Positions 1 through 64,000 of a stretch of DNA of 64,000 nt are shown in pieces. Below the pieces are notes generated by a model that saw nothing but the letters and a program-made list of their open reading frames with translations, did not search any database and had not been told where the DNA came from. This DNA is from Candidatus Woesearchaeota archaeon (lineage in GTDB: Archaea; Nanobdellota; Nanobdellia; Woesearchaeales; 0-14-0-80-44-23): contig JAVZCZ010000001.1 in the NCBI GenBank assembly GCA_038874135.1, positions 224,001 through 288,000 of the forward strand, in the 5' to 3' direction. Numbering within the stretch: position 1 is the first letter of the stretch; every line of letters starts with the position of its first letter. Both the position numbers and the translations under genes were made by a program.

Positions 1-11
1 AAAAACAAAGC

Positions 12-19
12 TTTATAAA
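12..19 (+). promoter_or_regulatory. Archaeal TATA box (TTTATAAA) with A-rich BRE for the L1-L10-L12 operon
   Basis: TTTATAAA preceded by purine-rich AAAAACAAAG, about 100 nt upstream of the rpl1 ATG. Confidence 0.7.
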
Positions 20-48
20 TAACCGCCTTTTTCCGTTCTTCACATCAA

Positions 49-109
49 GGAGTTTTCCGCCGATATGCGGAATTCCCTGGAACTACTGCCCGAGCAGTAG
101 GAGGGAGTT
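49..109 (+). promoter_or_regulatory. Structured 5' leader with putative ribosomal protein L1-binding autoregulatory site
   Basis: Hairpin 71-109 (CUACUGC/GCAGUAG and AAUUCCC/GGGAGUU flanking an asymmetric UGGAA/GA loop) covers the GGAGG Shine-Dalgarno; an alternative hairpin 49-76 overlaps it. Confidence 0.6.
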
Positions 110-113
110 AAAA

Positions 114-770
114 ATGGAGAAGAAGGATGTTTTGGAATCATTATCTGAAGTGAGGAAGAACTCTAAGAAGAGAAACTTCAACCAGAGTATAGATCTTATA
201 ATAACATTGAAGGATTTGGATGTGAAGAAGACTGACAACCAGAGGGATCTTTTTGTAATACTTCCGCATCCGCCTTCAAAATCTGTTAAGGTGTGCGCTC
301 TGGTTGGTCCTGAGAGTGTTGAATCTGCAAAGGACTGTCATAAGGTAATATCACAGGATGAGTTTCCACAGTATGAGGCTGATGAGAATAAGATAAAGAA
401 GCTTGCAAAGGAGTATGACTTCTTTGTGGCTCAAGCTAATATAATGCCTCTGATTGCTAAGGTATTTGGAAAGGTTCTGGGAAGAAGGGGAAAGATGCCT
501 AATCCTAAAGCTGGATGCATAGTCCCTCCTAAGACGAACCTGAAAGCACTAGTTGAGAAGCTTCAGAAGACTGTTGAAGTAAAAATAAAGAATGCTCCCA
601 TGGTGCAGTGCAAGGTGGGAACCGAGGAGATGAAGGATGAGGAGATTGCAGAGAACATAATCGTAGTTTTCAACAACCTGCTGCACGCTCTTCCAAATGA
701 GAGGAATAATATAAAGAGCGTAATAGTTAAGACAACAATGGGAAAGCCGGTTAAGATTCAGGGATGGTAA
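114..770 (+). CDS. rpl1: 50S ribosomal protein L1 (uL1)
   Basis: KRNFNQSIDL, LGRRGKMP, VKTTMGKP motifs; first gene of the L1-L10-L12 cluster. Confidence 0.97.
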   Translation: MEKKDVLESLSEVRKNSKKRNFNQSIDLIITLKDLDVKKTDNQRDLFVILPHPPSKSVKVCALVGPESVESAKDCHKVISQDEFPQYEADENKIKKLAKEYDFFVAQANIMPLIAKVFGKVLGRRGKMPNPKAGCIVPPKTNLKALVEKLQKTVEVKIKNAPMVQCKVGTEEMKDEEIAENIIVVFNNLLHALPNERNNIKSVIVKTTMGKPVKIQGW

Positions 771-772
771 AA

Positions 773-1537
773 ATGGCGCATGTTTCAGAATACAAGAAGA
801 AAAGAGTAAAAGAGCTTGCGGAGCTTATAGAGAAGTACAGGGCGGTTGGAATAATAAACATGGAGAATCTTCCAGCAGTTCAGCTTCAGAGAATGAGAGG
901 CCAGCTCAGGGACACTATTCTAATAGAGATGAGTAAGAAGAATCTTATGAAGATAGCAATACAGCAGAGTAAGAAGCCTGGTATTGAAAAGCTTGCAGAA
1001 AAGCTGGAGGGAATGCCCTGTTTCCTGTTCACTAACGAGTCGCCATTCAGAGTTGCAATAATGCTGAAGAGGAGCAAATCAACTGCTCCAGCCAAGGTTG
1101 GTCAGGTGGCTCCTAAAGACATAATAATACCGGCAGGTCCCACTCAGTTCACTCCCGGTCCTGTGCTTGGAGAGCTCGGACAGCTCGGCGTTAAGGCCGG
1201 AGTTGACAAGGGGAAGATTGTAATAAAGGAGGATAAGCTGGTTGCTAAGAAGGGGGAGAAGATTACTAAGCAGATGGCAACCCTGCTTCAGAAGTTCGGG
1301 ATAGAGCCTATGGAAATAGGTCTTAACCTGGTGGCTTTTTATGAGGATGGCTTGGTATATGACAGCTCTGTCCTGGACATAGATCCTGCAAAGACTTTAG
1401 AGGACATAAAGAGGGCTGCTTCCTGGGCGTTTAACCTGTCCATGGAGTGTGCCTATCCTACAAAGGAGAACATTCAGATGCTAGTGGCTAAGGCAGAGCT
1501 TTCTGCCAAGGCGCTTTCAAGCAAGGTAAATGCTTAA
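773..1537 (+). CDS. rpl10: 50S ribosomal protein L10 (uL10/P0), short C-terminus
   Basis: MAHVSEYKK start, [36 protein letters not shown]; ATG at 773 preferred over 764. Confidence 0.95.
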
Positions 1538-1560
1538 AAAAGTATAAGGAGGTAAATGAA

Positions 1561-1866
1561 ATGGAATATGTGTATGCTGCACTGCTGCTTCACAAGGCAG
1601 GCAAGAAGGTAGATGAGACTTCAATAAGAAAGGTGTTGGAAGCCGCGGGCATAAGTCCTGACGAGGCGAAGATAAAGGCGCTTGTTGCAAGCTTGGAAGG
1701 GGTTGACATTGATAAAGCCATAGAATCAGCGCAGGTTGTAACTGCAGCCCCATCCGCAGCAGCCCCTGCACAGCAGCACGCTGCTGAAGAGAAAAAGGCA
1801 GAAAAGGAAGAGGATAAGAAGAGCGAAGAAGCAGCTGCAGTCGGGCTTTCCGCACTCTTTGGATGA
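1561..1866 (+). CDS. rpl12: 50S ribosomal protein L12 (P1)
   Basis: [11 protein letters not shown] start, Ala-rich hinge, acidic tail ending GLSALFG; GGAGGT SD. Confidence 0.97.
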
Positions 1867-1910
1867 AGCTCTTTAATTGTTTTTTATTTTCATCTGAAAG
1901 GTTGAGCTGA

Positions 1911-2825
1911 ATGGAAGGATTAGAACAACAGCAGGAAAAGAAGGTTGAAGTCCCTGTAGAAAATGTTCAGGAAGCAAAGAAGGCTGTAAGGGACTTGAGA
2001 GAAGAGCTGAACAGGGTGAATGAGGAGAAGGAGTCCTGGTTCGCCAAGAAGAATGAGTTCAGCAAGCAGATTTCTGAAAAAATAGTTCTCATCAAAAGGT
2101 TAAAGAGGGAGAGGGACAATTTTACAAAGCAGGTTAAAGAGTTAAAAGCTGAGAGGAACAAGCTCAACACCCTCATAAAATCCAAGATTGAGGAGCTTAA
2201 AAGGATTAATGAGCAGAAGAGAAAGATTCTGAAGGAGCACAACATAACCAAGGATCCCAATCAGATTGCTAGACAGATTGAAAAGCTGGAGAGAAGTATA
2301 GAAACAGAAGCGTTCTCTTTTGAAAAGGAGAAGAAGGTAATGAAGCTGATAAACCAGCTGAAGAAGGAGTATGAGGAGATTAAAAAGCTGAGCAGCGAGT
2401 GGGAGGCTGCAAATCTTCTTTCCAAGGAGATTGACGAGCTTAAGGAGAAGACAGAAGGGATACATAGGCGCATTCAAGAGGTAGCTGCTGAGAGCCAGAA
2501 GAGACATGAAGAGATGCTGAGAATATCTAAAGAGGTAGATGAGCTCAGAAAGCAGGAAAATGAGGCATTTGAAAAGTTCTTAGAGTTCAAGAAAAAGTTC
2601 ACTGAAATAAATGCTGAGCTTAAGGAGTCCCTCTTAGAAGTTGCTCAGACAAGTCAGAAGGTTCAGGAAGCTAAGAGTGATGCAAAAAGGGAGCGCAAGA
2701 AGAAAGAGCACGAGATTCTCAAGAGTAAGGAGGAAGAGGTTGAAGAGAAGATAAAGAAGGGCAAGAGGCTCACTACAGAAGACTTATTAGTGTTTCAGAA
2801 GATGGATTCTGGAAGTGATGAATAA
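1911..2825 (+). CDS. Archaeal coiled-coil protein (COG1340-like)
   Basis: Continuous E/K heptads; C-terminal KKGKRLTTEDLLVFQ typical of this family. Confidence 0.75.
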   Translation: MEGLEQQQEKKVEVPVENVQEAKKAVRDLREELNRVNEEKESWFAKKNEFSKQISEKIVLIKRLKRERDNFTKQVKELKAERNKLNTLIKSKIEELKRINEQKRKILKEHNITKDPNQIARQIEKLERSIETEAFSFEKEKKVMKLINQLKKEYEEIKKLSSEWEAANLLSKEIDELKEKTEGIHRRIQEVAAESQKRHEEMLRISKEVDELRKQENEAFEKFLEFKKKFTEINAELKESLLEVAQTSQKVQEAKSDAKRERKKKEHEILKSKEEEVEEKIKKGKRLTTEDLLVFQKMDSGSDE

Positions 2826-2893
2826 ATTTTAAAAATTTCTTCAAGAATAAAAATTAATTTTAAGGATAAAAAGTAAAATTTTAAAAGTAAATT

Positions 2894-3076
2894 TTAGTTC
2901 TTTTTAAATTCAGTATAGCCGCACTTTCCGCAGGTTAGCCTGTTATTGTGCTCTGCTAAGAAGTAGCCAGGCCCGCACCTGGGGCAGGTCTTGTTCTTCG
3001 GCTTGATTGCTGCTCCTGAGATTTCGTAATGTGAAGATGCTAAGGATTGTTTCTTTGACTTTGTTTTTTCTGCCAT
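2894..3076 (-). CDS. rps27ae: 30S ribosomal protein S27ae (eS31)
   Basis: [13 protein letters not shown]...[11 protein letters not shown] zinc ribbon. Confidence 0.95.
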
Positions 3077-3077
3077 T

Positions 3078-3371
3078 TTACTTCTGCGCCTCCTTCTTTC
3101 CTTCCAGTCTCTTCTTTATGTATTCCGGCTGAAGCTTCTGCATAGCTTCCTGACTCTTGTAGAGCTGAGCGTGCATTTCCAGATGCTTTGTGCCGAAAAG
3201 CTGCTTTATCTTTGAGATTGAAATGAGCTCAGGCTTTGCAGATAGCTTCTTAGCAAGCTCTTCTGTAAGCTGTTTTCTTGAAGGCGTTGTTCCAGTGAAG
3301 TTGACTTCTGCTATTATCTCGCTCCTCTCTAAGAGCTCGTTCTCCTTTTTGGATGTTATTTTTATCTCCAT
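3078..3371 (-). CDS. rps24e: 30S ribosomal protein S24e
   Basis: [19 protein letters not shown] motifs; synteny with S27ae. Confidence 0.92.
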
Positions 3372-3381
3372 TTTTTATCAC

Positions 3382-3567
3382 TCACTTTATTTTTATTGCG
3401 TATTCCCCGTTGGCATCTATCCCAAGATTGGAAGCAACCTTGGACTTCTTTGCGTCTAGAATGAACATTCTCCCCTGAAAGTTAGTGCTAAAGTCAGTGC
3501 CTCCGCATATGGGACACTTGTTTTCTTCCACTACAATTTTACATTGTCTGCAAAACTTCTTTTTCAT
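3382..3567 (-). CDS. spt4: Transcription elongation factor Spt4 (RpoE'')
   Basis: CRQC...CPICG zinc site, GEYAIKI C-terminus; follows rpoE'. Confidence 0.93.
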   Translation of the reverse strand: MKKKFCRQCKIVVEENKCPICGGTDFSTNFQGRMFILDAKKSKVASNLGIDANGEYAIKIK

Positions 3568-4154
3568 TTCTCCTCACTCTTTTTCTTGTGAGCCTCTTCC
3601 TTCGCCTCCTGAGCCTTTCTGGCAGCCTTCTCCGCTTCTGTTTCAAGCTTGCCCAGGCCGGGCTGCCTCATGGTGAGTCCTATCTTTGGATTGTTCACCT
3701 CTTTGAAGCTGACTGCGATTATGCGCGCCCTGCAAAGGTCTCCCACTTTTATTGTGCGCTTGCTGTCCTTTCCAACGAGCACTTTGTCTTCGCTGAAGCT
3801 CACGAAATCGTCCATTGTTTGCGAGATGTGCACCATTCCATCTAAGACTCCCATTGAGACGAAGGCTCCAAAGTCCTGTATGTCTTTTATCTTTCCATAA
3901 ACTACTTCTTTTAGTTCCGGCTTAAATGAGAGCACCTCAAATTTGGTGTCATAGTAAGCCGCTCCGTCTCCCGGGATTATTATTCCCTCTCCAACTTCTA
4001 AAACATTTGCAACATCTATAACTATTCCTATGTCTTTTGAAATTACTCCTGTGTATTGCTTTTTTACCATGTCAAGTATTGCGTTCTGAACTGGCTCTCC
4101 GAAGAGTTCCGGGGGAACCCTTATGTGATCCTGAACAGTTATCTTATAAAACAT
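3564..4154 (-). CDS. rpoE1: RNA polymerase subunit Rpo7 (E')
   Basis: IRVPPELF, GDGAAYY, FGAFV...DGMVHISQ S1 domain, KIGLTMRQPGLGK. Confidence 0.96.
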   Translation of the reverse strand: MFYKITVQDHIRVPPELFGEPVQNAILDMVKKQYTGVISKDIGIVIDVANVLEVGEGIIIPGDGAAYYDTKFEVLSFKPELKEVVYGKIKDIQDFGAFVSMGVLDGMVHISQTMDDFVSFSEDKVLVGKDSKRTIKVGDLCRARIIAVSFKEVNNPKIGLTMRQPGLGKLETEAEKAARKAQEAKEEAHKKKSEEK

Positions 4155-4158
4155 CGCC

Positions 4159-4560
4159 TCACCCTCTCGTTATTAGTATTAAAAACTTTTTCTTCCTCAT
4201 TACAATTATGGGCCCTTTTATCCTTCTCTTCAGCTCTCTGTCCTGAGTTGCTATTATGTAGCCCTGAGCTGCGAATTCGGCAAGTGCCTCGTCCGCATCT
4301 TTTGGATTTTGGCTTGTATTTAAAAAGCTTTTTGTTTTTATTATGCAGACATCCTTCTGTTTTATCAGCTGCAGGGCTATTCTCGCAGCGCGTCTCTCTT
4401 TTAGCGAGCCCTCTTTTTCAAGCCTTTTAAGCTCCTCTATGTTGAGGTCTAGTGTGCATATTTTTGCGGTCGGGAGGATTCTCCTTATTTCTGAGAATAT
4501 GTCCACTTTGAACTGGCCTGGTATCATGCAGAAGTTCGTGTCCAAAAGCACCTTTTCCAT
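4159..4560 (-). CDS. PIN-domain ribonuclease (Fcf1/Utp24-like)
   Basis: VLLDTNF, ELKRL, ADEAL, IATQDRELKRR; conserved position upstream of rpoE'. Confidence 0.88.
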   Translation of the reverse strand: MEKVLLDTNFCMIPGQFKVDIFSEIRRILPTAKICTLDLNIEELKRLEKEGSLKERRAARIALQLIKQKDVCIIKTKSFLNTSQNPKDADEALAEFAAQGYIIATQDRELKRRIKGPIIVMRKKKFLILITRG

Positions 4561-4590
4561 TTCAGAATGGATTGTGAGTAAGGGTATTTA

Positions 4591-5232
4591 TTATTTTCTC
4601 AAGCTGGCGCGCTTATTTTTTTCAGCTTCTCTGCTTAGCATGTTCATTGCTGAGGCAAGCATTCCGAAAGAAGCTGCTGCTGAGATTATTGAGTAGCCTA
4701 TAATGTTTGAGTACAGTATTTTTTCTTTTGAGGCAGTTTCAACCATTTGAGATATCTCAAAAGTTAGGGGTTCTGCAAAGTTTTGCAAAGCACAATTTAT
4801 AGCTTCCATTTCATATTGAAATCTTTCATATCTTTTTAAAGTCAGACATTCTCTCGCTTCATAGGAGGATAAGAATTCTCGCGAATGCTCCAGCTGAGAT
4901 AGTACATCTTCAATCTGTGCAGAATTTTTTCCATTGTTCAGCTGGTTGTATTCCTCAATGTTGAGTATTGCCATTTCAAGCTGTGAAGACGCTTCTTGAA
5001 GGTGTGATTCTTCCATGCTTTCAGAAAGTTGAGAGAGCTCCTGAACTGCGCTTCCTGAATGTTTAAGTGCTGAAAAAAGTAGGGAGTAGGATTTTTCGTG
5101 CAGGTTATAATCATAAATGAACTGCGGATTCTGTACTGGTTGGAACATCTTTGAGACAGAATATGAACAGAGCAGTGCAGAAGAAACAATTATGCTTCCA
5201 GAGACTATTGCCACAACAAGAGCTTTTTTCAT
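4591..5232 (-). CDS. Hypothetical membrane protein (two TM segments flanking a helical domain)
   Basis: 213-aa ORF with N- and C-terminal hydrophobic segments. Confidence 0.6.
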   Translation of the reverse strand: MKKALVVAIVSGSIIVSSALLCSYSVSKMFQPVQNPQFIYDYNLHEKSYSLLFSALKHSGSAVQELSQLSESMEESHLQEASSQLEMAILNIEEYNQLNNGKNSAQIEDVLSQLEHSREFLSSYEARECLTLKRYERFQYEMEAINCALQNFAEPLTFEISQMVETASKEKILYSNIIGYSIISAAASFGMLASAMNMLSREAEKNKRASLRK

Positions 5233-5291
5233 TTTGATTGAGTAGTAAAAAAATGAAAATATTTATATCTTTCCAAGAATTTCAGCGGAAT

Positions 5292-7523
5292 ATGTGCCCA
5301 GAGGGGGAAGGAGGAAATCTTGAAGAGGTTGTAGAAAAAGAGTTCAAACAGGTTTCAGTAAGCTCGCTCTTAGAGAGGAAAAACTGCCTGGAAGGGCTTT
5401 TAGAGGATTATGAGCCGAAATTGCCCTCTGTGAAGGAGCGGCTGGCAAAAATTTTGAAATGGCCGCTGGAAAACTACAGCATAGTTATGGGCGCGCTCCT
5501 GCCTGCCAGTGCACTTTTCCTGGCAAGCTCTGCTTGGGGAGCAGCCCCTCTAAGTTATTACGCTGCAGCACCACTTGCAACATTTGCACTGGCTTTCCTT
5601 CACCAGAGAACTGAGCATTATGAAGAGCATCCTTCAAAACCTGCTATGGTTTTCAGATGGCTTTCAAGAAATTATGCTGCTGTCGGCTTCGGGTTGGCAG
5701 CTCTTTCAATTGCAGCCTGCTATTTCAGAATGCCAGCTGTGCTGGACATGAGAACCCTTGGCGGAAGCTACTCTGCTCTGAAATCATTGTTAAAAGTGGA
5801 CCCTGAAGCAGAAGTGTTTTTTCAAGCGGGAAAAAGCCTTGTGGAAGCCAGGAATGTTGTCTTCAGTTTTGTTAAATATCTCGCTGCTGAATCCTTCTTC
5901 AGAGGAGCACTCTATTCTGCAGGCGTAAAGGTTTTCACACTGCTTAGGCCGGAGGATGCGAACTATTGGAAGATGACATTGAAGCAGGCTGTCCGCTCCT
6001 TGAAGCTCGGAGTGGGAAGCATATTTCTGGATAGTGAGAGGATTAGAAGTTTTAGAGAGGCTTCTCTGGAAGGCGTGCTGGAAAAAATTAGAGCTGGCTA
6101 CGCTTCAAGAGTAAGCTTGTGGGAGGCTGCCGATTTGCAGATGCAGTTGGGAAGGTTTGATGAAGCGCTAAGTACATACGCGCGCATCTTGGAAAATAGG
6201 CAGACTCTCTTGTTTAGGGGAAGCGGGTTCAATCCGGTTAGGAAGGTTGCAGCTGCAATTAAGTACAATAATAGTTCAAGAGGAAAGAGCATTGAGGAGT
6301 GCATTTCAAACGCATTTGGAAACTTTGTTTATGATGGAGAACTGGCATATTCGATTAGAGAATTTGAGAGGGCAATACAGCTCGCGCAGAGCTCTGGAAG
6401 AACAAAGGATTCTAAGAATTTAAAGCTTTTATACGCAATTTTTGTGAGAGAAACTACTGGAGAGGAGAAGGCATTGAGACTTGCTGAACATTGGCTCAGC
6501 AGCTTCTATTCAGATGGCGGTTTTTCTTCTATGAGAAGGATTCCAAGTTCAAGGAATGAGGTTTTTGAAGTTGTAGAGAACAGTTTTCTCAGGGATTCCA
6601 TAATAATTAAGAGAAGAAAAGGAGACGAGCCTTTTGAAGATGTTAAGAATGCAATTATAGAGCACTACCTTTCTAATTTTCTCTCCGCGACATTTTCAGA
6701 GATTCCTAGTGAGTTCAGCAGGATAGTTCCATCTTCACTCTTGATATTTTATGACTGGGAGGACAGGCTTTGTCAGGTCATGGTTAGGAGTATTGGAAGA
6801 AACTTGGAAGAGAAATTGAGAGATTCTACAAAGTCGGAGAAGGAAGAATGCTTAAAGAGGGTTCTCAGGAGTTCAGTGCTAATCCACTTTGTAGGGGAAG
6901 CTAACCTTATGAAAGACGAAAAATCTCACTTTTTAACATTCTACGAAGGAAGAAATTTCAGGATTAACATAAAAAAATTTGACTATTTAGGAATGCTTAA
7001 GAAGAGGTTTATAGGTAGAATTGGAGAAAATGCTAATCTGGAAGGGTTCATAAGAGAGATGGCTGATTATGCTAATAGCATAGGAGATATAAACGCTCTC
7101 TGCCACGGAGATGCGTACCTAACAAACTTTCTGGAAGATGGGAGCTGGATAGACCTTGAAAAGGGCACAATTGCAAATCCAATGCTGGACATAGCCGCTC
7201 TTATGGAAGTTCCAGAGCTGGAAGGTATAGACAGGAAGGAAATGCTAGAATATTATCTTACAAGATTCAGAGAAGAAAACCCTGACAGGACTGCTGAGCT
7301 GGATAAGCTTAGAAAGAGTTACACTCCATTAAGAGTTTTTAACTCGCTTTATAACAGCGGCAGGGCTTACAGTCACAATAACTTAGAACGCTCAGCATAC
7401 TTTCTAAAAAATGCTGCTTCTGCACTTGAAGAGGAAGGGCTTTACAAGATTCTTAACAAGCTTTACGATTATCTAACTTCTTCTGAAAAGGAGCCTTTCA
7501 GGAGCACTCTTAAAAGGTTATGA
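5292..7523 (+). CDS. Membrane-anchored TPR-like protein with C-terminal APH/choline-kinase-like phosphotransferase domain
   Basis: Hydrophobic N-terminal segments, TPR-like LGRFDEALSTYARIL, LCHGDAYLTNFL and WIDLE...DIAAL kinase motifs; ATG 5292 lies 30 nt after a TATA box. Confidence 0.7.
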   Translation: MCPEGEGGNLEEVVEKEFKQVSVSSLLERKNCLEGLLEDYEPKLPSVKERLAKILKWPLENYSIVMGALLPASALFLASSAWGAAPLSYYAAAPLATFALAFLHQRTEHYEEHPSKPAMVFRWLSRNYAAVGFGLAALSIAACYFRMPAVLDMRTLGGSYSALKSLLKVDPEAEVFFQAGKSLVEARNVVFSFVKYLAAESFFRGALYSAGVKVFTLLRPEDANYWKMTLKQAVRSLKLGVGSIFLDSERIRSFREASLEGVLEKIRAGYASRVSLWEAADLQMQLGRFDEALSTYARILENRQTLLFRGSGFNPVRKVAAAIKYNNSSRGKSIEECISNAFGNFVYDGELAYSIREFERAIQLAQSSGRTKDSKNLKLLYAIFVRETTGEEKALRLAEHWLSSFYSDGGFSSMRRIPSSRNEVFEVVENSFLRDSIIIKRRKGDEPFEDVKNAIIEHYLSNFLSATFSEIPSEFSRIVPSSLLIFYDWEDRLCQVMVRSIGRNLEEKLRDSTKSEKEECLKRVLRSSVLIHFVGEANLMKDEKSHFLTFYEGRNFRINIKKFDYLGMLKKRFIGRIGENANLEGFIREMADYANSIGDINALCHGDAYLTNFLEDGSWIDLEKGTIANPMLDIAALMEVPELEGIDRKEMLEYYLTRFREENPDRTAELDKLRKSYTPLRVFNSLYNSGRAYSHNNLERSAYFLKNAASALEEEGLYKILNKLYDYLTSSEKEPFRSTLKRL

Positions 7524-7524
7524 C

Positions 7525-8433
7525 TTAAACATACTGAATAGCAAGAATGGGCCCGCTGATATCAAAGACCTTTTCCAACAGAGATTTGAACATTAGGAGC
7601 AGGACCAGCTCGTCCTTATCCGCTCGTCTCATCTCTCTTCTTATGTTCTCATGAATTGAAGACGCTTTGTCTTTCAGCTCGGCAAACCTTTTTATGTCAA
7701 ATGTGTAGAACAGCTCATACAGCTCCCTAAGAAAAGAGTTTATCTGAGAAAATAGTTCCAAATGAGATTTTTTTAGTGGTAGCCTCTTCTGTATTAGATA
7801 GCTAGCTATCTGCTTATAGGAATCACCTATTCCTTCCAGCGCTTCTATAATAAAATATAGGGGACCGCTCTTTTCAAAGTTGTATGGATTCTTATTTATT
7901 GCACGCCTACAGAAGTCTGAAAGCCTGTTGATGTTGTCATCTCTAACTATGATTGATTTGAGGCCCTCTGTGTTTTTTGATGATGCGAATGTTAGGCAGT
8001 CTTCTGAAGTGGTTAGTAAGAAGAAGAAAAGCCTTCTAAGTAGTGAGTCAAATTCTGAGATGTCATCCTGAGAGATGGACTTTGCAATAAGAGTATTCTT
8101 TCCCTGCTGAACAATCTCAAATCCTATACAAGACCTAAGGAGGGCTTTCTGCACGATGTCCAGCTCTTCTGAAGAGCTGAAGCGGACTTCTATCTCGTCG
8201 TAGCCAGCTTTGTATGCTGCTGAAACCATCCGCATAGCTATCTTAGCTAAGCCCGACACATCCAATGTTTTTTTCTTATGAGCCTTTGTTCCTTCTAAAG
8301 ATATTAGGAGTCCTTCCTTTTTCTCTTCAACTTCAAGTTCAAGGCCCTTTGTTACTGAGTGCTGCTTTGCCCACTTGCTGGGTAGAGAAATAACTAATGT
8401 TTTTCCTGCCAGCTGAATTACCCTTCTTTTCAT
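7525..8433 (-). CDS. AbrB-domain/PhoU phosphate uptake regulator
   Basis: MKRRVIQLAGKTLVISLPSKWAK, YKAGYDEI, DDNINRL, LEGIGD; ATG 8433 with AGGTG SD. Confidence 0.85.
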   Translation of the reverse strand: MKRRVIQLAGKTLVISLPSKWAKQHSVTKGLELEVEEKKEGLLISLEGTKAHKKKTLDVSGLAKIAMRMVSAAYKAGYDEIEVRFSSSEELDIVQKALLRSCIGFEIVQQGKNTLIAKSISQDDISEFDSLLRRLFFFLLTTSEDCLTFASSKNTEGLKSIIVRDDNINRLSDFCRRAINKNPYNFEKSGPLYFIIEALEGIGDSYKQIASYLIQKRLPLKKSHLELFSQINSFLRELYELFYTFDIKRFAELKDKASSIHENIRREMRRADKDELVLLLMFKSLLEKVFDISGPILAIQYV

Positions 8434-8561
8434 GAAAAGCACCTATTATATAATTATATACCAATATATAAGGTATAATAAAAAATTATATATAAATTTT
8501 TTGTTAAATAATGAATAAGTTCCGAGAGCATCGGAATGGACTATTTGGAGGTGCAGGCGGG

Positions 8562-9248
8562 ATGGTGAGCCAATCTGAAATTGAGGATATCCTGATAAAT
8601 GCGAAATACTGTCAGGGACTTCTTAAGGAAGCGGTTCCAGATTTTAAGTATGTGAGCTACGCAAAGAATTCCTACACGCGAGGAGAATGCAAAGATGAAA
8701 GCATAGAGCGCATAAGGTCATTTAAAGAAGATGAGAATTGCAAAAAGTTAGATGAAAGAACAGCCTACTCAGAACTGTGCAGGAGGATTGCAGTTTCTAA
8801 AGCTGAAGGAAAAATAAACTGGACTAGCGAGGTTAGCCTAGATGAGATTATTTACTCACTTGAAGAGATGAGAGACATTGCACACTTCTATGCAGAAAAT
8901 AAGGAATACCGCATAAGTGCTGCGGAAACTGCAGAAAAGGAAATTGTGAAGCTGATAAAAAAGTGCAGGAAACACAGAAGAATACTTGCAAGGAGTAAGT
9001 ATTGCGGGCCTCTCAGTGTAGAAGCCCTTGCTGCTGACATATTTGAGGGAAGAATAATCTACGAAGAAAGAAGTGAAGATGAGTATAGAAGCTGGTTACG
9101 CAAGATTTGTTTAATTCCTAAAAATGAAGATGATATGAGAAAGCTAATGGAGAGAACTTCTGATATGTGGAACTATGCGTGCCATAAGAAATCGTTTGGC
9201 AACATCTTTGAGAAAATATTCTACTCAATACTTTATCCTAGAATTTAG
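8562..9248 (+). CDS. Hypothetical protein
   Basis: Long ORF; GGAGGTG SD before ATG 8562; no recognisable motif. Confidence 0.6.
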   Translation: MVSQSEIEDILINAKYCQGLLKEAVPDFKYVSYAKNSYTRGECKDESIERIRSFKEDENCKKLDERTAYSELCRRIAVSKAEGKINWTSEVSLDEIIYSLEEMRDIAHFYAENKEYRISAAETAEKEIVKLIKKCRKHRRILARSKYCGPLSVEALAADIFEGRIIYEERSEDEYRSWLRKICLIPKNEDDMRKLMERTSDMWNYACHKKSFGNIFEKIFYSILYPRI

Positions 9249-9260
9249 GAGGTGAAAGAA

Positions 9261-9737
9261 ATGGTACCTAAGAAGGACTTGCTTATAATCGCCGAGCTTA
9301 GAAAGAATGCGCGGGAGTCACTAACTGATATGAGCAGGAAGATAAGAATTCCAATATCCACTATTTACGACCGGCTGAAACTTAATGAGGGCTCGCTCAT
9401 AAAGAAGCACACCACGCTCATAGATTTCTCAAAGCTTGGATTTTACACGCGGGCGAACATCCTAATCAAGGTTGAACATGACAGCAAGGAAAGCTTAAAG
9501 GAGTTCCTGCTTCGCCATCACAGGATTAACTCAGTGTTTCAGATAAATAACGGATACGATTTTCTAGCAGAAGGGATATTTAAGCACATAAAGGAGTTGG
9601 AAGATTTCTGCGAGGATATGGAATCAAAATTTAGAATTCAAAAGAAGGATATATACTACATAATAGAAGAAATTAAAAGAGAATCCTTCCTCGCAGATGC
9701 GCAGATAGTAGAGCTCATCCAGAAGGATATAAGTTAA
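9261..9737 (+). CDS. Lrp/AsnC family transcriptional regulator
   Basis: KDLLIIAELRKNARESLTDMSRKIRIPISTIYDRL HTH, IDFSKLG, RAM domain; GGAGGTG SD. Confidence 0.9.
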   Translation: MVPKKDLLIIAELRKNARESLTDMSRKIRIPISTIYDRLKLNEGSLIKKHTTLIDFSKLGFYTRANILIKVEHDSKESLKEFLLRHHRINSVFQINNGYDFLAEGIFKHIKELEDFCEDMESKFRIQKKDIYYIIEEIKRESFLADAQIVELIQKDIS

Positions 9738-9740
9738 AAA

Positions 9741-10352
9741 TTAATTCTGAACAAATAGGTAATGCTTTTCATTCCCTGCCAGCTCTGTTATTATTCTCTT
9801 CACAATTAGCTTTACAGGGTCTGGCATTAGTGGAATTCTCTTCTTAAGGTCATCAAAGCTCTTGAATGGCTCAGTCTCTCTTGCTTCTACTATTTCCCAC
9901 ATCTTCTTCTTTCCCAGACCTGAGAGGAGCTCCAGCTTGTGCATCCTCGTTGTCAGAGGGCCTGCTGTGTTGAAGAATTCTACGAATTTCTGCTCGTTGT
10001 TTTTTACATACTCTGCAAGTATGAATTCCAGCTCTTTCAGGGCTGTCTGGGTGAGGTTTTCCAGTTTTAATCTTGCTGAGATGTGGTGTATCTTGTCTCT
10101 TTTTCCCTCTCCAATATAGACCTCCTCGTGCGGCTGCAGGAATACCTCTTTTCTTGGCACGAGTTCTAGAAGTGCTAGAGTGTTCTTGCCTATTGCTTGG
10201 GCTATTGGAGTTTTTTTGAACATGGGGCGTGAGTCAAACGGGTAGCCGTTTGGCAGGAAGTCAAGTATTACTGCGTATTCCTCCTGCTTCTTCTGCGCCT
10301 GCTGCTGGCGCTGCGTTGTTCCCCTTTCATTTTCACTTAACATCGGCTCCAC
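9741..10352 (-). CDS. DUF655 family putative RNA-binding protein
   Basis: EEYAVILDFLPNGY, AQAIG, LLEL, PLTTRMHKLELLSGLGKK; conserved after rpoF. Confidence 0.9.
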   Translation of the reverse strand: MEPMLSENERGTTQRQQQAQKKQEEYAVILDFLPNGYPFDSRPMFKKTPIAQAIGKNTLALLELVPRKEVFLQPHEEVYIGEGKRDKIHHISARLKLENLTQTALKELEFILAEYVKNNEQKFVEFFNTAGPLTTRMHKLELLSGLGKKKMWEIVEARETEPFKSFDDLKKRIPLMPDPVKLIVKRIITELAGNEKHYLFVQN

Positions 10353-10414
10353 CCCTGTAATGCTCTTTGATTATGAGATTTCTTTTTATAAATTTTTTGA
10401 GAATTTAAGTAAGG

Positions 10415-10774
10415 TTATGCCCTGTGCTCCTGCACAAGTTCCAGTATCCTTTTTAGGTTCTTCTCAACTATAGTGATTGGATAAGCGTCAAGAACTGCTT
10501 TTAACTCTTCCATGTTTTCAGGCATTATGTCTATTATCTTACAGATTTGAGCGTCCTTCAATCTTGGTATTTCCAGTTCTTCTATCTTCTTTTTCAGCTC
10601 CTCAGGCTTCTTGCACATCCTATGGCTGAAAGAGTTGAGATAGTCCTCAAGCTGAGTTACTCTGAAGTTTGGTTCCGAGCCAGCCTTTTCATCTCTCTTT
10701 CTTATTGATTCAATTTCCTTTTTTAGTTCAGCCATAGTTATTGGCTTTTCTTCTATTATCTTGGCATCAACCAT
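10415..10774 (-). CDS. rpoF: RNA polymerase subunit Rpo4 (F)
   Basis: IIEEKPITMAELK, KIIDIMPENMEELK; L21e-rpoF-DUF655 synteny. Confidence 0.88.
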   Translation of the reverse strand: MVDAKIIEEKPITMAELKKEIESIRKRDEKAGSEPNFRVTQLEDYLNSFSHRMCKKPEELKKKIEELEIPRLKDAQICKIIDIMPENMEELKAVLDAYPITIVEKNLKRILELVQEHRA

Positions 10775-10786
10775 CTTTTATCACGC

Positions 10787-11083
10787 TTACTGCTTAACTG
10801 ATTTTAAGTGTATGGGGTGCACTATTAGGAGCTTCTCCTTCTTTCCATCAACAATTTTTACTTCGTAGCATTTACCCCTCTTCCCAACGATCGTGCCGTG
10901 CTTGCCAGTGTAGTTGAAAAAGAAGCATCCGTCCTGATATGCTGAGTTGGGCTTGAGTATCACCTTATCGCCAGTGTTGAAAGTTTTGAATATTTCTGAA
11001 ACTGAAAGCTTACCCTTCTCTCTAAGTTCTCTTCTGAGCTTACGCCTCGTCTTTCTGCGCACTCCCCCGATTCTCATAGCCAT
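10787..11083 (-). CDS. rpl21e: 50S ribosomal protein L21e
   Basis: GVRRKTRRKL, FNTGDKV, GKHGTIVGKRG, VHPIHLK. Confidence 0.95.
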   Translation of the reverse strand: MAMRIGGVRRKTRRKLRRELREKGKLSVSEIFKTFNTGDKVILKPNSAYQDGCFFFNYTGKHGTIVGKRGKCYEVKIVDGKKEKLLIVHPIHLKSVKQ

Positions 11084-11246
11084 CTCTTTTCACCATCCTT
11101 AAAAATCTGAACAAAAAGGATAAGCCAATTATTTAAAAAGATTTTGTTTTTTAGGGTATTTATTTAGCTCTGAGAACATGTTTAGAATAAAATTTATAAA
11201 GCACCGTGGTTTCTTAACTCAAAAGTGTTATGAAGGTGATATTAGA

Positions 11247-11396
11247 ATGACAAATGGAAGATGCATGAAGTGCAAGAAAGAAGTTGAGATAAAGGATGCA
11301 AAAACGATTGTTATGAAGAATGGTATGGAAGCAGTTCAAGGGGTCTGCCCAAATTGCGGGACCAAAGTTTTCAGGATTCTTGGAAAGAAAAAGTGA
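11247..11396 (+). CDS. Small basic zinc-ribbon protein (DUF5679-like)
   Basis: CMKCK...MKNG...GVCPNCGTKVFRILG; AGGTGA SD before ATG 11247. Confidence 0.8.
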   Translation: MTNGRCMKCKKEVEIKDAKTIVMKNGMEAVQGVCPNCGTKVFRILGKKK

Positions 11397-11493
11397 GCAT
11401 GATTGAATTTCTCACAAGATAATAAGATGTTTATTTTTATTTTTTAATTAAATCACAAATTTTAAAAATTAAAAGCCAATTCCAGAAGCAAAC

Positions 11494-11568
11494 GCCCCGG
11501 TAGTGTAGTCCGGCCAATCATCCAGCCCTCTCACGGCTGGGACACGGGTTCAAATCCCGTCCGGGGCA
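11494..11568 (+). tRNA. tRNA-Glu(CTC)
   Basis: GCCCCGG/CCGGGGC acceptor stem, CAGCC-CTCTCAC-GGCTG anticodon arm, GGTTCAAATCC T-arm. Confidence 0.95.
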
Positions 11569-11668
11569 TATTCTGAATTCTAATTGCTTATTAGAAGTTA
11601 TTTAGATTTAGCAAAAATCTTTTAAATACTTTTAGAACTCTCTTTTATTTAAGAACGAAGATGATAAA

Positions 11669-13045
11669 ATGGAAAATGGGGAGCAAGCGTTAGAAGATGT
11701 TAGGAGTGAAAATCGTTTTCTTAGAAAGCGAGTGAACCCTTTCAAGTTTCTTATACTCAGCTTCGCGTCCATAATCCTTATAGGCACTTTCCTTCTAATG
11801 CTTCCAATATCATCTGCCAGTGGAAGAGCCACTTCGCTTGTAGATGCTCTTTTTACTGCTACTTCGGCAACATGTGTTACAGGCTTAGTTGTGAAAGATA
11901 CGGGAACTTATTTTTCAACCTTCGGGCAGATTGTCATCCTATTGCTAATTCAGATTGGCGGCCTAGGATATATGACCACGATGACCCTGCTTGCGATACT
12001 TCTGAAAAAGCATATTCCAATAACTCAGAGGATAATATTTCAGGAGAACATGGGCTATCCAACCCTATCGCAGATAATCGTTTTTGCTAAACATGTTTTT
12101 GCTGCAGTGATAGTTTTTGAGTTTACTGGCGCCTTAGTTCTGTTTTTAAGGTGGAGATACCTTGGGATTGCAAAGGCATTGAAGTACGCTGTTTTCCACT
12201 CAGTATCAGCATTTAACAATGCTGGCTTTGATGTCCTTGGCAATTTTAAGAGTCTTACTGAGTATGTGGCTGACCCTGTTGTAAACATTACAATCAGCGT
12301 TTTAATAGTGAGCGGCGGGCTGGGATTTTTAGTGCTATCCAACATTTATAACTTCATATTTTATAAGAAGAAGTTGAGTCTGCACTCAAAGATAGTGCTC
12401 TGGGCAACTCTTATTCTAATTGTGAGTGGGGCTCTGCTGATATTTGCAGTTGAGAATAATAATCCCGAAACTATTGGAGGGCTCTCACCTGCTGGAAAGT
12501 TTTTTGCGTCAATCTTTCAATCCGTAACTGCGAGGACCGCTGGGTTTAATACTATATCAATAAGCAAGATGACTTCCGCAGGGCTTATGGTACTAATTGC
12601 CTTAATGTTTATAGGTGCTTCTCCTGGAGGAACTGGTGGCGGAGTTAAAACAGTTACCTTTGTTGTTGCCATGTCAGCCATATTCTCTTACATTCAATGC
12701 AAGAACAGGGCTGAGATACACAACAGAAGCATATCCAGTGAGGCTGTTAATAGAGCATTTACAATAATAATTCTTTCAATAATGTTTATTTATATCAACA
12801 CGATTCTGCTATGCCATATTAACAAGTTTTCTCTTATTCAGAACCTTTTTGAAGTAACTTCTGCATTCGGAACAGTAGGCCTCTCAACAGGAATAACTTC
12901 AGCCCTAGATTCTAGTTCAAAGCTGGTTTTAATTTTAGTAATGTTTATAGGGAGGGTCGGAATTCTTTCACCTCTGATGTTCCTGAAGTATTATCATGAT
13001 GCCTGCAGGGTAAACCTGCCTGAGGAGGACATTTCGGTAGGGTGA
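11669..13045 (+). CDS. ktrB: Trk/Ktr potassium uptake membrane subunit (TrkH/KtrB)
   Basis: Four selectivity-filter motifs: SATCVTGL, SAFNNAGF, RTAGFN, SAFGTVGLS; FIGASPGGTGGGVK. Confidence 0.92.
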   Translation: MENGEQALEDVRSENRFLRKRVNPFKFLILSFASIILIGTFLLMLPISSASGRATSLVDALFTATSATCVTGLVVKDTGTYFSTFGQIVILLLIQIGGLGYMTTMTLLAILLKKHIPITQRIIFQENMGYPTLSQIIVFAKHVFAAVIVFEFTGALVLFLRWRYLGIAKALKYAVFHSVSAFNNAGFDVLGNFKSLTEYVADPVVNITISVLIVSGGLGFLVLSNIYNFIFYKKKLSLHSKIVLWATLILIVSGALLIFAVENNNPETIGGLSPAGKFFASIFQSVTARTAGFNTISISKMTSAGLMVLIALMFIGASPGGTGGGVKTVTFVVAMSAIFSYIQCKNRAEIHNRSISSEAVNRAFTIIILSIMFIYINTILLCHINKFSLIQNLFEVTSAFGTVGLSTGITSALDSSSKLVLILVMFIGRVGILSPLMFLKYYHDACRVNLPEEDISVG

Positions 13046-13049
13046 TATT

Positions 13050-13706
13050 ATGAAAAGGCAGATTGCAGTTATAGGAATGGGAAGGTTTGGAAGCACAGTT
13101 GCAAAGACGCTCTCCCAGCTTGGAGAAAATGTTATTGCAATTGATGAGGACGAAAAGAAGATAAATGCAATAAAGGACTTCGTGGCGTATGCAAAGCAGG
13201 CAAACGCTACAGACATAGTGGCTTTGAGGCAGGCTGGGGTTGCAAACTGCGAAACCGCTGTTGTAGCAACTGGAGACGCTTCATCAATAATAATAACGAT
13301 GGCGCTTTTGGAGCTTGGAGTTAAGAATGTGATAGCCAAGGCGAGTGATGAGATAATGGGCGCCGCTCTTAAGAAGGTTGGCGCATCAAGAGTTATTTAT
13401 CCTGAGATTGATTCAGCAGTTAGATTAGCAAATCAGCTCATATCCTCTGACATTCTTGAATTTATAGAGATATCTCCTGAATACAGCGTGCAGGAGATAA
13501 TTGCTCCAAGACAGTTTGTTAATTGGAACATAGGTGAAATGGAGTTTAGGAAGAAGTACGATGTTACAATAATAGGTATAAAGAGAAAGAATAAGATAAT
13601 AGTAGTGCCTGCTAGCAATGAGGTAATTGAAAAAGATGATGTTCTTGTTCTGCTCGGAAAAACTGAGAGCATAAAGCGGCTCATTAATGATATGAATGGA
13701 AAGTAG
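13050..13706 (+). CDS. ktrA: Trk/Ktr NAD-binding RCK regulatory subunit (TrkA/KtrA)
   Basis: VIGMGRFG Rossmann motif, VIYPE, C-terminal RCK_C domain. Confidence 0.92.
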   Translation: MKRQIAVIGMGRFGSTVAKTLSQLGENVIAIDEDEKKINAIKDFVAYAKQANATDIVALRQAGVANCETAVVATGDASSIIITMALLELGVKNVIAKASDEIMGAALKKVGASRVIYPEIDSAVRLANQLISSDILEFIEISPEYSVQEIIAPRQFVNWNIGEMEFRKKYDVTIIGIKRKNKIIVVPASNEVIEKDDVLVLLGKTESIKRLINDMNGK

Positions 13707-13709
13707 AAA

Positions 13710-13793
13710 CGCCGCGACCCGGATTTGAACCGGGAAGCCCTTTCGGGCACCAGCTCTCAAGGCTGGCGCAATACCAGGTTATGCGACCGCGGC
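13710..13793 (-). tRNA. tRNA-Ser(TGA)
   Basis: GCCGCGG start, CCAGC-CTTGAGA-GCTGG anticodon arm, long variable arm GCCCGAAAGGGC, G discriminator. Confidence 0.95.
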
Positions 13794-13803
13794 AGGAAAA
13801 AAG

Positions 13804-13926
13804 TGCCGCTGGCGGGATATGAACCCGCGACCTCTACGTTTCCTGGTTTGAGTTATATCATCGGCATCCTGCCTCATCGCTCAAACATATGAGCGTAGCG
13901 CTCTAACCAGGCTGAGCTACAGCGGC
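13804..13926 (-). tRNA. tRNA-Met(CAT), probably elongator, with 48-nt intron (13840-13887) at position 37/38
   Basis: GCCGCTG/CAGCGGC acceptor stem, CTACG-CTCATA^A-CGTAG anticodon arm, intron helix GTTTGAG/CTCAAAC. Confidence 0.88.
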
Positions 13927-13973
13927 GCTGCTGAAAAGTTAATGCGCCTCTTTTAAAAATCTTTTCTTTTGAA

Positions 13974-14393
13974 TTAGAAGGATTTTCTTATTGCCTCTGC
14001 AACTTTCTTCATCTCTCCGTCATGGTAGGTATATTTTGAAGCGAATAATTTGAAGTTATCCCCACTCTTTCTCGGAATTATGTGAAAGTGTATGTGATTT
14101 ATGACTTGGCCTGCGGCTGCTCCGTTGTTCTGAACTATGTTAGCTCCTTCCGCTCCTGTTCCCTTAATAACTGCGGCGGTTACCTTCTTGATAACAAATG
14201 CCAGCTTTGACAGTTCGCTTTCTGGTATGTCTAAGATGCTTGTATAATGCTTTTTTGGGATTACTAAGGTGTGCCCCTTAGCAACAGGATTTATGTCCAG
14301 AAATGCGAAGCAGTGTTCATCTTCGTAAACTTTTTCAGATTTTACAGATGAATTTGCTATATTGCAGAATATGCACTCTTCCATTTTTCTCAC
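13974..14393 (-). CDS. HIT family hydrolase (intact histidine triad)
   Basis: CIFC, AFLDINP, GHTLVIPKKH, GQVINHIHFHIIPR. Confidence 0.93.
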   Translation of the reverse strand: MRKMEECIFCNIANSSVKSEKVYEDEHCFAFLDINPVAKGHTLVIPKKHYTSILDIPESELSKLAFVIKKVTAAVIKGTGAEGANIVQNNGAAAGQVINHIHFHIIPRKSGDNFKLFASKYTYHDGEMKKVAEAIRKSF

Positions 14394-15031
14394 CGGATTA
14401 TTTTTTGGATGTCTTCAAGAGAGGTTATTCTATCCTTTACATCTTGTCTTCTGTTCTTTCTGTCAATTAGAACTGCCCTTGCTCCAGCCTTCTGTGCTGG
14501 AAGTATGTCGCTTTCTATGCTGTCCCCTACCATGAGAATTTCTTCTTTTGGAATTCCGAGCTGTTCTGCTGCTTTTTCTAGAAGTAGGCCGTCGGTTTTC
14601 AGAGCGCCCTCTTTATAGGATAAGAGTATCAGGTCAAAGTATTTTTCTAGATTGAACTTTTTAAGCACCTGTTCTATTGAGAACTTGTCTGAATTTGAGA
14701 TTAGAACGAGCCTGTATTGTTGTTTTAATTCTTGAAGAACTTTCTCGGTTTCAGGATACATTTTTGCCATAAGCCAGTTTTTGTTCCAGAGGCCTATGAG
14801 CAGGTTGAGCTGGTACTCGTTAGGCTTTATTCCAAATTCTTTGGCGACATTTTCAAATGCTTCTTTTAATGTTGGAAAATCTTTAGTCATCATCGCCTTT
14901 TCAAATCTCAGCACATATTCTGAGAAGGGAATGTCATAAAGTCTGAGTATGTTCTTTATCTGTCTTATCGGCGAGTATGTTCCATTCTCAACGAGCGTTC
15001 CCCAAAAGTCAAAAGCTATTGCCTTAACCAT
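14390..15031 (-). CDS. HAD-superfamily hydrolase
   Basis: AIAFDFWGTL, LISNSD, K, MVGDSIESDI motifs. Confidence 0.88.
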   Translation of the reverse strand: MVKAIAFDFWGTLVENGTYSPIRQIKNILRLYDIPFSEYVLRFEKAMMTKDFPTLKEAFENVAKEFGIKPNEYQLNLLIGLWNKNWLMAKMYPETEKVLQELKQQYRLVLISNSDKFSIEQVLKKFNLEKYFDLILLSYKEGALKTDGLLLEKAAEQLGIPKEEILMVGDSIESDILPAQKAGARAVLIDRKNRRQDVKDRITSLEDIQKIIR

Positions 15032-15093
15032 TTGCCACCCCTTTTTTGTTGTATTTTCAGATGCCTATTTAAATTTTAGGTTTTGCTAAGAAG

Positions 15094-15167
15094 TGGACCG
15101 GCCGGGATTTGAACCCGGAGCCTCACCCACGCCAAGGGCGCATTATACCAGGTTTAACTACCGGCCC
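15094..15167 (-). tRNA. tRNA-Ala(GGC)
   Basis: GGGCCGG/CCGGTCC acceptor stem with G3:U70, anticodon loop TTGGCGT. Confidence 0.95.
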
Positions 15168-15180
15168 ATAAAAAGGGAAG

Positions 15181-15282
15181 TGGGCCCGTGGGGATTTGAA
15201 CCCCAGACCGCTGGTTCTCTTAGGTTTGATGCGAATGTGGCCTTATAAGACCAGCACTCTAACCAGTCTGAGTTACGGGCCC
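15181..15282 (-). tRNA. tRNA-Ile(TAT) with 27-nt intron (15217-15243) at position 37/38
   Basis: GGGCCCG/CGGGCCC acceptor stem, CTGGT-CTTATA^A-ACCAG anticodon arm, strict BHB (CTTA/TAAG central helix). Confidence 0.92.
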
Positions 15283-15330
15283 ATGCTGTTTTGGAAGTTT
15301 TAGGTTTGTATTTAAAGTTTTCCATGCGGA

Positions 15331-15912
15331 TTAAAAATATTTGTTCTGCTTGGCGTAGCTTATGAATTCTTCAAAGATCTGGTTTATCTCTGGGAATGGC
15401 GTGAAGTAGTGCTGCTTTTTTTCTCTCAGTTGTTTCTCGGTTATTTTGTTTTGTTTCCACTCCTTTTTATTAAATGCTGCTTGTATTATCGGGTCTAATT
15501 TGTCTATTGCCTGGCAGAATTTTGCTTCAGGTGTAGTGTTCTCATCAAATTCTTTCCAGTACTTTATGAATTCTCGAAATATTGGTGTGGGAATGCTCTT
15601 TCTGAGGTTTTCCAAGGCGGAGTATTCAAGTTTTTTCTGGTTTCTAGTTGCGGCTTCGTCAAAGAAGTAGGTGTCTCCAGATTTTATTTCTATAAGGTCA
15701 TGGTACAGTAACATCTTGATTACTTTATTCTCATCTAGTTTCTGCTTTATTTTTGGAAGAAAGTATTCTGCTAGGAGTATGCAGCTCCAGGAGTGTTCGG
15801 CTGAGCTCTCAGCTCTGTTTCCAACAGATGAGCGTCGTTTTATCTCTTTTAGTCTGAACAGCTCGCTTAGCTTTTTTATTTCATTTATTGTGAATTTGAG
15901 TTCTTGGGACAT
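15331..15912 (-). CDS. HD-domain hydrolase (YfbR/HDDC2-like)
   Basis: LKEIKRR, ESSAEHSW, LLYHDLIEIKSGD, EAKFCQAIDKL. Confidence 0.88.
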   Translation of the reverse strand: MSQELKFTINEIKKLSELFRLKEIKRRSSVGNRAESSAEHSWSCILLAEYFLPKIKQKLDENKVIKMLLYHDLIEIKSGDTYFFDEAATRNQKKLEYSALENLRKSIPTPIFREFIKYWKEFDENTTPEAKFCQAIDKLDPIIQAAFNKKEWKQNKITEKQLREKKQHYFTPFPEINQIFEEFISYAKQNKYF

Positions 15913-16030
15913 ATCTCATTCTTTCCCGCACTGACATTTTTCTTAAATTTAAATATTTTGTGAAATTAAAAAGAGTAAAATTTAAATAGTAGTGTATCTA
16001 CCTAAATGTAACAACAAAAAGGTGTTTTTT

Positions 16031-16558
16031 ATGGGTTACGATGTTGAACTGTATGTTCCGATGAGCGGACTGGAACACCTAGTTAAACTTGAAGCCACGC
16101 TCAGGAATGCAACTGAAAATTTGTCATTAAGTAAAAATATCCTAAATTTATATAAGGCTGGCAAAAATCTTGAGTTTACCCTATTAGATAATGGGTCTAA
16201 TTTCAAAATTAATCCTAAACAGCCTTTTATAATAATACCTTATCCTTCAGAAAGTGAGGAGTACGCTTCTAAATCAGAAAAATTTGAGTATGAAAGAAAT
16301 ATACTGCTACCAGAAGAAAAGATCGTAAATATTACTGATTTTATAGGAAAAATAAAAATAAGAGGAACTGTGAAAGTTCCTAAAAATGTGGAGGAAGTTG
16401 AAGATATACTCCGAGTTTTTAATATATTTAGTTTGAGCATATCTTACATCCGATTTAAAGATCAAAATTATCATAAGGGTGTTCGTTCTTTAGAAGAGGA
16501 TAAACCTGCAGTAGTTATAGTTAATCCTTTAAACATGCTTACTGTTGAATATAAATAA
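16031..16558 (+). CDS. Hypothetical protein (AT-rich)
   Basis: Open frame with AGGTG SD before ATG 16031; no motif recognised. Confidence 0.55.
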   Translation: MGYDVELYVPMSGLEHLVKLEATLRNATENLSLSKNILNLYKAGKNLEFTLLDNGSNFKINPKQPFIIIPYPSESEEYASKSEKFEYERNILLPEEKIVNITDFIGKIKIRGTVKVPKNVEEVEDILRVFNIFSLSISYIRFKDQNYHKGVRSLEEDKPAVVIVNPLNMLTVEYK

Positions 16559-16661
16559 ACAAATCATTTTTAACGCCTAATTATACAGGATTAGAGTTCT
16601 TAGGTGCCTATTTTGTTTTGTTCCGCAACCTTTATAAAGAAGTTCCGAATTCTAAGCAGGC

Positions 16662-17045
16662 ATGGCAATAAGACAGGCAAGACCAAAGAGGAAACTAACT
16701 GGAAGAAGGTATGTTGATTATAGGAAAAAGAGGCTTTCCGAGCTTGGAAGGGCTCCGGCACTAACCAAGGTGGATGAAGAGCAGAAGGTTGTAAGCATTA
16801 GGGGAAGGGGAAAGAACTACAAATACAAGCTTCTCAGAGCAAGCATAGCTAATGTGCTTGACCCGAAAACTAAGAAGTATTCAAAGGTCAAGATAAAGAC
16901 GGTTATTGAGAGCCCTGCCAACATCTACTATGTTAGGAGAAACATAATAGTGAGGGGCACGGTAATAGAAACTGAGCTTGGTAAGGCGAGAGTTACCTCA
17001 AGACCTGGGCAGGATGGAATAATTAATGCCGTGCTAATAAAGTGA
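16662..17045 (+). CDS. rps8e: 30S ribosomal protein S8e
   Basis: RKLTGRR, ELGR, RRNIIVRGTVIETELGKARVTSRPGQDG. Confidence 0.97.
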   Translation: MAIRQARPKRKLTGRRYVDYRKKRLSELGRAPALTKVDEEQKVVSIRGRGKNYKYKLLRASIANVLDPKTKKYSKVKIKTVIESPANIYYVRRNIIVRGTVIETELGKARVTSRPGQDGIINAVLIK

Positions 17046-17225
17046 TTACAGGTCTCTAGCCATCAGCGTGTTTCTATTATTTTCTCTTGCTCTCCTGCAA
17101 GCCTCTTTTATTATCTGAACTACCTTCTTTGCAAGTGCCTCTTCAAACTCTTCTGAAACGCTAAGGGGCTTTCCGTCCAGCTCTGCGAAATCTCTGATTC
17201 GGCTTCTAACTATTATGTTTGGCAT
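17046..17225 (-). CDS. Minimal histone-fold protein (DUF1931-like/non-nucleosomal type)
   Basis: MPNIIVRSRIRD...SVSEEFEEAL...IIKEACRRARENNRNTLMARDL (RxTxxxxD histone motif); GGAGG SD. Confidence 0.8.
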   Translation of the reverse strand: MPNIIVRSRIRDFAELDGKPLSVSEEFEEALAKKVVQIIKEACRRARENNRNTLMARDL

Positions 17226-17820
17226 TTTTCTCCTCCAAAATTTTTTCAATCTGCTGTATCCTCTTTCGTATTATTTCAAGCTGAGCCCTCTTCTCAGGCA
17301 TCTGATCTCCACTGATGAGTTTGTAATATTTTTTCTTCAAAAGTAGGAGCTTGTCGTGAATGGCTTCTTCTTCGCTGATGCTCTTAAGAACATTACTTAT
17401 CTCTTTTTTCAGGCGTGCTTTTTTAACCTTGGAAAGTATTTTTTCTTCCAACTTTTTTATCCTTTCCTCCCGCGCTCTCTTCTCATTTATGTAAGAGTTG
17501 ATCGCGTTTTCAATTCTTAATAGGAAGTCGCTTATTTGCGTCTCATAAATGCCGGGCATCTCTCTGAGCTCGTACAGGCGCTGCTTGGCATACAACATGC
17601 GCTTGTCACTCTCGTCAAAAACCCTATTCAGAGAATCCATAACCTTAGTTATTCTCTCCTGGAGCTTTCCAGAAATTAGAACCTTCTCTGATTCTTCTTC
17701 TATTTCTTTTTTAGGCTTCTCACTCAGCTTGGCAGCTGCCCTACTCAAAGCCTTTACCAGAAATTCAAAAGAGTAGATGTCAATATTCTCGTAGGAAGAA
17801 TCACTTTGGGACATCGTCAA
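17206..17820 (-). CDS. Hypothetical coiled-coil protein
   Basis: K/E-rich heptads; overlaps both neighbours (operon). Confidence 0.65.
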   Translation of the reverse strand: MTMSQSDSSYENIDIYSFEFLVKALSRAAAKLSEKPKKEIEEESEKVLISGKLQERITKVMDSLNRVFDESDKRMLYAKQRLYELREMPGIYETQISDFLLRIENAINSYINEKRAREERIKKLEEKILSKVKKARLKKEISNVLKSISEEEAIHDKLLLLKKKYYKLISGDQMPEKRAQLEIIRKRIQQIEKILEEKNAKHNS

Positions 17821-18226
17821 ACCCTGGAATGGTCCTAGGCTGTGTCTTCTGATAAGTATATGTTCTTTTAAGCGGAGAAGGGCTTGTTTGTGTCTTTGAA
17901 AGCTCAGGATTCTGTCCGAGGGCAGCTAATATTCTCGGCAGGTATTCTTCCAGAGTGTCCTCTATCATTAGAAGGCCCTTAGCAATCTTTTCGTTCTGTT
18001 GAACAAGAAGTGCCATGCTCTCTGAAGTTGCCGGCTTGCTTTTCAGCTGCTCAGTGGCTTCTTTAAAAACTTGGAGAAGCTCATTTATTGAATCTGAAAG
18101 GTTCTTTGGCTGAGCTCCAGGCTGCTCTGGAATCTGCTTTCCTCTGAGGTGCTCTTTCAGCTCAGCAATCTCTTTTCTTAACTCTAGAATTTCCCTGTGC
18201 GGTATGAGTTCGTACTCATCAGACAT
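17801..18226 (-). CDS. Hypothetical protein (N-terminal EYELIPH-coiled coil, P/T-rich tail)
   Basis: GAGGTG SD; 141-aa ORF. Confidence 0.65.
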   Translation of the reverse strand: MSDEYELIPHREILELRKEIAELKEHLRGKQIPEQPGAQPKNLSDSINELLQVFKEATEQLKSKPATSESMALLVQQNEKIAKGLLMIEDTLEEYLPRILAALGQNPELSKTQTSPSPLKRTYTYQKTQPRTIPGFDDVPK

Positions 18227-18366
18227 TTTTTACACCTCTTTTTGATTAAAAAGTAAAATCATGTCTCACCTTCTTTTAAGAGAGAGAGATTTATAAAACT
18301 TTTGTAGGAAGAATAAAGTATTAATCTTTCACGGCTTAAAAAGTTTTAAATAATTAAAGAAATTCC

Positions 18367-20136
18367 TTGGATGTAAAAAAGGGATTGGAAGAAATGAGAG
18401 ATACAAGCGAGAAAAATGGCGATTTTAACATAAGGACAGGATTAATGTCTGAGATAAGAAAGTATGCTTTGCAAAATGCAGTTCTGCACGATGGAAAGGC
18501 AGATGCTGGAGCAGTTCTTGGAAAAATATTAGGCGTAGAGCCTGAACTTAAAAAGGATATTCAACAGCTGAGGAAGATTATTGAAGAAGTAGTTGACGAG
18601 GTTAATTGCTCAAAGCTGGAAGTTCAGAAGAAGATGCTTGAAGAGATAGCTCCAGAGCTCCTTCAGAAGAAGGAGAAGTCAAACGAGTTGAAGGAATTAG
18701 AAGAAGTAGATACAAAAAAAGGAGTTGTCATGAGGTTTGCACCATCACCATCCGGACCGATGCATATAGGTCACGCGATAACTGGAGGAATAACAAGCCT
18801 TTATGTAAAGAAGTATGGAGGAAAGTTCATTCTAAGAATTGAGGATACAAACAGCGATAACATCTACGAGCCGGCTTATAACATGCTTGTAGAAGATGCA
18901 AACTGGATATTTGGCAATGTCTCTGAGGTTTGGATACAGTCTGATAGAATGGAAATATATTACAAGTACGCTAGGAAGATGTTGGAGATGGGTGCACTTT
19001 ATGTATGCACCTGCCCTAATGAAGAGTTCAAAAGGCATGTGGAAAACAGGACAGAATGCCCGTGCAGGAACCTTCCGATAGAGGAGCACCTTAGAAGGTG
19101 GGAGAAGATGCTGGATAGGGAGCATGGCTACAGGGAAGGAGAGGCAGTAGTCAGATTTAAGTCCAGCATGCAGCACGAAAATCCTGCGATGAGGGATTTT
19201 CCACTATTAAGAATAAACGACTCAAAGCACCCCAGGCAGGGGTTCAAGTATAGAGTTTGGCCCCTAATGAACTTCTCAGTGTTCGTGGACGATGTAGAAG
19301 CGGGAATGACTCACATCATAAGGGGAAAAGACCATATGGACAATGCCAAGAGGCAGGCAATGATGTATAAGGTTCTTGGCAGGAAGGAGCCCAAAACATA
19401 CTTTGTAGGTAGATATAAGTTCATAGGTTTAGAGCTCTCGTGCAGCAAAACCAAGCAGAGGATCTCAAAAGGAGAGTTCTCAGGCTGGGATGACATAAGA
19501 CTGCCATTCTTAGTAGCTCTTAGGAGGAGGGGCTACCAACCAGGAGCATTCTTGAAGTACGCGCAGATGAACGGCCTTTCTGAAGTGGATAAGACCGTGG
19601 CTGCTGAAGAATTTTTCAAAACTATAAACAAGTTTAACAAGGAGATAATAGATCAAATAGCGCGCAGGTATTTCTTTGTGGAAGAGCCTGTTGAGATAAC
19701 AATTGAAGGAGCGCCAAATGTGATATCTCACATTCCAAAGCATCCCGACCATCCGGAGTATGGAGTGAGAGAATTAGAGAGCGCGGGAAGGTTCTATATC
19801 AGCAGGCAGGACTATGAAAGCTTAGAGGCTGGCAAGCTCTACCGCCTTATGGACTGTCTAAATTTCAGAAGGGAAGGGAACAGGTTTGTGTTCATATCAA
19901 AAGATGTTGAAGAGTACAAGCGCGATGGTCATGGGATAATGCACTGGCTCCCGGTAGAAGCAAACTTGCCCAAGGTAAATGTATTAATGCCTGACAATAC
20001 GCTCAGAACCGGCTTAGGAGAGCCTTCTCTTAAAAGCCTGACAGTAGGGGAAGTTGTCCAGTTTGAAAGGTTCGGATTCGCCCGTATAGACAGTATTAAG
20101 AATGGAATCTTAGAGTTCTGGTTCGCTCACAAGTGA
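18367..20136 (+). CDS. gltX: Glutamate--tRNA ligase (true start probably a downstream ATG)
   Basis: KYALQNA..HDGKA, MRFAPSPSGPMHIGH, LRIEDT, THIIRGKDH, GWDDIRL, QFERFGF. Confidence 0.96.
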   Translation: MDVKKGLEEMRDTSEKNGDFNIRTGLMSEIRKYALQNAVLHDGKADAGAVLGKILGVEPELKKDIQQLRKIIEEVVDEVNCSKLEVQKKMLEEIAPELLQKKEKSNELKELEEVDTKKGVVMRFAPSPSGPMHIGHAITGGITSLYVKKYGGKFILRIEDTNSDNIYEPAYNMLVEDANWIFGNVSEVWIQSDRMEIYYKYARKMLEMGALYVCTCPNEEFKRHVENRTECPCRNLPIEEHLRRWEKMLDREHGYREGEAVVRFKSSMQHENPAMRDFPLLRINDSKHPRQGFKYRVWPLMNFSVFVDDVEAGMTHIIRGKDHMDNAKRQAMMYKVLGRKEPKTYFVGRYKFIGLELSCSKTKQRISKGEFSGWDDIRLPFLVALRRRGYQPGAFLKYAQMNGLSEVDKTVAAEEFFKTINKFNKEIIDQIARRYFFVEEPVEITIEGAPNVISHIPKHPDHPEYGVRELESAGRFYISRQDYESLEAGKLYRLMDCLNFRREGNRFVFISKDVEEYKRDGHGIMHWLPVEANLPKVNVLMPDNTLRTGLGEPSLKSLTVGEVVQFERFGFARIDSIKNGILEFWFAHK

Positions 20137-20207
20137 GCACTTAATAATAGAAATATTTATAAATTGAATTGTATAAAAAAGTATACGAGTAGGTATTTTT
20201 CAGTAAG

Positions 20208-21440
20208 ATGAGGTGTTTGATAATGAATAAAAAGCCGACACTTACCCTTATTGCAACACTATTAGTATTATTCTTAATGCTTCCGGTAGTGCGAGCCGCT
20301 TCGAATGAGAACGCTGCATACTATTTGTCTAGGTTTATAGACTCGCTGATAAATCTCTGGAATGGTGACAGCAACGGCTTCAGCAGAAGTCTTGTGGACT
20401 CATTGCCACTATTCGCAGTTTTCCTGATGATATTTGTGATAATCTGGTTTCTCTCATCAGAAACAATATTCAGGGGAGCTCAGAATCCTAAGCTGTCAAT
20501 AGTTCTCGGCATAGCAATGGCACTCATTGCGATCTGGACTCCCACAGTATTCCAGTTTATAATGAAGCTTGGAACAATAACAATAGTTGTAATAACAATA
20601 ATAACATTCATACTGCTGGGAACTGTAGCTCAGAAGAGGGCAAGTATAGATATCTCATCTGCAAATACCGAACTTGCAAGGATTAGGCAGAGCGAGTTCA
20701 AAGAAGTAAAAGATGCAAAGAGGTTAGAACAGGATTTAAGAGTTGAAGCAACTCTTCAGGATAAAGAAAGAAACGAGCTTGTAAAAGCTGAAGAAGAGCT
20801 TAAAAGCCTACTCGCAGCAGATAAGGACATTGCCACTACGCTAAAGAGCATTCTTAACACTCTTGCACACATAAACGGAGTTAGGAGTGAGGGTGAAAAA
20901 GCAAAGTATATCTCACTGCTTCAGAGCCAGCTCTCAGCAGTAAATGCTAAGCTTGCCACAAGAATTAACAGGTTAAAAGACATTAAAACTAAAGTATTAA
21001 ATCTTGAGAAAGACATGAAGAAAAAAAATGTCATAGCTCAAGATGATGCAAAAAGAGTGAAAGAGCTATTAGAAGATGCTAAGAGAACTCCTAAAGAAAA
21101 TGATAAGAAGATTATAGAGATAGTAAATGAAGAAGTTAGTAACATGGAAAAACTTATAAAAGAGGAGGAAGAGCTCGCACAATCCATTAAAAAGTTGGAA
21201 ATATTAGATGAAGAGGACAATGCACGATTGAAGAATGCTATTCAGGACTCAATAAACAGTTTATACAATCACAATATTAATAATGCTATGACTGAAATAA
21301 ACAATGCATTACACCTACTTTCAATTACTGAAAAGTATGAGCTTGAAATTGGACAGATTGAAAACAAGATAGCTGATTTTGAGAACAGAATTAAGACAAT
21401 TGAGCGAAACATAGATGCTGCGATAAGGCAGATTGAGTAA
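20208..21440 (+). CDS. Hypothetical membrane protein with long C-terminal coiled coil
   Basis: Signal-like N-terminus, about three TM segments, then roughly 270 aa of heptads. Confidence 0.65.
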   Translation: MRCLIMNKKPTLTLIATLLVLFLMLPVVRAASNENAAYYLSRFIDSLINLWNGDSNGFSRSLVDSLPLFAVFLMIFVIIWFLSSETIFRGAQNPKLSIVLGIAMALIAIWTPTVFQFIMKLGTITIVVITIITFILLGTVAQKRASIDISSANTELARIRQSEFKEVKDAKRLEQDLRVEATLQDKERNELVKAEEELKSLLAADKDIATTLKSILNTLAHINGVRSEGEKAKYISLLQSQLSAVNAKLATRINRLKDIKTKVLNLEKDMKKKNVIAQDDAKRVKELLEDAKRTPKENDKKIIEIVNEEVSNMEKLIKEEEELAQSIKKLEILDEEDNARLKNAIQDSINSLYNHNINNAMTEINNALHLLSITEKYELEIGQIENKIADFENRIKTIERNIDAAIRQIE

Positions 21441-21511
21441 TCTCATTTTTCTTTAAAATTTTAAATTTAAAATAAAAAGCTTTATAAATAGAGCCCTAAC
21501 TCCAACTTCTA

Positions 21512-21586
21512 ACCTGTGATTGATGAGAGCCCTAAAGCTCGAATGAGGTAACTCTTCTTTAGGACTCTCTATGGGTGGAGGTAGTT
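21512..21586 (+). promoter_or_regulatory. L7Ae 5' leader: tandem K-turn hairpin plus SD-sequestering hairpin
   Basis: ACC-UGU-GAUU-GAU-GAGAGC-(CCUAAA)-GCUCGA-AUGA-GGU forms two 3-nt bulges, each followed by tandem G.A pairs; TATA at 21481. Confidence 0.8.
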
Positions 21587-21591
21587 TGAAA

Positions 21592-21942
21592 ATGCCGTCT
21601 GAAATAGCTGAAAAGGTTTTGGAAGCGATAGAGGTTGCCAAGACAACTGGTAAGATAAAGAAGGGCACAAACGAAGTTACAAAGGCAATTGAGAGGGGAA
21701 CTGCCAAGCTTGTAGTTTATGCTAAAGACATAACCCCTGCTGAGATAGTGATGCACCTGCCCCTTCTAGCTAAAGAGAAGGGAATTCCCTGCGTAGAGGT
21801 TCCAAGCAAGGAAGAACTGGGAGCTGCCTGCGGCATAGGAGTTCCGACTGCAAGCGTAGCCATAATAGAAGAGGGAGAAGCTAAGAAGCAGGTCAAGGAG
21901 ATAATTGAAGCATTGAATCCTAAAGAGAGCAAGAAGGAGTAA
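21592..21942 (+). CDS. rpl7ae: 50S ribosomal protein L7Ae (eL8)
   Basis: [38 protein letters not shown]; GGAGGT SD before ATG 21592. Confidence 0.96.
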
Positions 21943-21948
21943 AAGGGG

Positions 21949-22284
21949 GTGCCTAAAATGAAGAAGGAAAAAGAGATGGTTACCCCTATCGGAATGGAAG
22001 AGGCTCCTGCAGGTAAGGGTGAAAAGCCCGGCAAGGAAGCCGCTCCCCAAGTGGCTGGCGGAAAGGTAACCTTCTCACAGGCGTGGAGCGCAAGGGTTGA
22101 AGAAGTTATCGGAAGAACCGGCACGCGTGGCGAGGTTACACAGGTTAGGTGCAAAATTTTAGAAGGCAGGGACGAAGGCAAGGTAATAAGAAGAAATGTT
22201 ATAGGCCCTGTCAGGGTTGGAGACATATTGATGCTGAGAGAAACTGAGATTGAAGCTAGGAAGCTTACACAATCAAGAAAGTAA
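21949..22284 (+). CDS. rps28e: 30S ribosomal protein S28e with N-terminal extension
   Basis: [38 protein letters not shown]. Confidence 0.93.
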
Positions 22285-22293
22285 GGAATCAGG

Positions 22294-22482
22294 GTGGTCA
22301 TAATGGCTAAGTGCAGCTTTTGTGGAAGGAACATTCCCAGGGGTACTGGAATAATCTTCGTTAGGACTAGCGGTAAGATCCTACACTTCTGCTCAACAAA
22401 GTGCCAGAAGAACATGCTCAAGCTGGGCAGGAAGCCTGGAAGGCTGAAGTGGACTGAGAAGTACGGAGCGGAGATGGAGTGA
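22294..22482 (+). CDS. rpl24e: 50S ribosomal protein L24e
   Basis: CSFCG..I..GTG, FCSTKC, LKWT. Confidence 0.95.
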   Translation: MVIMAKCSFCGRNIPRGTGIIFVRTSGKILHFCSTKCQKNMLKLGRKPGRLKWTEKYGAEME

Positions 22483-22497
22483 ATCTTCACTTAGAAG

Positions 22498-23094
22498 GTG
22501 GGTGTGATGAGCGATAAAAAGCCAGAGCATGAGCGTTTCATAGAAAGAACTTTGGTACTGATAAAGCCAGATGCAGTGCAGCGGGGCCTGATAGGAAGGA
22601 TTATTGAAAGGTTTGAGAATGTCGGCTTGAAGATTGTTGGGATGAAGATGATTCAGGCTGATAAAGAGTTGGCGATGAAGCACTATCCTAAGAAGTTGAT
22701 AGAGGTTATGGGAGAGAAAACTTTGAATGACTGGAAAGAGATGGGAATAAACACTGATTTGGATAAGGTCAGAATTGGAGAGAAGGCGTGGAACGATCTA
22801 ATCTCATTTGCCATAGAATCTCCGATGGTGGCTATAGTTCTGGAAGGTGTTCACGCTGTAGAGGTTGTTAGGAAGATGTGCGGGCCTACCTCTCCACATA
22901 AGGCGCCTCCTGGAACCATAAGGGGTGATTTTTCGCACATAAGCATGGGCTACGCTTCCAGTAGGGGCTTTGGCGGCAGGAATATAATTCATGCCTCAGG
23001 CAGCAAGGGTGAGGCTGAGGCTGAGATCATGCTCTGGTTCAAGCCGAATGAGATTTATAATTACCAGACGGTTTGGGAGAAGCATTTAAGATGA
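22498..23094 (+). CDS. ndk: Nucleoside diphosphate kinase
   Basis: ERTLVLIKPDAVQRGLIG, PGTIRGDF, RNIIHAS. Confidence 0.95.
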   Translation: MGVMSDKKPEHERFIERTLVLIKPDAVQRGLIGRIIERFENVGLKIVGMKMIQADKELAMKHYPKKLIEVMGEKTLNDWKEMGINTDLDKVRIGEKAWNDLISFAIESPMVAIVLEGVHAVEVVRKMCGPTSPHKAPPGTIRGDFSHISMGYASSRGFGGRNIIHASGSKGEAEAEIMLWFKPNEIYNYQTVWEKHLR

Positions 23095-23112
23095 AAAGGT
23101 GAGGTTGATAAA

Positions 23113-25314
23113 ATGTCGGAAAAGATGGTTGAGAAGGTAATGAGGCTGATGAAGAATCCTTCGCACATAAGGAACATTTGCACTTCAGCCCATATTGATC
23201 ACGGAAAGACAACATTCTCAGATAATCTGCTCCTTGGAGCGGGAATGATTTCTGAAGAGCTGGCTGGGAAGCAGTGTGTCCTGGACTTTCACGAGGACGA
23301 AAAGGCAAGGGGAATTACCATTGATGCAGCAAATGCCAGCATGGTGCAGGAGTATGAGGGTGAGGAATACCTCATAAATCTTATAGACACACCAGGACAT
23401 GTTGACTTCGGAGGAGATGTTACCAGAGCTATGAGGGCTATTGACGGAACCATAGTGCTCTGCTGTGCTGTGGAGGGGATAATGCCGCAGACAGAAACGG
23501 TTATAAAGCAGGCTCTGAGGGAAAGGGTTAAACCAGTTCTGTTCATAAATAAGGTGGATCGCCTAATCAAGGAGCTCAAGCTTACTCCCGAGCAGATGCA
23601 GGAGCGCTTTATAAACATAATCAACAACTTCAACAGGCTCATAAGAAATATTGCTGAGAAGGAGTTTGCTGAAAAGTGGCAGGTGAATGTTAATGATGGA
23701 AGCGTCGCCTTTGGAAGCGCATTTCACAAGTGGGCTTTGTCTGTGCCTTATATGAAAAGCCACGGAATAACCTTCAAGGACATAATTGATGCATATAACT
23801 CGGGAGACCAGGAAAAGATTGACGAACTTGCAAAGAGGGCTCCGCTCCACAAGGTAGTGCTGGACATGTCAATAAAGCACCATCCTTCCCCGCTTGAAGC
23901 TCAGAAGTACAGGATTCCTAAGATATGGCACGGCGATTTGAACTCAAAGTTTGGACAGGACCTGCTCAGCTGCAATCCTAACGGGGAGCTAGCTTTTGTA
24001 GTTACAAAGATAGTTATTGACAAGCACGCTGGAGAGGTTGCTGCAGGAAGATTATTCTCAGGCACATTAAAGACGGGAGAGGAGGTTTATCTTAACGGGG
24101 CTAAAACAAGAGTGAGAGTGCAGCAGATTTCAATCTATAACGGGCCTAAGAGAGAGATAATTGAAGAGGCACTGCCAGGGAACATAATTGGAGTGGTTGG
24201 CTTAAAAGGAGTCTTTGCCGGCGAGACAGTTACAAGGGAACCTGTGGACCCGCCGTTTGAGGCTATAAAGCACATCTTTGAGCCGGTGGTAACAAAGGCA
24301 ATTGAGGCAAAGAAGCCTTCAGACCTTCCCAAGCTTGTAGAAGTTTTAAGGCAGGTTAACAAGGAAGATCCGGGAGTTAAGATTCAGATTAATGAGGAAA
24401 CTGGAGAGCATCTCATAAGTGGTATGGGAGAGCTCCACTTAGAAGTAATAGAGAATAGGATAAGAACTGAAAAGGGAGTGGATGTTGTTACGAGCAATCC
24501 AATTGTAGTTTACAGGGAAACCGTTACAAAAACATCGCCTGAAGTGGAAGGAAAATCTCCTAACAAGCACAACAAATTCTACTTTGTTGTTGAGCCTCTG
24601 GAAGATGTTTATTACAACGCCATAAGGGAGGATAAAATTCCTGAAGGCAGAGTAAAGAAGAATGATGACACTGTGTGGAGAAAACTGGAAGAGCTTGGCA
24701 TGGACACTAAGATTGCGAGAAAGGTTAAAGACATATACAATGGAAACATGCTGATAGACATGACAAGGGGAATTGTGCACATAGGTGAAGTCATAGAGCT
24801 GATAATGGACTCATTTGAGGATGTAATGTCAGCAGGTCCTCTTGCGAGAGAACCGTGTATGAAGATGAAAGTGATGCTTATGGACACTAAGCTTCACGAA
24901 GACGCTATTCATAGAGGACCCGCACAGGTTTATCCTGCTGTTAGAGACGGAATAAGAGGAGCAATACTCTTAGCCAGACCTATGTTGTTTGAGCCTGTTC
25001 AGACTATGCAGTTTGAGGCTCCTGAAGAGTACCTTGGAGACCTTTCAAAGCTTATAAGTAATAAGCGTGGACAGATGATAGATGTTCAGCAGGAAAACGG
25101 GCAGGTGATAATAAAAGCGAAACTTCCCGTTGCAGAGATGATTGGGCTAAGCAACGATTTGAGGTCCACAACTGGCGGAAGGGGAACCCAGTTTGTAGTT
25201 GATCAGGTCTTTGAGAAGGTTCCCGAAGAGCTTCAGCCAAAGATATTGGAGAGCATCAGGAAGAGAAAGGGTCTTAAGGTGGATGCAGAAACAGGAGTTG
25301 CAGTTCAGGCGTGA
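23113..25314 (+). CDS. fusA: Elongation factor EF-2
   Basis: AHIDHGKTT, DTPGHVDF, NKVD, GMGELHLE, diphthamide loop HEDAIHRGPAQ. Confidence 0.98.
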   Translation: MSEKMVEKVMRLMKNPSHIRNICTSAHIDHGKTTFSDNLLLGAGMISEELAGKQCVLDFHEDEKARGITIDAANASMVQEYEGEEYLINLIDTPGHVDFGGDVTRAMRAIDGTIVLCCAVEGIMPQTETVIKQALRERVKPVLFINKVDRLIKELKLTPEQMQERFINIINNFNRLIRNIAEKEFAEKWQVNVNDGSVAFGSAFHKWALSVPYMKSHGITFKDIIDAYNSGDQEKIDELAKRAPLHKVVLDMSIKHHPSPLEAQKYRIPKIWHGDLNSKFGQDLLSCNPNGELAFVVTKIVIDKHAGEVAAGRLFSGTLKTGEEVYLNGAKTRVRVQQISIYNGPKREIIEEALPGNIIGVVGLKGVFAGETVTREPVDPPFEAIKHIFEPVVTKAIEAKKPSDLPKLVEVLRQVNKEDPGVKIQINEETGEHLISGMGELHLEVIENRIRTEKGVDVVTSNPIVVYRETVTKTSPEVEGKSPNKHNKFYFVVEPLEDVYYNAIREDKIPEGRVKKNDDTVWRKLEELGMDTKIARKVKDIYNGNMLIDMTRGIVHIGEVIELIMDSFEDVMSAGPLAREPCMKMKVMLMDTKLHEDAIHRGPAQVYPAVRDGIRGAILLARPMLFEPVQTMQFEAPEEYLGDLSKLISNKRGQMIDVQQENGQVIIKAKLPVAEMIGLSNDLRSTTGGRGTQFVVDQVFEKVPEELQPKILESIRKRKGLKVDAETGVAVQA

Positions 25315-25417
25315 TATGCTTTTTTGTTTTGATTTTTAAAAATATTTTAAGGGAAAGTTTTATAAATAACAACAAAAAACCCGTATTAAAAAAATAGAAA
25401 AATGGAGGAAGTGCAAA

Positions 25418-26710
25418 ATGCCAAAGACAAAGGAGCACATTAACCTTGTGTTTATAGGACATGTGGATCACGGAAAGTCCACAACAGTAGGAAGACTGCT
25501 GTATGATTCGGGAAATATAGACGAGCAAACTATGAAGAAGCTCAAGGACAGAGCAAAAGAGCTTGGAAAGGTCGGATTTGAATTCGCCTTCGTAATGGAT
25601 AACCTTAAAGAGGAGCAGGAGAGGGGCGTTACAATAGACCTCTCGCACAAGAAGTTTGAAACTGACAAGTACTACTTTACAATAATTGACGCTCCAGGCC
25701 ATAGGGACTTTATTAAGAACATGATTACTGGAGCCTCTCAGGCAGATGCTGCTGTTCTTGTAGTTTCTGCAAATCCTGGAGATGGAGTTCAGGCTCAAAC
25801 TCAGGAGCATGTATTCCTGTCAAGAACCTTAGGAGTAGCACAGCTGATAGTAGCAATAAACAAGATGGACATGGCTAAGTATGACCAGAAGAGGTTTAAC
25901 GAGGTAAAGGACGAGGTTACAAAGCTGCTGAAGACAGTTGGTTATAATCCTGAAAAGGTACAGTTTGTAGCAATGGCGGCCTATCCTGGAGACAATGTTG
26001 TTAAGAAGAGCACAAACATGCCATGGTATACTGGACCTACTCTGCTTGAGGCAATTAACAACTTGGAAGTTCCGAAGAAGCCAACTGACCTTCCACTCAG
26101 GCTTCCAATCCAGGATGTGTATAACATCACTGGAATAGGTGTTGTTCCTGTAGGAAAGGTTGAGACTGGAATAATGAAGGTTGGAGACAAGGTCATAATA
26201 GTTCCTGCCAGAGAGGGTAAGGGCGTTACAGGAGAGGTTAAGAGCATAGAGATGCACCACGAGCAGCTGCAGCAGGCAGAGCCTGGAGACAATGTAGGCT
26301 TCAACATTAGGGGTATAGAAAAGAAGGACATTGCAAGAGGAGACGTTCTTGGACATGTCACCAATGTGCCTACAGTAGCAACTGAGTTTACAGCTCAGAT
26401 TGTTGTCTTAAACCATCCGAGCGTTATTACTGTAGGATATACTCCGGTGTTCCACGTGCACACTGCTCAGGTAGCATGCCAGGTTAAGGAGATTGTAAAG
26501 CAGATAAATCCCGCAACTGGCGAAGTGATAAAAGAGCATCCCGACTTCATAAAGAAGGGAGACGCAGCAGTTGTAGTTTTCAAGCCCATAACACCGATTG
26601 TCATAGAAAAGAACAAGGACATTCCGCAGCTCGCCAGGTTCGCAATTAGGGACTCTGGAATTACAGTCGCTGCAGGAATGTGTATTGATGTGGTGAAGAA
26701 GCAGATTTAA
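25418..26710 (+). CDS. tuf: Elongation factor EF-1 alpha
   Basis: [48 protein letters not shown]. Confidence 0.98.
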
Positions 26711-26789
26711 ACTGCTTCTCCAATTTTTTCCTTTATGACAAAAGGGCCATGGCGAACAATGTTCATCATGGAATAGGAGAAGGATAGCG

Positions 26790-27101
26790 ATGCAAAGAGC
26801 AAGAATAAAACTTTCAAGCACGGACATAAACAAGATAAACCAGACCTGTGAGTATATTAAGGGAATTTTAGAGAAGACCGGAGTTGACATGAAGGGGCCT
26901 ATTCCCCTGCCTACTCAGAAGCTAAAAGTGACTACCAGAAAGGGTCCTTGCGGTAATGGGACTGCCACTTGGGAACGTTATGAGATGAGGATTCATAAGC
27001 GCTTGATTGACATTGGGGTTGATGAGAGAACTCTTAGGCTTATTATGAGGGTTCCAATCCCTGAGGGCTTGAATATTGAGATTGAGATTGTAGATGAGTG
27101 A
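26790..27101 (+). CDS. rps10: 30S ribosomal protein S10 (uS10)
   Basis: ARIKLSS, GPIPLPT, RKGPCGNGTATWERYEMRIHKRLID. Confidence 0.97.
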   Translation: MQRARIKLSSTDINKINQTCEYIKGILEKTGVDMKGPIPLPTQKLKVTTRKGPCGNGTATWERYEMRIHKRLIDIGVDERTLRLIMRVPIPEGLNIEIEIVDE

Positions 27102-27118
27102 AATCTAATTCTTTATTT

Positions 27119-27424
27119 TTAAGGTTTAAAGAGTATTGCTTCAAGACCGCTTAGCCACTTTCGGGCTTTCTCTTCTGAAGATTTGCAATTTGAAAGCTCA
27201 GCATAGCATCTGATTGCCTGCGCGAACTCTTGTCTTATTTTTTCCCGCTCTTCTCTCCTTAGAAATCTATTAGTAGCGTATTTGGTATTTTCTAGTATGT
27301 AGTCTGATATGAAGTTGTATATGTTTATTGTGCTTTTAATGTGGTTTAAAGCGTTAAGAATTGACTCATATGGTGTTAATCTCCCATTTTCAGAGTATTT
27401 TTGATACAGGTTTTGTTCGCCCAT
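27119..27424 (-). CDS. Hypothetical protein
   Basis: 101-aa ORF, distantly similar to its upstream neighbour. Confidence 0.55.
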   Translation of the reverse strand: MGEQNLYQKYSENGRLTPYESILNALNHIKSTINIYNFISDYILENTKYATNRFLRREEREKIRQEFAQAIRCYAELSNCKSSEEKARKWLSGLEAILFKP

Positions 27425-27425
27425 T

Positions 27426-27749
27426 TTACTTATTTTTCACTCCATAAAAGCAGCTTATTAAGTGCTCTAATGCTAAGCACCACTGGTTCATCTTAAAAAT
27501 TGATTCGTAAGAGTAGTTGTTGTTAGAAACATAATCGCTAAGGACATCTAAAACTCGCTGCTTAACATAAGTGAGATAGGATTCTCTTATCTTTTTATGA
27601 GGATTATTGTCCATTATTAAATCAAAGAGGTAGCCTTCTATATCTGATTGTTTGGAAAGTGAATCTATCATTTTATATATTCTTATCTCGTTAAAAGGGT
27701 CGTTTTGAAGTTTGCCTTCAAGGTTGTCATTCAATTTTTCATCCCCCAT
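27426..27749 (-). CDS. Hypothetical protein
   Basis: 107-aa ORF, 1 nt from the next gene; AT-rich. Confidence 0.55.
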   Translation of the reverse strand: MGDEKLNDNLEGKLQNDPFNEIRIYKMIDSLSKQSDIEGYLFDLIMDNNPHKKIRESYLTYVKQRVLDVLSDYVSNNNYSYESIFKMNQWCLALEHLISCFYGVKNK

Positions 27750-27839
27750 ACTTTTTTATGTTAAAGTGCTTTTAATATAAAAATCTTTCTATTAGTTGCC
27801 ATTATTAAATGACAACAAATTTTAATTTCATTGTGCGAA

Positions 27840-28682
27840 TTACTTTCTCGCCAGAACTCCTAGGACTTTCTCCTCACAAACAACATTTTTAAATCCTATC
27901 CTTCTGAACCTTTTTGCTACTGAGCCCATCAAGTCAACATTCCTGAATTTTGAGCCGGGCTTTCCAGTATAATGATAGATGTATCCTCCCTGTTTTAATT
28001 TTAAGTAGAGTTTCTTGTAAAAATCGTCAGAATAGAGTTCGCCAGCAATAAGAATTGAAGGCGGGTCGTGAATTATAAAATCAAAATAATCATCTCTGAA
28101 CGAGTTTATGCCTGAGATTATGCTCTCCTCATGTAGGATTATCTTTTTATTTGAAAAAAGCTCTCTGCTCCAAGGGTTTATCCTTTGAAGTTTTAGAACT
28201 GCCTTATCCTTTTCAAAAGTGTGCACCTCCTCAGCATTCTTGGAAGCTAGAATTGCAGTGTAGCCAAGACCTGTGCAAGTGTCCAAAACTTTTCCAAATA
28301 TGCTGCCTAGAGAGGAGATCTTGCTTTGTGAGTCCTCCCACGGGCTCATATCTTTTGTCCTGTGCATTCTTATCCCTGAAATCTCTATTGTTGGCGCTCC
28401 CCCTGTGGGGAAGAGTTTGTAGTAAAGGTTTGTCTCTTCTGAGAACACTGCAACCTTTTTGAACTCGCTTCCATCCAGAAAGAAACAGCTTTTTTCATCC
28501 TTAATTATCTTTTGAAGTTCTGAAACTTGGCAGGATTCTCCCGAGGGAAAATGCAGTTTTCCGCCCTCAATTCTGACTTTAGAGGTAGTAATGCCCAGAT
28601 CCAGAGAGGTTTCAACTTCTCCATCCCCAAACTTGGAAAGTGCGTAGATTGGCTGTGCCTCGTAATGTGAGAGTATTATCAT
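27840..28682 (-). CDS. SAM-dependent methyltransferase (archaeal COG2521-like)
   Basis: PTIEISGIRMH, VLDTCTGLGYTA, NPWS, IIHDPP, GELYS. Confidence 0.88.
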   Translation of the reverse strand: MIILSHYEAQPIYALSKFGDGEVETSLDLGITTSKVRIEGGKLHFPSGESCQVSELQKIIKDEKSCFFLDGSEFKKVAVFSEETNLYYKLFPTGGAPTIEISGIRMHRTKDMSPWEDSQSKISSLGSIFGKVLDTCTGLGYTAILASKNAEEVHTFEKDKAVLKLQRINPWSRELFSNKKIILHEESIISGINSFRDDYFDFIIHDPPSILIAGELYSDDFYKKLYLKLKQGGYIYHYTGKPGSKFRNVDLMGSVAKRFRRIGFKNVVCEEKVLGVLARK

Positions 28683-28703
28683 TTTTCCTCTTTAAACAAT
28701 TAA

Positions 28704-28787
28704 CGCCGCGACCCGGATTTGAACCGGGAAGCCCTTTCGGGCACCAGCTCTCGAGGCTGGCGCACTACCAGGTTATGCGACCGCGGC
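28704..28787 (-). tRNA. tRNA-Ser(CGA)
   Basis: CCAGC-CTCGAGA-GCTGG anticodon arm, long variable arm; differs from tRNA-Ser(TGA) at 2 nt. Confidence 0.95.
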
Positions 28788-28866
28788 AACGGAAATAAAA
28801 AACTAAAAATCATTTATATAACTTTCTACCACAAGATTTATAAAAAATTTTAAAGTTTCTATCTGA

Positions 28867-29661
28867 ATCGCAAAGCACATTATCGAAGTAAAGGACCTAG
28901 TAAAACATTTTGGAAAAATAAAAGCAGTTGATGGAATAAGCTTTCATGTGAATAGGGGAGAAATATTCGCATTTCTGGGACCCAACGGGGCTGGAAAATC
29001 AACTACTATAAAAATGCTTACAACCCTGCTAAGGCCTGACAGGGGAACTGTTCTCATAGATGAGGTTGATGCAATCCGAGACCCCAATTCTGTTAGGAAG
29101 AAGTTCGGAATCGTTTTTCAGGATCCAAGCGTGGATGAAGAGCTTACTGCCTATGAGAACATGTATTTTCACGGGATGCTGTACAATGTGCCTTCTGAAA
29201 TTCTGAAGAGAAGGATTAAAGAGCTTTTAGAGATGGTAGAGCTCTGGGAGAGGAAGGACGACTTTGTAAAGAACTTTTCAGGAGGAACGAAGCGAAGGCT
29301 TGAAATTGCTCGCGGCTTGATACACCATCCTAAGGTGCTTTTCCTTGATGAGCCCACTATCGGATTGGACCCACAGACTAGAGCTCACATCTGGGAGTAC
29401 ATAAGACGGTTAAACAGGAAAGAGGGGCTTACTGTTTTTTTCACAACTCATTATATGGATGAGGCGGAACGGATTGCTGATTACATAATAGTTATAGACA
29501 ACGGGAGGATAGTTGGTGAAGGGAAGCTTACAGATATTCTGAAAAGGACAGGTGAGAAATCGCTGGAGGACGCTTTCATAAAGATGACTGGGCACGAAAT
29601 AAGGGAGGAAGATGCCTCTCCGTTGGAGAGGATGCGCCTTAGGAGGAGGATTAGAAGATGA
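28867..29661 (+). CDS. ABC-2 exporter ATP-binding protein (DrrA-like); homology extends upstream of GTG 28948 to an ATC at 28867
   Basis: IIEVKDLVKHFGKIKAVDGISF in frame, GPNGAGKST, FSGG, LFLDEPT, TTHYMDEAE. Confidence 0.88.
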   Translation: MAKHIIEVKDLVKHFGKIKAVDGISFHVNRGEIFAFLGPNGAGKSTTIKMLTTLLRPDRGTVLIDEVDAIRDPNSVRKKFGIVFQDPSVDEELTAYENMYFHGMLYNVPSEILKRRIKELLEMVELWERKDDFVKNFSGGTKRRLEIARGLIHHPKVLFLDEPTIGLDPQTRAHIWEYIRRLNRKEGLTVFFTTHYMDEAERIADYIIVIDNGRIVGEGKLTDILKRTGEKSLEDAFIKMTGHEIREEDASPLERMRLRRRIRR

Positions 29662-30404
29662 AGGCAATGTATGTTCTCTGGCTCAGGCAGGTTAAGCGGT
29701 ATTTCAGGTCAAAGCCCAGGATAGTTGGCGCTATGATGCAGCCTCTTCTTTTTCTCCTCGCATTAGGATTCGGCTTCGGGCCCATCTATGCTAAGGCTGG
29801 GGGTGGTAACTATATACAGTTCATCGCTCCTGGGATTATTGCTATGAGCATACTTTTCACTTCAATATTTTCCGGCGTGGATATCATCTGGGATAGGCAG
29901 TTCGGATTCTTAAAAGAGACCCTTGTAGCTCCTGTTTCCAGGCTGGAGCTGATGCTTGGCAGAACCCTTGGAGGTGCCACTGTTGCTGTGATTCAAGGCA
30001 GCATAGTTTTTATCATCTCGCTTATTGTAGGATTTAGGCTTAGTAGCTGGAGCATGCTTCCAGTTGCACTCTTGTTTATGTTCTTAATAGCAGTTGCCTT
30101 TACAGGGCTCGGAACTGCAATAGGCTCATTGATGGAAGACATGCAAGGCTTCCAGCTGATAATGAACTTTTTGATAATGCCAATCTTCTTCTTGTCAGGA
30201 GCTCTATTTCCACTTACGGAGCTTCCCAGAGGAATATTTCTAGTTACAAGGTTTGATCCTCTCTCCTACGGAGTGGACGGTTTAAGGTTCGCTCTTACAG
30301 GGACAGCTGCTTTTTCTCTTCTTTACGACTTCTTAGTTATGGTTGGAGTAGGCGTATTATTTGTAGGGATGGGAAGCTACTTCTTTTCAAAAGTGCAGCT
30401 TTGA
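29658..30404 (+). CDS. ABC-2 type exporter permease
   Basis: FIAPGII, DRQFGFLKETLVAPVSR, FLSGALFP, PLSYGVDGLR. Confidence 0.92.
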   Translation: MKAMYVLWLRQVKRYFRSKPRIVGAMMQPLLFLLALGFGFGPIYAKAGGGNYIQFIAPGIIAMSILFTSIFSGVDIIWDRQFGFLKETLVAPVSRLELMLGRTLGGATVAVIQGSIVFIISLIVGFRLSSWSMLPVALLFMFLIAVAFTGLGTAIGSLMEDMQGFQLIMNFLIMPIFFLSGALFPLTELPRGIFLVTRFDPLSYGVDGLRFALTGTAAFSLLYDFLVMVGVGVLFVGMGSYFFSKVQL

Positions 30405-30492
30405 CCATTAAAAAAAATAGTAAAGTTTAAATACTCATTGGATTTATTTTGTATACTAACATAGGTTTTAGTAATAAACAAGAGGTGATTTA

Positions 30493-30924
30493 ATGAGAAA
30501 AGGACAAGCAGCTATGGAGTTCTTGATGACCTACGGATGGGCAATCCTGGTAGTGCTTGTGGCCATAGCAGCGTTGGCATACTTTGGAGTTTTAAGCCCG
30601 GGAAGATTCCTGCCTAGAACTTGCACAATAGGCCAGGGAGTGTCCTGCGAGGATTTCAAGATTACAGCAGATGGAAACGCCACTGTGATAATAAGGAATG
30701 GAATGGGCTCCGCAGTTACAGGGGTAACAGTTACAATAAGTGGAAACGCTTGCACGCCCACAGGAATCACGATTAATGATGGTGCAACGCAAGAGTTCAC
30801 ATGCAGTGTAACACCTGGAACTGCAGGATCTAAGTATAAGGGAGATATCGCCTTTACTTACACTCAAGAAGGGAGCTCCCTCAGCCATACTCTTAAGGGA
30901 ACAATTGCATCTCCTTATGAGTAA
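30493..30924 (+). CDS. Type IV pilin (probable major pilin), class III signal peptide
   Basis: MRKG/QAAMEFLMTYGWAILVVLVAIAALAYFGV, Thr/Gly-rich beta domain with Cys pairs; own TATA and SD. Confidence 0.88.
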   Translation: MRKGQAAMEFLMTYGWAILVVLVAIAALAYFGVLSPGRFLPRTCTIGQGVSCEDFKITADGNATVIIRNGMGSAVTGVTVTISGNACTPTGITINDGATQEFTCSVTPGTAGSKYKGDIAFTYTQEGSSLSHTLKGTIASPYE

Positions 30925-30969
30925 AGAGAGAAAACTTATTTTTTAAGGATTTTTTAATTTTAATTTATT

Positions 30970-31020
30970 AATTTCTTAAAGATATTAAATTTATTAAAGA
31001 TTGTAATTTATTAAAGATTG
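30970..31020. repeat. Short AT-rich tandem repeat in convergent terminator region
   Basis: AATTTATTAAAGATTG twice (30988, 31005) plus a degenerate copy at 30970. Confidence 0.55.
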
Positions 31021-31023
31021 GTC

Positions 31024-32130
31024 TCACATTATTGAACTGAAAAGTCCGCTGAGCACTACTGAAAGGAATAAGAAGAGTAGCAGCGAAGTTGCAATGTAAA
31101 TAAGAACTGTTTTAGCGCCGCCCCTAACATCACCTGTTCTTATTACTGAAACAATCATGGCTGAAAAAAATGAAGTCACGGCTAAACTTAGAATTGCAAA
31201 TATTCTAAACTGGCCTGGAGTTATTGAAATCTTAGAAAAAGCCATAGGCAGTGATACTGAAGCGCGCGATATCTCTGAGAAGTCAAGAGATGCTGAAAGC
31301 TTTGAAACCACGCTTACAAGCTGGTAGGACAACGCCATTAGAAGTGGAGCTGCAAATACGGTTGCAGCGCCTATGAAGATTACATATGTTGAAACATTTG
31401 CAGCCATCTCGCGCATCATGAGCTGATTGTCCCTTATGTTAGAAGCGATTCTTGAAAGGAGAGGAGCCATCTCTCCTCCAGCTTGTAATCCCTCAACTAT
31501 GAGGCTAACTGAACTTTGAAGCACATTGGAATCATACTTGCTAGCAAACCTCTGAAGCGAAACTTCTAAAGGAGTGCCAGCAGCTGTCTCTTTTGCTACT
31601 TCCTCAATCTCTCTGGATAGTATTCCAAACCTAGGCCTTATTGCAAACCAGAGGGCTTTGTCCAAGGTCATGCCGGCGTGCATGTTTGCGCTGGTCAGCT
31701 GCAGGAAGTCTGCGAGAACTGCCTCTATCTCAACCCTCCTACGATAAATCCTTATGTCTAAGTATATGAAAATTAAAAACATAATAATTAAGTATGCAAA
31801 TATGCCTGCTGTGACGAACATTGGAAGAACCAGGGGAAAAACTATGCTTGCAGGAATGCCGCTTCTCATGAGGTTGATTGAGTAGATGAGTATGAGAAAT
31901 AGTGATGTAATTATTGAGGTTATGATAACTCTCCTGCGAACCTCCTCTGCTTCAATCTCAAATCCAGCTTTTCTAAGGTAGTATTTCAAGATGTTTTTGG
32001 GAATGCGTGCAGGGCTTTTCTCTTCCTTCTTATGAGCTTCTTTTCTGGTTTTGCTTGAAGAGAGCTTTTTCTCAATTTCACTAAGCGTGAAGTTTTCGTT
32101 TTTTCTCTTTCTAAACAGGTTTAGTTTCAT
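31024..32130 (-). CDS. Type II/IV secretion system F-family membrane platform protein (Tad-like)
   Basis: IEAVLADFLQL..ANMHAGMTLDKAL, FGILSREI, GGEMAPLL; multiple TM segments. Confidence 0.88.
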   Translation of the reverse strand: MKLNLFRKRKNENFTLSEIEKKLSSSKTRKEAHKKEEKSPARIPKNILKYYLRKAGFEIEAEEVRRRVIITSIITSLFLILIYSINLMRSGIPASIVFPLVLPMFVTAGIFAYLIIMFLIFIYLDIRIYRRRVEIEAVLADFLQLTSANMHAGMTLDKALWFAIRPRFGILSREIEEVAKETAAGTPLEVSLQRFASKYDSNVLQSSVSLIVEGLQAGGEMAPLLSRIASNIRDNQLMMREMAANVSTYVIFIGAATVFAAPLLMALSYQLVSVVSKLSASLDFSEISRASVSLPMAFSKISITPGQFRIFAILSLAVTSFFSAMIVSVIRTGDVRGGAKTVLIYIATSLLLFLFLSVVLSGLFSSIM

Positions 32131-32942
32131 GCCATGCCCACCGAAGGTCTTGAACTTCTTATTACTGAAAGGAACATAAACTGCATGAAGGCGAGCAGGA
32201 ACACTATTACTAAAAGGATTTTGAAGTCAATTGGAAGTCCCATTATCATTGAAAGGATGATTAGCATAGTTACACCAAGTGTTGGTATTATGATTGCTAT
32301 CATCATGTAAAACATTGCCATAGGATTTAGTTTTCTTCCATATTCAACTATTGCAATCTGCTGCTCCTTGACTATCTGCTCTATGACTGTTCTTAGACTT
32401 TTTGCAGAATCTGCACCTGTTTTCAAGGAGTTCAGAAGCTGCCAGAGTATCTTTCTTAAATCTTCAGATGGAGTTTTTTCAACTGCCTGATTTATTGCAT
32501 CTTCCATTGAGGTTCCAAGGTCAACCTGTTTTATTATCTCCTTCAGGTATTTTCCCACTGCAGGATAGTTTCCTGACGCTCCTCTTATTGCATCATATAT
32601 GCTTATGCCTGATTCAAGCTCAACCATTAGGAATCTTCCTGCAAAGATTACTTCCCTGTTTATTGCCTCGTTCTCCTTTTTTATTCTAACATCCGGCGTG
32701 TGAAGAAAAAAGTAAAATAACATCAAAAATAGAATCGGTATAAGGATGAGAATAATTAGAGGCAGTTCAAGTATCTTTATAAATACTAAAATTACAAAGG
32801 AGAGCCCCGTAGTCATTGAAAGTGCTGAGAGAATTGTCTGTTTTAGAAACTGCTCGGGAGTGTAAGGCATCTCAGCCTGCTTAAGCTTAAAAGCAAGCTG
32901 GGGATTTCTTCTTGCAAGCCAGTGTAAAAGTGATGTTCTCAT
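32127..32942 (-). CDS. Type II/IV secretion system F-family membrane platform protein (Tad-like)
   Basis: ELESGISIYDAI, LGTSMEDAI, SLKTGAD, EYGRKLNP. Confidence 0.88.
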   Translation of the reverse strand: MRTSLLHWLARRNPQLAFKLKQAEMPYTPEQFLKQTILSALSMTTGLSFVILVFIKILELPLIILILIPILFLMLFYFFLHTPDVRIKKENEAINREVIFAGRFLMVELESGISIYDAIRGASGNYPAVGKYLKEIIKQVDLGTSMEDAINQAVEKTPSEDLRKILWQLLNSLKTGADSAKSLRTVIEQIVKEQQIAIVEYGRKLNPMAMFYMMIAIIIPTLGVTMLIILSMIMGLPIDFKILLVIVFLLAFMQFMFLSVIRSSRPSVGMA

Positions 32943-32956
32943 TTATCCAGCCACGC

Positions 32957-34543
32957 TCACTTTAGATTTGCCAATTCGGGAAGGGGCTTATTAGCTCGCA
33001 CATACTTTAGAAGGTTTTCTTTGTTTGTATAATACTCTGCCATAACCCTACCGACTCCGTCAACAGTTTTAACCTGCTGCTTAACCAGCCAGGCAAGCAC
33101 CTGTTCTTTTTCTCTCAAATCTGAATCTATTTCTTGATTGCTCATCCCAGTAAACAGCTTTATTGTATCCATAAGACTTATTGACTTATTTATCGTATTC
33201 ATAGTGTCTCTTCTAACATCCAGCTGCATCAAAAGGTTAGTTGAGCCATCTGGAAGTATTTCAGCAAGCTGGAAGTTCCTTCTCAAACCGGTTCTCCTAT
33301 TCCTGTACTGAACAAGTATTAGGGATATTGCAGGAAGCATTGACTTAGGCGTGTTTATCGGCGGGTTTGTAAGCCTCGTTATTGTCTCAGAAACGCTGTT
33401 GGCGTGAACCGTAGCGTATACGCTATGTCCAGTGTGTATCGCCTCAAAGAGCACTTCTGCCTCTGACTGTCTTCTAATCTCTCCAACAAGGATTCTATCA
33501 GGCCTCATCCTTAAAGAATTCACGAGCAGGTCCAGCATTGAAACTTCTCCCTTACCCTCAGGGTTTGGAAGTCTTGTGAGGAGTGGTACCCAGTGTAGAA
33601 ACTTTGGAAGCTGAAGCTCTCGCGTGTCTTCTATTGAGATTACCCTCTGATTTGGGGGGATGAATGAAGCGATTACATTAAGGGCGGATGTCTTTCCAGA
33701 GGCAGTTCCTCCGGCGATAAGCATTGAGAGCTCGTACTGCATTGCTAACCATATTAGGGATGCAGCATTTGGTGCAAATGTTCTATTTTCAAGAAAGCTT
33801 GTAATTGTCCAAGGATCGGAAGCGAACTTTCTGAGGGTGATCGTGTTTCCTCGTGAAGAGATGGGCATGAGTGTGCAGTTAGCCCTGTCTCCAGTGCTCA
33901 GATGAGCATCTAATAATGGGCTCAGGATGCTTATCTGCCTTCCAACCTTTCTGCCAATCTGGGCTGCATACTGTTTTATCTGCTCTTCACTTTCAACTCT
34001 GATATTAGTTTTAAGCCAGCCAAACTTTTTGTGATAGACCCAAGCGGGCTCTTCCGCACTGTTTATTACTATTTCTTCCAGCTGCGCGTCGTCCATCAAG
34101 ATTTCAATGCTGCCCATTCCGAGGCTTCGCTGTATCAGATATGCTATCATGAACTCCTTTTCCGATTCGGAAGCATCTGGGAAGTATCGTTTAATGACAC
34201 TTCTTATTGCTGTTTTAAACTTTTCTTCAAGTATTTCCTCTTTTTTGATGTCTGTAAGCTCTTCTGCTTCCAGCTTTACATTCTCTATCAGCTCCATCCT
34301 TATTTTTTCAAGAATCAGCTGGGTAGTTGGGCTTATAGTCCTGATTGAGGTTTCATAGATGGGCACGAACTCATTTGGCTTCCTTCTTATAACTATTTCT
34401 ATTGGCATCCCATCTGAAACGAATGAGTAACGCGAAAGTTCCTGCGAATCTCTGCTATCAGAATCTTTTTTTTCACCTGCTGGAATCTCCTGCGGCTTAG
34501 ATTTTTTTAAGAAATTATCTTGCCCTTTCGTCCTATCCACCAC
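32957..34543 (-). CDS. Pilus assembly ATPase (CpaF/TadA/VirB11 family)
   Basis: GGTASGKTS, SIEDTREL, LRMRPDRILVGEIR, HTGHSVYATVHA. Confidence 0.95.
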   Translation of the reverse strand: MVDRTKGQDNFLKKSKPQEIPAGEKKDSDSRDSQELSRYSFVSDGMPIEIVIRRKPNEFVPIYETSIRTISPTTQLILEKIRMELIENVKLEAEELTDIKKEEILEEKFKTAIRSVIKRYFPDASESEKEFMIAYLIQRSLGMGSIEILMDDAQLEEIVINSAEEPAWVYHKKFGWLKTNIRVESEEQIKQYAAQIGRKVGRQISILSPLLDAHLSTGDRANCTLMPISSRGNTITLRKFASDPWTITSFLENRTFAPNAASLIWLAMQYELSMLIAGGTASGKTSALNVIASFIPPNQRVISIEDTRELQLPKFLHWVPLLTRLPNPEGKGEVSMLDLLVNSLRMRPDRILVGEIRRQSEAEVLFEAIHTGHSVYATVHANSVSETITRLTNPPINTPKSMLPAISLILVQYRNRRTGLRRNFQLAEILPDGSTNLLMQLDVRRDTMNTINKSISLMDTIKLFTGMSNQEIDSDLREKEQVLAWLVKQQVKTVDGVGRVMAEYYTNKENLLKYVRANKPLPELANLK

Positions 34544-34566
34544 CCCTTTTTATTTCTAAACCAAGC

Positions 34567-35160
34567 TCATATTTTTATAAGATTCTTTAATGCTCTTATC
34601 TCATCTTCTATGGCTTTTCTTTTCTTATAAAGCTTTACAAGTTGTTTGTTAATCTCATCCAACTTATTATTTTTGTTACCTGGAATTATTTTTATCAGCT
34701 CTGCCTTTCTCAGCAGTCCCGATATCTCAGATTTTACTGCTCGGCCCTCACTTTCAAGGCGGTTAAGCATCATGTTTATCTCATTCTTTTCCTTGAATAT
34801 TCTTTCAATTTCTTCTTTTATTCTGCTAATTATTTTCTCGTCATTTTCAAGTTCTGTGAGTATACTCTTCATCTTTAACTTGGCAAGCTCAACAGGGTCT
34901 TTAGGCAGGTTTGGTCTTCTCCTAATTTTTTCTTGCGGCAGGCGTTCTGACATGGAAGTTGTTTCAGGATTGCTGACTAGAACCTGCCTGGTTAGTTCAT
35001 ATTTTATTGAGAGAAGCCCGCTATCTTCCAGTAGTTCAGCTAAAGCTTGCGTGGTATCCTTATCCAGATTGAGAAGCTGCGCTGCCTGATCAATTCCTAT
35101 TTTTTTCTTTTCGCGAACCAGTTCTAAGAGCCTGTCTGCATTTGTTTTGAGTTCAACCAT
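34567..35160 (-). CDS. Pilus-associated protein with N-terminal winged helix and coiled coil
   Basis: TNADRLLELVREKKKIGIDQAAQLL...LEDSGLLSIKY. Confidence 0.65.
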   Translation of the reverse strand: MVELKTNADRLLELVREKKKIGIDQAAQLLNLDKDTTQALAELLEDSGLLSIKYELTRQVLVSNPETTSMSERLPQEKIRRRPNLPKDPVELAKLKMKSILTELENDEKIISRIKEEIERIFKEKNEINMMLNRLESEGRAVKSEISGLLRKAELIKIIPGNKNNKLDEINKQLVKLYKKRKAIEDEIRALKNLIKI

Positions 35161-35225
35161 TTCTTCAACCCTTTTAATATTTCTAGATTATTTAAAAAGG
35201 TTTCCATTATTTAGTGATTGAAATT

Positions 35226-36191
35226 TTAGCAGCTCGTGCTTATCTGTGTTATCTGGTATGTTTTATCATGCTCATCATCTACATCTAGCAAAAACCATGC
35301 TGGCATGTCCGGGTCTGCTGCAGAGTTGTCTATACAAAGATTTGAAGTGGTTCTATTCCCAAAATAGATATAATCAACTATGCTAGCCTGCTTCGTAGGT
35401 ATTCCCTGAGCGGAGAGCTGCGCTACATTTACTAAGCTTTCTATCCCGTAAGGGGAATCTGAGAGGTTTCCTTCCAAGCGCATTAGAAAGCTAGGAGCAT
35501 GTGAGGAAGTGATGTAATATCCATTATTCAGATGATTCAGAAGTGTTGTTGTATTATTTCCCGAAACAAAGCTGAGCGTCTCAGCCTTTTTAATAGTTCT
35601 TGAAATGCGGCCGTATGAATTTACAATAAATAGCGGGTCTTCCATATCTAGCACTGGTATGGATGTGTGCACGCTCTTGTTAGTTGCCCAGGAAGCGAGT
35701 CCGCTCCTGTCAGAAAGGATTATTGAAAGGTTCGCATATATTTCAACCGTCCACGGGCTCTCTTGAACTACACTAATCTGATTTTCTATTATCTTAAGTT
35801 CAATTCCTAATTCAGAAGCCTTTTCGCACATTCTGTTCTTCCAATCATTTAAGGAGCTGTCCTTCAATACTGAAGGGGAATAATTACCGACTGTGCCGTT
35901 TATAAACGCGGTTTGAAATGCTTCTCCGCTGTCTGGAACATAGGTGCCATATTCAAGTATGTACTCCTCAATTCCAAGAAGAGCCCTGTAGCCTGAAATA
36001 TAAGTAGCTCTCTGAATGTCTGATTCAACATCCTTTAAGAATTCGTTCATTGAAAGAACTCGTGCCCTTTCTACCTCAGACCTTTCCAGGATGCTGGAAG
36101 AGCCTTTTAATTCAGTATTTAGCAGGAGCGCTCCTACTAAGAATATTGCAATCACGCTAAAGAAGAAGCCCCTGCGGGATCTTAACGCCAC
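35226..36191 (-). CDS. Pilin-like protein, class III signal peptide
   Basis: SRRG/FFFSVIAIFL; EDPL, APSFLMRLEG, YGIESLVN. Confidence 0.75.
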   Translation of the reverse strand: MALRSRRGFFFSVIAIFLVGALLLNTELKGSSSILERSEVERARVLSMNEFLKDVESDIQRATYISGYRALLGIEEYILEYGTYVPDSGEAFQTAFINGTVGNYSPSVLKDSSLNDWKNRMCEKASELGIELKIIENQISVVQESPWTVEIYANLSIILSDRSGLASWATNKSVHTSIPVLDMEDPLFIVNSYGRISRTIKKAETLSFVSGNNTTTLLNHLNNGYYITSSHAPSFLMRLEGNLSDSPYGIESLVNVAQLSAQGIPTKQASIVDYIYFGNRTTSNLCIDNSAADPDMPAWFLLDVDDEHDKTYQITQISTSC

Positions 36192-38935
36192 ACTCTCACC
36201 TCAACCTTAGCTGGGCCCCACATGGAGGGCACCTTGCTCAGGAGAACAGTATCCACAATTAGGGACTGCTGGTTTATGTTGACATCCAAAATGCCATCTC
36301 TGTTAAGGTCTAATTGAAGGAAGAGGTTATAAGCGGCTTCTTGAATTGCATCTGCTGGATTGTAGGATGCTGTTAGGAAGGTGCAGTTATTGATTCCTGA
36401 ATAGTCGGGAGGTATTTTTATGGTTGAGTTTGTGCCGTCTGCAAATTGTACCAGCCAGTTGCATCCCTCTGCATTTGGCTCAACAGCTGAGTATGTCACA
36501 GAGTTGTTTATGAGTAAGGTGTAGATTGCCCTGTCCTCAGGGCTTCCGCCTGAGGAGGAATTTGCAGAGTAGCCCGTCTTTATTAGGAAAGTGTTGTTGC
36601 CTTCTTGCAATACGCGCGGAGGCACACCTATTAGAAATGGGTCTCCTAAAGCTGCATAGTAGCTTCCAAACTGAGACAGATTAAAGATGTTTATGGAATT
36701 GGCATAGGCTTCTTTGCTCCAATAGTATCCTGAGTATGAAGTCAGTTGAGCATCAACAACCTGCACTCCCGGGGGAATGAATATTGAACCTGAGGTGATA
36801 TAGTTTCCAAACCTTTCTGATTCAATAGTTATAGGTATCTTTCCAAATACTAGGGGCTTGATTGTTGGCGTATAATAAATTTTTATGAAAGAATTAGGGT
36901 AGAGGGTTGAATTTACACCTTGAATGACTACCAGCTGATATTGATAGATGAGAGATTTGTTAACTATCTCATTTGCAAGGTTCTGTACAAACTCAGTAAG
37001 CTGGGTCACATTTGTGCTTGCGTAGAATGTTCCGTTGCCCTTCTCAGCAATCTGACTCATGGTGTAGTTGGCGTTCTGACATGAGCCCATAGGTCCAAGC
37101 CCAATGGCGTGTATCGTTGTCCTATTTATGCCTCCTATTCTTGAAGCTGCATATATGGCATTTTGGATTGGTCCACTGCAGTCGTTTCCAGCGCATTCTG
37201 TTACATAGTCTTCAGAGCAGGCTGCTGGCAGGTACTGTGACAAGTTAGATGTTCCAGTAGTGTTGCACCCTCCGCTCGCGTTCAAGCCGCAGCACTCATT
37301 TGGAATGCCGTCAGTCATTAGGATTACATACTTCTTTCTTGAAGAGTTGCTGTAAGCGTTTATTATTGAATAGGCCAAGTTTAATGCGCAGCAGGTGCAG
37401 GTGTTTCCAGAGGGCTTATTCCAGGGGTAGTAATCCTTATTGTTGACATAGCTTAAAAGCACAGCAGAGTTGTTGCTGTAGTAGTATAATGACTTATCAT
37501 TAAAAGTTAGCAGCCATACTCTGTTCCCAGTCACATTCATTATGGTTTTTATGAATATCTCATTTAGGCATACTGCAACATTTATTCGGCGCACATGAGG
37601 ATTTGTAAAATAGTCCGCTTGGTCGCAGGTCCTTGCATCTCCATTTGAATCGTTATAGCCTATGCTGCCTTTCATGCTTGCTGAAATATCTGTGATTATG
37701 AGCACATCTGCATTTCCTCCAGTTATATTTCCTGTATTATTTAATGCGTAGTGCCCAATTTTAACCGGAATTGTTTTTTCAGAGAGGAAGGAATAGTTTA
37801 AAGCTGCGGCTATGCTTTCATTACTTATGTTTGCAACTATGTTTCCTTCAGCATCTGAGTAGTAAACTGGCTGGCCTGCCAGGTTTACAAAGAGTGGAAG
37901 GCTCGTAGTATAGTTAAGGAAAATTTCAATACCCTTTATCTCGCCAGGCACATATGCTGACGAGTATATATTTATGATCTTGCTTACTCCCGGCAGGTAT
38001 TCAATCTTTGAAGCTGTATTGCTAAAAGGGTCATATTGTGTTTCAGAATAGTTAAGCTCTGAGGTAAGGAGAGAAACTCTGAAAAATCCTCCAGTGATAT
38101 ACGCTGTGCTGTAGTTCTGAAATATGAATTCTATCGTGTTGAGCCCTGGCTTCAGGAATTGTAAGAAGGTCTGGTTTATATAGCACTTGTATGGTATCAG
38201 ATTTCCCCCACCTGAACAGCCTGAAGGATAATCTCCTGAGTAGTTGCCATTTATTTTGAGAGTAAAATTTGATCCGACTTCCATTTCAAAATAAGCTTCA
38301 ATAATTCGCGTATAGTTAGAAGGCAGTACTAAGAATTGGGTTATATTTCCCTGCCCTACGAGCCCTCCAAAATATACATAGACTGGCTGCACCTTGGAGC
38401 TTATCGAGTTGAGTATTGCCCTTGCAGAGTAGCCCTCTTTAGGCTTTTCCTCTTGAATTCCCGAAACGAGCCTGAACGAGGAGCTTAAATAGTCAGCATT
38501 TTTATCTGAGTGTAGAGAAGAGTTGCGCGAGTAGATAAGCTGGCCATTCACATATACTGCAACCCCTAAATTAGTATCTTCAAAGGCGAATTCTACAAAC
38601 CTGCGCGCAACTTCAGAAGCCTCTGCAGTATGGTTGAGTGCCCAAAGCTCTCCAATAACTTCCAATATTGAGCTGTTTAGGCTCGCATTTTTAAGGATTC
38701 CTGATTCTGCAAGTTGTAAGCAGTAGGAATCATTAATCTGGATTGGAGTTATGCTTGAAAGTGCAGAGATTGTGCTTGAGGAGTAATACCAAAGGTTTTG
38801 AGATTTTGATGATGAAGTATAAATCCAGTATGTCGCCAAAAGTCCACTTATTAAAAGAATTGAAGCGAGAAGTGCATCTATTGAGAAAAATATTCCTCTT
38901 CTTATGCGCGCTCCAAGTTTTTTTGTGAATAACAT
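36182..38935 (-). CDS. Large pilin-like adhesin with VWA domain
   Basis: RRG/IFFSIDALLA; MIDAS DISAS and VILMTDG, IHAIGLG; Cys-rich inserts; many NxS/T sequons. Confidence 0.82.
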   Translation of the reverse strand: MLFTKKLGARIRRGIFFSIDALLASILLISGLLATYWIYTSSSKSQNLWYYSSSTISALSSITPIQINDSYCLQLAESGILKNASLNSSILEVIGELWALNHTAEASEVARRFVEFAFEDTNLGVAVYVNGQLIYSRNSSLHSDKNADYLSSSFRLVSGIQEEKPKEGYSARAILNSISSKVQPVYVYFGGLVGQGNITQFLVLPSNYTRIIEAYFEMEVGSNFTLKINGNYSGDYPSGCSGGGNLIPYKCYINQTFLQFLKPGLNTIEFIFQNYSTAYITGGFFRVSLLTSELNYSETQYDPFSNTASKIEYLPGVSKIINIYSSAYVPGEIKGIEIFLNYTTSLPLFVNLAGQPVYYSDAEGNIVANISNESIAAALNYSFLSEKTIPVKIGHYALNNTGNITGGNADVLIITDISASMKGSIGYNDSNGDARTCDQADYFTNPHVRRINVAVCLNEIFIKTIMNVTGNRVWLLTFNDKSLYYYSNNSAVLLSYVNNKDYYPWNKPSGNTCTCCALNLAYSIINAYSNSSRKKYVILMTDGIPNECCGLNASGGCNTTGTSNLSQYLPAACSEDYVTECAGNDCSGPIQNAIYAASRIGGINRTTIHAIGLGPMGSCQNANYTMSQIAEKGNGTFYASTNVTQLTEFVQNLANEIVNKSLIYQYQLVVIQGVNSTLYPNSFIKIYYTPTIKPLVFGKIPITIESERFGNYITSGSIFIPPGVQVVDAQLTSYSGYYWSKEAYANSINIFNLSQFGSYYAALGDPFLIGVPPRVLQEGNNTFLIKTGYSANSSSGGSPEDRAIYTLLINNSVTYSAVEPNAEGCNWLVQFADGTNSTIKIPPDYSGINNCTFLTASYNPADAIQEAAYNLFLQLDLNRDGILDVNINQQSLIVDTVLLSKVPSMWGPAKVEVRVWR

Positions 38936-38941
38936 CCAGAT

Positions 38942-39421
38942 TCAACCTCCAAATGTGCGCACTTCTAGCTTGCATAGAGAATCGTTTAATATGACTATTC
39001 TGTTAGAAACTGAAACAAGCTTTGAAGTTTTGTTTATGCCTGCAAAGAATACAATGCTGGAATTTTCAGTTATGAGTATTTGAAAATCATTTCTAACATG
39101 AAAAAGTGATTTCATCCTAGAATAGTTTGAAGCCACTTCTGAAAAGGCATTTAGCTTATCAACATTTATCCTACTCCCATCCTCACTTATTCCTAGCCGT
39201 ATAACATTGGAAGAGTTCCAGTCCTGAGGGTATCCTGGAGTCAAAAGAGCGCTGGCTATTGAAGATGCTTCAATTCTTAGACCCTCTGAGTCAAGCTCAT
39301 CATAGGAAAAAATGTCTCCACTGTACATAAAGTATAAAATTACTGCAAATGTGAATATGAGAAGGCCTACCATGAAGTCAATAGACCAGACTTGAGCCAT
39401 TCTCTTAGCTTTTTTCTTCAT
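38942..39421 (-). CDS. Minor pilin-like protein
   Basis: KKKAKRMA/QVWSIDFMVGLLIF; TPGYPQDW. Confidence 0.78.
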   Translation of the reverse strand: MKKKAKRMAQVWSIDFMVGLLIFTFAVILYFMYSGDIFSYDELDSEGLRIEASSIASALLTPGYPQDWNSSNVIRLGISEDGSRINVDKLNAFSEVASNYSRMKSLFHVRNDFQILITENSSIVFFAGINKTSKLVSVSNRIVILNDSLCKLEVRTFGG

Positions 39422-39432
39422 GTAAATCTTCC

Positions 39433-39846
39433 TCAGGGGCATTCTGCCATGTTTATGCATATTGTTCCATTTTGCTTTTGGATATTATTTACTCCGGTTT
39501 TGATATAACCTGAAACTGGGATTATGCTCAGCAATTCAGAGTATTTGTCTGATAAGACGAGCACATAATTGCCTATGATTAGTGCCTGATAGTTCCTTCC
39601 ATAAATATTTTGAGGAATAGTAAAATTCCTTGAATACCCGTCTGAAACTACTGCAGCAGTATCAATCTCATATTGAATCTTGAGAGCTATCTCACGAATC
39701 ATCTTAATCTCATAGTGATCTCTGAGCATCTTCTCCCGCTCGTAGATCATTCCCAGAAAGCTTAGCATTATTAACATTGCAAAAGAGATGAATATTATGA
39801 ATTCTAGGGAGAGCTGACCGCTCTTTTTAATTCTCAACTTTTTCAC
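39433..39846 (-). CDS. Minor pilin-like protein
   Basis: KKSG/QLSLEFIIF; DGYSRNFTIP. Confidence 0.8.
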   Translation of the reverse strand: MKKLRIKKSGQLSLEFIIFISFAMLIMLSFLGMIYEREKMLRDHYEIKMIREIALKIQYEIDTAAVVSDGYSRNFTIPQNIYGRNYQALIIGNYVLVLSDKYSELLSIIPVSGYIKTGVNNIQKQNGTICINMAECP

Positions 39847-39852
39847 CCATAA

Positions 39853-40284
39853 TTAGCTGCTCACTACAACTGAAGAGTTGTAAGCTTCAAATTTTAAATA
39901 CTTAAAGCCTTGCTGCGGATTTACGCTTCCTGTAATGTTTACCCTGCACGGGACGGCAATTTCTGACAATGAACCTGAAATCTCAATTGTAATTACGACT
40001 TCATTGTTACTGAGGTTTATGGCTTTTACATTTTTTGGGATGTAAACCTTAAGCATGCTCTTAGAAGGCGTTCCGGTGTAATACACAATCTCTGCTTCAT
40101 CTACGATCTGGCGTGCAATCCTCTCAGCCTGTCTGATAGCAAAAATATTATTAGTTTCTTGGGTCTGAGTGTAAAAAACAATTATGGTTGGTATTATCAT
40201 TAATGTTGCAAATCCAAGTATTATTGAGAATTCTAAGCTCACCTGAGCTGACCTGCCACCTCTTTTTTTCATATCTATTCCCAC
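39853..40284 (-). CDS. Minor pilin-like protein
   Basis: GRSA/QVSLEFSIILGF; AEIVYYTG. Confidence 0.8.
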   Translation of the reverse strand: MGIDMKKRGGRSAQVSLEFSIILGFATLMIIPTIIVFYTQTQETNNIFAIRQAERIARQIVDEAEIVYYTGTPSKSMLKVYIPKNVKAINLSNNEVVITIEISGSLSEIAVPCRVNITGSVNPQQGFKYLKFEAYNSSVVVSS

Positions 40285-40290
40285 CTGGAG

Positions 40291-40968
40291 CTACTTCTCC
40301 TGAGTTTTAAGCTTTTTATAAAAATTTAGAGCATTCAATATGTCCTGCCTCTCAAGCGTAGCCCATTCTTTTCCAGTAAAGACTATCTTAGCACCTGGAG
40401 AATCCCAAAGCAGCAGTGCAGATGCCTCGGGGGGATTGTTCTTTATTATCAGGGATGGGCTAGGAAAGTATGAGCTGGATATGTTCTCCTTTATGGTTTC
40501 CCTGCCAATTGAAGACGGCTCCATCTTGCCAGACAATGCCTTTAATGCTATTATCTTACAAGCGTCGGCTATCTCGTCCCTTCCATCATAGTTTATACAC
40601 ATATTAAAGAAGAGCTCGCTTTTTTCAGAAGTTGAAGTTATGAGCTCTTTTAAGACTTCTACAATTTCAGAAGGTAGGTCGTACCACTTTCCAAAAGCGG
40701 ATATTCTCGTCTGGCAATTCTTAGAGAGCTCCTTAAGTGAAGTTGCTGCTTCAGCTATTGAAGATATTGAGATTGAAAACTCTTCATTCTTTAAAGCAGT
40801 GTCTAATAGGTAGAGTGTCATTATTTTTATCTGCAGCTCTCTCTGAATTTCAAAGAGCATAAGAACTAATTCCTTCCTCCTGTTATAAAGGCTCAGAGAA
40901 GAAGGACTTTCAAACATAGTTATTGCAACATGCTCCGGAAGCTCCCCCTCTTTGAATTGTCCTGACAT
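40291..40968 (-). CDS. Degenerate cis-prenyltransferase (UppS-fold) homolog
   Basis: LPEHVAI, NYDGRDEIADA, PSLII, LLWDS...W; DGNRR and RTSGE.RLS motifs absent. Confidence 0.75.
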   Translation of the reverse strand: MSGQFKEGELPEHVAITMFESPSSLSLYNRRKELVLMLFEIQRELQIKIMTLYLLDTALKNEEFSISISSIAEAATSLKELSKNCQTRISAFGKWYDLPSEIVEVLKELITSTSEKSELFFNMCINYDGRDEIADACKIIALKALSGKMEPSSIGRETIKENISSSYFPSPSLIIKNNPPEASALLLWDSPGAKIVFTGKEWATLERQDILNALNFYKKLKTQEK

Positions 40969-41026
40969 TTTAGCGTTTTATTTTTTAATTATTACACTCC
41001 CTAGCCTATTATCTTAGATGAGAAGG

Positions 41027-41034
41027 TTTATAAA
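41027..41034. promoter_or_regulatory. Palindromic TATA box between divergent pilus operon and prepilin peptidase
   Basis: TTTATAAA starts 31 nt before ATG 41058 and reads identically on the minus strand. Confidence 0.55.
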
Positions 41035-41057
41035 GCTTTTGAGATTTTCAAGAAGAG

Positions 41058-41936
41058 ATGCTCACAATTTTAGAGTTCTGGCTCTACGGAGTGGCAGCTG
41101 CCTGCATGCTATTCAGTTCGATATCTGACATAAAAAAGTTGGAAGTGCCAGACTTTTCAAGCTACTTCATGATATCCTTCGGACTGGGCGCGAGACTAAT
41201 ATACTCTATAATATTCGGAAGTTTTATCCAATTCTTAGATGGAATTCTTGGACTAGCCTTTTTTTCAGGAATAGGCCTCTTGATGTATTATCTTGGGCAG
41301 TGGGGCGGGGGGGATACTAAGATTACAATGGGCTTCGGAGCAATAGCCGGGCTAGGAATTAAGAACAGCTTTTTCCCGATTCTAACCTTTATAGTTATGT
41401 TAGTTAGTGGTGCAGTTCTCGGAATATTTTACAGCCTTTACAACTACCTAAAAAATTTCAAAGAGAGCAATAATCAAATTTTAAATATGCTCAGAAAGAA
41501 TAGACCTTTTGAAATAATAATTTGGGCCACAGCAACAATACTTGCTCTTATTCTACTAATTTTGAAAATTTTTAACCCGGCCGCTCTACTACTCCTAGCA
41601 GTCATAATTATTCTTTATTATCTAGCCATATGGCTTTCAGCAGTTCAAGAAGTTTCAATGATTAAACTGGTAAGTCCAAAAGAGCTTGTAGAAGGAGACT
41701 GGCTAGTGGAAGATATAAAAGTAAAAGGTAAAGTAGTAGTTAAGAAGAGCAGAACTGGCATTGAGAAGAAGGATATTGATAAGATAATCAAGCTTTACAA
41801 GAAGGGAAGCATAAAAAAGGTTAAGGTAAAGTATGGAATGCCGTTCGTCCCAAGCTTCTTCATAGGGCTGCTGCTCTCTCTACTGTTCAAGAATAATATC
41901 CTCGCATTCCTAAGAGCACTTCAAGATCTCTTATAA
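41058..41936 (+). CDS. Prepilin/preflagellin peptidase (A24 family)
   Basis: SISDIKKLEVPD, WGGGDTK (GxGD), LVEGDW, GMPFVPSF. Confidence 0.9.
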   Translation: MLTILEFWLYGVAAACMLFSSISDIKKLEVPDFSSYFMISFGLGARLIYSIIFGSFIQFLDGILGLAFFSGIGLLMYYLGQWGGGDTKITMGFGAIAGLGIKNSFFPILTFIVMLVSGAVLGIFYSLYNYLKNFKESNNQILNMLRKNRPFEIIIWATATILALILLILKIFNPAALLLLAVIIILYYLAIWLSAVQEVSMIKLVSPKELVEGDWLVEDIKVKGKVVVKKSRTGIEKKDIDKIIKLYKKGSIKKVKVKYGMPFVPSFFIGLLLSLLFKNNILAFLRALQDLL

Positions 41937-41942
41937 AAAAAT

Positions 41943-42563
41943 TCAAGGCATCCTTCTAAGCTGCTTTATTAGATAGTTCTCAACCCTTTCCGCCCTATCA
42001 GGAGTTTTGCTCTGCTCAGCTTTTGATCCTGCATTCTCAGCTGGCTTTTCAGCTTTCTGCACAGATTCTGGTGTTGATGCTTCCTGCCCTGGTTCTAACT
42101 TCCTATCAAGATTTATTGGCTTTGGCTTCTCCTTCTCAAAATTAGAAATCTGCTTAGCCTGCTCTTTCAATGCAAGCTCCACCATAGACATTTGCTCTTC
42201 AGAAAGCTGCCTTGGCTGCCACTGAAAGTTAATGCCGTCTTCAGAATAGCGCGGGATTATGTGGATGAGAAGGTGTGCAGTGTCCTGCCCTGCAGCTTCG
42301 CCATTCTGAACGAGAATATTAGTGCCCTGAGCGTCCAAGGCAGAAAAAAGCACCGCGGAAATGCTATTAGCCACAACAAGAAGGTGTCCTGCAACATAAT
42401 CAGGAGTAGCTTCCAAGATAGGATAATGCTGCTTTGGAGCTAAAACTACATGCCCACGCGAAACGGGCCGCTCACTCAGAAAAGCCACTGCCATCTCATC
42501 TTCATAAATCTTAAAACTTCTAAACTTACCTGCAATCGCATCACAGACCATACAACTACTCAT
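41943..42563 (-). CDS. HIT-fold protein, degenerate triad (HLLIH), low-complexity C-terminal tail
   Basis: CMVC, GHVVLAPKQH, NILVQNG..AGQ...HLLIHIIPR. Confidence 0.85.
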   Translation of the reverse strand: MSSCMVCDAIAGKFRSFKIYEDEMAVAFLSERPVSRGHVVLAPKQHYPILEATPDYVAGHLLVVANSISAVLFSALDAQGTNILVQNGEAAGQDTAHLLIHIIPRYSEDGINFQWQPRQLSEEQMSMVELALKEQAKQISNFEKEKPKPINLDRKLEPGQEASTPESVQKAEKPAENAGSKAEQSKTPDRAERVENYLIKQLRRMP

Positions 42564-43118
42564 CTAGGCACCCCTCTCTTTTCCAACTAGGACTAACTTC
42601 TTATCAAGATTAACAGGTTCAGAAGCCTTTCTGCCAAAAAGTTCTGAAAATTTCTGTACAATCAAAGACTGCACTCCTTCCAGCTCCTTCTCAGAAAACC
42701 CCTTTCCCTCCAGAGAGAAAGCAGAAATCCCATCCGAAGGCATCCTCGGAATTATGTGAATCATGAAGTGAGAAGCCTTCTGCCCAGCAGCAGTCCCATT
42801 AGCAATGAATATGTTCGTGCCCTTAACATTAAAAGCCCTTATCAGCGCATTTGAAAGATGCTTAGAAACCTCCATAAGATGATAAACAATTTCGGGTGGG
42901 ATTTGAGGAAGTATCGCATAGTGCTCCTTAGGAAAAAGGAGCAGATGCCCAGGATTAGCAGGATTAATATCCAAAATTGCCAATACTGAATCATCTTCAT
43001 AGACCTTCCTGGACTGAACTTGACCGGAGACTATGTGACAGAATATGCACTGCTGCTTCTGAATTCTAAGAATCTGTTCGGGACTCAACTTAGAAAGATC
43101 TCCCTCTGAAACTGCCAT
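42564..43118 (-). CDS. HIT-fold protein, degenerate triad (HFMIH)
   Basis: CIFC, LDINPANPGH, NIFIANG..AGQ...HFMIHIIPR. Confidence 0.85.
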   Translation of the reverse strand: MAVSEGDLSKLSPEQILRIQKQQCIFCHIVSGQVQSRKVYEDDSVLAILDINPANPGHLLLFPKEHYAILPQIPPEIVYHLMEVSKHLSNALIRAFNVKGTNIFIANGTAAGQKASHFMIHIIPRMPSDGISAFSLEGKGFSEKELEGVQSLIVQKFSELFGRKASEPVNLDKKLVLVGKERGA

Positions 43119-43163
43119 AAGAGATATTTAAAAAGTTGAGTTAATAAATCTTTCTTATGATAA

Positions 43164-44387
43164 TTATATTATTCCTCCACCACATATTTTATTATTTAAA
43201 ACTAGAACAAATCTGCCCATAGGTTGAACCTCTTCAAATTTGTCAAAGATTAGTGGTGAAGAAGTAGAAATTTTAACCTTGCATATTTCCAAAAAATTGA
43301 TTTTAGAATTATCATCCTTAATAATATGAAGGTCAGCTGAATCAATTTTTTCATAAATCTCAGTTATACTGCAATCCGTCTTTTGAGGACCTAGTCTTAA
43401 AAGTATTTTTTCATTGAGATTTAATGAAGTTTCAGATATCCAAAATATAGTTGCAGTTACTTCTTTCGAAATGATTGGCATTGCTCCATTACAAATTACA
43501 CATCCCCGATCAATTTTTGTTTTTGGTTCTATACTTATTCCTACACTTTCTCCACTATTTACTTCATACTTTTGTTTTAGAAATGAATGTATTTGACTTA
43601 CGCGTGTTTCAGTATTGTAAGGAACAATTATGACATTATCGCCAACTTTTAATCTGCCAGATTCTAATCTTCCAACTATTATTTGTTGGTTATCTATATC
43701 ATAAACATCTTGAACTACCATACGCACGCTTGGATTGCTTTCTTTCTTAGGTAAAATAAAACTATCCAAAGCTTCTGCTAAAGTATTGCCATCATACCAC
43801 GGCATATTCTCTGATTTTCTCACTATGTTATCCCCATCCCTAGCTGTTATTGGAATGATGCTCATCGGGGTTATTGTGATGTTATTCAGAAATTTGAGTA
43901 TTTCAGATTTCACTTCTTCAAATCTTTTTTTATCATAATTAACTAAATCCATCTTGTTTATTACCACAATAATTTGAGATATTCCTAAAAAGTTCAGGAG
44001 ATATGCGTGTCTTTTTGTTTGCTCTTTTACACCTTCCTTTGCATCGATTATTAGAATTCCTGCTTCGGCTTGAGAAGCTCCTGTGATCATATTTTTTATT
44101 AACTCTTTATGTCCCGGCGCATCAATTATTGTATATTTTCTATTTTTTGTTTTAAAAAACACTTGAGTTGTGTCCATAGTAAACTGGTATTCTATCTCCT
44201 CTTTCAAGCTATCTGCAATAAATGCAAATTCCATTTCCTGGCCTAGCTCTGAACAATTTCTTTTCAATTCCTTCAATTTATCTTCAGGAATGCTATTTGT
44301 ATCAAAAAGTAATCTTCCAATTAGAGTGGACTTACCGTGATCAACATGCCCAACTATAACCATGTTTATATTTGCACATTCTTCCAT
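43164..44387 (-). CDS. cysN: Sulfate adenylyltransferase large subunit (GTPase), no fused APS kinase
   Basis: [53 protein letters not shown]; clustered with cysD. Confidence 0.88.
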
Positions 44388-45241
44388 TAATGAATCACCT
44401 TAATTAATAGTATAATCCCTTCAATAAGAGTTGCAGTTCCTATAAAATGAGTTAAAGTTTCAGTATTTGAATTTTTAACAGTTAAGGTTGCAAGAGGAAC
44501 CGCAATAATAGCTCCAATTAATAGGTACGGTAGTAAAATCCAATCAACTGATTTTTTCAGTATAAAATAAGTCGTGATCCCAACAAAACAGGTTAGTGCT
44601 TCAGCAAATGAAGTGATAGCCACCGCTTTTTTAGCATTTATCCCAGCAAATAGTTGACCACTAGTCACAAGTGGGCCATAACCTCCCCCGCTAACTCCTT
44701 TGTTAAAAGAAGCCATAGCACTTACTAAAATTAATTTTCTCCAAGAAAATTTGGTTACTCTATTTAGACGTATCAAGATTAATAAACTCATAAATATTAT
44801 CATAATGCTAATATAAAGGTTTAACCAAAATTGTGAAATCTTTATTGCAAAGATTATTGCAGCAATAGTTCCGAATATGCTGCATATTGAAAGTATTGCT
44901 GCAATTTTTAAATCTAAAGATATTTTTGACGATATATTGTTTTTATTGGTGCTTCTAATTTTTTTGTTAAAAATATGGATAATAAATTCAGGTATTTTCG
45001 AGTGAAAATCAACGTTTCCAAGTTTATGATGAAAATATGCAGCTAAAATTCCGGTTACAAACTCTGAGAGAAGAATAGCTGGAACGACTTGAAACGAATC
45101 AAATCCCATGAGTAATAAAATTGGAGCGAGCAGTGTACCATAACCCATTCCGATAGTTGAATCAAAAAATTCTGCTATGAATGCAAAAATTATTATTACT
45201 ACACCTAAAATTGGATAAAGTGTGAATGTCAAGCTGTACAC
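44387..45241 (-). CDS. TauE/SafE (TSUP) family sulfur-compound transporter
   Basis: [16 protein letters not shown] and [12 protein letters not shown] repeats; multiple TM segments. Confidence 0.85.
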
Positions 45242-45242
45242 C

Positions 45243-46043
45243 TCACATGTATCCTAAGCTCCTAAGTTTTTGCATCATGTAGCTCTTTTCTTTATCTTGT
45301 GAACGACCAGACCTTTCGGCTATTTTTGTTATTTCAAGTTCTTTAACTATTTCTTCAACATTAGAAGCGTTAGATTCAACAGGGAGACAACAGGGAGCGC
45401 AGCCTATACTGCGGTAACGTTTACCATCTTTTGCAAAGTAAAGTGGTACAATTGGAATATTTTCCCTTTGTATATACCGCCATATATCCAGCTCAGTCCA
45501 GTGAAGTAGAGGATGAACTCTTATATGATTTTCGTTATCATATAAGGTGTTGTACTGATCCCAAAGCTCAGCAGGCTGGTGTTTATAGTCCCAATTGAAG
45601 TTTTCATCTCTTGGCGAAAAATATCTTTCTTTAGCTCTTATTCCGTGCTCATCTCTTCTTATACCAAGGAGTATTGCTCTGAATTTGTATTTTTCTATTG
45701 TTTGTTTAAGTGCTTCTGTTTTAAGTGCAGTACAACATTCAAATCTACCTTTTTCAGGTCCTATTCCGTTTTTAATTGCTTCTTCATTCTTGCTTACTAT
45801 TAGATTGAGATTCCATTTTTCAGCATACTCGTCTCTAAATTTATATATCTCAGGAATTTTATAGGTTGTATCAATGTGTATAATAGGAAAAGGAATTTTT
45901 CCAAAAAAAGCTTTTCTCGCCATCCACAACAAACTGGTGGAATCTTTACCTATACTCCACAAAAGAGCTATATTTCTAAATTCAGAATATGCTTCTCTTA
46001 TTATATATATCGTCTTATTTTCTAAATACTCTAAGTAATCCAA
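45243..46043 (-). CDS. cysD: Sulfate adenylyltransferase small subunit
   Basis: WSIGKDS PP-loop, HIDT, LKTEALK, RRDEHGIRAKERYFS, RVHPLLHWTE, YRSIGC, ERSGR; TTG start with GGAGG SD. Confidence 0.93.
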   Translation of the reverse strand: MDYLEYLENKTIYIIREAYSEFRNIALLWSIGKDSTSLLWMARKAFFGKIPFPIIHIDTTYKIPEIYKFRDEYAEKWNLNLIVSKNEEAIKNGIGPEKGRFECCTALKTEALKQTIEKYKFRAILLGIRRDEHGIRAKERYFSPRDENFNWDYKHQPAELWDQYNTLYDNENHIRVHPLLHWTELDIWRYIQRENIPIVPLYFAKDGKRYRSIGCAPCCLPVESNASNVEEIVKELEITKIAERSGRSQDKEKSYMMQKLRSLGYM

Positions 46044-46085
46044 TTTAATATCCTCCTTCTAACATTTATTTTTAATTTTCAAAAG

Positions 46086-48032
46086 TTATTGCAATAAACT
46101 TTTTCCTTCAAAGGATTGAGAGTAGTTAATTTTTAATATATCCAATATTGTAGGGGCTATATCAATTAAGGAGGGATTCTTTTTATTAATCGGAAAATTT
46201 GTGAAAAGTACTCCTGGAACCTCGCTATAATCTACAATATGATCTCCATTCCATAGTTTAGTATTATCCATGATAACTTCAGAAGTAAAACCTCCAATAA
46301 CGCTTTGCCAAGCCATACGATAACCTGGCTCAAATCCTATTAATATATCTGGAGAATCAAATACATAATCGCCGGAGTATATATCAGTAGATTTGTAAAC
46401 TTTTTTTATGATCGTTCTATTTGTTTTAGGATCTTTGAAATCTTTTAATCGCATAATTATCTCATCAATGAGAATTTCTTTATTCTCGGGATCAACAATT
46501 CCGTTTTTTTCTCTTCCTTTAAGGTTTAAGTAAATTCCTGAAAAACCTACAGAATAAGCTTGAGTTTTATTCCAATCCACATATTTGAAAAGTTCACCTG
46601 CATCATTCTCACTGATATTTTTTTTCAAAGTCAAAAACCCATTTCTCATAAGCCACGTATTTATATTAACAGCTCTTTCAAAACTAGTAAATCCGTGGTC
46701 TGAGAATATTATAAGCGCAGTATTATTATCGATACTATCTAACACTTTTCCAATTAGTTCATCTTTCTGCGTATAATAGTTTATAATTGCTTCATTAATT
46801 AAAAAATCTTTCGAGAAATTAAAAATATTTTTATCATCCCAATTGACATGTTGAAGCCTATCCCCCGCGTCAAAACCAAAAGCTAGCACGCCAGAATCTC
46901 TTTGTTTAAACTTATTAAACTCATAAAAAAACATTTTAGTTCTTTCAGATTCAATCTGGTTTATTTGATCTAAAAAAACTTTTCTCGGTATTGCATAATC
47001 ATTAAGTGCATTAGTATCCTCTGGCATTCCGAGAGTATAAAATAATCCAATTTCTCTCGAAAGTTTATAAGAGTAGTCCCTCGGATAGGATATATCAACT
47101 AGCGTTCTTTCAGGATTAAACTGAATTGAAGTCATATACAAACGAAAGTTCGGCTCTATTGATAAAAGATACACTTTAGTTATTGCAGATACCTGTTTTA
47201 AAAAACCCACATTGAAATCAATTTTTATCCAATCGCTCCATTCATTCACTTTAACCTCATACTTTTGAGCATCTAAAAAGATGGTGATGTTATTCTTGTC
47301 TAAGACAATTTTAATTGACTTTTCAATAGGTTTCATATTAGATGATAGAGGTCCTTTGATTACAGAATTAATTATCCCGTTACTCATCGACACATGGATT
47401 ATGTGGGGTGAGCTGTTTTCGGATAAATCCGAAGCATAGAGATAGTATCCGCTTTCAAAACCTCTTATATCAGGAACACCAAGACCAGAAAGCATTACAC
47501 CGTTGATTTTCTCAGGAGGAAAAGTTGCTGGCCACCTTATCACATCAGTAGGTACTCCTGCATCCGAAGTGATCTTCCAAAATGGAACACTTTTTATAGG
47601 ACTTTCGAAGATAAGACCATTTTTAAATTTTTGTTTTGTAATTGATATTTCAGGCAGATAAGTGTTTGGATCTCTTATTATAAAATCTATAACGCCATGT
47701 TTTCCTGGATTTACTCCTGTAGCAGCAGTTGTCCAAGCTACTGGAGTCTCAGGAGGGATAGTAGTTTCAAGTGCAGAAAAACTTCCAAGCTTTGATAATC
47801 GTAAAAAGTTAGGAAGCTTACCTTCTCTCATAAGCTCATTAACTATTTTATAATCCATTGCATCAATCCCAATTATAAGAACTTTAGTATAATTGCCAGC
47901 CATTGAACCACTTTTATTTTTTTTTTCAAAAAAAATTGGATTTTTTAATGTTAAAAATAAAATCAAGCAGGAAATAATAAGTAATAAGAATATAAATATT
48001 TTGATTGTCTGAATACCACTCACTTTTAACAT
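46086..48032 (-). CDS. Membrane-anchored alkaline phosphatase/nucleotide pyrophosphatase (NPP) family protein
   Basis: N-terminal TM; IGIDAMD, PPETPVAW...TGVNPGKHG, DRLQH, SDHGF, GDH, DIAPTIL. Confidence 0.88.
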   Translation of the reverse strand: MLKVSGIQTIKIFIFLLLIISCLILFLTLKNPIFFEKKNKSGSMAGNYTKVLIIGIDAMDYKIVNELMREGKLPNFLRLSKLGSFSALETTIPPETPVAWTTAATGVNPGKHGVIDFIIRDPNTYLPEISITKQKFKNGLIFESPIKSVPFWKITSDAGVPTDVIRWPATFPPEKINGVMLSGLGVPDIRGFESGYYLYASDLSENSSPHIIHVSMSNGIINSVIKGPLSSNMKPIEKSIKIVLDKNNITIFLDAQKYEVKVNEWSDWIKIDFNVGFLKQVSAITKVYLLSIEPNFRLYMTSIQFNPERTLVDISYPRDYSYKLSREIGLFYTLGMPEDTNALNDYAIPRKVFLDQINQIESERTKMFFYEFNKFKQRDSGVLAFGFDAGDRLQHVNWDDKNIFNFSKDFLINEAIINYYTQKDELIGKVLDSIDNNTALIIFSDHGFTSFERAVNINTWLMRNGFLTLKKNISENDAGELFKYVDWNKTQAYSVGFSGIYLNLKGREKNGIVDPENKEILIDEIIMRLKDFKDPKTNRTIIKKVYKSTDIYSGDYVFDSPDILIGFEPGYRMAWQSVIGGFTSEVIMDNTKLWNGDHIVDYSEVPGVLFTNFPINKKNPSLIDIAPTILDILKINYSQSFEGKSLLQ

Positions 48033-48035
48033 TCT

Positions 48036-48275
48036 TTAATCACCATTCTGCATCTTTAAACTCTTGATCCAACGCCATAATTTTAGTATTACTTTTTTCA
48101 TTGGCCTAAACAAGATTTTTATAAAGAAACCAGCAATTACTGAAAAAATAAATAGTAGATAAGGCCAGATTGAACCTACAACTATTCCTCCAGTTCCAGG
48201 ATCAATATAAGCTGAAACTGACGGAAGCAATAGTAAAAAAGTCAATAAGTAAATTAACTCATCAGTAATTCTCAT
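48036..48275 (-). CDS. Small membrane protein with signal peptide and AYIDPGTG motif
   Basis: Hydrophobic signal ending VSA, then YIDPGTGG, one TM segment and a basic tail; first gene of the operon. Confidence 0.75.
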   Translation of the reverse strand: MRITDELIYLLTFLLLLPSVSAYIDPGTGGIVVGSIWPYLLFIFSVIAGFFIKILFRPMKKVILKLWRWIKSLKMQNGD

Positions 48276-48551
48276 AACTTCACACTAATAAAAAATGGGT
48301 ATATAAAGATTGCTAGATCAGATATAAAGATTTAAAAAATAACAGTAAATTTAAACCAGATGAAATATTTCAGTATTTAATAAGCAGAATTCATAATCTT
48401 TAAAAATGGAACAAGTATTTTAGAAGATAGTTAATGCTTAAGTAAATTTAAAATACAAAGTGAATAATTTTTACAAGTAAAATAAAGGTTTGTTTATTGA
48501 ATTAAAAATGATAGCAATAACTAAAAAAAGAACAAATTAAAGTGGTTTCCT

Positions 48552-50048
48552 ATGAAGTTTAAAAGAGAAATTTTTATGTCTATTTTAATTTTGACAATTG
48601 GAATTAGCTTAACATTACCTTTTATTATAAGAAAAATGGTGTTGAATAATAGTACTACTCCTTGTGAAAATTGTAATGTTATCTTAATTACGTTTGATAC
48701 TTTGAGAGCTGATCATCTGGGAGTATATGGCTATACCAGGAATACTTCTCCAAATATTGATAAATTGGCTAAAAGATCTTACGTCTTTACAAATGCATTG
48801 AGTCAAGCGGGAGAAACACGTTTGTCAGTGCCATCATTTATAACCTCTAAGCTTCCTTTGAGCGACAATATATTAGACCTTAAATATAATAATTATGTGT
48901 ATATAAGCAGTTTACACCAAAATGAAACAACAATTGCGGAAATCTTATCAGAGAATAATTATAATACATATGCTGTGATGGGATATTCTGTAATGCTGAA
49001 TCCTAAAACAGGTGTCGCACAGGGTTTTAAAGATTTTGAATATGACTGCAGTAACAATCCTCACACATATAACATATGTCCACCAGATTGGGTTACGTTA
49101 AAAGCAATAAAAATATTAGAACAGAACATTACAAATAAACCATTTTTTTTATGGGTATATTATTTTCAACCACACGCGCCTTATAATCCGCCTTTAAGAA
49201 TATTCCAGAAATTCAGTAGTAATCAGGAATACTCAGATAAAGATCAAAATTTACCTGTGAATTATGATAAAAAGATAGGAATGCTATTGGAAGAAAATGC
49301 ATCAAAGAAGAAAAATTCACCGATTTACTTTCTTTCTGGTGCCGGAGAGTTTAAGTATCTTCATCTGAATGAAAGTGACATTCAATGGTTTATAAATGCT
49401 TACGATGGAAATATAAATTATGCAGACGAACAATTCGGGAGACTATTAATGTACTTAGAAGAATCAGGCTTGTTAAACAATACAATAATAATTATAAATT
49501 CGGATCACGGGGAAATGCTTGGAGATAACTATAACATTGGACATGGAGGATTAAAATATAGTGTATTGCATGTGCCTATAATAGTTTATGTCCCTGGGAG
49601 GAAAGGTGGAAAGATAGCTGAGCCCGTTACAAACGCAGATATAATGCCTACAATTCTAAGTTTGTTAGAAATAAAAACTGATCTAAAAATGATAGGAAAA
49701 AATTTATTTGAAATTAAAGAAAAAAGAGTGCAAATAGCTGAAGCGCCTAATTCTTTCACTGTAGTATATAAAAATTGGAAAATTTTATCATACTACTCTT
49801 CATTTAATGAAATAGAAGAAAACTGCAGTAAAAATGATCGCGTGTTTGATATACTAAAAGACCCACAAGAAAAAAATGGAAAATGGCAAAATGATGAACA
49901 AAAAGAAATAATTTGTAACACCTTAAAAAAAGAATATTTTAAGATAATAACAAACAGAAATGAACAAGTGGAAGTGACAGACGATACAAGCATAAATCTT
50001 GACACCGCTACCATAGAAAAATTAAAATCATTAGGATATGCCAATTAG
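48552..50048 (+). CDS. Membrane-anchored sulfatase-like (AP superfamily) protein
   Basis: NVILITFDTLRADHL, PHAPY, YDGNI.YAD, SDHGE, LHVP, DIMPTIL, KLKSLGY; Thr at the nucleophile position. Confidence 0.85.
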   Translation: MKFKREIFMSILILTIGISLTLPFIIRKMVLNNSTTPCENCNVILITFDTLRADHLGVYGYTRNTSPNIDKLAKRSYVFTNALSQAGETRLSVPSFITSKLPLSDNILDLKYNNYVYISSLHQNETTIAEILSENNYNTYAVMGYSVMLNPKTGVAQGFKDFEYDCSNNPHTYNICPPDWVTLKAIKILEQNITNKPFFLWVYYFQPHAPYNPPLRIFQKFSSNQEYSDKDQNLPVNYDKKIGMLLEENASKKKNSPIYFLSGAGEFKYLHLNESDIQWFINAYDGNINYADEQFGRLLMYLEESGLLNNTIIIINSDHGEMLGDNYNIGHGGLKYSVLHVPIIVYVPGRKGGKIAEPVTNADIMPTILSLLEIKTDLKMIGKNLFEIKEKRVQIAEAPNSFTVVYKNWKILSYYSSFNEIEENCSKNDRVFDILKDPQEKNGKWQNDEQKEIICNTLKKEYFKIITNRNEQVEVTDDTSINLDTATIEKLKSLGYAN

Positions 50049-50160
50049 AATATAATAAAAAAAATCTAAGATTTTAAGTTACCTGTGAAGTAGTAGGTTT
50101 AATTACAAATACAGGAAAATCGCAATAGCATTATAAGCTAAAAACTTTTTCAACTCAAAA

Positions 50161-51534
50161 ATGAAAATTTTACTACTCAACCCGGAGAGTTCCAGCAGGG
50201 AATTCAGAGATCCTCTACTATTAAGATGCGGAGGCGTTGAAAAAAAAGCACCATACCTATTACCTCCGATAGGTCTAGTATATTTAGCATCTTTGCTCTC
50301 ACATAATTTTTATGTTGAGATAGTTGACCGGGCAATCCAAAAAAAGAGTTTAGGATATATAAAAAATTTTGATTGCATAATCGTGAATGTCGGTTTGTCC
50401 AGCATCAATGAAGATTTGAAGTTTTGCCGAAAATTAAAAACAAAAAAGAATGTGATTGGCTTATGCGGCGGCGCACCTGCTTATTTTTCAAAAGAGGTAA
50501 TGAGTAAAGAAAAAGAAATAGACTTTATAATATTAAATGTAACGCCAGAACTTGTGAAGATATCTAAAGAAAACATAAAATCCAAAAACTTTGAAGGTGT
50601 GGAAAATGTTTGTTACCGAAAAAATAGAGAAGTAATAACAAATAGAATAGTTCCTCTCAGAAATATCAACAAGTTACCATCTCCACGCTATGAACTTCTA
50701 CCTAAAGGGTATTATGACATACTTGCAAAAGGCAAAAAAATTGCCGCAATTATTACAAGTCTTGGCTGTCCTTTTTCTTGCAATTTCTGTTCAGCAAATA
50801 CCGGCAAAAATTATTCTGAAAGAAATCTTAAAATACTTTTTTCTGAAATTGACACTTTATGCAAAAATTATGAGGACATAATCTTTTGGGATGATAATTT
50901 CACTGCTAATAAGAAGAGATGTGAAAAAATATGCGATTATCTAAAAACTAAAAAAATTAATTTCAGGTGTCTTTCACGAGCAGATGGGATTGATTATGAA
51001 CTTTTGAAAAATATGAAAGAAGCAGGATGCTATCAAATACAATTCGGAATTGAATCCGGTTCAGAGAGAATGCTCTCATTAATGAATAAACGCTTAAATC
51101 TTTTCAAAGCAAAGAAAACGCTTAAAGCGTGCGATATGTTAGGAATTGAAACAGTAGCATTTTTCATAATTGGCTATCCCGGAGAAGATAAAAGTGACAT
51201 AGAAAAAACAGTGAAGTTTATTAAAGATACTAATCCTGATTTTATTTCAATAAATAATTATATTAAAATGCCCGGCTCAACTGACCAACCTAAAAAAATT
51301 TCAGAAATCAAAAATGTGAAAAAATATAATGAAACTATTATTAACAAAATTTATCATGAATATTATTTCAATTTAAGTTATGTTGCAGCACGAACTGAAA
51401 AGTTAATAAGACATTTAGATTATGCTTCATTATTCCTGAAACAAAATATAAAATTCTGGTTATTAAAAGAGGGAAAGTTGTGGAAAGCAATAAGAAAGTA
51501 TAAAAAAATAAAAAGAGGATATATTAGCAAATAA
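50161..51534 (+). CDS. Cobalamin-binding radical SAM protein (class B methyltransferase-like)
   Basis: PPIGLVYLAS, TSLGCPFSCNFC, DDNF, FGIESGS, FIIGYPGE. Confidence 0.88.
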   Translation: MKILLLNPESSSREFRDPLLLRCGGVEKKAPYLLPPIGLVYLASLLSHNFYVEIVDRAIQKKSLGYIKNFDCIIVNVGLSSINEDLKFCRKLKTKKNVIGLCGGAPAYFSKEVMSKEKEIDFIILNVTPELVKISKENIKSKNFEGVENVCYRKNREVITNRIVPLRNINKLPSPRYELLPKGYYDILAKGKKIAAIITSLGCPFSCNFCSANTGKNYSERNLKILFSEIDTLCKNYEDIIFWDDNFTANKKRCEKICDYLKTKKINFRCLSRADGIDYELLKNMKEAGCYQIQFGIESGSERMLSLMNKRLNLFKAKKTLKACDMLGIETVAFFIIGYPGEDKSDIEKTVKFIKDTNPDFISINNYIKMPGSTDQPKKISEIKNVKKYNETIINKIYHEYYFNLSYVAARTEKLIRHLDYASLFLKQNIKFWLLKEGKLWKAIRKYKKIKRGYISK

Positions 51535-51547
51535 AGAGGATTGTTAA

Positions 51548-53140
51548 ATGAATAAGAAGTTTAGCTTAGAAACAATTGATATAATTTTTATAATAATTCT
51601 CCTAACGATTTCAACAATCATAAAAATTCAGACATATCCGGATGGCATCGCGATAGATGAAGCAAACCATTGGGCAGAAGTAAGACACCACAAAATCCTA
51701 GAAGTATACACAGGAAATTACAACTCTCCAATGCCTGAAAGCCCCCTCTTTTTTTATATAAACTATCTAATGATACGCATAAAAAATGACCTACTCATCT
51801 TCAGAATACCGCAAATACTCTTCTCATACGCCACAATAATACTATTCTACATATTCGCAAAAACATTCTTCAATCGATATACTGCATTTCTAGCATCATT
51901 TCTCCTAACTATCTCTCGTTCATTCAACTTAGTAAGCGCTTATGTAAACCCACATATTTATCAAATGTTTTTTTCTCTGGCTACGATAATAACATATATG
52001 TTAGCAGTCAAAGAAAAAAATGAAAAATATTTAATCTGGACTTTTATATTTGCAGCAATATGCTATCTTATAAACCCTTTAGGAGTTATAACAATTACTA
52101 CACTCATATTCTCATTGTTATTAGTCAAAAATAAATTCATTTATGTAAGTAAAAACAAAAGTAGTAAAAAATTAGTGGTATCAAAAAATTTAATATTTGG
52201 GTTATTAATATTTTTTTTGATAACGATAGTTATTTCACCTGGCCAATTTTTAAAAGGACGTTTTATTAAAGATACCTTATTACGAAGAAGTTTTATACAA
52301 GAAGAAAAAAGAAATATGAATATCCCTTCTTTTTCTTTTTCATTATTAATAACTTTATGGAATGTGAACGTGGGTTTTACAAAGGTCTTTATAATAATAG
52401 GAGCAATAGGAGCGATAATAATTTCATTTAAGAAAAAAATTCTATTGCCCCTTCTGATTTACCTTCTAACCTATTTATTCGTTATGTCATTTGCCAAAGG
52501 TGCTGTGACTTATACAGTTCATATTATTATGTTTTTATATATCTTTTTTTCAGAAATAGCATTCAAAATAATAAATATATTTTTTATTTTTGTGCATAAA
52601 GCTTTTTCAAACAAACTAAGTCTTATACAAAAAAAAGAAAGAATAAATACTTATTTAAGAATTTTAGGGCTTATTGTTATCCCGATACTTCTATTATTTT
52701 TATATGAAAGTGAAAAAAAATATTACAAATGTAATATGCAAACATCGCTAGGACACGAGCAAAGTAAAAAAGTGTATGAGTATATAAAAAGTAAAAACGA
52801 AAGCGGCGTTTATATACTTCTAGATGTTATTGCGAGTTCAATAAATTATTATGTAAGTAGGGATAAGGTTGATATTCATGTTTTTGGAATTAATCATTTG
52901 TCAAATTTTAGTTTAGAAATGATAAATGAGGCGCTTCCACCTGAACATTATTATTATGATTATATTGTTTTAGAAGATTATGATTATCTTAATAAAAATT
53001 CTAGTAGGTATACTACTTTTCAAAAAATAGAGGAAACATGTATTCTGGAAACAAAAATTACACGGTCAAGTTGTTTCGCTGATATTCGCAGAATGTCTAT
53101 TTTTAACTGCAAAAACATGACACTTACTTCTAAAAGTTAA
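51548..53140 (+). CDS. GT-C fold glycosyltransferase (ArnT/PMT-like)
   Basis: DE motif after TM1 (AIDEANH), PLFFY, R..Q..FS..T, many TM segments, extracellular C-terminal domain. Confidence 0.75.
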   Translation: MNKKFSLETIDIIFIIILLTISTIIKIQTYPDGIAIDEANHWAEVRHHKILEVYTGNYNSPMPESPLFFYINYLMIRIKNDLLIFRIPQILFSYATIILFYIFAKTFFNRYTAFLASFLLTISRSFNLVSAYVNPHIYQMFFSLATIITYMLAVKEKNEKYLIWTFIFAAICYLINPLGVITITTLIFSLLLVKNKFIYVSKNKSSKKLVVSKNLIFGLLIFFLITIVISPGQFLKGRFIKDTLLRRSFIQEEKRNMNIPSFSFSLLITLWNVNVGFTKVFIIIGAIGAIIISFKKKILLPLLIYLLTYLFVMSFAKGAVTYTVHIIMFLYIFFSEIAFKIINIFFIFVHKAFSNKLSLIQKKERINTYLRILGLIVIPILLLFLYESEKKYYKCNMQTSLGHEQSKKVYEYIKSKNESGVYILLDVIASSINYYVSRDKVDIHVFGINHLSNFSLEMINEALPPEHYYYDYIVLEDYDYLNKNSSRYTTFQKIEETCILETKITRSSCFADIRRMSIFNCKNMTLTSKS

Positions 53141-53376
53141 TAACAAGCAAGAACCAAATTAAAAGAATTAAAAAACATTTAATTCAAAAGAAATTAAATT
53201 TACAATACGGTGGTTAGAGTGTAACAAAAAATGATTAAAAGAATATACGATTTTGAGAGTTAAAAAAATTATTATAGTAAACGAATTAGAATTTAAACAG
53301 AATGGAAAAGTATATTCTAAAATTGCATATTTAAAAAACGAAAATTTTTATAATACTCATACAATATTAAGATTTT

Positions 53377-54498
53377 GTGAGAATCCTAATATTTAACAAA
53401 TACTGTCCTAAGCATCCTCTGGCTGGAGGAGCTGAATTCAGATTATATGAAGTAATGAAGCGCATAGCTTTGAAAGGTAATAAAGTTTATCTGGTGTCAG
53501 CAATTTTTCCCGGAGCAAAGCGAAAAGAAATTCTGGATGGCATTCACATCTACAGAATAGGCCTGAGAACAGCTTACAATACTTTGTTTGTTCACATACT
53601 TGGAGTTTTTAGTATGCGGAGGTGGGTCAATAGATTTAAACCAGAAATAATTTTTGAAGATATAAGTCCACTTCCGTGGTTTTCTCCCTTAATTGTTCCT
53701 AAGAATAAAAAGGTAATTATAATGCATCATTTAAATGGAAAAACATTCTTTAAAACTCAAAGCCTAATTAAAGCGGCAATAGCGTATATTCTTGAAAAAT
53801 CAGTATTTGTATTATACAAAAAAGAAAGAATTATTGTTATAAATAAGTATTTAGAAGAGAAACTCAAAAACGAAGGTTTTCAGGACATAATTAGAATAGA
53901 AGATGGTGTTGATACAAAAAAGTATGTTCCTAACAAAAGGATTAAGACAAGAAATCCGACAGTGATATTCTTAGGAAGACTAGATAAGAGGAAGGGTGCA
54001 CACCTGCTATTGAAAACATATCAGAAAGTAAAAGAGAGCATTCCAAATGTTGAATACTGGATTGTGGGAGATGGAGTTGAAAGGAAAAAGTTGGAGCAGA
54101 TGGCAATACGAATTGGAGAGCTCGGACACGGCATAAAATTCTTAGGATTTAAGAGCGGCAGTGAAAAGATAAGGATAATACAAAAAAGTTGGCTGATTGC
54201 AGTTCCCTCACTTGCAGAAGGTTATGGCTTAGCTGTTCTTGAAGCAAATGCCTGCGGAGTTCCAGCAATTGCAAATAATGTTCCCGGACTTTCAGAATCA
54301 GTAATACACGAAAAAACAGGCATACTTGTAGATTGTTCAAATACAGAAATATTTGCTAAAAGGATTATAGAAATATTAAAAGATAAAAAGAGGTTAGATA
54401 AGATGGGCGGGAATGCTCGCAAGTTTGCACTCAACTACTCTTGGGATGAGTGCGCTGAAAAAACCTTACAAGTGCTAAAATCTGCGGTGAAAGATTGA
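53377..54498 (+). CDS. Glycosyltransferase family 4
   Basis: HPLAGGAE, FLGRLDKRKG, EGYGLAVLEANACGVP. Confidence 0.92.
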   Translation: MRILIFNKYCPKHPLAGGAEFRLYEVMKRIALKGNKVYLVSAIFPGAKRKEILDGIHIYRIGLRTAYNTLFVHILGVFSMRRWVNRFKPEIIFEDISPLPWFSPLIVPKNKKVIIMHHLNGKTFFKTQSLIKAAIAYILEKSVFVLYKKERIIVINKYLEEKLKNEGFQDIIRIEDGVDTKKYVPNKRIKTRNPTVIFLGRLDKRKGAHLLLKTYQKVKESIPNVEYWIVGDGVERKKLEQMAIRIGELGHGIKFLGFKSGSEKIRIIQKSWLIAVPSLAEGYGLAVLEANACGVPAIANNVPGLSESVIHEKTGILVDCSNTEIFAKRIIEILKDKKRLDKMGGNARKFALNYSWDECAEKTLQVLKSAVKD

Positions 54499-55424
54499 CA
54501 AGCAAGCTTTTAAGTATAATAATACCTAACTTTAATGGAGAAGAGAGCATAAGAGACACTATAAAGAGTGCTGAGCTTTCAGCAAGAGGAATAAAGTTTG
54601 AGGTAATAGTGGTTGACGACTGCTCCACAGATGATTCTCAAAAGATACTTAAAAGGATCAATAGAAACGACAGGAGATTAAAAGTTATAAATAACATTAA
54701 GAGAAGGGGAGCTGCCTTCTGCAGAAACATTGGAGCAAAAAAAGCTGAAGGCAAAGTTCTTCTGTTTATAGATAATGATGTATTCTTGAAAGGAGATACT
54801 GCTAAGAAACTGGTAAAATCTGCGCTGCATAATAGAGGAGTATCTTTTCCAAAGATAAGATTTAGTAACAGAAGGATAATGTGGCCAGCTTCAAAAGAGG
54901 AAGAGAAATTTTTAGGTATAAGTGCATGTTTTGCTATTCCTAAAAAGTTATTTAAAAGAGTTGGATTTTTTGATGAGGCTTATGAAACATATTTGGAAGA
55001 TGCCGATTTCTTTGTAAGATGCAAGCTAAACGGGGTTGGCTTTTATTATGAAAAAAATGCCGTGGCAATTCACAAGGTGCCGAAATTTTACGATGGAACC
55101 AGAAGGTATTTCTTAGAGAACAGAAACTTAACATATGGGATGTTAAAGTTTTTGAAAATTCCAAAAAAAGAAAAAAGTCCATTCGTGTTAAGTTCACTTT
55201 TAAAAAATCTTGTCTGCGGATTGTTTAATTTTAGATGGTTTGATTGGAGCTATTATGATAGAAATTTAAACTTTAAAGAAAAAGTTAATTTACTTTTTAG
55301 AAAGCATAGAAAACTCTCTCAAAATTGCGGTTGCTTTACAGTACTGGTGTTTTTTGTAGGAATAATAACTGGATTGTTTAGATTTTTTATTTCAAAATCA
55401 AAAACAACATTTATAAATAAATGA
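54495..55424 (+). CDS. Glycosyltransferase family 2
   Basis: SIIIPNFN, VVDDCSTD, RNIGA, FIDND, GFFDE...EDAD. Confidence 0.92.
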   Translation: MTSKLLSIIIPNFNGEESIRDTIKSAELSARGIKFEVIVVDDCSTDDSQKILKRINRNDRRLKVINNIKRRGAAFCRNIGAKKAEGKVLLFIDNDVFLKGDTAKKLVKSALHNRGVSFPKIRFSNRRIMWPASKEEEKFLGISACFAIPKKLFKRVGFFDEAYETYLEDADFFVRCKLNGVGFYYEKNAVAIHKVPKFYDGTRRYFLENRNLTYGMLKFLKIPKKEKSPFVLSSLLKNLVCGLFNFRWFDWSYYDRNLNFKEKVNLLFRKHRKLSQNCGCFTVLVFFVGIITGLFRFFISKSKTTFINK

Positions 55425-55443
55425 GTATAGTTACATACAGAGA

Positions 55444-56268
55444 ATGATCGTCCATTACCGCAAAATAAAAGAAGATAAAGGTTTAATGTTTTTGAGAAAA
55501 AGCTGGTTGAAATTTAAAAAAGATGTTTTTATTATAAAAACTTTAGCGCTTAATGAGTTTAAGCTTAGATATTTAAATGCAAAATTTGGTTACTTTTGGT
55601 TAGTTATCTCTCCGCTAGTGATGTTATTAGCATTATACATAGTGTTTTCTAAAGCAGTTCATATAGAAGTTCCACATTATCAGTTTTTTCTGCTTTTAGG
55701 TATTGTAATTTGGAATTTTTTTTCAGAAGCCACCTTGCAAGGAATGAATTCGTTAATAAACAACAAGGGGGTATTAAACTCAATCTCTATTTCAAAACAC
55801 TACTTAGTTATTGCTTCTTTTATTGCTTCATTACTATCATTTTTTATAAATTTAGGCATATTTTTTTTGTTTGAAATGGTAAGAGGAATAACATTCAAAT
55901 TATCTCATCTATTGTTTGCGTTGACCATTCTTGAATGCGCACTTTTGGTTTTAGGGATTTCGTTTATTTTATCTGTCGCTTATCCACTATCACGAGATGT
56001 TGCACATTTGTGGAATATATTCATAACTATTAGTTTTTGGGTTTCTCCAATTGTTTACAGAGAAACGCAAATTCCAAAGCAATACTTAAGATATTACATG
56101 CTTAACCCGATCGCCAGAATAGTGAATGAGGCAAGAGACATTTTAATATATGATTATGTTCCTTCAATAAAACAAATATTTATTACTATAGCTATAGTTT
56201 TAATAATTTTTATATTTGGTTTAATATATTTTAATAAAAAAGTAGATAAAGTTGTAGAAGCCCTATGA
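55444..56268 (+). CDS. wzm: Polysaccharide ABC exporter permease (Wzm/TagG)
   Basis: FKLRYLNAKFGYFWLVISPL, WNFFSE, RDVAHLW, SPIVY, LNP. Confidence 0.9.
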   Translation: MIVHYRKIKEDKGLMFLRKSWLKFKKDVFIIKTLALNEFKLRYLNAKFGYFWLVISPLVMLLALYIVFSKAVHIEVPHYQFFLLLGIVIWNFFSEATLQGMNSLINNKGVLNSISISKHYLVIASFIASLLSFFINLGIFFLFEMVRGITFKLSHLLFALTILECALLVLGISFILSVAYPLSRDVAHLWNIFITISFWVSPIVYRETQIPKQYLRYYMLNPIARIVNEARDILIYDYVPSIKQIFITIAIVLIIFIFGLIYFNKKVDKVVEAL

Positions 56269-56277
56269 GGATAAAAA

Positions 56278-58215
56278 ATGAATGTAATAGAATTAGACAA
56301 TATTTCCAAAATATACGCTGCTAATAATTGTGAAAAAAGTATTTATGCTCTAAAAGATTTTAGTATAAAGATTAAAAAGGGAGAGATAGTAGGAATTATC
56401 GGACCTAATGGTTCTGGAAAAACAACACTCTTAAAAATAATTGCAGGAATTTTAAAGCCGGATTCTGGAAGGGTAATAGTTAAAGAAAAAATACTTCCAT
56501 TTATTGAGATGGGTTCCGGATTAAGATTAGAACTGAGCGGGAAAGAGAATATAAGAATGAATTGTGCCATGTTAGGAATACCACCTAATCAGATTGAAGA
56601 ACAAATGAAAAGAATAATCTCTTTTTCAGGATTATCTGAATTTATTGATGAACCAGTAAGAACTTACTCAAGTGGTATGAAAGCAAGACTCGTATTTAGC
56701 AGTTTTCTATTAAATGATTTTGATGTTTTATTAATTGATGAAGCAATTGCAGTTGGAGACGAGCTATTTCGTAATAAGAGTTTTAATTTATTACAAAAAT
56801 TAAAAAATTCAAAAAAAACTGTTTTAATCGTATCACATGACTTAAACATTATTCAAAAAAATTGTAACAGGGTTTTATACTTAGATAACGGGATAAAAAG
56901 AGAGTATGGTCCTCCGGAAAAAGTCATCAGTAAATATTTTGATGATTTATATAAAAGAGTAACAAAGAGATTTATCCAGAAATTTGAAAAAGTTGTAGAT
57001 GAACTTAAAAATTTAAAAAATAGTTCAGATGTGATTAAAGAAGAAAAAACTGAGGATGCTACTTTATTTGAAAAAATTAGAGCTTGGAGCGCAGAAAAAG
57101 AAAGAGAGAAAGTTTTAAAACGCATTAAAGAGTTAGAGTTTTGGTTAGAAGACAATTGTTACGAACAGATAAACATTTTAAATAAACAGTTAAGTTATAT
57201 AAATGAAAATTTAGAAAAAAGTAAAGATAATAGAATAAAATCTAGATTGCTGAAACAGAAAGTAAAGATATTAAAAATATTAGAAAGAATATTAACAGAA
57301 GATTATACACTCAAAAAAAATAATTTTGAAGAATTTAGTAAAGAGATAGTACTCTTAGTAAAAAATGGATTACAAGTAATAAAAGATAAAAAGAGAGAAT
57401 TGTTTGAACTTAGAAGATATAAAAATTTAATAGAACAGGAAGTGTCTGACAAAAGTGTCGTTAGAGAGCAATTAGATTATATTGAAAGTAGGTTACAATT
57501 GTTAATGTTGTTTGATGGAAGAGTATGCACTAATGATGAATTGAAAAAAATAAAAGAAACAGCCGAAGAAAATCCTCACGGCGGAATACAAATAGCACAA
57601 GATATTTTAAACAAGAAAGTATTAAGAATAGAAGAAGAATTAGTTCAAACAAAGTTCAGATTGGAAAATAAGAAAGAGAATTCTGTAAAATTAAAAAACA
57701 AGATGAAAAAATTAGAAAAACAAAAAGATAAAATACTAAAAATTCTGATAAGTATACAAAAACAATTGAAAATAAGAAGAGCAGAAGATACACTGAAAAT
57801 AATCAAGGTGAATTTGAAAACTAAAATCGGAAATACTTATAAAGAAACACAAACTTTTCAAACGCATGCAAAAATGAAAATTGAGATTGAGTATTATACA
57901 GAAAAAATAATTAAAGATCCAGTCTTCGGAATTGCTTTCTATAGTTACGATGGACGATTGATATATGGACCTAACACTGAGATAGACAAACTTTGTTTAA
58001 AAGAAATAGGAAGGAGAGGAAAGATAGAATACACAATAGAAAGATTACCTTTTTTGCCTGGGAAGTACATATTGACTGTAGCAGCACATACAAAAGATAA
58101 CTATATCCCCTATGATATAAGAAACAAAACTATAATATTTAGAGTTATGGGAGAAAATAGAGAGAACGGATTAATTCACATTGAAGGCAGATGGAAACAT
58201 TTTAGATATGTTTAA
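56278..58215 (+). CDS. wzt: Polysaccharide ABC exporter ATPase (Wzt) with long coiled-coil insert and C-terminal carbohydrate-binding domain
   Basis: GPNGSGKTT, YSSGMKARL, IDEAIAVGD, VSHD; about 280 aa of heptads; PVFGIAFYS.DG..I.GPNT...LPFLPGKY Wzt_C. Confidence 0.88.
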   Translation: MNVIELDNISKIYAANNCEKSIYALKDFSIKIKKGEIVGIIGPNGSGKTTLLKIIAGILKPDSGRVIVKEKILPFIEMGSGLRLELSGKENIRMNCAMLGIPPNQIEEQMKRIISFSGLSEFIDEPVRTYSSGMKARLVFSSFLLNDFDVLLIDEAIAVGDELFRNKSFNLLQKLKNSKKTVLIVSHDLNIIQKNCNRVLYLDNGIKREYGPPEKVISKYFDDLYKRVTKRFIQKFEKVVDELKNLKNSSDVIKEEKTEDATLFEKIRAWSAEKEREKVLKRIKELEFWLEDNCYEQINILNKQLSYINENLEKSKDNRIKSRLLKQKVKILKILERILTEDYTLKKNNFEEFSKEIVLLVKNGLQVIKDKKRELFELRRYKNLIEQEVSDKSVVREQLDYIESRLQLLMLFDGRVCTNDELKKIKETAEENPHGGIQIAQDILNKKVLRIEEELVQTKFRLENKKENSVKLKNKMKKLEKQKDKILKILISIQKQLKIRRAEDTLKIIKVNLKTKIGNTYKETQTFQTHAKMKIEIEYYTEKIIKDPVFGIAFYSYDGRLIYGPNTEIDKLCLKEIGRRGKIEYTIERLPFLPGKYILTVAAHTKDNYIPYDIRNKTIIFRVMGENRENGLIHIEGRWKHFRYV

Positions 58216-58227
58216 CAAAAAAAGAAA

Positions 58228-60024
58228 ATGAAAAGCCAATTTAAAAATCCTGAGGAAATGCGGAAGTTTAAAAAACGAATGAAACAAGTTGCTCAAAAAT
58301 ATATTAGAAAATTGAAAAAGAACCGCCATATAATAGGCATTGCATTTGATGGATCTATAGTACATGGAAGAGTAACAAAGAATTCAGACATCGATATCTA
58401 TTGTTTTTATGAGCCCGCCTATTTTAAAAAGGAGATAGAAGGAAAAAAAGAATTTTACGATATAATAGACAAGTCTGGATTTATAGTTCAAATAAATAAT
58501 ATTTCAATAGAATTGTCTGACAAGAATATTTTTCATCAGTTGTTAAACAATTCACATGAAGAGTGGGTAAGGTACAAGAATCATTGTAGAATGCTATTGC
58601 CAGTTTATGATCCCCTAGGAAAAATTGCTGCCTTTAAAAGAAGAATGTCAAAAATTTACGATGAAGAATTGGCTTATATTCTTCCGATATATTTAAAGGA
58701 AATTGCGCTTACCAGTTCAGCAATACGAAAGTTTTCATTAATCCCGTTAAAAAAAAATGATGAGTTAATAAAAAATATATTTGCTTTAAGATGTGTATAT
58801 GCGTCTCTCTATGCTACTTACCTTGCGAATAGGAAATTGCCCCCATATCAGAATCCTCTTTTTAAATTTGAGATTTCCTCACTTAAAAACAAGCCCCTCT
58901 CTCTTTGCAGCCTATTAGAAAAAGGATCAAAGGATTATACGGGTATCGCTTTAAAAATTGCAGATGAAACATTAGGAATGTTTATCCCAATTGCCCAAGA
59001 TCTTTGTAGAAAAGTTGGAGTAAAATTGTATAATAATGAAGATTATTTAAAGATAGATGCTTATGCAATTTCTCAGTATGTCAAAGAAGAGTTCTTACAC
59101 GCTATAGAAGCAGATTTGGGAATTTTAAAAAGAAGGGAACTATTAAAAAAGAAATGCTTATATGACTACTATGCTTTTGCGTTAAGAAAAAATATTTATG
59201 ACGAAATGGCAAGAACAAAAGATCAGGCTAAGATTGAAAAAAAGATTGAAGAACTTATTAAAATTCTTAGGATCGGTTTAAAAAATAATTTTGATAATAA
59301 AGATATTTTAAAAGGCGAACTTGCAGATGTTCTTAACAAAAAAGCAGCACTTCCTTTTCTAAACATAAGAGAAAGAATAAAAGCAGAAGAAGAGGCAAGA
59401 GAGATAAGAAATACTATAAAAAATTATAATACAGACCCGAATTTGATCAGGAAGAAAATTGAAGAATATGAATTATTAATGCGGGAATTAAAACTAAAAA
59501 CAAACGACAAACTTACTATCACAAAAATAAAAAATTACATTAGAATTCTAAAAGAGGACCTGAGGAAAAACAAAAATAGAGAGGCATTAACAAAAAAATT
59601 AGGGATTATAAAAATAAGAAATGTGAAATTCTTGAATAAAAAAATGTATCCATCTCATATTTTCAGATCGGGAGATCAGATGATAATTAAAATAGATTAT
59701 CATGCACTTAGAAAAGTAGAAAATCCTGTTTTCGGCATCGCTTTTTATAGTGAAGATGGCGTACACATCGCGGGCCCGAACACTAGATTTAGTGGTCTAA
59801 AGATAAAGTATGTAAAAGGAAAAGGCAGTGTATTTTTCAAAATTAATAAACTGCCATTGTTGGAAGGAAAATATTTTGTTACAGTAGCAGTCCACCCATA
59901 TAAGTCGTTTGAACCTTATGATGTACATATAAAGCGGTATAGCTTTAAAGTTGTAGATTCTCCGCCTGAGCCGGGATTCTTACATCTTGATTCGGAATGG
60001 ATAATAAGTAAGCAAAAGCAGTAA
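58228..60024 (+). CDS. Nucleotidyltransferase (pol-beta superfamily) fused to Wzt-type carbohydrate-binding domain
   Basis: GSIVHGRVTKNSDID near the N-terminus; helical middle; C-terminal PVFGIAFYSEDGVHIAGPNT...LPLLEGKY. Confidence 0.78.
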   Translation: MKSQFKNPEEMRKFKKRMKQVAQKYIRKLKKNRHIIGIAFDGSIVHGRVTKNSDIDIYCFYEPAYFKKEIEGKKEFYDIIDKSGFIVQINNISIELSDKNIFHQLLNNSHEEWVRYKNHCRMLLPVYDPLGKIAAFKRRMSKIYDEELAYILPIYLKEIALTSSAIRKFSLIPLKKNDELIKNIFALRCVYASLYATYLANRKLPPYQNPLFKFEISSLKNKPLSLCSLLEKGSKDYTGIALKIADETLGMFIPIAQDLCRKVGVKLYNNEDYLKIDAYAISQYVKEEFLHAIEADLGILKRRELLKKKCLYDYYAFALRKNIYDEMARTKDQAKIEKKIEELIKILRIGLKNNFDNKDILKGELADVLNKKAALPFLNIRERIKAEEEAREIRNTIKNYNTDPNLIRKKIEEYELLMRELKLKTNDKLTITKIKNYIRILKEDLRKNKNREALTKKLGIIKIRNVKFLNKKMYPSHIFRSGDQMIIKIDYHALRKVENPVFGIAFYSEDGVHIAGPNTRFSGLKIKYVKGKGSVFFKINKLPLLEGKYFVTVAVHPYKSFEPYDVHIKRYSFKVVDSPPEPGFLHLDSEWIISKQKQ

Positions 60025-60027
60025 TGG

Positions 60028-61224
60028 TCATGTCAGCTTTTTAAAAAAAAGTAGCGGAGCCATAAGCTTGTGAATGTGAGCGTTCATTTCAATGTTATCG
60101 CATTCTTTTTTACATCCTGAACGGGCATGTGGATCATTTCCAATGTATTTAAAGAAATTTCCTTCTTTTTTATATTTAAATGTTTTTTTTCTAAAAAAGT
60201 TTTGCTTTTCTCCATACCATATGTCTTTAAAATTCTCTTTAAAAATATTTCCTGAAGGAATTCTATGAGCTTTTAAACAGGGTATAACATTACCATTAGC
60301 CATTATTCTGGCAAAAGTCCAGCCTGCGTAACAAGGCATTGAATCTACCACGATATTATCATAACTGGTATATTTTATCATGTTTTGCAAACGAATTTTT
60401 AACAGTTCAATATTTTTAACTTTTGTTTTGCTTTGATAAGTTGTTTCCAATTGATTAGTTAATAAGTCTAACTCTGAAATTTCTTTTAAAAGAACTTTAG
60501 CTTGTTTTTTGCTAATCTGCAAAAAAGAAGTTTTTTTAGGTATAATATCTACAGGAGTAAAATCAACTGAATCGGCACCAACTTCAAAAGCAAATTTTAT
60601 CATTTCATTAAATTCATGAGCATTAACATTCATAAGAACATTATGTATATTTACAAAAGGCTTACTAACATGGTTTACTTTTTTTATTTCATTTAAAAAT
60701 TTAAGATTTTCTTTTAACTTAAAAAAAGTATTAGGTTCACTACCCAAGTGAGTTTTGTTATAAGTTTCAGCAGTAGCTGCCCATATACTAATATTCATTT
60801 CGTCAACACCAAGTCCGACCAGTTCTCTTAACATTTTCTTACTTAAGAGAGTAAAATTAGTGCTCATTGCACATCTCATTCCATACTTTTTTATTAGTTT
60901 TATAACTTGCATGCTATTAGAATGCATAAATGGCTCTCCACCACCTGTCAGATATACTTCTCTGACGCCCAACTCATTAAATTCTTTAACAAGCTCTTCT
61001 ATTTTTTTAAAAGGTATCTCTTGTTTAATTTCCTCAGGAGACATTGCTAAATCTTTTAAAAAGGGGGAGCGACACCAGCAGGCAATACATCGGTTATTAC
61101 ATTTATTAGTCAAGTCAATTTGCACAATAAGAGGGCCTGTGATTGATCTGCCTGCTAGAACACCTAATCCGATAAGAAAGTAATGTTTTAAACTTTTTAT
61201 TTTTCTTACAAGTTCCAATTTCAC
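60028..61224 (-). CDS. Radical SAM protein with SPASM/Twitch domain (paralog 3)
   Basis: CNNRCIAC, GGGEPF, PCYAGW..RIMANGNVIPC, CKKEC. Confidence 0.9.
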   Translation of the reverse strand: MKLELVRKIKSLKHYFLIGLGVLAGRSITGPLIVQIDLTNKCNNRCIACWCRSPFLKDLAMSPEEIKQEIPFKKIEELVKEFNELGVREVYLTGGGEPFMHSNSMQVIKLIKKYGMRCAMSTNFTLLSKKMLRELVGLGVDEMNISIWAATAETYNKTHLGSEPNTFFKLKENLKFLNEIKKVNHVSKPFVNIHNVLMNVNAHEFNEMIKFAFEVGADSVDFTPVDIIPKKTSFLQISKKQAKVLLKEISELDLLTNQLETTYQSKTKVKNIELLKIRLQNMIKYTSYDNIVVDSMPCYAGWTFARIMANGNVIPCLKAHRIPSGNIFKENFKDIWYGEKQNFFRKKTFKYKKEGNFFKYIGNDPHARSGCKKECDNIEMNAHIHKLMAPLLFFKKLT

Positions 61225-61237
61225 ACCTTTCTAATTT

Positions 61238-62488
61238 TTAGATTATTTTTTTCATAATCTTATCAAATAAATTAAGAGAATTAAGCATGTCTTCGGTATC
61301 TTGATTTAATGCAATGTTATCACATGTTTTAAAACAATTTGTTGTTAGGAAGAAAGAATCTTTTGTTTTATCATTTTTGTATCGACGTCTTATGTCAGCA
61401 AGTTTAGCATTATTCCATATCTCTTTAAAGCTCTGTTTGTAAATATTGCCCAAAACTTCATCAGATTTAAGACAAAAGTTAACATCACCATTAGCAAGTA
61501 TTCTGCTATATGTCCATCCTGCATAACAAGGAATATTGTTAATTACCTCGCACTCATATTCACCCTTTCCTGCATTTTTGCTTAACATTCTGGTTATAAA
61601 TCTATCATAATCAAGTATAAAAAGGTTAGATTTTGAAAGATTGGTTTCATCTTCATCAATTATCTGCTTTGCTTTTTTTATTTTTTGTATTACTTCTTTT
61701 CTTTGTTTTTCGTTTAATATGAGAAATTCTGTTTTGCCAGAGATTGGATCAACTGGAACAAACTGCACTGAATCAGCTTCTACTTCTAGTCCAAGTCGGG
61801 CCATGTCTTCTATTTCAGTATAGTTCCAGCTCGTTATTACATTGTAAAGATTTACGTGTGGCGTATGCCGAATTCTCTTAATACTAGCTAAGTATTTTAA
61901 ATTATCTTTGATTTGAAGAAAAGTTGAAACATTTTTATTAGGATGCATCTTTACATACATTTCAGGTGATGCGGCCCAAAGACTTACGTTGATTTGATCA
62001 AAATTAATGGATACAAGTTCGTCTATCATTTCTTTATTTAATAGAGTAAAGTTGGTATTTATGTCACATTCAAAACCAAGTTTTTTTGCATATTTCAGAA
62101 TTTGCATTATTTCAGGATGAAGAAAAGGTTCTCCTCCCCCACCAAAATATAATTTACGGGTTCCTAATGAGTGCAATTCACGCATAACCTTTTTTATTAT
62201 ATCAAAAGATAATTCTTGTTTTTTCCATTCGCGCAAATCTTTTGAATCTTCTAAATAGGGTGAACCAACCCAGCAGGCGATGCAATTATTATTACACTTA
62301 TTAGTTATGTTAATTTGCACTAGTGTTGGACCGGTGAATGTTTTATAGACTGAATCTATCCCTTTTGCAATTCTAAGATTATGAAAGTAATATTTTAAAC
62401 CTCTTATAATGTCACTTCTTTTATATTCTAAGTAATCTAAGTGTGTGCGAAAGTGTACAGGAAGTTTTTTTCTTCGCCTTATTAGCAT
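61238..62488 (-). CDS. Radical SAM protein with SPASM/Twitch domain (paralog 2)
   Basis: CNNNCIAC, GGGEPF, PCYAGW..RILANGDVNFC, CFKTC. Confidence 0.9.
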   Translation of the reverse strand: MLIRRRKKLPVHFRTHLDYLEYKRSDIIRGLKYYFHNLRIAKGIDSVYKTFTGPTLVQINITNKCNNNCIACWVGSPYLEDSKDLREWKKQELSFDIIKKVMRELHSLGTRKLYFGGGGEPFLHPEIMQILKYAKKLGFECDINTNFTLLNKEMIDELVSINFDQINVSLWAASPEMYVKMHPNKNVSTFLQIKDNLKYLASIKRIRHTPHVNLYNVITSWNYTEIEDMARLGLEVEADSVQFVPVDPISGKTEFLILNEKQRKEVIQKIKKAKQIIDEDETNLSKSNLFILDYDRFITRMLSKNAGKGEYECEVINNIPCYAGWTYSRILANGDVNFCLKSDEVLGNIYKQSFKEIWNNAKLADIRRRYKNDKTKDSFFLTTNCFKTCDNIALNQDTEDMLNSLNLFDKIMKKII

Positions 62489-62498
62489 AGTTTTCGCC

Positions 62499-63749
62499 TT
62501 ATTGAGTATTATTTTTAGTAAATTTTTTCCTCAGCTTTAGATATAATGCGGCACTTTTAAGTAAAAACCTTTGAGATTTAGTTAGTGACTTAACACGCTG
62601 ATGCATAGGTTCGTTCTGCCAGAGATTGTCACAAGTTTTTATACACTGAAATGGTACAAAGTAAGGATCTGTGAGTGGAAGGTGTGTTCCTTTATATCGG
62701 AATTCTTTTTGTAATTTATCTTCCCAGATTTGTTTGAATCTTTTTGAATATACATTACCCATGGGTTTTAAATAACCCTTGCAGCACGGCACTACATTTC
62801 CATTTGCCATAACTCTGGAAAACATCCATCCTGCATAACAAGGAATATGCTTTATAACAGATTCATCGTATATTCCTTTATCTGCTTTTTCACTTTTTAT
62901 TCTGCGTTCAAATTCTTCAAGAGCGACAACTTGTAGGGGATACTCTCTTTTTGGACTAGAAATTGTCTGAGTAGCAGGGTCTATTCTTTTTTTAAGCTCT
63001 TCTATTTCTTTGAGTAAGAAATTTCTCTCCTCATCTTTTAAAAGAAGAACGTCAGTTCTACCTTCTACAGGATCCATTGCTACGAACTGAACAGCTTCAC
63101 TTCCAGTTTCAAAAGCTAGTTCAACCATCTCATTAATTTCGTGGTAATTCTTATCAAATATTACGTTATAAAGTTTTATTGTTGGCTTTACCTTTCCAGT
63201 CTCTTTTTTATAATTATTAATAAATTTAAGAACTTTTACTATACGAGAAAAAGTTTCACCAGTTTGATTGGCATGTGTAGCTGCGTAAGTTTGAGGCGTG
63301 GCTGCCCACACACTTACAGTCATAAGGTCAACATTCCAATCTACTAATTTTCTAGCAATTTCTTCTGTTACTAAAGTAAAATTTGTATTAATGTCAAGTG
63401 CAAATCCTTTTTTTGTAGCATATTCTATGAGCTCCAAGGCATTTGGATGCATGAATGGTTCTCCACCGCCAACATATTTGAGCTGTCTAGTTCCCATAGA
63501 GTAGGCATCATCTAGAATTCCTTTAACAATTTCTGTAGGTAAAGTTTTTACTTGCTCTTCAGGAGTCATAAATTTATCTCTAAGCAGTGGAGAACGACAC
63601 CAGCACGCCAAACATTGATTGTTGCACATATTAGTTAAATCTATATGCAACATCTCTGGACCTTTGAATGCTTCTTTTCCATCTAACACTCCAACTAAGT
63701 CTAAATTATTTCTTATAAAGTTAGATAGTTTACTTATACTAACTTTCAT
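62499..63749 (-). CDS. Radical SAM protein with SPASM/Twitch domain (paralog 1)
   Basis: CNNQCLAC, GGGEPF, PCYAGW..RVMANGNVVPCC, CIKTC. Confidence 0.9.
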   Translation of the reverse strand: MKVSISKLSNFIRNNLDLVGVLDGKEAFKGPEMLHIDLTNMCNNQCLACWCRSPLLRDKFMTPEEQVKTLPTEIVKGILDDAYSMGTRQLKYVGGGEPFMHPNALELIEYATKKGFALDINTNFTLVTEEIARKLVDWNVDLMTVSVWAATPQTYAATHANQTGETFSRIVKVLKFINNYKKETGKVKPTIKLYNVIFDKNYHEINEMVELAFETGSEAVQFVAMDPVEGRTDVLLLKDEERNFLLKEIEELKKRIDPATQTISSPKREYPLQVVALEEFERRIKSEKADKGIYDESVIKHIPCYAGWMFSRVMANGNVVPCCKGYLKPMGNVYSKRFKQIWEDKLQKEFRYKGTHLPLTDPYFVPFQCIKTCDNLWQNEPMHQRVKSLTKSQRFLLKSAALYLKLRKKFTKNNTQ

Positions 63750-64000
63750 ATTTTTACCTCTCGTTTTAATTCGTGTTGATGAATTACAACATCTCTAGGT
63801 ATATTCGTAGTGTATACTACTAGATTAAGCTCTTTTAATATTTCTAATAATTCTTTCCCTCTTCTCATTCGGGTTTCATAGTTATCTCCATTTTTTGTAT
63901 ACCATGTTGCTGCTCTTTGGTCTTCATCTCCTTTAAAAAGTAGTCCATATTTTTCCTGATTTATATCCAGTTCAGAGTTTAGGTTTATACAAAGTGTATT
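63746..64000 (-). CDS. C-terminal fragment of a gene running off the window, possibly a B12-binding radical SAM protein
   Basis: Open frame NTLCINLNSELDINQEKYGL...WYTKNGDNYETRMRRGKELL...EVKI*; its TGA overlaps the next ATG (ATGA). Confidence 0.55.
   Translation of the reverse strand, partial: NTLCINLNSELDINQEKYGLLFKGDEDQRAATWYTKNGDNYETRMRRGKELLEILKELNLVVYTTNIPRDVVIHQHELKREVKI

Follow-up and report, generated by a model that had tools for sequence, protein, structure and literature searches.

A low-GC, radical SAM-rich island in a Woesearchaeota archaeon is probably a locus for synthesis and export of a surface glycan

Introduction

Why would a small symbiotic archaeon spend 39 kb on what is probably a surface sugar polymer and its export? 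The question arises from the window, the whole stretch of 64,000 nucleotides analyzed here, in which a first-pass annotation had described an AT-rich island between positions 43164 and 64000 as an acquired pathway for an exported glycan with radical-modified, sulfated and possibly nucleotide-capped sugars. The island is probably an ABC-transporter-dependent surface-glycan locus, with Wzm/Wzt and a carbohydrate-binding domain (CBD) and with paired radical SAM enzymes tailoring the glycan, and its best reading is as a locus resembling the hypervariable-island kind.

Results

The extent of the island is established. At window position 43.1 kb, GC drops from 0.38-0.43 to 0.27-0.33, and the low-GC block of ∼39 kb (about 30% versus 41% GC) starts at window position 43164, as annotated; its end is not at 64000 but at genome position 306,400, beside rpS7 and about 18.4 kb past the end of the window. 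The longest low-GC run of the whole genome spans genome positions 267,001-307,001. In its composition-normalised tetranucleotide signature the island is the most deviant 39-kb segment of the genome (r = 0.88; other windows, n = 41, r = 0.98 ± 0.013, minimum 0.92), and this profile, with the fall in GC, bears out the AT-rich island. The genome is a single contig of 909,956 bp without N (completeness, 99.4%; contamination, 0.24%). A further low-GC glycosylation patch is present at 719-734 kb, indicating that low GC accompanies this gene class in this genome.

The identities of the genes are likewise established. Pfam and NCBIfam profile searches detected every gene class named in the first-pass annotation in its place: CysN, TauE, CysD, two alkaline-phosphatase (AP)-superfamily enzymes, GT-C, GT4, GT2, Wzm, Wzt, an NTase-Wzt_C protein and four complete radical SAM genes, one B12-domain (B12-rSAM) and three rSAM-SPASM. 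The "probable partial radical SAM" gene at the window edge proved to be the 3′ end of a 1,004-aa gene with two B12-rSAM modules. Beyond it lie GT2, a GT4 with a coiled coil, GT4, two SDRs and another B12-rSAM, and also an HprK-like kinase, an rSAM-SPASM, a PqqD-like protein, a second GT-C and YcaO. The island's seven radical SAM genes hold eight of the 17 radical SAM domains of the genome, which encodes a bacterial-type MetK for SAM supply.

Within the window, the genes for glycan assembly and export lie on the + strand. A GT-C fold glycosyltransferase (PMT_2/ArnT-like; 51548..53140; PF13231, 44.7 bits) with ∼11 hydrophobic segments by hydropathy has its counterpart in a PMT_2 gene at the matching end of a relative's cluster. 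It is followed by a GT4 (53377..54498; PF00534, 143.5 bits) and a GT2 glycosyltransferase (54495..55424; PF00535, 92.2 bits), with 54% and 55% identity to their orthologues on metagenomic contig L033; the GT2 is a candidate lipid-phosphate sugar synthase or primer. As the genome contains no WecA- or WbaP-type priming phosphoglycosyltransferase (PF00953 and PF02397 were absent), priming is probably carried out by a GT2 on dolichyl phosphate. Wzm, the ABC-2 permease of the exporter (55444..56268; PF01061, 47.4 bits), had the Wzm/RfbD galactan permease as its top NCBIfam match and was 56% identical to the L033 protein and 39-40% to those of L038 and genome G045. Wzt (645 aa; 56278..58215) consists of an ABC ATPase (PF00005, 80 bits, residues 25-157), a coiled-coil-like linker of ∼260 residues without a Pfam match (coiled-coil-like stretches at residues 253-393 and 436-525) and a Wzt_C carbohydrate-binding domain (PF14524, 74.8 bits, residues 506-634); no other core gene is as divergent (37% identity to L033).

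None of the radical SAM genes of the island reached an NCBIfam cutoff. The first, a B12-domain enzyme (50161..51534, + strand; PF04055, 77.7 bits; PF02310, 29 bits, under the cutoff; CxxxCxxC at residue 203), has the sugar dehydratase AprD4 as its nearest solved relative (PDB 6fd2; E = 2.9e-17). Three paralogues with a one-cluster (Twitch-like) SPASM domain follow on the − strand: paralogue 1 at 60028..61224 (PF04055, 67.4 bits; PF13186, 39.5 bits; 40% identity to paralogue 2 and 59% to the L033 orthologue), paralogue 2 at 61238..62488 (80.9 and 45.8 bits) and paralogue 3 at 62499..63749 (58.2 and 36.6 bits; 78% identity to L033). Residues C65/C69/C72 and C321/C339/C385/C389 of paralogue 2 were invariant among 18 members of the family. 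The predicted structure of paralogue 2 (pLDDT, 89.6) was equally near, by Foldseek, to RiPP maturases (SkfB, SuiB and CteB) and to the sugar-acting DesII, BlsE and BtrN (TM, 0.43 to 0.58; 14 to 19% identity). The last 84 codons of the double B12-rSAM gene (63746..64000, − strand) continue to genome position 290,760 (L001:746-3760); PF04055 and PF02310 each match its protein in two stretches, CxxxCxxC occurs at residues 217 and 750, and identity to the L033 orthologue is 69%.

A sulfate operon opens the island on the − strand. Its first gene encodes a 79-aa micro-protein (48036..48275, from translation) without a Pfam family match but with a signal-peptide-like N terminus, an AYIDPGTG motif, one TM segment and a basic tail. 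It is followed by AP_PDE, an NPP-type AP-superfamily enzyme of 648 aa with an N-terminal hydrophobic membrane anchor (46086..48032; PF01663, 116.9 bits), CysD, the ATP-pyrophosphatase subunit of sulfate adenylyltransferase (45243..46043; NF003587, 365 bits; cutoff, 195), a TauE/SafE (TSUP) family anion permease with ∼8 hydrophobic segments by hydropathy (44387..45241; PF01925, 95.4 bits), probably a sulfate importer, and a CysN-like GTPase subunit of 407 aa without an APS kinase domain (43164..44387). CysN scored 330.4 bits with TIGR02034, slightly below the cutoff of 336.1; EF-1alpha models gave similar scores but far under their own cutoffs, and CysN is paired with CysD here and in the loci of five relatives (43-51% identity), one of which (G008) has the same CysD-TauE-CysN order. 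In L038 the micro-protein (65 aa, motif retained, directly upstream of AP_PDE), AP_PDE (45% identity over the full length, between micro-protein and CysD) and CysD (60% identity) are conserved and overlapping, and CysDN adjoins AP-superfamily genes in relatives. The second, membrane-anchored AP-superfamily protein (48552..50048, + strand; PF00884, 169.7 bits), with three homologues in the G045 locus, had been labeled a sulfatase. The formylglycine motif C/S-x-P/A-x-R is absent throughout, and identity as a classical sulfatase was rejected; by its sequence this sulfatase-fold protein is a hydrolase or transferase.

The proposal of sulfated sugars holds as far as CysD-CysN, which is real, but no APS kinase was found genome-wide and no match to three sulfotransferase families, so that the sulfation branch is incomplete as encoded. 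The two genome matches to APS kinase were FtsY and SRP54. Sulfation of the glycan is plausible.

Recurrence of the gene set is also established. An orthologue of SPASM paralogue 2 (72% identity) was present on 22 metagenomic contigs; on three of these, and on L033, which was examined in detail, the core was collinear at 54-78% identity, in the order GT4-GT2-Wzm-Wzt-NTase_CBD-3xSPASM-double B12rSAM-GT2-GT4cc-GT4-SDR. A close relative (genome G061), whose S7 is 81% identical, versus 74-77% for same-family relatives, keeps 16 core genes in collinear order at 54-78% identity. Two further archaeal genomes carry expanded versions of the cassette. Contig C12 of G045 has about 17 SPASM and 8 B12-rSAM ORFs together with three AP_PDE, three sulfatase-like proteins, GT2, Wzm, Wzt and a separate CBD protein, while the L038/L118 contig repeats the GT2-Wzm-Wzt-rSAMs-micro-AP_PDE-CysD set among other genes. 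The first-pass annotation had allowed that the genes might never co-occur elsewhere; this collinear core and these look-alike loci indicate that they do.

The claim that the island was acquired is not supported. A recent foreign origin (Omnitrophota-like bacteria being one possible source) or a chimeric assembly, as opposed to a long-standing place in the genome of this lineage, is unlikely, although the island has the lowest GC and the most deviant tetranucleotide signature of the genome and the SPASM family, for which species-representative genomes gave 369 matching stretches, has most of its members in Omnitrophota. In an unrooted SPASM tree, which gives neither donor nor direction, phylum labels are intermixed (23 changes versus a minimum of 10) and paralogue 2 falls in a supported 7-row group with Planctomycetota and Omnitrophota rows; within the order, relatives are few or absent for YcaO, the distal radical SAM enzyme rSAM333 and the N-domain of the NTase protein. 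Against this, the island lies within one 910-kb contig of low contamination, its core is shared with the 81%-S7 relative, and low GC goes with the gene class in the second patch as well. Searches of the island found no integrase, transposase or tRNA and no repeat at its boundaries, the longest word common to both boundaries being a 14-nt AT-rich match. Homologues of CysD (10 of 60 same-order genomes, 52-68% identity) and SPASM (6 of 60) are endemic in the order.

The neighbors of the SPASM family point to sugar polymers. In 53 SPASM loci of at least 12 kb, B12-rSAM was found in 52, GT4 in 40, Wzt in 28, Wzm in 24 and GT2 in 23; AP_PDE (1 of 53), sulfatase-like proteins (4 of 53) and CysD (0 of 53) were rare beside the bacterial SPASM homologues (BLAST E, 1e-8). 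SPASM is fused to GT4 in P0038 and in an 842-aa protein of L039 and to GT2 in P0078, within a Wzx/Wzy/Wzz locus; over 80 loci, three continuous ORFs joined GT and SPASM and one joined B12 and GT. These fusions and the neighbor count agree with the annotated placing of the radical SAM enzymes in glycan-linked families and, with the collinear core and look-alike loci, with an exported surface glycan as one functional neighborhood. We found no paper describing the cassette, and the family, which is widespread and linked across many microbes to sugar-polymer genes, is apparently undescribed.

Could the radical SAM arrays instead have lipid substrates, either membrane lipids or the lipid moiety of a glycolipid, undergoing for example C-C or C-methyl chemistry of the tetraether, ladderane or hopanoid type, with the glycosyltransferases and Wzm/Wzt making and flipping the glycolipid head group? 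Paralogue 2 weakly matched the tetraether synthase Tes (NF045702; E = 4.6e-15) and GDGT-MAS 7tol (E = 2e-5; Foldseek rank 40), and the double B12-rSAM scored highest with HpnJ (367.5 bits), with 208 bits for "rSAM_ladder_B12". These scores are all under the cutoffs (HpnJ, 577.6; ladder, 360; Tes, 450), and the part of the hopanoid that HpnJ modifies is its sugar head group, which counts against a lipid substrate. Genome mining calls "ladderane" clusters in Omnitrophota (PMC9902471), the richest phylum for the SPASM family. However, the GT2/GT4 fusions, the Wzx/Wzy or Wzm/Wzt loci with sugar-nucleotide SDRs, the carbohydrate-binding domains of the exporter and the absence of lipid-synthesis genes from the island in profile searches make the lipid alternative improbable indeed.

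In the last ∼7 kb of the island, a RiPP-like cassette encodes a 36-aa peptide (WKKP leader), the PqqD-like protein, the full-SPASM rSAM333 and the HprK-like kinase; the second GT-C and an orphan YcaO are also found there, with an unknown protein. This distal part is cargo separate from the glycan pathway, and the claim that all radical SAM genes serve the glycan fails for rSAM333, which belongs to the cassette. It is very improbable that the SPASM paralogues and B12-rSAM modules are proteusin- or sactipeptide-like RiPP or protein maturases, with the glycosyltransferases decorating a peptide or surface protein: the best structural neighbors include SkfB, SuiB and CteB, sub-threshold NCBIfam matches include WgkB, ScmE/F, ApyD and RiPP C-methyltransferases, and a genuine RiPP-like cassette and YcaO share the island, but no small ORFs lie beside the three SPASM genes (intergenic gaps, 10-13 nt), one long helix and no RRE-sized N-terminal domain precedes their predicted core, they have four conserved auxiliary cysteines versus nine in rSAM333, GT4, Wzm and Wzt flank the GT-fused family in most long loci, and searches of 60 relatives detected neither the cassette nor YcaO, whereas the glycan core was conserved.

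Discussion

What the enzymes of the surface-glycan locus do, in which order and on which acceptor, is inferred as follows. The two SDR dehydratase/epimerase-type enzymes would remodel NDP-sugars, and GT2 and GT4 enzymes would assemble the glycan on the cytoplasmic side, attached to a lipid carrier. During assembly, the three Twitch-like SPASM paralogues and four B12-domain modules, acting in pairs, may tailor it by sugar C-H chemistry, for which AprD4, DesII, BtrN and GenK-type enzymes suggest deoxygenation, oxidation, epimerisation or C-methylation. Three proteins would form a coiled-coil machine that fixes and reads the chain end: the coiled-coil GT4, the NTase-coiled-coil-CBD protein, in the role of a terminator-like module, and Wzt with its own coiled coil and CBD. 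Wzm/Wzt would then export the completed chain. Outside the cell, the two GT-C and two membrane-anchored AP-superfamily enzymes may transfer or decorate it. The translationally coupled operon (micro-protein, AP_PDE, CysD, TauE and CysN) would import sulfate and activate it to APS, the sulfate of which would most likely be destined for the glycan.

The chain-end module is the 598-aa protein with NTase, helical, coiled-coil and Wzt_C parts (58228..60024, + strand; PF14524, 90.7 bits), a candidate chain terminator or cap reader. Its CBD matches the Aquifex Wzt CBD. Polbeta and NTP_transf_2 matches were weak, the motif G-S-x9-S-D-I-D-I and DKSG are invariant in three homologues, and the N-terminal 450 aa had just five matches among 1.84 billion representatives, with only about three full-length members in the N-domain family. 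The suggestion of nucleotide capping agrees with the NTase motif and terminator-like architecture, which do not allow a chemistry to be assigned. The predicted structure of the whole protein was poor (pLDDT, 59.7). When Wzt 240-645 was modelled in complex with NTase_CBD 300-598, the score was 0.62 (best of three controls, 0.00), passing a mark that 51 of 78 solved complexes and 2 of 108 mismatched pairs had attained. At least 80% of contacts agreed between runs, the partner pLDDT was at least 72, and the interface was CBD to CBD. Structures of Wzt CBD homodimers have been solved, and the pass may reflect only that likeness.

In Klebsiella O-antigen systems, a terminating module is borne on a coiled-coil ruler, export through the Wzt CBM is restricted to terminated chains, and the O7 terminator likewise bears a CBM (PMC11231755, PMC9445017). 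The NTase-coiled-coil-CBD architecture of the island resembles this terminator on its ruler.

Extent and gene content of the low-GC island

In the single contig of 909,956 bp (40.8% GC, no N positions), the window occupies bases 224,001 to 288,000, and the genome is estimated to be 99.4% complete and 0.24% contaminated. At 43.1 kb of the window, the GC content falls from ∼0.40 to ∼0.30, and the island that begins there is the longest low-GC run of the genome. The first-pass annotation had placed the end of this island at the window end (64000); it extends a further 18.4 kb, to genome position 306,400, beside the gene for ribosomal protein rpS7 (S7). The tetranucleotide signature of the island, normalised for base composition, exhibited a correlation (r) of 0.88 with the rest of the genome, compared to 0.98 ± 0.013 (minimum, 0.92) for 41 other windows of the same size. 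The GC and tetranucleotide profile that had been proposed as a check at 43.1 kb thus detected both a sharp drop and the most deviant signature and, because the drop is accompanied by an r value below those of all 41 comparison windows, the compositional deviation of the island is real and strong.

Searches with Pfam and NCBIfam models detected every gene class named in the first-pass annotation. The left arm, on the minus strand, encodes a 79-aa micro-protein, AP_PDE (46086 to 48032; a membrane-anchored, NPP-type protein of the AP superfamily), CysD, a TauE/TSUP permease and a 407-aa CysN. A plus-strand block contains genes for a sulfatase-fold protein with a membrane anchor, a B12-domain radical SAM (rSAM) protein (B12rSAM_1, 50161 to 51534), a GT-C, a GT4, a GT2, Wzm, Wzt and NTase_CBD (58228 to 60024), and three paralogous rSAM-SPASM genes (SPASM_1 to SPASM_3, 60028 to 63749; 37 to 40% identity among them) lie on the minus strand. 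Beyond the window, the island encodes a 1004-aa double B12-rSAM protein and three glycosyltransferases, namely, a GT2, a GT4 that bears a coiled coil of ∼230 aa and a further GT4, followed by two sugar-nucleotide enzymes of the SDR type and a 3-TM protein of no assigned function. A fourth B12-rSAM is also encoded there, as are a P-loop protein resembling HprK (HprK-like), an rSAM of 333 aa (rSAM333), a 90-aa PqqD-like protein and a second GT-C; the last genes encode a 388-aa protein, likewise unassigned, and a 601-aa YcaO. The gene at the window end that had been described as a probable partial rSAM does encode an rSAM but represents the 3′ end of the 1004-aa gene with its two B12-rSAM modules. 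The island therefore carries eight rSAM domains in seven genes, or 8 of the 17 PF04055 matches of the genome within 4.3% of its length. Overall, the island is real, coherent and larger than was first reported.

Elsewhere in the genome, the SAM synthetase (genome 365,612 to 366,031, minus strand) of this archaeon is of the bacterial type (PF02773, 215.9 bits), and the archaeal type (PF01941) is absent from the genome.

Properties of the radical SAM proteins

The CxxxCxxC motif is present in all eight rSAM domains of the island and is invariant across 18 family members. The three SPASM paralogues score 36.6 to 45.8 bits with the SPASM model (PF13186; cut-off, 21.5) and keep four auxiliary cysteines (C321, C339, C385 and C389 in SPASM_2 numbering) with a spacing of C-x17-C-x45-C-x3-C, which falls short of the full seven-cysteine SPASM motif with its two auxiliary clusters. 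As four auxiliary cysteines suffice for one auxiliary cluster, these paralogues are Twitch-like rather than full SPASM enzymes. The predicted structure of SPASM_2 (pLDDT, 89.6) begins with a single long helix and has no N-terminal domain of RRE size. Foldseek neighbours of this model were SkfB, SuiB, CteB, DesII, BlsE, PqqE, anSME, MoaA, viperin and BtrN, with TM scores of 0.43 to 0.58 and identities of 14 to 19%; Foldseek was discarded as a test of substrate, peptide and sugar enzymes not being discriminated by the SPASM_2 model. The nearest match of B12rSAM_1 was AprD4 (6fd2; E value, 2.9e-17), the sugar 3′-dehydratase of apramycin synthesis, while the top-scoring model for the double B12-rSAM was HpnJ, with a score under the HpnJ cut-off.

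Conservation of the island core and its association with glycan assembly genes

The first-pass annotation had allowed that these genes might never co-occur elsewhere, a concern that was dispelled by recurrence of the set in relatives and in loci of the wider family. An orthologue of SPASM_2 with 72% identity was detected on 22 metagenomic contigs. In three of these, including L033, which was analyzed in detail, 16 genes are collinear with the island, in the order GT4_1...Wzm-Wzt-NTase_CBD-three SPASM-double B12-rSAM-GT2-GT4-coiled-coil-GT4-SDR_1. Identities of the core genes between the island and L033 are 54 to 78%, with the exception of Wzt (37%). One genome holding the cassette (G061, via locus L042) has an S7 that is 81% identical to that of the island genome, compared to 74 to 77% for relatives of the same family and 58 to 66% for those of the same order. 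As the cassette is common to such close relatives, vertical descent is the simplest reading.

Two distinct S7 genes (81% and 61% identical to that of the island genome) are present in G061, suggesting that the bin is mixed. The L042 and L038 records (genomes G061 and G062) are titled "uncultured Methanosarcinales archaeon"; these titles are probably wrong, since the S7 identities of 81% and 58% are in the range of family- and order-level relatives.

More distant versions were also found. A 65.5-kb contig of the same-order genome G045 (C12; loci L025 to L028) has ∼17 SPASM-type and 8 B12-type open reading frames (ORFs) beside Wzm/Wzt, as well as GT2s, three genes each of the AP_PDE-like and sulfatase-like kinds, and homologues of the HprK-like and 3-TM genes; its export end consists of a GT2, a separate Wzt_C protein, Wzt, Wzm and a GT4. 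Identities of these genes to those of the island are 22 to 44%. Further copies are present on contigs C13 and C17 of G045, a genome in which 15 SPASM matches were found. A 263-kb contig (L038/L118) encodes a GT2, Wzm, Wzt(CBD), a B12-rSAM, four SPASM proteins, the micro-protein, AP_PDE and CysD, after which are located an arylsulfotransferase-like gene, a SPASM gene, a gene for a 2098-aa multi-B12-rSAM protein, three SPASM genes and a GT4-coiled-coil-like gene. The 2098-aa protein (L118:999-7295, plus strand) is a giant tandem fusion of at least four B12-rSAM modules, and another such fusion (L040:10925-15304, plus strand; 1459 aa) contains three rSAM-SPASM modules.

In a profile scan of species-representative genomes, 369 sequences related to the SPASM family were detected. 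Of these, the best 80 were mostly from Candidatus Omnitrophota, with others from Woesearchaeota/Nanoarchaeota, Planctomycetia, Desulfobacterota and further groups. Neighbours were counted in 53 SPASM loci of at least 12 kb: a B12-rSAM was present in 52 of the 53, a GT4 in 40 and a further SPASM copy in 34, while Wzt was found in 28, Wzm in 24 and a GT2 in 23. Continuous ORFs in the 80 loci joined B12 and SPASM modules in either order (27 ORFs), two to four SPASM modules (18 ORFs) or two to three B12 modules (7 ORFs); glycosyltransferases were joined to SPASM in three ORFs and to B12 in one. Among the proteins with such fusions, P0038 and an 842-aa protein of locus L039, which adjoins Wzt and AP_PDE, combine GT4 with SPASM, and P0078 combines GT2 with SPASM within a Poly_export/Wzz/Wzy/flippase locus. 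Genomic context and fusions provide strong evidence that the SPASM and B12 rSAM enzymes would tailor the glycan. No description of SPASM and B12 rSAM cassettes in Wzm/Wzt loci was found in the open-access literature and bioRxiv.

The sulfate branch

CysD scores 365 bits with NF003587 (cut-off, 195). CysN is marginal (TIGR02034, 330.4 bits; cut-off, 336.1) but forms a pair with CysD both in the island and in relatives; the two subunits are genuine. Among 60 same-order genomes, 10 have homologues of CysD (52 to 68% identity). In all five of the CysD neighbourhoods examined, CysN is adjacent to CysD or separated from it only by TauE, and these neighbourhoods usually lie beside glycan, rSAM or AP-superfamily genes. 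A true fusion of CysN to an APS kinase (230 bits) is encoded by one of the relatives, G019. In the island genome, the 407-aa CysN has no kinase domain and no APS kinase (PF01583) was found, the matches obtained being P-loop fragments within FtsY and SRP54. Whole-genome searches for three sulfotransferase families (PF00685, PF13469 and PF14269) also produced no match.

The overlapping trio of micro-protein, AP_PDE and CysD recurs in L038, with identities of 50%, 45 to 46% and 60%, respectively, and is followed there by the arylsulfotransferase-like gene (Arylsulfotran_2). In two relatives, a small AP-superfamily gene is located directly 3′ of CysN. The 79-aa micro-protein (48036 to 48275, minus strand) starts like a signal peptide, carries the motif AYIDPGTG and a single TM segment, ends in a basic tail and matches no Pfam family; its 65-aa homologue in L038 keeps AYIDPGTG and overlaps the start of AP_PDE.

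A regular-expression scan detected no formylglycine motif (C/S-x-P/A-x-R) in either AP-superfamily protein, the one with the sulfatase fold included. The anSME model was absent among the 25 best NCBIfam matches listed for each of the three SPASM genes and rSAM333; anSMEcpe ranked 16th, at 15% identity, in the Foldseek search with SPASM_2. A pairing of a sulfatase with an anSME-type maturase was rejected in view of the missing formylglycine motif and the missing anSME family match. The two tandem HIT-family genes that adjoin the CysN end of the island (41943 to 43118, minus strand) were also considered, as an APS phosphorylase partner, and rejected: they have normal GC and HIT genes are never beside CysDN in the five relatives.

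Of the earlier proposal of sulfated sugars, therefore, the part concerning CysD, CysN and the activation of sulfate to APS is supported, while the subsequent steps have neither an APS kinase nor a match to the three sulfotransferase families. Glycan sulfation is plausible, at slightly less than even confidence. Direct participation of the AP-superfamily ectoenzyme in sulfate transfer is offered only as a hypothesis.

Export, putative chain termination and priming

Wzm (PF01061, 47.4 bits; cut-off, 26.9) and Wzt (PF00005, 80 bits) are encoded by genes 9 nt apart, with Wzm/RfbD and TagH/Wzt as the top NCBIfam names, both under the equivalog cut-offs. The 645-aa Wzt consists of an ATPase, a ∼260-residue coiled-coil-like linker and a Wzt_C domain (PF14524, 74.8 bits; cut-off, 30.4). 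A second Wzt_C domain of the island (90.7 bits) is present in NTase_CBD, whose 598 aa also include a pol-beta nucleotidyltransferase motif and helical and coiled-coil regions. The carbohydrate-binding domain (CBD) matches structures of the Aquifex Wzt CBD (8dky and 6o14). Three coiled-coil proteins are encoded by the island, namely, GT4_CC, Wzt and NTase_CBD.

The public gene call at 58228 to 60024 (plus strand) is just 395 aa in length (P0091; 100% identity over 55% of the query). The full 598-aa reading, including the NTase domain, is supported by an orthologue of 594 aa (P0090) with 56 to 57% identity along the whole length. The G-S-x9-S-D-I-D-I motif is invariant among the three known homologues, and the N-terminal 450 residues produced five matches with E values of ≤1e-3, two of them ≤1e-10, among 1.84 billion representative proteins. 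The only other full-length homologue in relatives (L029:14595-16502, minus strand, on contig C113 of genome G003) is a lone gene with a GC of 0.32 in surroundings of 0.42, adjoining a two-NBD ABC ATPase, and no glycan cluster was found around it.

A model of NTase_CBD from a three-sequence alignment had a mean pLDDT of 59.7, with values of <50 for the NTase core and CBD, and was kept out of the fold search. [quoted passage not shown] A complex prediction with residues 240 to 645 of Wzt and 300 to 598 of NTase_CBD scored 0.62 (best of three controls, 0.00) and reached a mark that 51 of 78 solved complexes attained, compared to 2 of 108 mismatched pairs; as structures of Wzt CBD homodimers have been solved, this result may derive from likeness to these homodimers, hetero- and homodimers not being told apart by the prediction. 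The runs shared at least 80% of contacts, the pLDDT of the partner was at least 72, and the interface placed CBD against CBD.

No primer of the WecA/AglH or WbaP type (PF00953 and PF02397) was matched in this 99.4%-complete genome. The archaeal enzymes AglJ and AglK are GT2 enzymes acting on dolichyl phosphate, and priming by a GT2 on this lipid is a likely alternative.

The distal cassette and YcaO

[quoted passage not shown] This ORF is downstream of and codirectional with the PqqD-like, rSAM333 and HprK-like genes (L002:704-2821, minus strand). rSAM333 has nine C-terminal cysteines, including CxxCx5CxxC, and hence is a full SPASM enzyme; the 90-aa PqqD-like protein is below threshold (18.9 bits; cut-off, 23.4). 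The nearest homologue of rSAM333 is P0095 (28% identity), whose cluster encodes a 34-aa peptide (MSYTKPELITV...), a 96-aa protein, the rSAM itself and two ABC exporters. The two peptides have in common the motif [W/Y]-x-K-P-x-L, which resembles PqqA-type leaders, while the 90-aa and 96-aa proteins have no detectable similarity to each other. The cassette, including rSAM333, was not found among 60 relatives. The distal end is most likely a separate RiPP-like cargo, a reading to which we give somewhat better than even confidence.

The 601-aa YcaO (L002:5592-7397, plus strand; genome 304,592 to 306,397; GC, 0.27) lies directly upstream of rpS7. It is an orphan, neither TfuA nor an obvious substrate gene being seen. 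A role as an S12/S7-linked factor was rejected, as S12 is far off at genome position 37 kb and YcaO was not found among 60 same-order genomes; the gene is treated as island cargo.

Origin of the island

The first-pass annotation had regarded the island as acquired. A foreign origin is favoured by the deviant composition, by the centring of the SPASM family on Omnitrophota, by the intermixing of phylum labels on the SPASM tree and by the placement of the three SPASM paralogues in separate supported clades, each beside its own orthologue. However, mobility signatures are absent, the core is collinear in a close relative, and the CysD and SPASM genes are endemic in the order. Low GC also accompanies glycosylation genes in this genome, since a second low-GC patch (genome 719,000 to 734,000, outside the window) contains SDR, GT2 and GT4 homologues and is probably another glycosylation locus; the island rSAM proteins have no match in this patch. 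Acquisition is thus not borne out, and the evidence does not establish a foreign origin. Absence of the island genes from G001, a genome of the same genus, says nothing on origin because the whole region, S7 and HIT genes included, is missing there. The order of the flanks (HIT...S7) is not kept even in the complete relative G019.

Hallmarks of an integrative mobile genomic island are missing: no integrase or transposase Pfam domain was detected in any island ORF, no tRNA is located within the island or at its edges, and the longest word common to both boundaries is an AT-rich 14-mer rather than a meaningful direct repeat.

Interpretation

The island is best read as a hypervariable-type, ABC-transporter-dependent surface-glycan island, a kind that is already known (PMC4535781; bioRxiv 10.64898/2026.06.07.730766). 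Three features would be new: a conserved, widespread cassette of SPASM/Twitch and B12 rSAM enzymes that its neighbours tie to glycan assembly; a CysDN module that lacks both kinase and sulfotransferase and has a conserved partner pair of AP-superfamily protein and micro-protein; and a putative terminator with an NTase fold and a CBD. All functions beyond gene identity and co-occurrence are ones that we infer.

A joint reading of these features has four parts, which we think unlikely to hold all together. The island would exemplify an undescribed but widespread class of surface polysaccharide, mainly of microbes that are ultra-small and depend on a host, namely, Woesearchaeota and Omnitrophota. 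Twitch/SPASM and B12 rSAM enzymes, arranged in strings as on an assembly line and in some cases fused to glycosyltransferases, would alter C-H bonds in a lipid-linked glycan. In this archaeon, sulfation would proceed straight from APS through the AYIDPGTG micro-protein and the NPP-type ectoenzyme, with no APS kinase or classical sulfotransferase, and a chain terminator with an NTase fold would add a cap that is read by paired CBDs on Wzt and the terminator. These last two steps would, if true, be unprecedented.

To our knowledge, nearly all known cases of rSAM chemistry on carbohydrates come from antibiotic pathways. The same rSAM types are here a conserved, modular partner of surface polysaccharide export in hundreds of uncultured species, and there may therefore be an entire class of unusual surface sugars that has gone unrecognised. 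DPANN archaea and Omnitrophota live attached to other cells, with the surface glycan as the contact layer with hosts and viruses; the spending of half of the rSAM repertoire of the genome there indicates that this glycan is important. Targets for enzymology include the rSAM enzymes fused to glycosyltransferases, the CysDN module with its AP-superfamily partner and the candidate new terminator fold in ABC-dependent assembly. Genome-mining tools probably mislabel such loci as RiPP or "ladderane" clusters.

Comparison with known systems

Low-GC glycosylation islands have been described as a cell-wall island in Haloquadratum walsbyi (PMC4535781) and, in Omnitrophota, as polysaccharide cassettes called hypervariable regions (bioRxiv 10.64898/2026.06.07.730766). 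The present island is similarly a large AT-rich block that contains genes for glycosyltransferases, sugar modification and export and is free of mobility genes. Relatives differ in its content, with the distal part not being found in 60 same-order genomes. In contrast, its core is conserved and collinear with that of a close relative (G061-type contigs), and its rSAM density is not described for such islands in the literature found.

The distal cassette is like RiPP cassettes of the PqqA/PqqD/PqqE type in having a leader-like peptide, a PqqD-like protein and a SPASM rSAM, but adds an HprK-like P-loop kinase and has no exporter or protease. Except for the leader motif, the 36-aa peptide is unrelated to PqqA.

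In cluster VI of Campylobacter jejuni HS:19, cysD, cysN, an anion permease gene, cysC, and genes for a sulfotransferase, a glycosyltransferase and an anSME-like rSAM lie beside the capsule locus (PMC8743553). The island likewise has CysD, CysN and an anion permease inside a surface-glycan region with rSAM genes near, in an organism that is also unlikely to use CysDN for cysteine synthesis. It differs in missing, across the whole genome, exactly the last two steps, cysC and a recognisable sulfotransferase, and has instead the conserved, translationally coupled micro-protein and NPP-type AP-superfamily ectoenzyme. An anSME role has no place in the island since its sulfatase-fold protein has no formylglycine motif.

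In the ABC-dependent O-antigen systems of Klebsiella and Escherichia coli, a coiled-coil "molecular ruler" bears the terminating enzyme at its far end, export is limited to terminated chains whose cap is bound by the Wzt CBM, and the terminator of K. pneumoniae O7 bears an extra CBM (PMC11231755, PMC9445017 and PMC3482155). The systems compared were E. coli O9a and K. pneumoniae O3, O4, O5, O7 and O12, with WbdA/WbdD, WbbB and Wzm/Wzt-CBM. They have in common with the island Wzm, a Wzt with a C-terminal Wzt_C, cytoplasmic GT2 and GT4 enzymes, and coiled-coil proteins bearing a catalytic module (in the island, the GT4 with a ∼230-aa coiled coil and the NTase); a second CBM on the putative island terminator parallels ORF6 of K. 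pneumoniae O7. The island differs in belonging to an archaeon, which has neither an outer membrane nor lipid A, in the ∼260-residue coiled-coil-like linker between the ATPase and CBD of Wzt, and in the putative terminator, which has a pol-beta nucleotidyltransferase fold where the known terminators are a kinase, methyltransferase or Kdo transferase. The island genome also has no WecA-type primer, and eight rSAM domains are located inside the locus.

Among sugar-acting rSAM enzymes of antibiotic pathways, AprD4 (6fd2) resembles B12rSAM_1 in sequence, and DesII (8hzv), BlsE (7vob) and BtrN (4m7t) resemble the SPASM_2 model in fold. BtrN has as many auxiliary cysteines (four) as SPASM_2, with a similar spacing. 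The island enzymes are only 14 to 19% identical to these proteins and fall in no curated family; their context is a cell-surface polymer export locus, whereas that of the antibiotic enzymes is a small-molecule cluster, and the glycan-locus enzymes come in arrays and tandem fusions of two to five modules.

Follow-up and report, generated by a model that had tools for sequence, protein, structure and literature searches.

A compact gene set in a tiny archaeon of the symbiotic type (Candidatus Woesearchaeota; 0.91 Mb genome, single contig, about 99.4% complete) probably adds sulfate to sugars at the cell surface through a route not yet described. The best overall explanation, which we place just short of evenly balanced, is a mobile, kinase-less, non-assimilatory sulfation module whose catalysts are enzymes of the alkaline phosphatase (AP) fold. 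That the module serves surface sulfation and not assimilation or scavenging is on balance likely, and the assignment of one or both AP-fold enzymes as the actual sulfotransferases is tentative.

A sulfate-activation operon beside a glycan island

The genes lie in a window of 64,000 nucleotides, the whole stretch of DNA that was analysed, and positions are counted from its first letter:

41943-42563, minus strand: HIT-fold protein 2 (PF01230; triad HLLIH), abutting HIT-fold protein 1
42564-43118, minus strand: HIT-fold protein 1 (PF01230; triad HFMIH)
43164-44387, minus strand: CysN, predicted GTPase subunit of sulfate adenylyltransferase, 407 aa (TIGR02034, 330 bits, below the cut-off of 336)
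44387-45241, minus strand: TauE/SafE (TSUP) anion permease (PF01925, 95 bits)
45243-46043, minus strand: CysD, predicted sulfate adenylyltransferase small subunit, 266 aa (NF003587, 365 bits, cut-off 195)
46086-48032, minus strand: NPP-like enzyme, 648 aa (PF01663, 116.9 bits against a gathering threshold of 23)
48036-48275, minus strand: 79-aa membrane peptide of the YIDPGTG type (sequence features and conservation)
48552-50048, plus strand: signal-anchored sulfatase-fold protein, 498 aa (PF00884, 169.7 bits against a threshold of 25)
50161-60024, plus strand: glycan island 3′ of the sulfatase-fold gene (gene families)

The minus-strand operon runs from the YIDPGTG peptide through the NPP-like gene, cysD, TauE and cysN to the two HIT genes, and the divergent sulfatase-fold gene is the first gene of a Wzm/Wzt glycan island. 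The open reading frames and families from the peptide to cysN, and the divergent sulfatase-like gene, are as described in the initial annotation, which had left out the two HIT genes, the frame shared by the peptide and the NPP-like gene and the island position of the sulfatase-fold gene. The island, which likely makes the acceptor glycan, has genes for a PMT_2 (GT-C) glycosyltransferase, GT4 and GT2, for Wzm and a Wzt that carries a carbohydrate-binding domain, for a fusion of a nucleotidyltransferase with Wzt_C, and for a B12-radical SAM enzyme. GC content drops across the locus from about 0.40 to 0.30, and relatives of the same genus and of the same family are without the module.

CysD is of the short type, the one that co-occurs with CysN; it passes the NF003587 subfamily model, falls below two equivalog cut-offs (281 against 397 and 283 against 413) and is 78% identical to the cysD products of loci L037 and L038, which share this operon. 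CysN carries no APS-kinase domain and is matched equally well by EF-1alpha models, but it is clearly a separate paralogue, adjoining cysD, of the housekeeping aEF-1alpha encoded in the window at 25418-26710 (39% identity). The simplest role for TauE is import of sulfate for the module, and its gene also lies between cysD and cysN in L037, L092 and G008. In alignments of the HIT pair the middle, nucleophilic histidine of the triad is replaced by methionine in HIT 1 and by leucine in HIT 2, and the same degenerate pair adjoins NPP-sulfatase-cysD in L050/L030.

No assimilatory or canonical sulfate pathway found in the genome

The initial annotation had reported no APS kinase, APS/PAPS reductase or PAPS-dependent sulfotransferase in the window, and searches extended this to the genome. 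Neither cysC nor cysH was found in the window or the whole genome: the sole PF01583 match, a candidate APS kinase, is FtsY, and the second PAPS_reduct match, a candidate CysH, is a TtuA/NcsA-type tRNA thiolase. The whole genome also yielded no matches to Sulfotransfer_1, Sulfotransfer_2 or Sulfotransfer_3, and no PAPS-independent arylsulfotransferase (ASST) or UDP-sulfoquinovose synthase. Because cysC, cysH and the searched P-loop sulfotransferase families were not found in a complete genome, cysDN cannot serve assimilation or the canonical PAPS route here, two explanations that would have undercut the earlier proposal. Assimilatory sulfate reduction was rejected on the same grounds, and non-assimilatory sulfation of a surface glycan is therefore the best reading of the gene set.

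Two membrane-anchored AP-fold proteins with a threonine nucleophile

The NPP-like enzyme is a membrane-anchored member of the NPP/PafA-type AP superfamily with the motif PPETPVAW and a predicted Thr95 nucleophile; all ligands of the two-metal site are present, and a beta-rich segment is inserted at about residues 195-300. Residues D57, the T95 region, N108, D391, H395, D445, H446, D597 and H598 are invariant across 18 homologues, and the domain match, nucleophile, metal ligands and fold together place the protein in PF01663. A structure model (pLDDT 81) gave SPAP, ENPP1, PafA and Xac NPP as top Foldseek matches with E-values of 1e-11 to 1e-9, at about 11% identity and with TM-scores of only about 0.4 because of large insertions. 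The partner peptide shares one frame with the NPP-like gene, separated from it by TAA plus one codon, and is fused to the N-terminus in many NPP-like homologues. Cleavage of its predicted signal peptide, which ends in VSA, would leave YIDPGTGG at the mature N-terminus, followed by a single TM helix and a basic tail (FRPMKK...); residues Y23, D25, P26, G27, T28, G29, P58 and K60 do not vary among 18 homologues.

The sulfatase-fold protein belongs to PF00884, scoring above threshold with metal ligands D49, D318 and H319 conserved, and D49, H208, D318, H319 and H331 are conserved throughout its subfamily. Its motif QAGETRLSVPS does not hold C/S-x-P-x-R, and alignment with iduronate-2-sulfatase sets T89 at the formylglycine cysteine, with T89-R-L-S-V opposite C84-A-P-S-R. 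Curated arylsulfatase and choline-sulfatase models were not passed (NF010322, 156.5 bits against a cut-off of 481; TIGR03417, 104 against 433; NF052527, 102.5 against 850), and an S1 formylglycine sulfatase was rejected on the missing motif and these scores. Curated EptA, MCR and LtaS models were also not passed (best 51 against 500, 44.5 against 561 and 38 against 970 bits), and the protein nonetheless has the residues and topology of these enzymes, with T89, D318, H319 and H331 behind a predicted N-terminal signal anchor. The subfamily active site combines Thr with a His 12 residues past the D-H pair, in place of the sulfatase Lys, and has no Arg of CxPxR; compared with the active-site residues of MCR-1, this pattern looks more like that of the phospho-form transferases EptA and MCR-1 than that of sulfatases. 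Taken as a whole, the catalytic domain has more sequence similarity to true sulfatases than to EptA, MCR or LtaS. The window protein has one TM segment and many homologues have 3-5 in an N-terminal domain that matches no Pfam family.

The Thr at the nucleophile position and the metal ligands claimed earlier for both proteins are thus borne out, with T95 invariant in the NPP-like family and T89 on the formylglycine position. The step from a Thr nucleophile to a transferase does not follow, however, as SPAP, PafA and NPPs are Thr-type hydrolases.

The gene set recurs across two domains of life

We examined synteny at 80 loci with NPP-like homologues (DPANN archaea and bacteria of at least eight phyla), and the neighbourhood statistics agree with the grouping first proposed. 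A sulfatase-fold neighbour is present in 50 of 80 loci, cysD in 30, mostly directly after the NPP gene, and cysN in 15; the AP-fold genes are linked to cysD far beyond chance, across two domains of life. Thr occupies the nucleophile position in 52 of the 53 neighbouring sulfatase-fold proteins for which this position could be aligned, usually in the motif W-T-x-P-S-H, and NPP-like and sulfatase-fold domains are fused in one protein in P0110 and L057. The YIDPGTG peptide, separate or fused, occurs in about 46 of 80 loci, and Wzm/Wzt, GT2, B12-rSAM and PMT-like genes recur beside the module. Six related loci hold a membrane-anchored ASST within the operon, which speaks for a role in sulfation; the earlier label "sulfotransferase-free" thus describes this genome, for the families searched, but not those loci.

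Of 40 relatives only 7 carry cysD, as a single copy in a genome of roughly 1 Mb. The cysD-positive, cysC-negative genomes (G000, G008 and G013) are those with NPP-like genes, and the NPP-like family is missing from the four cysD-positive genomes in which CysN is fused to CysC. In G016 a Sat-CysC fusion stands in place of CysDN beside two NPP-like genes and one sulfatase-fold gene in a polysaccharide cluster, a non-orthologous replacement. Half of the cysD-bearing loci are without cysN, which counts against a sulfation module; the archaeal genomes checked among them have only the housekeeping EF-1alpha.

A proposed route for surface sulfation and its alternatives

As their families suggest, TauE would import sulfate, and CysD and CysN would convert it to APS, from which sulfate would pass to a cell-surface glycan, either a product of the neighbouring Wzm/Wzt island or an N-linked one. 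The candidate catalysts would be the two Thr-type enzymes of the AP fold: the sulfatase-fold protein, and the NPP-like enzyme, partnered by the YIDPGTG peptide. Outside the membrane they may perform the sulfuryl transfer or help it directly, as functional counterparts of the Halobacterium salinarum proteins Agl30 and Agl31. The signal peptides, the K/R-rich anchors at the N-terminus and a K/R-rich loop before TM2 predict that both catalytic domains are extracellular, as does a lipobox in one homologue, so a membrane-bound sulfate carrier would be needed between APS and the outward-facing enzymes. The predicted topology would count against the AP-fold enzymes as sulfotransferases, APS being cytoplasmic, and so may the EptA-like active site of the sulfatase-fold subfamily and the modelled NPP-like structure, whose nearest matches are hydrolases. 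The earlier proposal that AP-fold transferases sulfate surface glycan instead of assimilating sulfate gains from the exclusion of assimilation, the cysD linkage and the Agl30/Agl31 precedent, and is weakened by this mismatch of compartments; it stands as plausible but unproven. One specific form of it is a long shot: Dlt-like group translocation, with a membrane carrier, loaded from cytoplasmic APS, from which Thr-type AP-fold ectoenzymes (ASST in some lineages) pass sulfuryl to surface glycans via a sulfo-enzyme, without PAPS or a P-loop sulfotransferase. The carrier would be the invariant N-terminal Tyr of the YIDPGTG peptide, exposed by signal-peptide cleavage, or polyprenyl phosphosulfate; Tyr-sulfate on the peptide would be an aryl sulfate, the donor type used by ASST enzymes.

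The AP-fold enzymes could instead act only after export, with sulfation left to an unrecognised cytoplasmic APS-using enzyme, for which the degenerate HIT pair and other genes of the island would be candidates. Like LtaS, EptA or LCP enzymes, they would cut a lipid-carrier phosphodiester or pyrophosphate, move the sulfated polymer or a phospho-group to an acceptor, or trim. We consider this unlikely, although it fits the extracytoplasmic topology, the LtaS/EptA-like architecture of many sulfatase-fold neighbours (3-5 TM N-terminal domain), the EptA-like active-site residues, the phosphodiester and pyrophosphate substrates of the NPP fold and the nearby Wzm/Wzt and GT-C genes. HIT proteins bind and turn over APS (Fhit/Hint4 literature), and HIT genes sit inside cysD-HIT-cysN operons in L072 and L085, yet they occur in only 4 of 80 loci, and unbiased clustering across the loci found no conserved cytoplasmic sulfotransferase candidate. 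Action after export also leaves without explanation why cysD, usually the next gene, and not a glycan gene, is the most constant NPP partner; no glycan genes are in reach in L037, L038, L045 and L048.

Sulfate-ester scavenging is improbable. Here the ectoenzymes, with ASST where present, would free sulfate from host or environmental organosulfates without formylglycine maturation, for import by TauE and activation by CysD(N). Ecto-esterases, an anion permease and activation genes would make a natural uptake route, and AP-superfamily enzymes are promiscuous toward sulfate esters; on the other hand, we know of no Thr-type sulfatase-fold enzyme that is a sulfatase. Surveys of DPANN archaea have already given these genes the annotations atsA and sat (PMC8091004). 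The Mn-arylsulfatase model partly matched by the sulfatase-fold protein describes a formylglycine enzyme (PMC12421950). APS would moreover be a nutritional dead end, because searches of G000 and AR15 gave neither cysC nor cysH, and five further module genomes, which have one PAPS_reduct member each (cysD), or zero in G045, gave no cysH. The module also sits in glycan-synthesis islands.

It is very improbable that APS is an adenylyl donor or nucleotide intermediate for HIT and NPP chemistry (alpha-phosphate attack, sulfate expelled), or that the genes are merely co-regulated in a horizontally acquired low-GC envelope island: NPP and HIT enzymes do both form nucleotidyl-enzyme intermediates, and the GC drop and module-free close relatives would fit, but the HIT pair lacks its nucleophilic His, APS is not expected on the outer side of the membrane, where the NPP domain is predicted to lie, and hitch-hiking cannot yield the cysD and sulfatase-fold co-occurrence across two domains or the G016 replacement.

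Comparison with known systems

The proposed sulfation module resembles cysDNC/NodPQ systems with PAPS-dependent sulfotransferases in that CysD and CysN would activate sulfate for non-assimilatory sulfation of surface or secreted glycans, and differs in having no APS kinase or P-loop sulfotransferase and, in many archaeal versions, no CysN. Its NPP-like enzyme shares the fold, Thr nucleophile, two-metal site and an Asn near the nucleophile with NPP, PafA and SPAP, whose known members hydrolyse nucleotides, phosphodiesters or phosphomonoesters; unlike them, it is membrane-anchored through the conserved YIDPGTG peptide and genomically tied to cysD. With LtaS, EptA (MCR-1) and OpgB, which decorate envelope polymers after export, the sulfatase-fold protein has in common a membrane anchor, an extracytoplasmic PF00884 domain, a Thr nucleophile and a D-H metal pair with a His 12 residues on, and many module homologues add a multi-TM N-terminal domain. 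It differs from them in NCBIfam scores of 30-51 bits against EptA, MCR and LtaS cut-offs of 500-1250, in the Pfam-unmatched membrane domains of its homologues and in a catalytic domain nearer to true sulfatases; to our knowledge, enzymes of this type have not been linked to sulfate-activation genes.

The closest precedent comes from Agl30 (VNG1056C) and Agl31 (VNG1057C) of Halobacterium salinarum, AP-superfamily sulfatase-like proteins that deletions and heterologous expression showed to be required for N-glycan sulfation and sufficient for sulfation in Haloferax volcanii (Zaretsky et al., mBio 2025, PMC11980604). Their function was shown genetically, whereas for the present system it is predicted from genes. 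The paper names no donor, nucleophile or cysD link (PMC11980604) and describes no NPP-like partner, YIDPGTG peptide, HIT or ASST genes. Models have Agl30 and the soluble Agl31 work on DolP-bound glycan on the cytoplasmic side of the membrane (PMC12624080), whereas the enzymes of the module are both predicted to lie on the outer side. The two systems nevertheless share sulfatase-like AP-superfamily proteins set among archaeal glycosylation genes without a canonical sulfotransferase. Agl30 and the sulfatase-fold protein each have one TM segment, at the N-terminus, and the nearest solved structures to Agl30 and Agl31, 5G2U and 6HHM, are also among the PDB matches of the sulfatase-fold protein, an indirect link through shared structures.

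Gene layout of the locus and its genome setting

The window (C1:224001-288000) comes from a genome assembled as one contig (909,956 bp, 99.4% complete, 40.8% GC). Its archaeal genes include aEF-1alpha, an Agl23-like GT-C enzyme and an A24 prepilin peptidase with an archaeal C-domain, and the closest homologues bear the source names Woesearchaeota and Nanoarchaeota, which makes this an archaeon of DPANN type. ORF calling with Pfam and NCBIfam scans bore out the gene list of the initial annotation, which had described a peptide-NPP-cysD-TauE-cysN operon with a divergent sulfatase-like gene, but that operon omitted two HIT-fold genes downstream of cysN, and the account lacked both the same-frame arrangement of the peptide and NPP-like ORFs and the glycan island headed by the sulfatase-fold gene.

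Features of the locus (window coordinates)
48036-48275, minus strand: 79-aa peptide (ORF calling)
46086-48032, minus strand: NPP-like alkaline phosphatase (AP) superfamily protein (ORF calling, Pfam/NCBIfam scans)
45243-46043, minus strand: cysD (ORF calling, Pfam/NCBIfam scans)
44387-45241, minus strand: TauE (ORF calling, Pfam/NCBIfam scans)
43164-44387, minus strand: cysN, 407 aa, without a kinase domain (ORF calling, Pfam/NCBIfam scans)
42564-43118, minus strand: HIT-fold gene 1, 45 nt past cysN
41943-42563, minus strand: HIT-fold gene 2, with no gap to HIT-fold gene 1
48552-50048, plus strand: sulfatase-fold protein P0001, divergent from the operon
50161-51534: B12-binding radical SAM gene of the glycan island
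60028-63749: three radical SAM-SPASM paralogues

Besides the B12-radical SAM gene, the island encodes a PMT_2 GT-C glycosyltransferase, GT4 and GT2 enzymes, Wzm, Wzt carrying a carbohydrate-binding domain, and a fusion of a nucleotidyltransferase with Wzt_C. GC content falls from about 0.40 to 0.27-0.33 over the module and island (window 44000-64000), and both cysD and the NPP-like gene are missing from the same-genus and same-family genomes searched, which together suggest recent acquisition. A scan for sigma-70 promoters and terminators was uninformative in this archaeal host.

Genes for B12-binding radical SAM and radical SAM/SPASM proteins recur near the module in the window and at four further loci (L042, L069, L051 and L052), with several radical SAM/SPASM genes each in L069 and in the module genome AR15. 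No curated family was matched above cut-off by the radical SAM genes among the best 25 of 40-45 NCBIfam matches, and a role of the paralogues at 60028-63749 as anaerobic sulfatase-maturating enzymes is not supported: no model of that family stood among those 25, and every match fell far short of its cut-off.

No recognised enzyme in the genome consumes the APS of CysDN

We searched the genome for cysC, cysH and sulfotransferases and found none. The sole PF01583 match, a weak hit of 20 bits at C1:212248, falls in FtsY and is not cysC, and the one PAPS_reduct match besides cysD was dismissed as cysH because the gene is a TtuA/NcsA-type tRNA thiolase beside ThiI. Sulfotransfer_1, _2 and _3 gave no match genome-wide at E up to 0.1, and Arylsulfotran_2 (ASST) gave none. 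A tblastn search turned up no additional AP-fold paralogue of NPP-like or sulfatase-fold type in the genome. The UDP-sulfoquinovose synthase model picks up nothing but generic SDR epimerases, the highest at 51 bits, which rules out a sulfoquinovose route here. With all of these enzymes absent, APS has no recognised consumer in the genome, and assimilation, a PAPS route and a sulfoquinovose route are excluded for it.

Five further module genomes give a related picture. At E up to 1e-5 the module's cysD is their only PAPS_reduct member, including on the complete AR15 chromosome, and one of the five (G045) has no member at all; cysH is absent from all five and cysC is present in two.

The module is conserved across archaea and bacteria

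The NPP-like proteins, 600-700 residues long, form a large family that is well conserved, with 45-65% identity within DPANN and 34-45% to bacterial members, labelled at source only as "predicted AlkP superfamily phosphohydrolase/phosphomutase". We scored neighbours within at most 10 kb at 80 loci with an NPP-like gene from species-representative genomes of archaea (Woesearchaeota, Nanoarchaeota, Aenigmatarchaeota, Altiarchaeota, Iainarchaeum) and bacteria (Planctomycetota, Omnitrophota, Bdellovibrionota, Acidobacteriota, Moraniibacteriota and others). These neighbourhood statistics show that the linkage is real: a sulfatase-fold gene lies nearby at 50/80 loci, cysD at 30 and cysN at 15, across loci that span two domains of life but are phylogenetically non-independent. 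HIT (4 loci), TauE (4), Wzm (4) and Wzt (5) genes are rarer neighbours, and APS kinase occurs at only three. By comparison, cysD is found in only 7/40 same-order relatives, at one copy per ~1 Mb genome, so a random 20-kb window should hold cysD well under 1% of the time. Across the order-level sample, it is genomes carrying cysD but not cysC (G000, G008 and G013) that have NPP-like genes, and the four genomes with a cysN-cysC fusion have none.

The cysD gene mostly follows the NPP gene directly; otherwise one small ribbon-helix-helix-like ORF, TauE, a sulfatase-fold gene or an ASST gene stands between them. The two AP-superfamily domains are fused in the homologue P0110 (1057 aa) and at locus L057, and an Iainarchaeum contig carries, after NPP-cysD, a fragment 64% identical to P0001. 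Archaeal and bacterial cysD are 60-69% identical, which suggests that the module travels as a whole unit. The initial observation is thereby confirmed and extended, and the module is real and conserved; from gene order and sequence identity it also appears to be mobile.

The small ribbon-helix-helix-like ORF (TxSIPKPL...GFSSxSSYV) sits directly 5′ of cysD in several loci (L037 12024-12236, L063 3229-3462, L014 10430-10753) and is a possible dedicated regulator.

Both AP-superfamily enzymes are threonine-type and predicted to act outside the cell

The NPP-like protein contains the motif PPETPVAW and P0001 the motif QAGETRLSVPS. HMMER alignment places T89 of P0001 at the formylglycine cysteine of human iduronate-2-sulfatase, with TRLSV replacing CAPSR. 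The threonine proposed at the nucleophile position is borne out for both proteins. Threonine occupies this position in 52/53 aligned neighbour sulfatase-fold proteins, usually within W-T-x-P-S-H, and D49, T89, H208, D318-H319-G-E and H331 are found subfamily-wide, P0001 being a somewhat divergent member. A Mn-dependent arylsulfatase, partially matched through NF052527, was rejected as precedent for a Thr-type sulfatase because it is a formylglycine enzyme, its formylglycine deriving from Cys61 (PMC12421950).

Metal ligands and the nucleophile region are invariant across 18 NPP-like homologues. The best structural matches of an AlphaFold model of the window's protein (pLDDT 81, pTM 0.84) are SPAP, ENPP1, PafA, Xac NPP, ENPP5-7 and PhnA (E 1e-11 to 1e-8), which makes it an NPP/PafA-type two-metal threonine enzyme with a large beta-rich insertion. 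Its SPAP, ENPP and PafA relatives are hydrolases, so a threonine nucleophile alone is no sign of a transferase, and the initial argument from nucleophile to transferase falls.

A Y-[IV]-D-P-G-T-[GAS] motif and TM helix lie just upstream of the NPP gene, or fused to its product's N-terminus, at about 46/80 loci, among them bacterial loci. Y23, D25, P26, G27, T28 and G29 are invariant in the peptide, as is the P-x-K of its basic tail. In separate peptides the signal sequence ends in A-x-A, and its predicted cleavage would expose Tyr as the mature N-terminus; fused forms run in the order motif, TM1, strongly K/R-rich loop, TM2 and catalytic domain. Applied to these fused forms, the positive-inside rule predicts that motif and catalytic domain both lie outside the cell. 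Sulfatase-fold proteins begin with a short K/R-rich stretch and one TM, a lipobox (one case) or a domain of 3-5 TMs, and bacterial members often add TPR repeats. Basic N-termini or loops and TM anchors thus agree with the initial prediction that both enzymes are ectoenzymes. A predicted complex of CysD and the YIDPGTG peptide, modelled to ask whether the peptide's conserved basic tail docks CysD, scored 0.00 and is evidence neither way.

In the window, the peptide and NPP-like ORFs share a frame with only TAA and one Arg codon between them (48030-48041, ...QNGD*RMLKVSG...). Homologues are fused or split as overlapping ORFs, and the break may reflect either a recent split or stop read-through. 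P0001 also carries a C-x-x-C pair at residues 38-41 (TPCENCNV), just before the first beta-strand of the ectodomain, with counterparts in other archaeal sulfatase-fold members (YKCPDCNV, VCKDCNV, YKCPNCNV); the pair might form a disulfide or bind a metal.

Variation in CysD and HIT proteins

An alignment of CysD from the window (45246-46043) and 17 loci (A3) separates two forms whose distribution in the sample corresponds exactly to the presence or absence of CysN. CysD with an adjacent CysN measures 266-267 aa (8/8), and CysD without CysN 268-284 aa (n=10, one ORF call reaching 324 aa through an N-terminal extension), with a ~17-residue insertion (K-E-K...G-D-S...S-x-Q-D-x-E-L-x-G-W) in 10/10. 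Archaeal genomes checked have housekeeping EF-1alpha only, and the insertion may offset the missing GTPase subunit.

The HIT triads of the window pair read HFMIH and HLLIH, and those of a Woesearchaeota pair beside NPP-sulfatase-cysD (L050/L030; L050 8313-9673) HFILH and HFGIE; the middle nucleophilic His is gone from both pairs. H-x-H-x-H is kept in the single HIT between cysD and cysN at two loci (L072 3968-4414, L085 4555-5001), in the HIT of L043 and in an unrelated HIT at window 13974-14393.

Relatives pair the AP-fold genes with other sulfur enzymes

In one relative (G016; L113 7110-9851), a 913-aa fusion of pyruvate-kinase barrel, PUA-like, ATP sulfurylase and APS kinase domains overlaps a TM-less NPP-like gene and adjoins a second NPP-like gene, a methyltransferase and a TM-less sulfatase-fold gene. 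Neither NPP-like gene has a TM, and the polysaccharide cluster also encodes a Wzx-type flippase and UDP-glucose dehydrogenase. As this sulfate activator is non-homologous to the CysDN it replaces, the arrangement favours a tie of the AP-fold proteins to activated sulfate as such over one to a side activity of CysD.

TM-anchored ASST (PF14269) genes are located within or beside the peptide-NPP(-cysD) operon at six loci (L114 4630-6009; L042 13977-15155; also L058, L061, L067 and L069). One follows the NPP gene in G013 as a TM-anchored Arylsulfotran_2 gene, AR15 has the order NPP, sulfatase-fold, cysD, ASST, and L058, which lacks cysD, carries two copies. Sulfotransferases of the ASST type are extracytoplasmic, do not depend on PAPS and take aryl sulfates as donors, and their presence inside module operons supports a theme of extracellular sulfuryl transfer. 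The description "sulfotransferase-free" consequently fits the window's genome, with neither ASST nor Sulfotransfer_1/2/3, but not the module at large.

At another locus (G008, L015 7169-15004), a TM-less NPP-like gene (432 aa), a 539-aa UDP-sulfoquinovose-synthase-like gene (NF041015, 411 bits, under cut-off), a thioredoxin and an epimerase precede cysD, TauE and cysN; no cysC was found in this genome, and the locus itself shows no cysH.

Interpretation

The inventory established here from sequence comprises a sulfate permease family member, two ATP-sulfurylase subunits and two Thr-type AP-fold predicted ectoenzymes equipped for catalysis, together with a lack of sulfur enzymes downstream of APS. 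We consider non-assimilatory surface sulfation the probable function: APS, or PAPS where cysC is present, would be spent on surface glycan, and the AP-fold enzymes would carry out or assist sulfuryl transfer. That these enzymes are themselves the sulfotransferases is a more tentative proposal, and we rate it as somewhat doubtful. The tie between a Thr-type branch and a sulfate activator, in minimal complete genomes with few alternative candidates, points to APS and not PAPS as donor.

The main rival explanation is that an unrecognised cytoplasmic enzyme sulfates the glycan and the two ectoenzymes perform LtaS-, EptA- or LCP-like processing after export. Some module sulfatase-fold proteins do resemble LtaS and EptA in their 3-5 TM N-terminal domain; on the other side, unbiased clustering of all ORFs from the 80 loci returned no further recurrent family fit for a sulfotransferase role. 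Scavenging of sulfate esters is unlikely, since APS is a nutritional dead end in the window's genome.

The module links a distinct Thr-type branch of the AP superfamily to the sulfate-activating enzyme itself, in a compact set of five to eight genes open to expression and testing; a minimal complete genome and compact operon make the question of donor and mechanism directly testable. If transfer does occur outside the cell, it would represent a chemistry new to enzymes of the alkaline-phosphatase superfamily and a new way to move an activated group across a membrane, and DPANN and CPR metagenome genes annotated "sulfatase" or "sat", now taken as sulfur catabolism or assimilation, would have to be reread.

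Comparison with known systems

Our literature search found no description of the link to kinase-less CysD(N), of the NPP-like partner and YIDPGTG peptide, of a uniform Thr-type sulfatase-fold subfamily, of the topology predicted to be outside, or of the ASST and HIT partners. A search on COG3379 gave nothing related, and the DPANN papers found name sat and atsA only generically.

The closest described systems are recent. Agl30 (VNG1056C, membrane-bound) and Agl31 (VNG1057C, soluble), AP-superfamily proteins of sulfatase-like appearance, were named only in 2025 as the first archaeal sulfotransferases (Zaretsky et al., mBio 2025, PMC11980604). Both are required for IdoA and GlcA sulfation of the Halobacterium salinarum N-glycan, and expression of each in Haloferax volcanii brings about sulfation; donor, nucleophile and PAPS go unmentioned in the paper (PMC11980604). 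These genetics provide published precedent for AP-fold sulfotransferases, and the initial interpretation, transfer of activated sulfate onto surface glycan by AP-fold threonine enzymes, is partly supported, with the module's own enzymes as candidates for the transfer. A later paper places Agl30 and Agl31 at the cytoplasmic face, before flipping (PMC12624080), in contrast to the module's AP-fold enzymes, which are predicted to lie outside. By published description, the module is a variant related to these recently recognised AP-fold sulfation systems.

What the first reader, a model, noticed from the sequence alone, without database searches (positions are those of the whole stretch)
58228..60024. 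Nucleotidyltransferase fused to a second Wzt carbohydrate-binding domain
Seen: an N-terminal GS-x10-DID pol-beta motif, a helical region reminiscent of KNTase/DUF4037 C-domains (YLANRKLPPY), a coiled coil, then a C-domain clearly paralogous to the adjacent Wzt CBD (shared PVFGIAFYSxDGxxIxGPNT, LPxLxGKY, PYD). It has no ATPase domain and lies 12 nt after wzt. Known: Wzt CBDs dimerise, KNTase-type enzymes nucleotidylate sugar hydroxyls, and described export caps include methyl, phospho-methyl and Kdo. Inference: an enzyme that docks on the exporter via CBD heterodimerisation and adds an NMP cap, or regulates export by NMPylation. I know no characterised protein with this architecture.
Basis: partly seen in the sequence, partly recalled or inferred. 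Interest (0 to 1): 0.8.

Follow-up and report, generated by a model that had tools for sequence, protein, structure and literature searches.

The report
Sugar-tagging enzyme fused to exporter's glycan reader
A tiny archaeon encodes, right after its sugar-polymer export pump, a very rare protein that joins a kanamycin-nucleotidyltransferase-like enzyme to a second copy of the pump's sugar-end-reading domain; it probably tags or caps the polymer before export, but no activity has been tested.

Summary
Positions 58228-60024 are one open 598-residue frame, 12 nt after wzt. It carries the GS-x10-DID motif and a C-terminal Wzt_C domain (E 1.2e-25) that is 38% identical to the neighbouring Wzt's domain.

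The fusion is real. Four other full-length members exist (57, 50, about 30 and about 30% identity). Two of them sit in the same GT4-GT2-wzm-wzt-X locus.

In AlphaFold models, residues 11-274 match the whole two-domain ANT(4')/kanamycin nucleotidyltransferase (Z 14.4-15.0, 231-237 of 253 residues). Residues 459-586 match the Aquifex Wzt carbohydrate-binding domain (Z 13.9). The "coiled coil" is mostly a helical bundle plus two long helices.

Caveats:
- The third catalytic carboxylate is Gln or His in all five members.
- Two members are not next to wzt.
- Sister loci lack the gene.
- A near-identical strain has it split by one extra A in an A9 run.

A model of the two carbohydrate-binding domains as a heterodimer passes (0.64 against control 0.00), but only by likeness to solved Wzt homodimers.

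The family is very rare: 2 of 401 genomes searched in its order, and 3 representatives among 1.8 billion proteins.

Best reading: a cytoplasmic glycan-end-directed nucleotidyltransferase, either a cap writer or a tailoring enzyme. It is a new variant of a known kind, with untested chemistry. The scan has noted other enzyme-Wzt or enzyme-CBD fusions on other DNA, but not this one.

The parts
58228..60024 (+). Whole gene: 598-aa NTase / helical / Wzt_C fusion protein (P0001), stop codon included
   Evidence: Single ORF. Full-length relatives P0003, P0008, P0004 and the G003 protein.
58228..58647 (+). Residues 1-140: pol-beta-type nucleotidyltransferase domain
   Evidence: Pfam NTP_transf_2 and Polbeta at 24-98. 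The profile aligns to KNTase residues 14-120. Strands and helices in the models.
58351..58395 (+). Residues 42-56: G-S ... S-D-I-D nucleotide- and metal-binding motif, invariant in all five members
   Evidence: Alignment A5. These residues align to KNTase S39, S49, D50 and E52 (roles from PMC4631478).
58489..58491 (+). Codon of Q88, at the position of the third carboxylate or catalytic base (KNTase E76, LinB E89, AadA E87). It is Gln in the three wzt-linked members and His in the other two.
   Evidence: hhalign; MAFFT alignment with generic NTases that carry D or E there; alignment A5.
58648..59043 (+). Residues 141-272: KNTase-type helical domain, with invariant K142, Y144, E146 and E147 at the start of its first helix
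   Evidence: VIA-align covers model residues 12-272 against ANT(4') residues 6-249. Invariant columns.
58749..58757 (+). A9 homopolymer inside the gene. A near-identical strain has A10 here, which splits the gene into 177-aa and 395-aa products.
59044..59436 (+). Residues 273-403: family-specific helical bundle with no family assignment
   Evidence: Full-length model, pLDDT 85-95. Only weak TPR-like or helical-repeat matches, Z 8-9. No Pfam match. No likeness to the Wzt linker.
59437..59601 (+). Residues 404-458: two long helices leading into the carbohydrate-binding domain (the only coiled-coil-like part)
   Evidence: crude heptad scan.
59602..60024 (+). Residues 459-598: Wzt_C carbohydrate-binding jelly-roll domain, with the C-terminal strand used for dimer exchange
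   Evidence: Pfam E 1.2e-25. phmmer to 6o14/8dky, E 1e-7. Z 13.9, rmsd 2.2 A to 6o14. Modelled interface residues.
56278..58215 (+). wzt: 645-aa ABC ATPase with a roughly 280-residue helical linker and its own Wzt_C domain (residues 506-634, nt 57793-58179)
55444..56268 (+). wzm: ABC-2 permease of the exporter
53377..55424 (+). GT4 and GT2 glycosyltransferases upstream in the same gene string, syntenic in loci L001-L004 and L008

Best explanation
The gene encodes a soluble cytoplasmic enzyme built from three parts. The first is a complete two-domain ANT(4')/KNTase-type nucleotidyltransferase, the kind that puts an NMP on a sugar hydroxyl. The second is a family-specific helical spacer. The third is a Wzt-type carbohydrate-binding domain. 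I propose that this last domain brings the enzyme to the non-reducing end of the lipid-linked glycan made by the GT4/GT2 genes of this locus. It could do so by binding the glycan end itself, by pairing with the exporter's own domain through C-terminal strand exchange, or both. The transferase domain would then modify a terminal sugar hydroxyl before the Wzm/Wzt pump exports the chain, acting as a cap writer or terminal tailoring enzyme beside the cap reader. Shown here: the domain composition, the folds, the conservation of the nucleotide and metal motif, the synteny and the rarity. Inferred: the glycan as acceptor, an NMP as the transferred group (a phospho-alcohol from an NDP-alcohol, as in LicD-type NTase-fold enzymes, is an alternative), and any effect on export or chain length.
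For: 1. Residues 11-274 of the models match whole ANT(4')-Ia. Scores are Z 15.0, rmsd 4.1-4.3 A and 231-234 of 253 residues, Z 14.4 in the Foldseek-independent search, and Foldseek E 1.6e-7. ANT(4')-IIb, LinB and ANT(6) follow; all are enzymes that nucleotidylate sugar hydroxyls.
2. G42-S43 and S53-D54-I55-D56 are invariant across five members that share only 28-57% identity. They align with KNTase S39, S49, D50 and E52, which hold the phosphates and Mg (PMC4631478). This argues for a site kept under selection.
3. The C-terminal domain is a bona fide Wzt carbohydrate-binding domain. It keeps the T-x-A-x-H residues that line the cap pocket of the Aquifex domain (T346, A348, H350; with PMC9445017).
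4. In three diverged lineages (57% and 50% identity) the gene lies immediately after wzt in the same GT4-GT2-wzm-wzt string.
5. The protein has no membrane segment (maximum hydropathy 1.30), so it sits on the same side of the membrane as the Wzt reader domain.
6. The NTase-linked binding domains keep the loop after the His (PY[N/K]SFxPYDVH) that is found in exporters lacking this partner. The three cognate Wzt domains have changed it and sit on a stem twice as long (0.68 against 0.32). A reader that adapted to a modified end would be expected to look like this.
7. A carbohydrate-binding domain expressed separately can serve a truncated WzmWzt in vivo (PMC9445017), so a binding domain acting in trans has precedent.
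8. An N-module-only relative in genome G166 lies next to a GT2 gene.
Against: The third motif of the superfamily (h[DE]h) is V-Q-I here and I-H-I in the second subgroup. The equivalent Glu is the catalytic base in LinB and AadA (PMC4631478). KNTase E76Q stays active because E145 can substitute (Matesanz 2012, as cited in PMC6361787), but I could not establish an E145 equivalent here. Two of the five members lie next to ABCE1 and near GlmS/GlmM/GlmU genes, not next to wzt. Four closely related wzm-wzt/radical-SAM loci lack the gene, so it is accessory and not the general terminator of this locus type. I found no described nucleotidyl cap on an exported glycan in the papers searched. A near-identical strain carries the gene split by a frameshift. 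The loop and branch-length argument rests on a single evolutionary event. The AU test does not resolve the origin of the domain (p 0.15).
Confidence: 0.45

Rival explanations
1. It is a non-catalytic adaptor or regulator. The NTase module has lost its catalytic base and only binds a nucleotide. The protein gates export either by pairing its binding domain with that of Wzt or by competing with Wzt for capped chain ends.
For: The third carboxylate is Gln or His in all five members. AadA E87Q/A and the LinB E89 mutation abolish function (PMC4631478). The heterodimer model passes its controls at 0.64 against 0.00. The gene is dispensable in sister loci.
Against: G-S and S-D-I-D are invariant at 28-57% overall identity. 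KNTase E76Q retains activity (cited in PMC6361787). Further residues facing the cleft region are invariant (H46, K74, D81, W113, K142, Y144, E146, E147). The heterodimer pass comes from likeness to solved homodimers.
Confidence: 0.22
2. It is a protein-modifying NTase of the MntA or GlnE type. It would NMPylate Wzt or another protein, with the carbohydrate-binding domain serving only as a docking module.
For: There is a weak NCBIfam match to the MntA antitoxin (E 7e-4, 19.4 bits, far below the cut-off of 60). MNT structures match the N-domain at Z 7-8. Docking to the Wzt domain is possible in the model.
Against: The match to the two-domain sugar-modifying ANTs is much stronger and covers the helical domain too (Z 15 against 7-8). 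No HEPN-type partner or Rx4-6H motif is conserved in the middle domain.
Confidence: 0.08
3. Its function is unrelated to the neighbouring exporter. It would be a KNTase-like enzyme acting on a soluble sugar-containing small molecule (a metabolite or an antibiotic-like compound), with the binding domain holding that molecule's sugar. Adjacency to wzt would be a by-product of domain duplication in a compact genome.
For: The closest folds are antibiotic-modifying enzymes. Two members lie in a housekeeping region beside ABCE1. The genome is only 0.91 Mb and densely packed.
Against: The position after wzt is conserved in three diverged loci. Among the nearest relatives, the Wzt_C domain is otherwise found only on exporter ATPases. 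G003 also has a Wzt with this domain elsewhere in its genome.
Confidence: 0.1
4. The fusion is an artefact of assembly or a frameshift, or the gene is decaying.
For: In the near-identical strain GCA_038871545.1 (also the Logan assembly of SRR27170999), one extra A in the A9 run splits the gene into 177-aa and 395-aa products.
Against: The window's frame is open end to end. Four relatives at 28-57% identity are full length with the same domain order. Conservation extends across the junctions.
Confidence: 0.02

Closest known systems
ANT(4')-Ia, kanamycin nucleotidyltransferase (PDB 1kny, 6un8, 6nmk); also ANT(4')-IIb and LinB
   Same: The two-domain fold (NTase domain plus helical domain) matches over 231-237 of 253 residues, Z 14.4-15.0. 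The G-S and S-D-x-[DE] phosphate and Mg residues are present. These enzymes put an NMP on a sugar hydroxyl.
   Different: Sequence identity is about 10-16% and there is no sequence-level PDB hit. The E76/E89/E87 position is Gln or His. An E145/K149 equivalent is unresolved. The protein carries about 330 extra residues (helical bundle plus Wzt_C). It is archaeal, lies in a glycan locus and has no resistance context.
Wzt carbohydrate-binding domain of O-antigen ABC exporters (A. aeolicus 6o14/7k2t/8dku; K. pneumoniae O12 5hno; E. coli O9a 2r5o)
   Same: The jelly-roll fold matches at Z 13.9, 11.2 and 10.4, with Pfam Wzt_C at E 1.2e-25. The T-x-A-x-H pocket residues and the C-terminal exchange strand are kept.
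   Different: It is not attached to an ABC ATPase. It is fused to an enzyme and present as a second copy beside the exporter's own domain (38% identity).
Chain-terminating enzymes of ABC-transporter-dependent glycan pathways (WbdD kinase/methyltransferase; WbbB and K. pneumoniae O4 ORF7 Kdo transferases; O7 ORF6)
   Same: It is a cytoplasmic tailoring enzyme with an N-terminal catalytic module and a helical spacer, encoded with wzm-wzt whose ATPase has a cap-reading domain. K. pneumoniae O7 ORF6 also contains a predicted carbohydrate-binding module, and O4 ORF7 a TPR-like helical bundle (PMC11231755).
   Different: The chemistry (NTase fold) has not been described for a terminator. The C-terminus is a Wzt-type binding domain, not a membrane or polymerase anchor. 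The helical part is mostly a bundle, not a long ruler. The gene is accessory in this locus type. [quoted passage not shown]
LicD / fukutin / FKRP group of NTase-fold proteins (Kuchta et al. 2009, PMC2794190)
   Same: These are NTase-fold enzymes that decorate glycans, in their case with phosphocholine, ribitol phosphate or mannosyl phosphate taken from NDP-linked donors.
   Different: No sequence or fold match to them appeared here. I cite them only to show that NTase-fold chemistry on glycans has precedent and that the transferred group need not be an NMP.

Membership tests
Pol-beta-like nucleotidyltransferase fold superfamily (Kuchta 2009, PMC2794190) | hG[GS] motif at the start of the second core helix | tested here: met
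   G42-S43, invariant in five members; aligns to KNTase G38-S39.
Pol-beta-like nucleotidyltransferase fold superfamily (Kuchta 2009, PMC2794190) | [DE]h[DE]h motif on the second core strand | tested here: met
   D54-I55-D56-I57, invariant; aligns to KNTase D50/E52.
Pol-beta-like nucleotidyltransferase fold superfamily (Kuchta 2009, PMC2794190) | h[DE]h third carboxylate on the adjacent third strand | tested here: not met
   V87-Q88-I89 here; Q in P0003 and P0008; H in P0004 and the G003 member. Generic NTases P0005 and P0006, and KNTase, have D or E there.
Pol-beta-like nucleotidyltransferase fold superfamily (Kuchta 2009, PMC2794190) | Alpha/beta core fold and a family HMM match | tested here: met
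   NTP_transf_2 at 22.8 bits against a cut-off of 21; Polbeta at 25.6 against 26.9. Fold matches at Z 15.0 and 14.4.
ANT(4')/KNTase-type aminoglycoside/lincosamide nucleotidyltransferases | NTase domain followed by a helical domain that together form the substrate cleft | tested here: met
   Model residues 12-272 align with chain residues 6-249, 231-234 aligned, rmsd 4.1-4.3 A. This rests on a model built from 4-5 sequences, with pLDDT about 80-90 in this part.
ANT(4')/KNTase-type aminoglycoside/lincosamide nucleotidyltransferases | Catalytic base (KNTase E145 and/or E76; LinB E89; AadA E87) | tested here: inconclusive
   The E76/E89/E87 position is Q or H. E146 and E147 are invariant at the start of the helix that carries E141/E145/K149 in KNTase. 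MAFFT pairs them with E141/E142, but I had no residue-level structural alignment.
ANT(4')/KNTase-type aminoglycoside/lincosamide nucleotidyltransferases | Homodimer with active sites shared between subunits; nucleotidylation of a sugar hydroxyl | not tested
Activity needs a bench assay.
Wzt_C carbohydrate-binding domain (PF14524) | Family HMM match above cut-off and the jelly-roll fold of solved Wzt binding domains | tested here: met
   90.7 bits against a cut-off of 30.4. Z 13.9, rmsd 2.2 A, 121 residues, 27% identity to 6o14.
Wzt_C carbohydrate-binding domain (PF14524) | Fused to the C-terminus of the Wzt nucleotide-binding domain | tested here: not met
   No ABC domain in P0001. Among 56 near relatives of this domain, all others that are complete are ABC_tran + Wzt_C.
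Wzt_C carbohydrate-binding domain (PF14524) | Dimer through exchange of C-terminal strands | tested here: inconclusive
   In the model with the Wzt domain, the interface is made by the C-terminal strands of both chains (score 0.64, best control 0.00, at least 92% contact agreement, partner pLDDT at least 78). This is a pass by likeness to solved homodimers and does not separate homo- from heterodimer.
Wzt_C carbohydrate-binding domain (PF14524) | Binds the modified non-reducing end of the exported glycan | not testable with these tools
   Only the pocket residues T552, A554 and H556 could be mapped onto A. aeolicus T346, A348 and H350 (PMC9445017).
Coiled-coil chain terminators (WbdD/WbbB type; PMC11231755, PMC3482155) | Extended coiled-coil ruler separating the terminating module from the membrane or polymerase end | tested here: inconclusive
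   The model shows a bundle of short helices (278-400) and only two long helices (404-458). The crude heptad signal is interrupted by P376, P404 and G350.
Coiled-coil chain terminators (WbdD/WbbB type; PMC11231755, PMC3482155) | C-terminal membrane-binding helix or polymerase recruitment site; required for export of the glycan | tested here: not met
   The C-terminus is a carbohydrate-binding domain and there is no hydrophobic segment. Sister loci lack the gene, so it is not a general requirement of this locus type.

The most novel reading that the evidence does not exclude
This is a writer-reader pair with a new cap chemistry. The enzyme would add a nucleotidyl (or nucleotide-derived phospho-) cap to the glycan's non-reducing end. 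Its own binding domain would keep the ancestral specificity for the uncapped end, while the cognate Wzt domain has diverged to read the capped end. The writer would hang from the exporter's stalked binding domain by a strand-swapped heterodimer, so the exporter itself, rather than the polymerase, carries the terminating enzyme at a fixed distance from the membrane.
Probability: 0.15. Interest if true: 0.85.

Novelty: new variant of a known kind. Interest (0 to 1): 0.6.

Why it matters
In ABC-transporter-dependent glycan export, a cap on the chain end is both the stop signal and the export ticket. The known caps are methyl, phosphomethyl and Kdo, and the known writers are kinases, methyltransferases and glycosyltransferases on coiled-coil rulers.

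Here a sugar-nucleotidylating fold is joined to the very domain that exporters use to read caps. If the enzyme is active on the glycan, it would add a new chemistry to chain termination or tailoring. It would also show a new way of bringing writer and reader together.

It would be one of the first mechanistic handles on surface-glycan assembly in small-genome, probably DPANN-type archaea (0.91 Mb here), whose cell surfaces mediate their dependence on hosts.

The two paralogous binding domains also offer a natural experiment on how cap specificity evolves.

Tried and rejected
1. Sequence route to solved structures for the N-terminal 345 residues. A profile of four members found nothing in the PDB at E up to 10. 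Only fold comparison worked.

2. Frameshift artefact. Rejected, see the rival explanations.

3. Duplication of the whole C-terminal half of Wzt. The middle helical region shows no likeness to the Wzt linker (BLASTP; hhalign probability 0.1%). Only the binding domain is shared.

4. Recent tandem duplication of the neighbour's binding domain. The two are only 38-40% identical. In the tree the NTase-linked, cognate-Wzt and partner-less-Wzt domains form three clades in a polytomy. A clade of NTase-linked plus cognate domains is neither supported nor rejected (AU p 0.15).

5. An APS-using sulfotransferase-like role linked to the neighbouring CysD/CysN module. I considered this because LicD-type NTase-fold enzymes attack the distal group of an NDP-X donor. 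It has no support: G003 carries a family member but has no CysD-strength match, and L007 shows no sulfate genes.

6. HEPN/KEN nuclease in the middle domain. P0004 has a weak Ribonuc_2-5A match (20.2 bits, below its cut-off). No conserved Arg/His motif exists across the family.

7. Phase variation at the A9 run. Runs of nine or more A or T in the low-GC island number 2 against 2.1 expected from composition. There is therefore no enrichment, and the two assemblies with A10 may derive from the same reads.

8. Bacterial promoter and terminator scans gave nothing above shuffles and do not apply to an archaeon.

9. The 612-614-aa NTase proteins in G056, G065 and G066 that matched weakly have the motif at residues 166-226 and no Wzt_C. 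They are unrelated.

10. The complex model cannot tell a heterodimer with Wzt from a homodimer. I do not use it as evidence that the pair binds in the cell.
Full report
WHAT IS THERE

The stretch 58228-60024 (+) is a single open frame of 598 codons. It begins 12 nt after the stop of wzt (56278-58215) and ends 3 nt before a convergent radical-SAM gene.

Pfam finds a C-terminal Wzt_C domain at residues 459-586 (E 1.2e-25). It also finds a weak N-terminal nucleotidyltransferase match at residues 24-98: NTP_transf_2 scores 22.8 bits, just over its cut-off, and Polbeta 25.6 bits, just under. There is no ABC domain.

The neighbour upstream is a 645-aa Wzt with an ABC domain, a long linker and its own Wzt_C. 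Before it come wzm, a GT2, a GT4 and a PMT_2-type membrane transferase. Downstream, on the other strand, lie three radical-SAM/SPASM genes. The two carbohydrate-binding domains are 38% identical over 117 residues (E 4e-29).

HOST AND SETTING

The window holds intron-containing tRNA genes (123 and 102 nt matches). The genome is one contig of 909,956 bp, estimated 99% complete. Relatives of the binding domain are named Woesearchaeota or Nanoarchaeota by their sources. So the host is a small-genome archaeon, probably of the DPANN type.

GC falls from about 0.40 to about 0.30 from roughly 44 kb onwards. That stretch also holds a CysD/CysN sulfate-activation module, a phosphodiesterase-fold protein, a sulfatase-fold protein and B12-radical-SAM genes. 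The genome has only two Wzt_C domains: this one and Wzt's.

THE FUSION IS REAL AND THE FAMILY IS TINY

An exhaustive phmmer search with residues 1-455 against 1.84 billion representatives returned only two true relatives. They are P0003 (594 aa, 56% identity) and P0004 (596 aa, 32%). Three generic short NTases scored near E 1e-4.

The word-indexed search with the binding-domain region added P0008 (609 aa, 50% overall). A genome search added a fifth member in G003, a different genus of the same family (635 aa, 39% identical to P0004). All five have the same order: NTase, helical region, Wzt_C.

A profile search of 401 genomes sampled from the order (258 genera) found the family in only two, G000 and G003. 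It also found one N-module-only relative in G166, lying beside a GT2 gene.

P0003 and P0008 sit in loci syntenic with the window: GT4, GT2, wzm, a long wzt, then this gene. A few variable small genes follow, then radical-SAM/SPASM genes and a double B12-radical-SAM gene on the other strand.

The second subgroup (P0004 and G003) lies directly after an ABCE1-type twin-ABC ATPase. It is a few kb from GlmS, a HAD phosphatase, a phosphohexomutase and a GlmU-like gene. G003's Wzt_C-bearing Wzt is on another contig.

Four closely related long-Wzt loci (P0013, P0020, P0015, P0018) have the same glycosyltransferase, wzm-wzt and radical-SAM make-up. In them wzt ends against a convergent GT4 gene and this gene is absent. 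The one other genome of the same genus (93% complete) shows neither a Wzt_C domain nor this gene. The gene is therefore an accessory part of a variable glycan island.

A BROKEN COPY

A strain 99.6% identical over this gene (GCA_038871545.1, also in a Logan assembly of SRR27170999) differs by six substitutions and one extra A in the A9 run at 58749-58757. The insertion splits the gene into a 177-aa NTase piece and a 395-aa piece, P0002.

This could be a sequencing error, decay or on/off switching. Long A/T runs are not enriched in the island (2 against 2.1 expected). The two assemblies may rest on the same reads.

ANATOMY FROM MODELS

Two AlphaFold models were made:
- residues 1-345, from four sequences, mean pLDDT 70.9 and good up to about residue 265;
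- the full length, from five sequences, mean pLDDT 78.6.

Fold comparison gives the following.
- Residues 11-274 match the complete two-domain ANT(4')-Ia kanamycin nucleotidyltransferase. Foldseek gives E 1.6e-7. VIA-align gives Z 15.0, rmsd 4.1-4.3 A and 231-234 of 253 residues. The search that does not lean on Foldseek gives Z 14.4.
- Next come ANT(4')-IIb (Z 12.6), an uncharacterised Exiguobacterium NTase-like protein 3c18 (12.2), LinB (10.7) and ANT(6) (9.0).
- Minimal MNT antitoxins match the N-domain only, at Z 7-8.
- Residues 459-586 match the Aquifex aeolicus Wzt binding domain (Z 13.9, rmsd 2.2 A, 27% identity). The K. pneumoniae O12 and E. coli O9a domains follow at Z 11.2 and 10.4. 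phmmer also finds the Aquifex domain by sequence (E 1e-7).
- Between the two lies a confidently modelled bundle of short helices (278-400) and two long helices (404-424, 428-458). Its only matches are weak TPR-like ones (Z 8-9, within noise for helical proteins). It has no Pfam family and no likeness to the Wzt linker.

No membrane segment is present.

IS THE TRANSFERASE SITE INTACT?

The superfamily is defined by three motifs: hG[GS], [DE]h[DE]h and h[DE]h (PMC2794190). The first two are invariant across all five members (G42-S43; S53-D54-I55-D56-I57). They align with KNTase S39, S49, D50 and E52, which hold the phosphates and Mg (PMC4631478).

The third motif is not met. The strand reads V-Q-I in the three wzt-linked members and I-H-I in the other two. 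KNTase has E76 there, and the generic NTases P0005 and P0006 have D or E. The N-module relative in G166 appears to have Ser at this position (alignment by eye).

The equivalent Glu is the proposed catalytic base in LinB (E89) and AadA (E87). Mutating it abolishes function (PMC4631478). In KNTase itself, however, E76Q and E145Q are each still active and only the double mutant is dead (Matesanz 2012, as cited in PMC6361787).

The family has an invariant K142-x-Y144-x-E146-E147 cluster at the start of the first helix of the helical domain. That is the helix carrying E141, E145 and K149 in KNTase. MAFFT pairs E146/E147 with E141/E142, but I had no residue-level superposition, so equivalence is open.

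My reading is that strict conservation of the nucleotide and metal motif, at 28-57% overall identity, speaks for a working nucleotide site. Catalysis is plausible but not assured.

THE TWO BINDING DOMAINS COMPARED

The phmmer alignment to the Aquifex domain can be read against the ligand contacts described in PMC9445017. The cap-pocket residues T346, A348 and H350 then correspond to T552, A554 and H556 here. The neighbouring Wzt has the same T, A and H. The second subgroup differs (S/T, T, M).

After the His, the three wzt-linked NTase proteins keep PY[N/K]SFxPYDVH. The same loop is found in the partner-less long Wzts. The three cognate Wzts read HT[K/E/A]xx[Y/F]xP[Y/L/F]DI.

In a maximum-likelihood tree the NTase-linked, cognate and partner-less domains form three well-supported clades in an unresolved trichotomy within the archaeal long-Wzt group. 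The cognate clade has a stem of 0.68 against 0.32 for the NTase clade. Holding NTase-linked and cognate domains together is not rejected (AU p 0.15).

This fits a scenario in which the enzyme's domain kept the ancestral specificity and the exporter's domain shifted. But it is one evolutionary event seen in three related pairs.

DOCKING ON THE EXPORTER

I modelled the C-terminal halves of Wzt (206 residues, six-row alignment) and of this protein (199 residues, five-row alignment). The score was 0.64 against a best control of 0.00. That mark was reached by 58 of 80 solved complexes and 2 of 110 mismatched pairs in the tool's calibration. The runs agree in at least 92% of contacts, and the partner's pLDDT is at least 78.

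The interface is formed by the C-terminal strands and adjoining sheets of both binding domains; the preceding helices take no part. This is the strand-exchange dimer known from solved Wzt domains (PMC9445017). The pass therefore shows likeness. It cannot separate a heterodimer with Wzt from a homodimer of this protein.

MOST LIKELY MECHANISM

I commit, at about 45%, to a cytoplasmic enzyme directed to the glycan end. The Wzt-type domain would bring a KNTase-type transferase to the non-reducing end of the lipid-linked glycan, or to the exporter's reader, or both. The transferase would modify a terminal sugar hydroxyl with a nucleotide-derived group before export.

The main rival, at about 22%, is a non-catalytic nucleotide-binding adaptor that modulates export. 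Lesser rivals are protein NMPylation and a role unrelated to the exporter.

The literature available to me describes terminators as kinases, methyltransferases or glycosyltransferases on coiled-coil rulers. It states that a carbohydrate-binding module has been seen in only one terminator, K. pneumoniae O7 ORF6 (PMC11231755). I found no paper describing an NTase-Wzt_C protein or a nucleotidyl cap. The 2019 bioinformatic survey by Mann, Kimber and Whitfield was not available to read, so prior mention of such an architecture there cannot be excluded.

EARLIER NOTES OF THIS SCAN

The notes report other tailoring enzymes fused to Wzt or to Wzt_C-like domains in other genomes (sulfotransferase, methyltransferase, radical-SAM modules). 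I did not check them. They suggest that tethering a tailoring enzyme to the reader domain is a recurring theme, of which this NTase version is a new and very rare instance.

VERDICT

This is a new variant of a known kind. Interest is 0.6.

Noticed in passing
window 58749-58757; L028 and L029 2391-4188: An A9 run inside the gene is A10 in a 99.6%-identical strain (GCA_038871545.1; Logan SRR27170999). This splits the gene into 177-aa and 395-aa products. It could be an error, decay or on/off switching. Long A/T runs are not enriched in the island.
   Followed up: partly
window 56278-58215: Wzt has about 280 helical residues between its ATPase and its carbohydrate-binding domain. The same long form (659-675 aa) recurs in related archaeal loci. 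The linker shows no likeness to the middle domain of the NTase protein (hhalign probability 0.1%).
   Followed up: partly
L007 1-2621; L033 10595-14360: The two members of the second subgroup lie directly downstream, within 1-2 nt, of an ABCE1-type twin-ABC ATPase with an Fe-S domain. They are a few kb from GlmS, HAD, phosphohexomutase and GlmU-like genes. This conserved housekeeping context is unlike the window's.
   Followed up: partly
L038 805-1995 (G166): An N-module-only relative (NTase plus helical region, about 400 aa, with one TAA inside the matching frame) lies next to a GT2 gene. It also seems to lack the third carboxylate (Ser at that position by eye).
   Followed up: partly
L008 10610-11333: Directly after the P0008 gene are two 109-aa ORFs. 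The first is only the N-terminal half of a class I SAM methyltransferase, so this looks like a broken methyltransferase gene. At the same place L001 has two ORFs of 225 and 184 aa with no family.
   Followed up: partly
window about 44000-64000: GC drops from about 0.40 to about 0.30 across the whole glycan, sulfate and radical-SAM island. The other genome of the same genus (93% complete) shows no Wzt_C domain. The island looks strain-variable or acquired.
   Followed up: partly
L013 17069-18007 and beyond: The partner-less sister locus carries a called product of 2344 aa with several B12-binding/radical-SAM modules in one protein. This is larger than the double module near the window.
   Followed up: no
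P0010 (Woesearchaeota 'hypothetical protein', 512 aa) and P0017: These database proteins with only a Wzt_C annotation begin inside the Walker B region of an ABC domain (NNP[DE]I[LI]LIDE). They are N-terminally truncated Wzt proteins, not stand-alone binding-domain proteins.
   Followed up: partly
window 13804-13926 and 15181-15282: Two tRNA matches span 123 and 102 nt, far longer than a tRNA. They probably contain introns, which fits an archaeal host.
   Followed up: no
window 41943-43118; L013 2176-3472; L035 313-1618: A pair of adjacent HIT-domain genes accompanies this locus type, including in loci that lack the NTase gene. HIT proteins act on nucleotide-linked groups, so a link to a nucleotide-derived glycan modification is conceivable. 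I did not test this.
   Followed up: no
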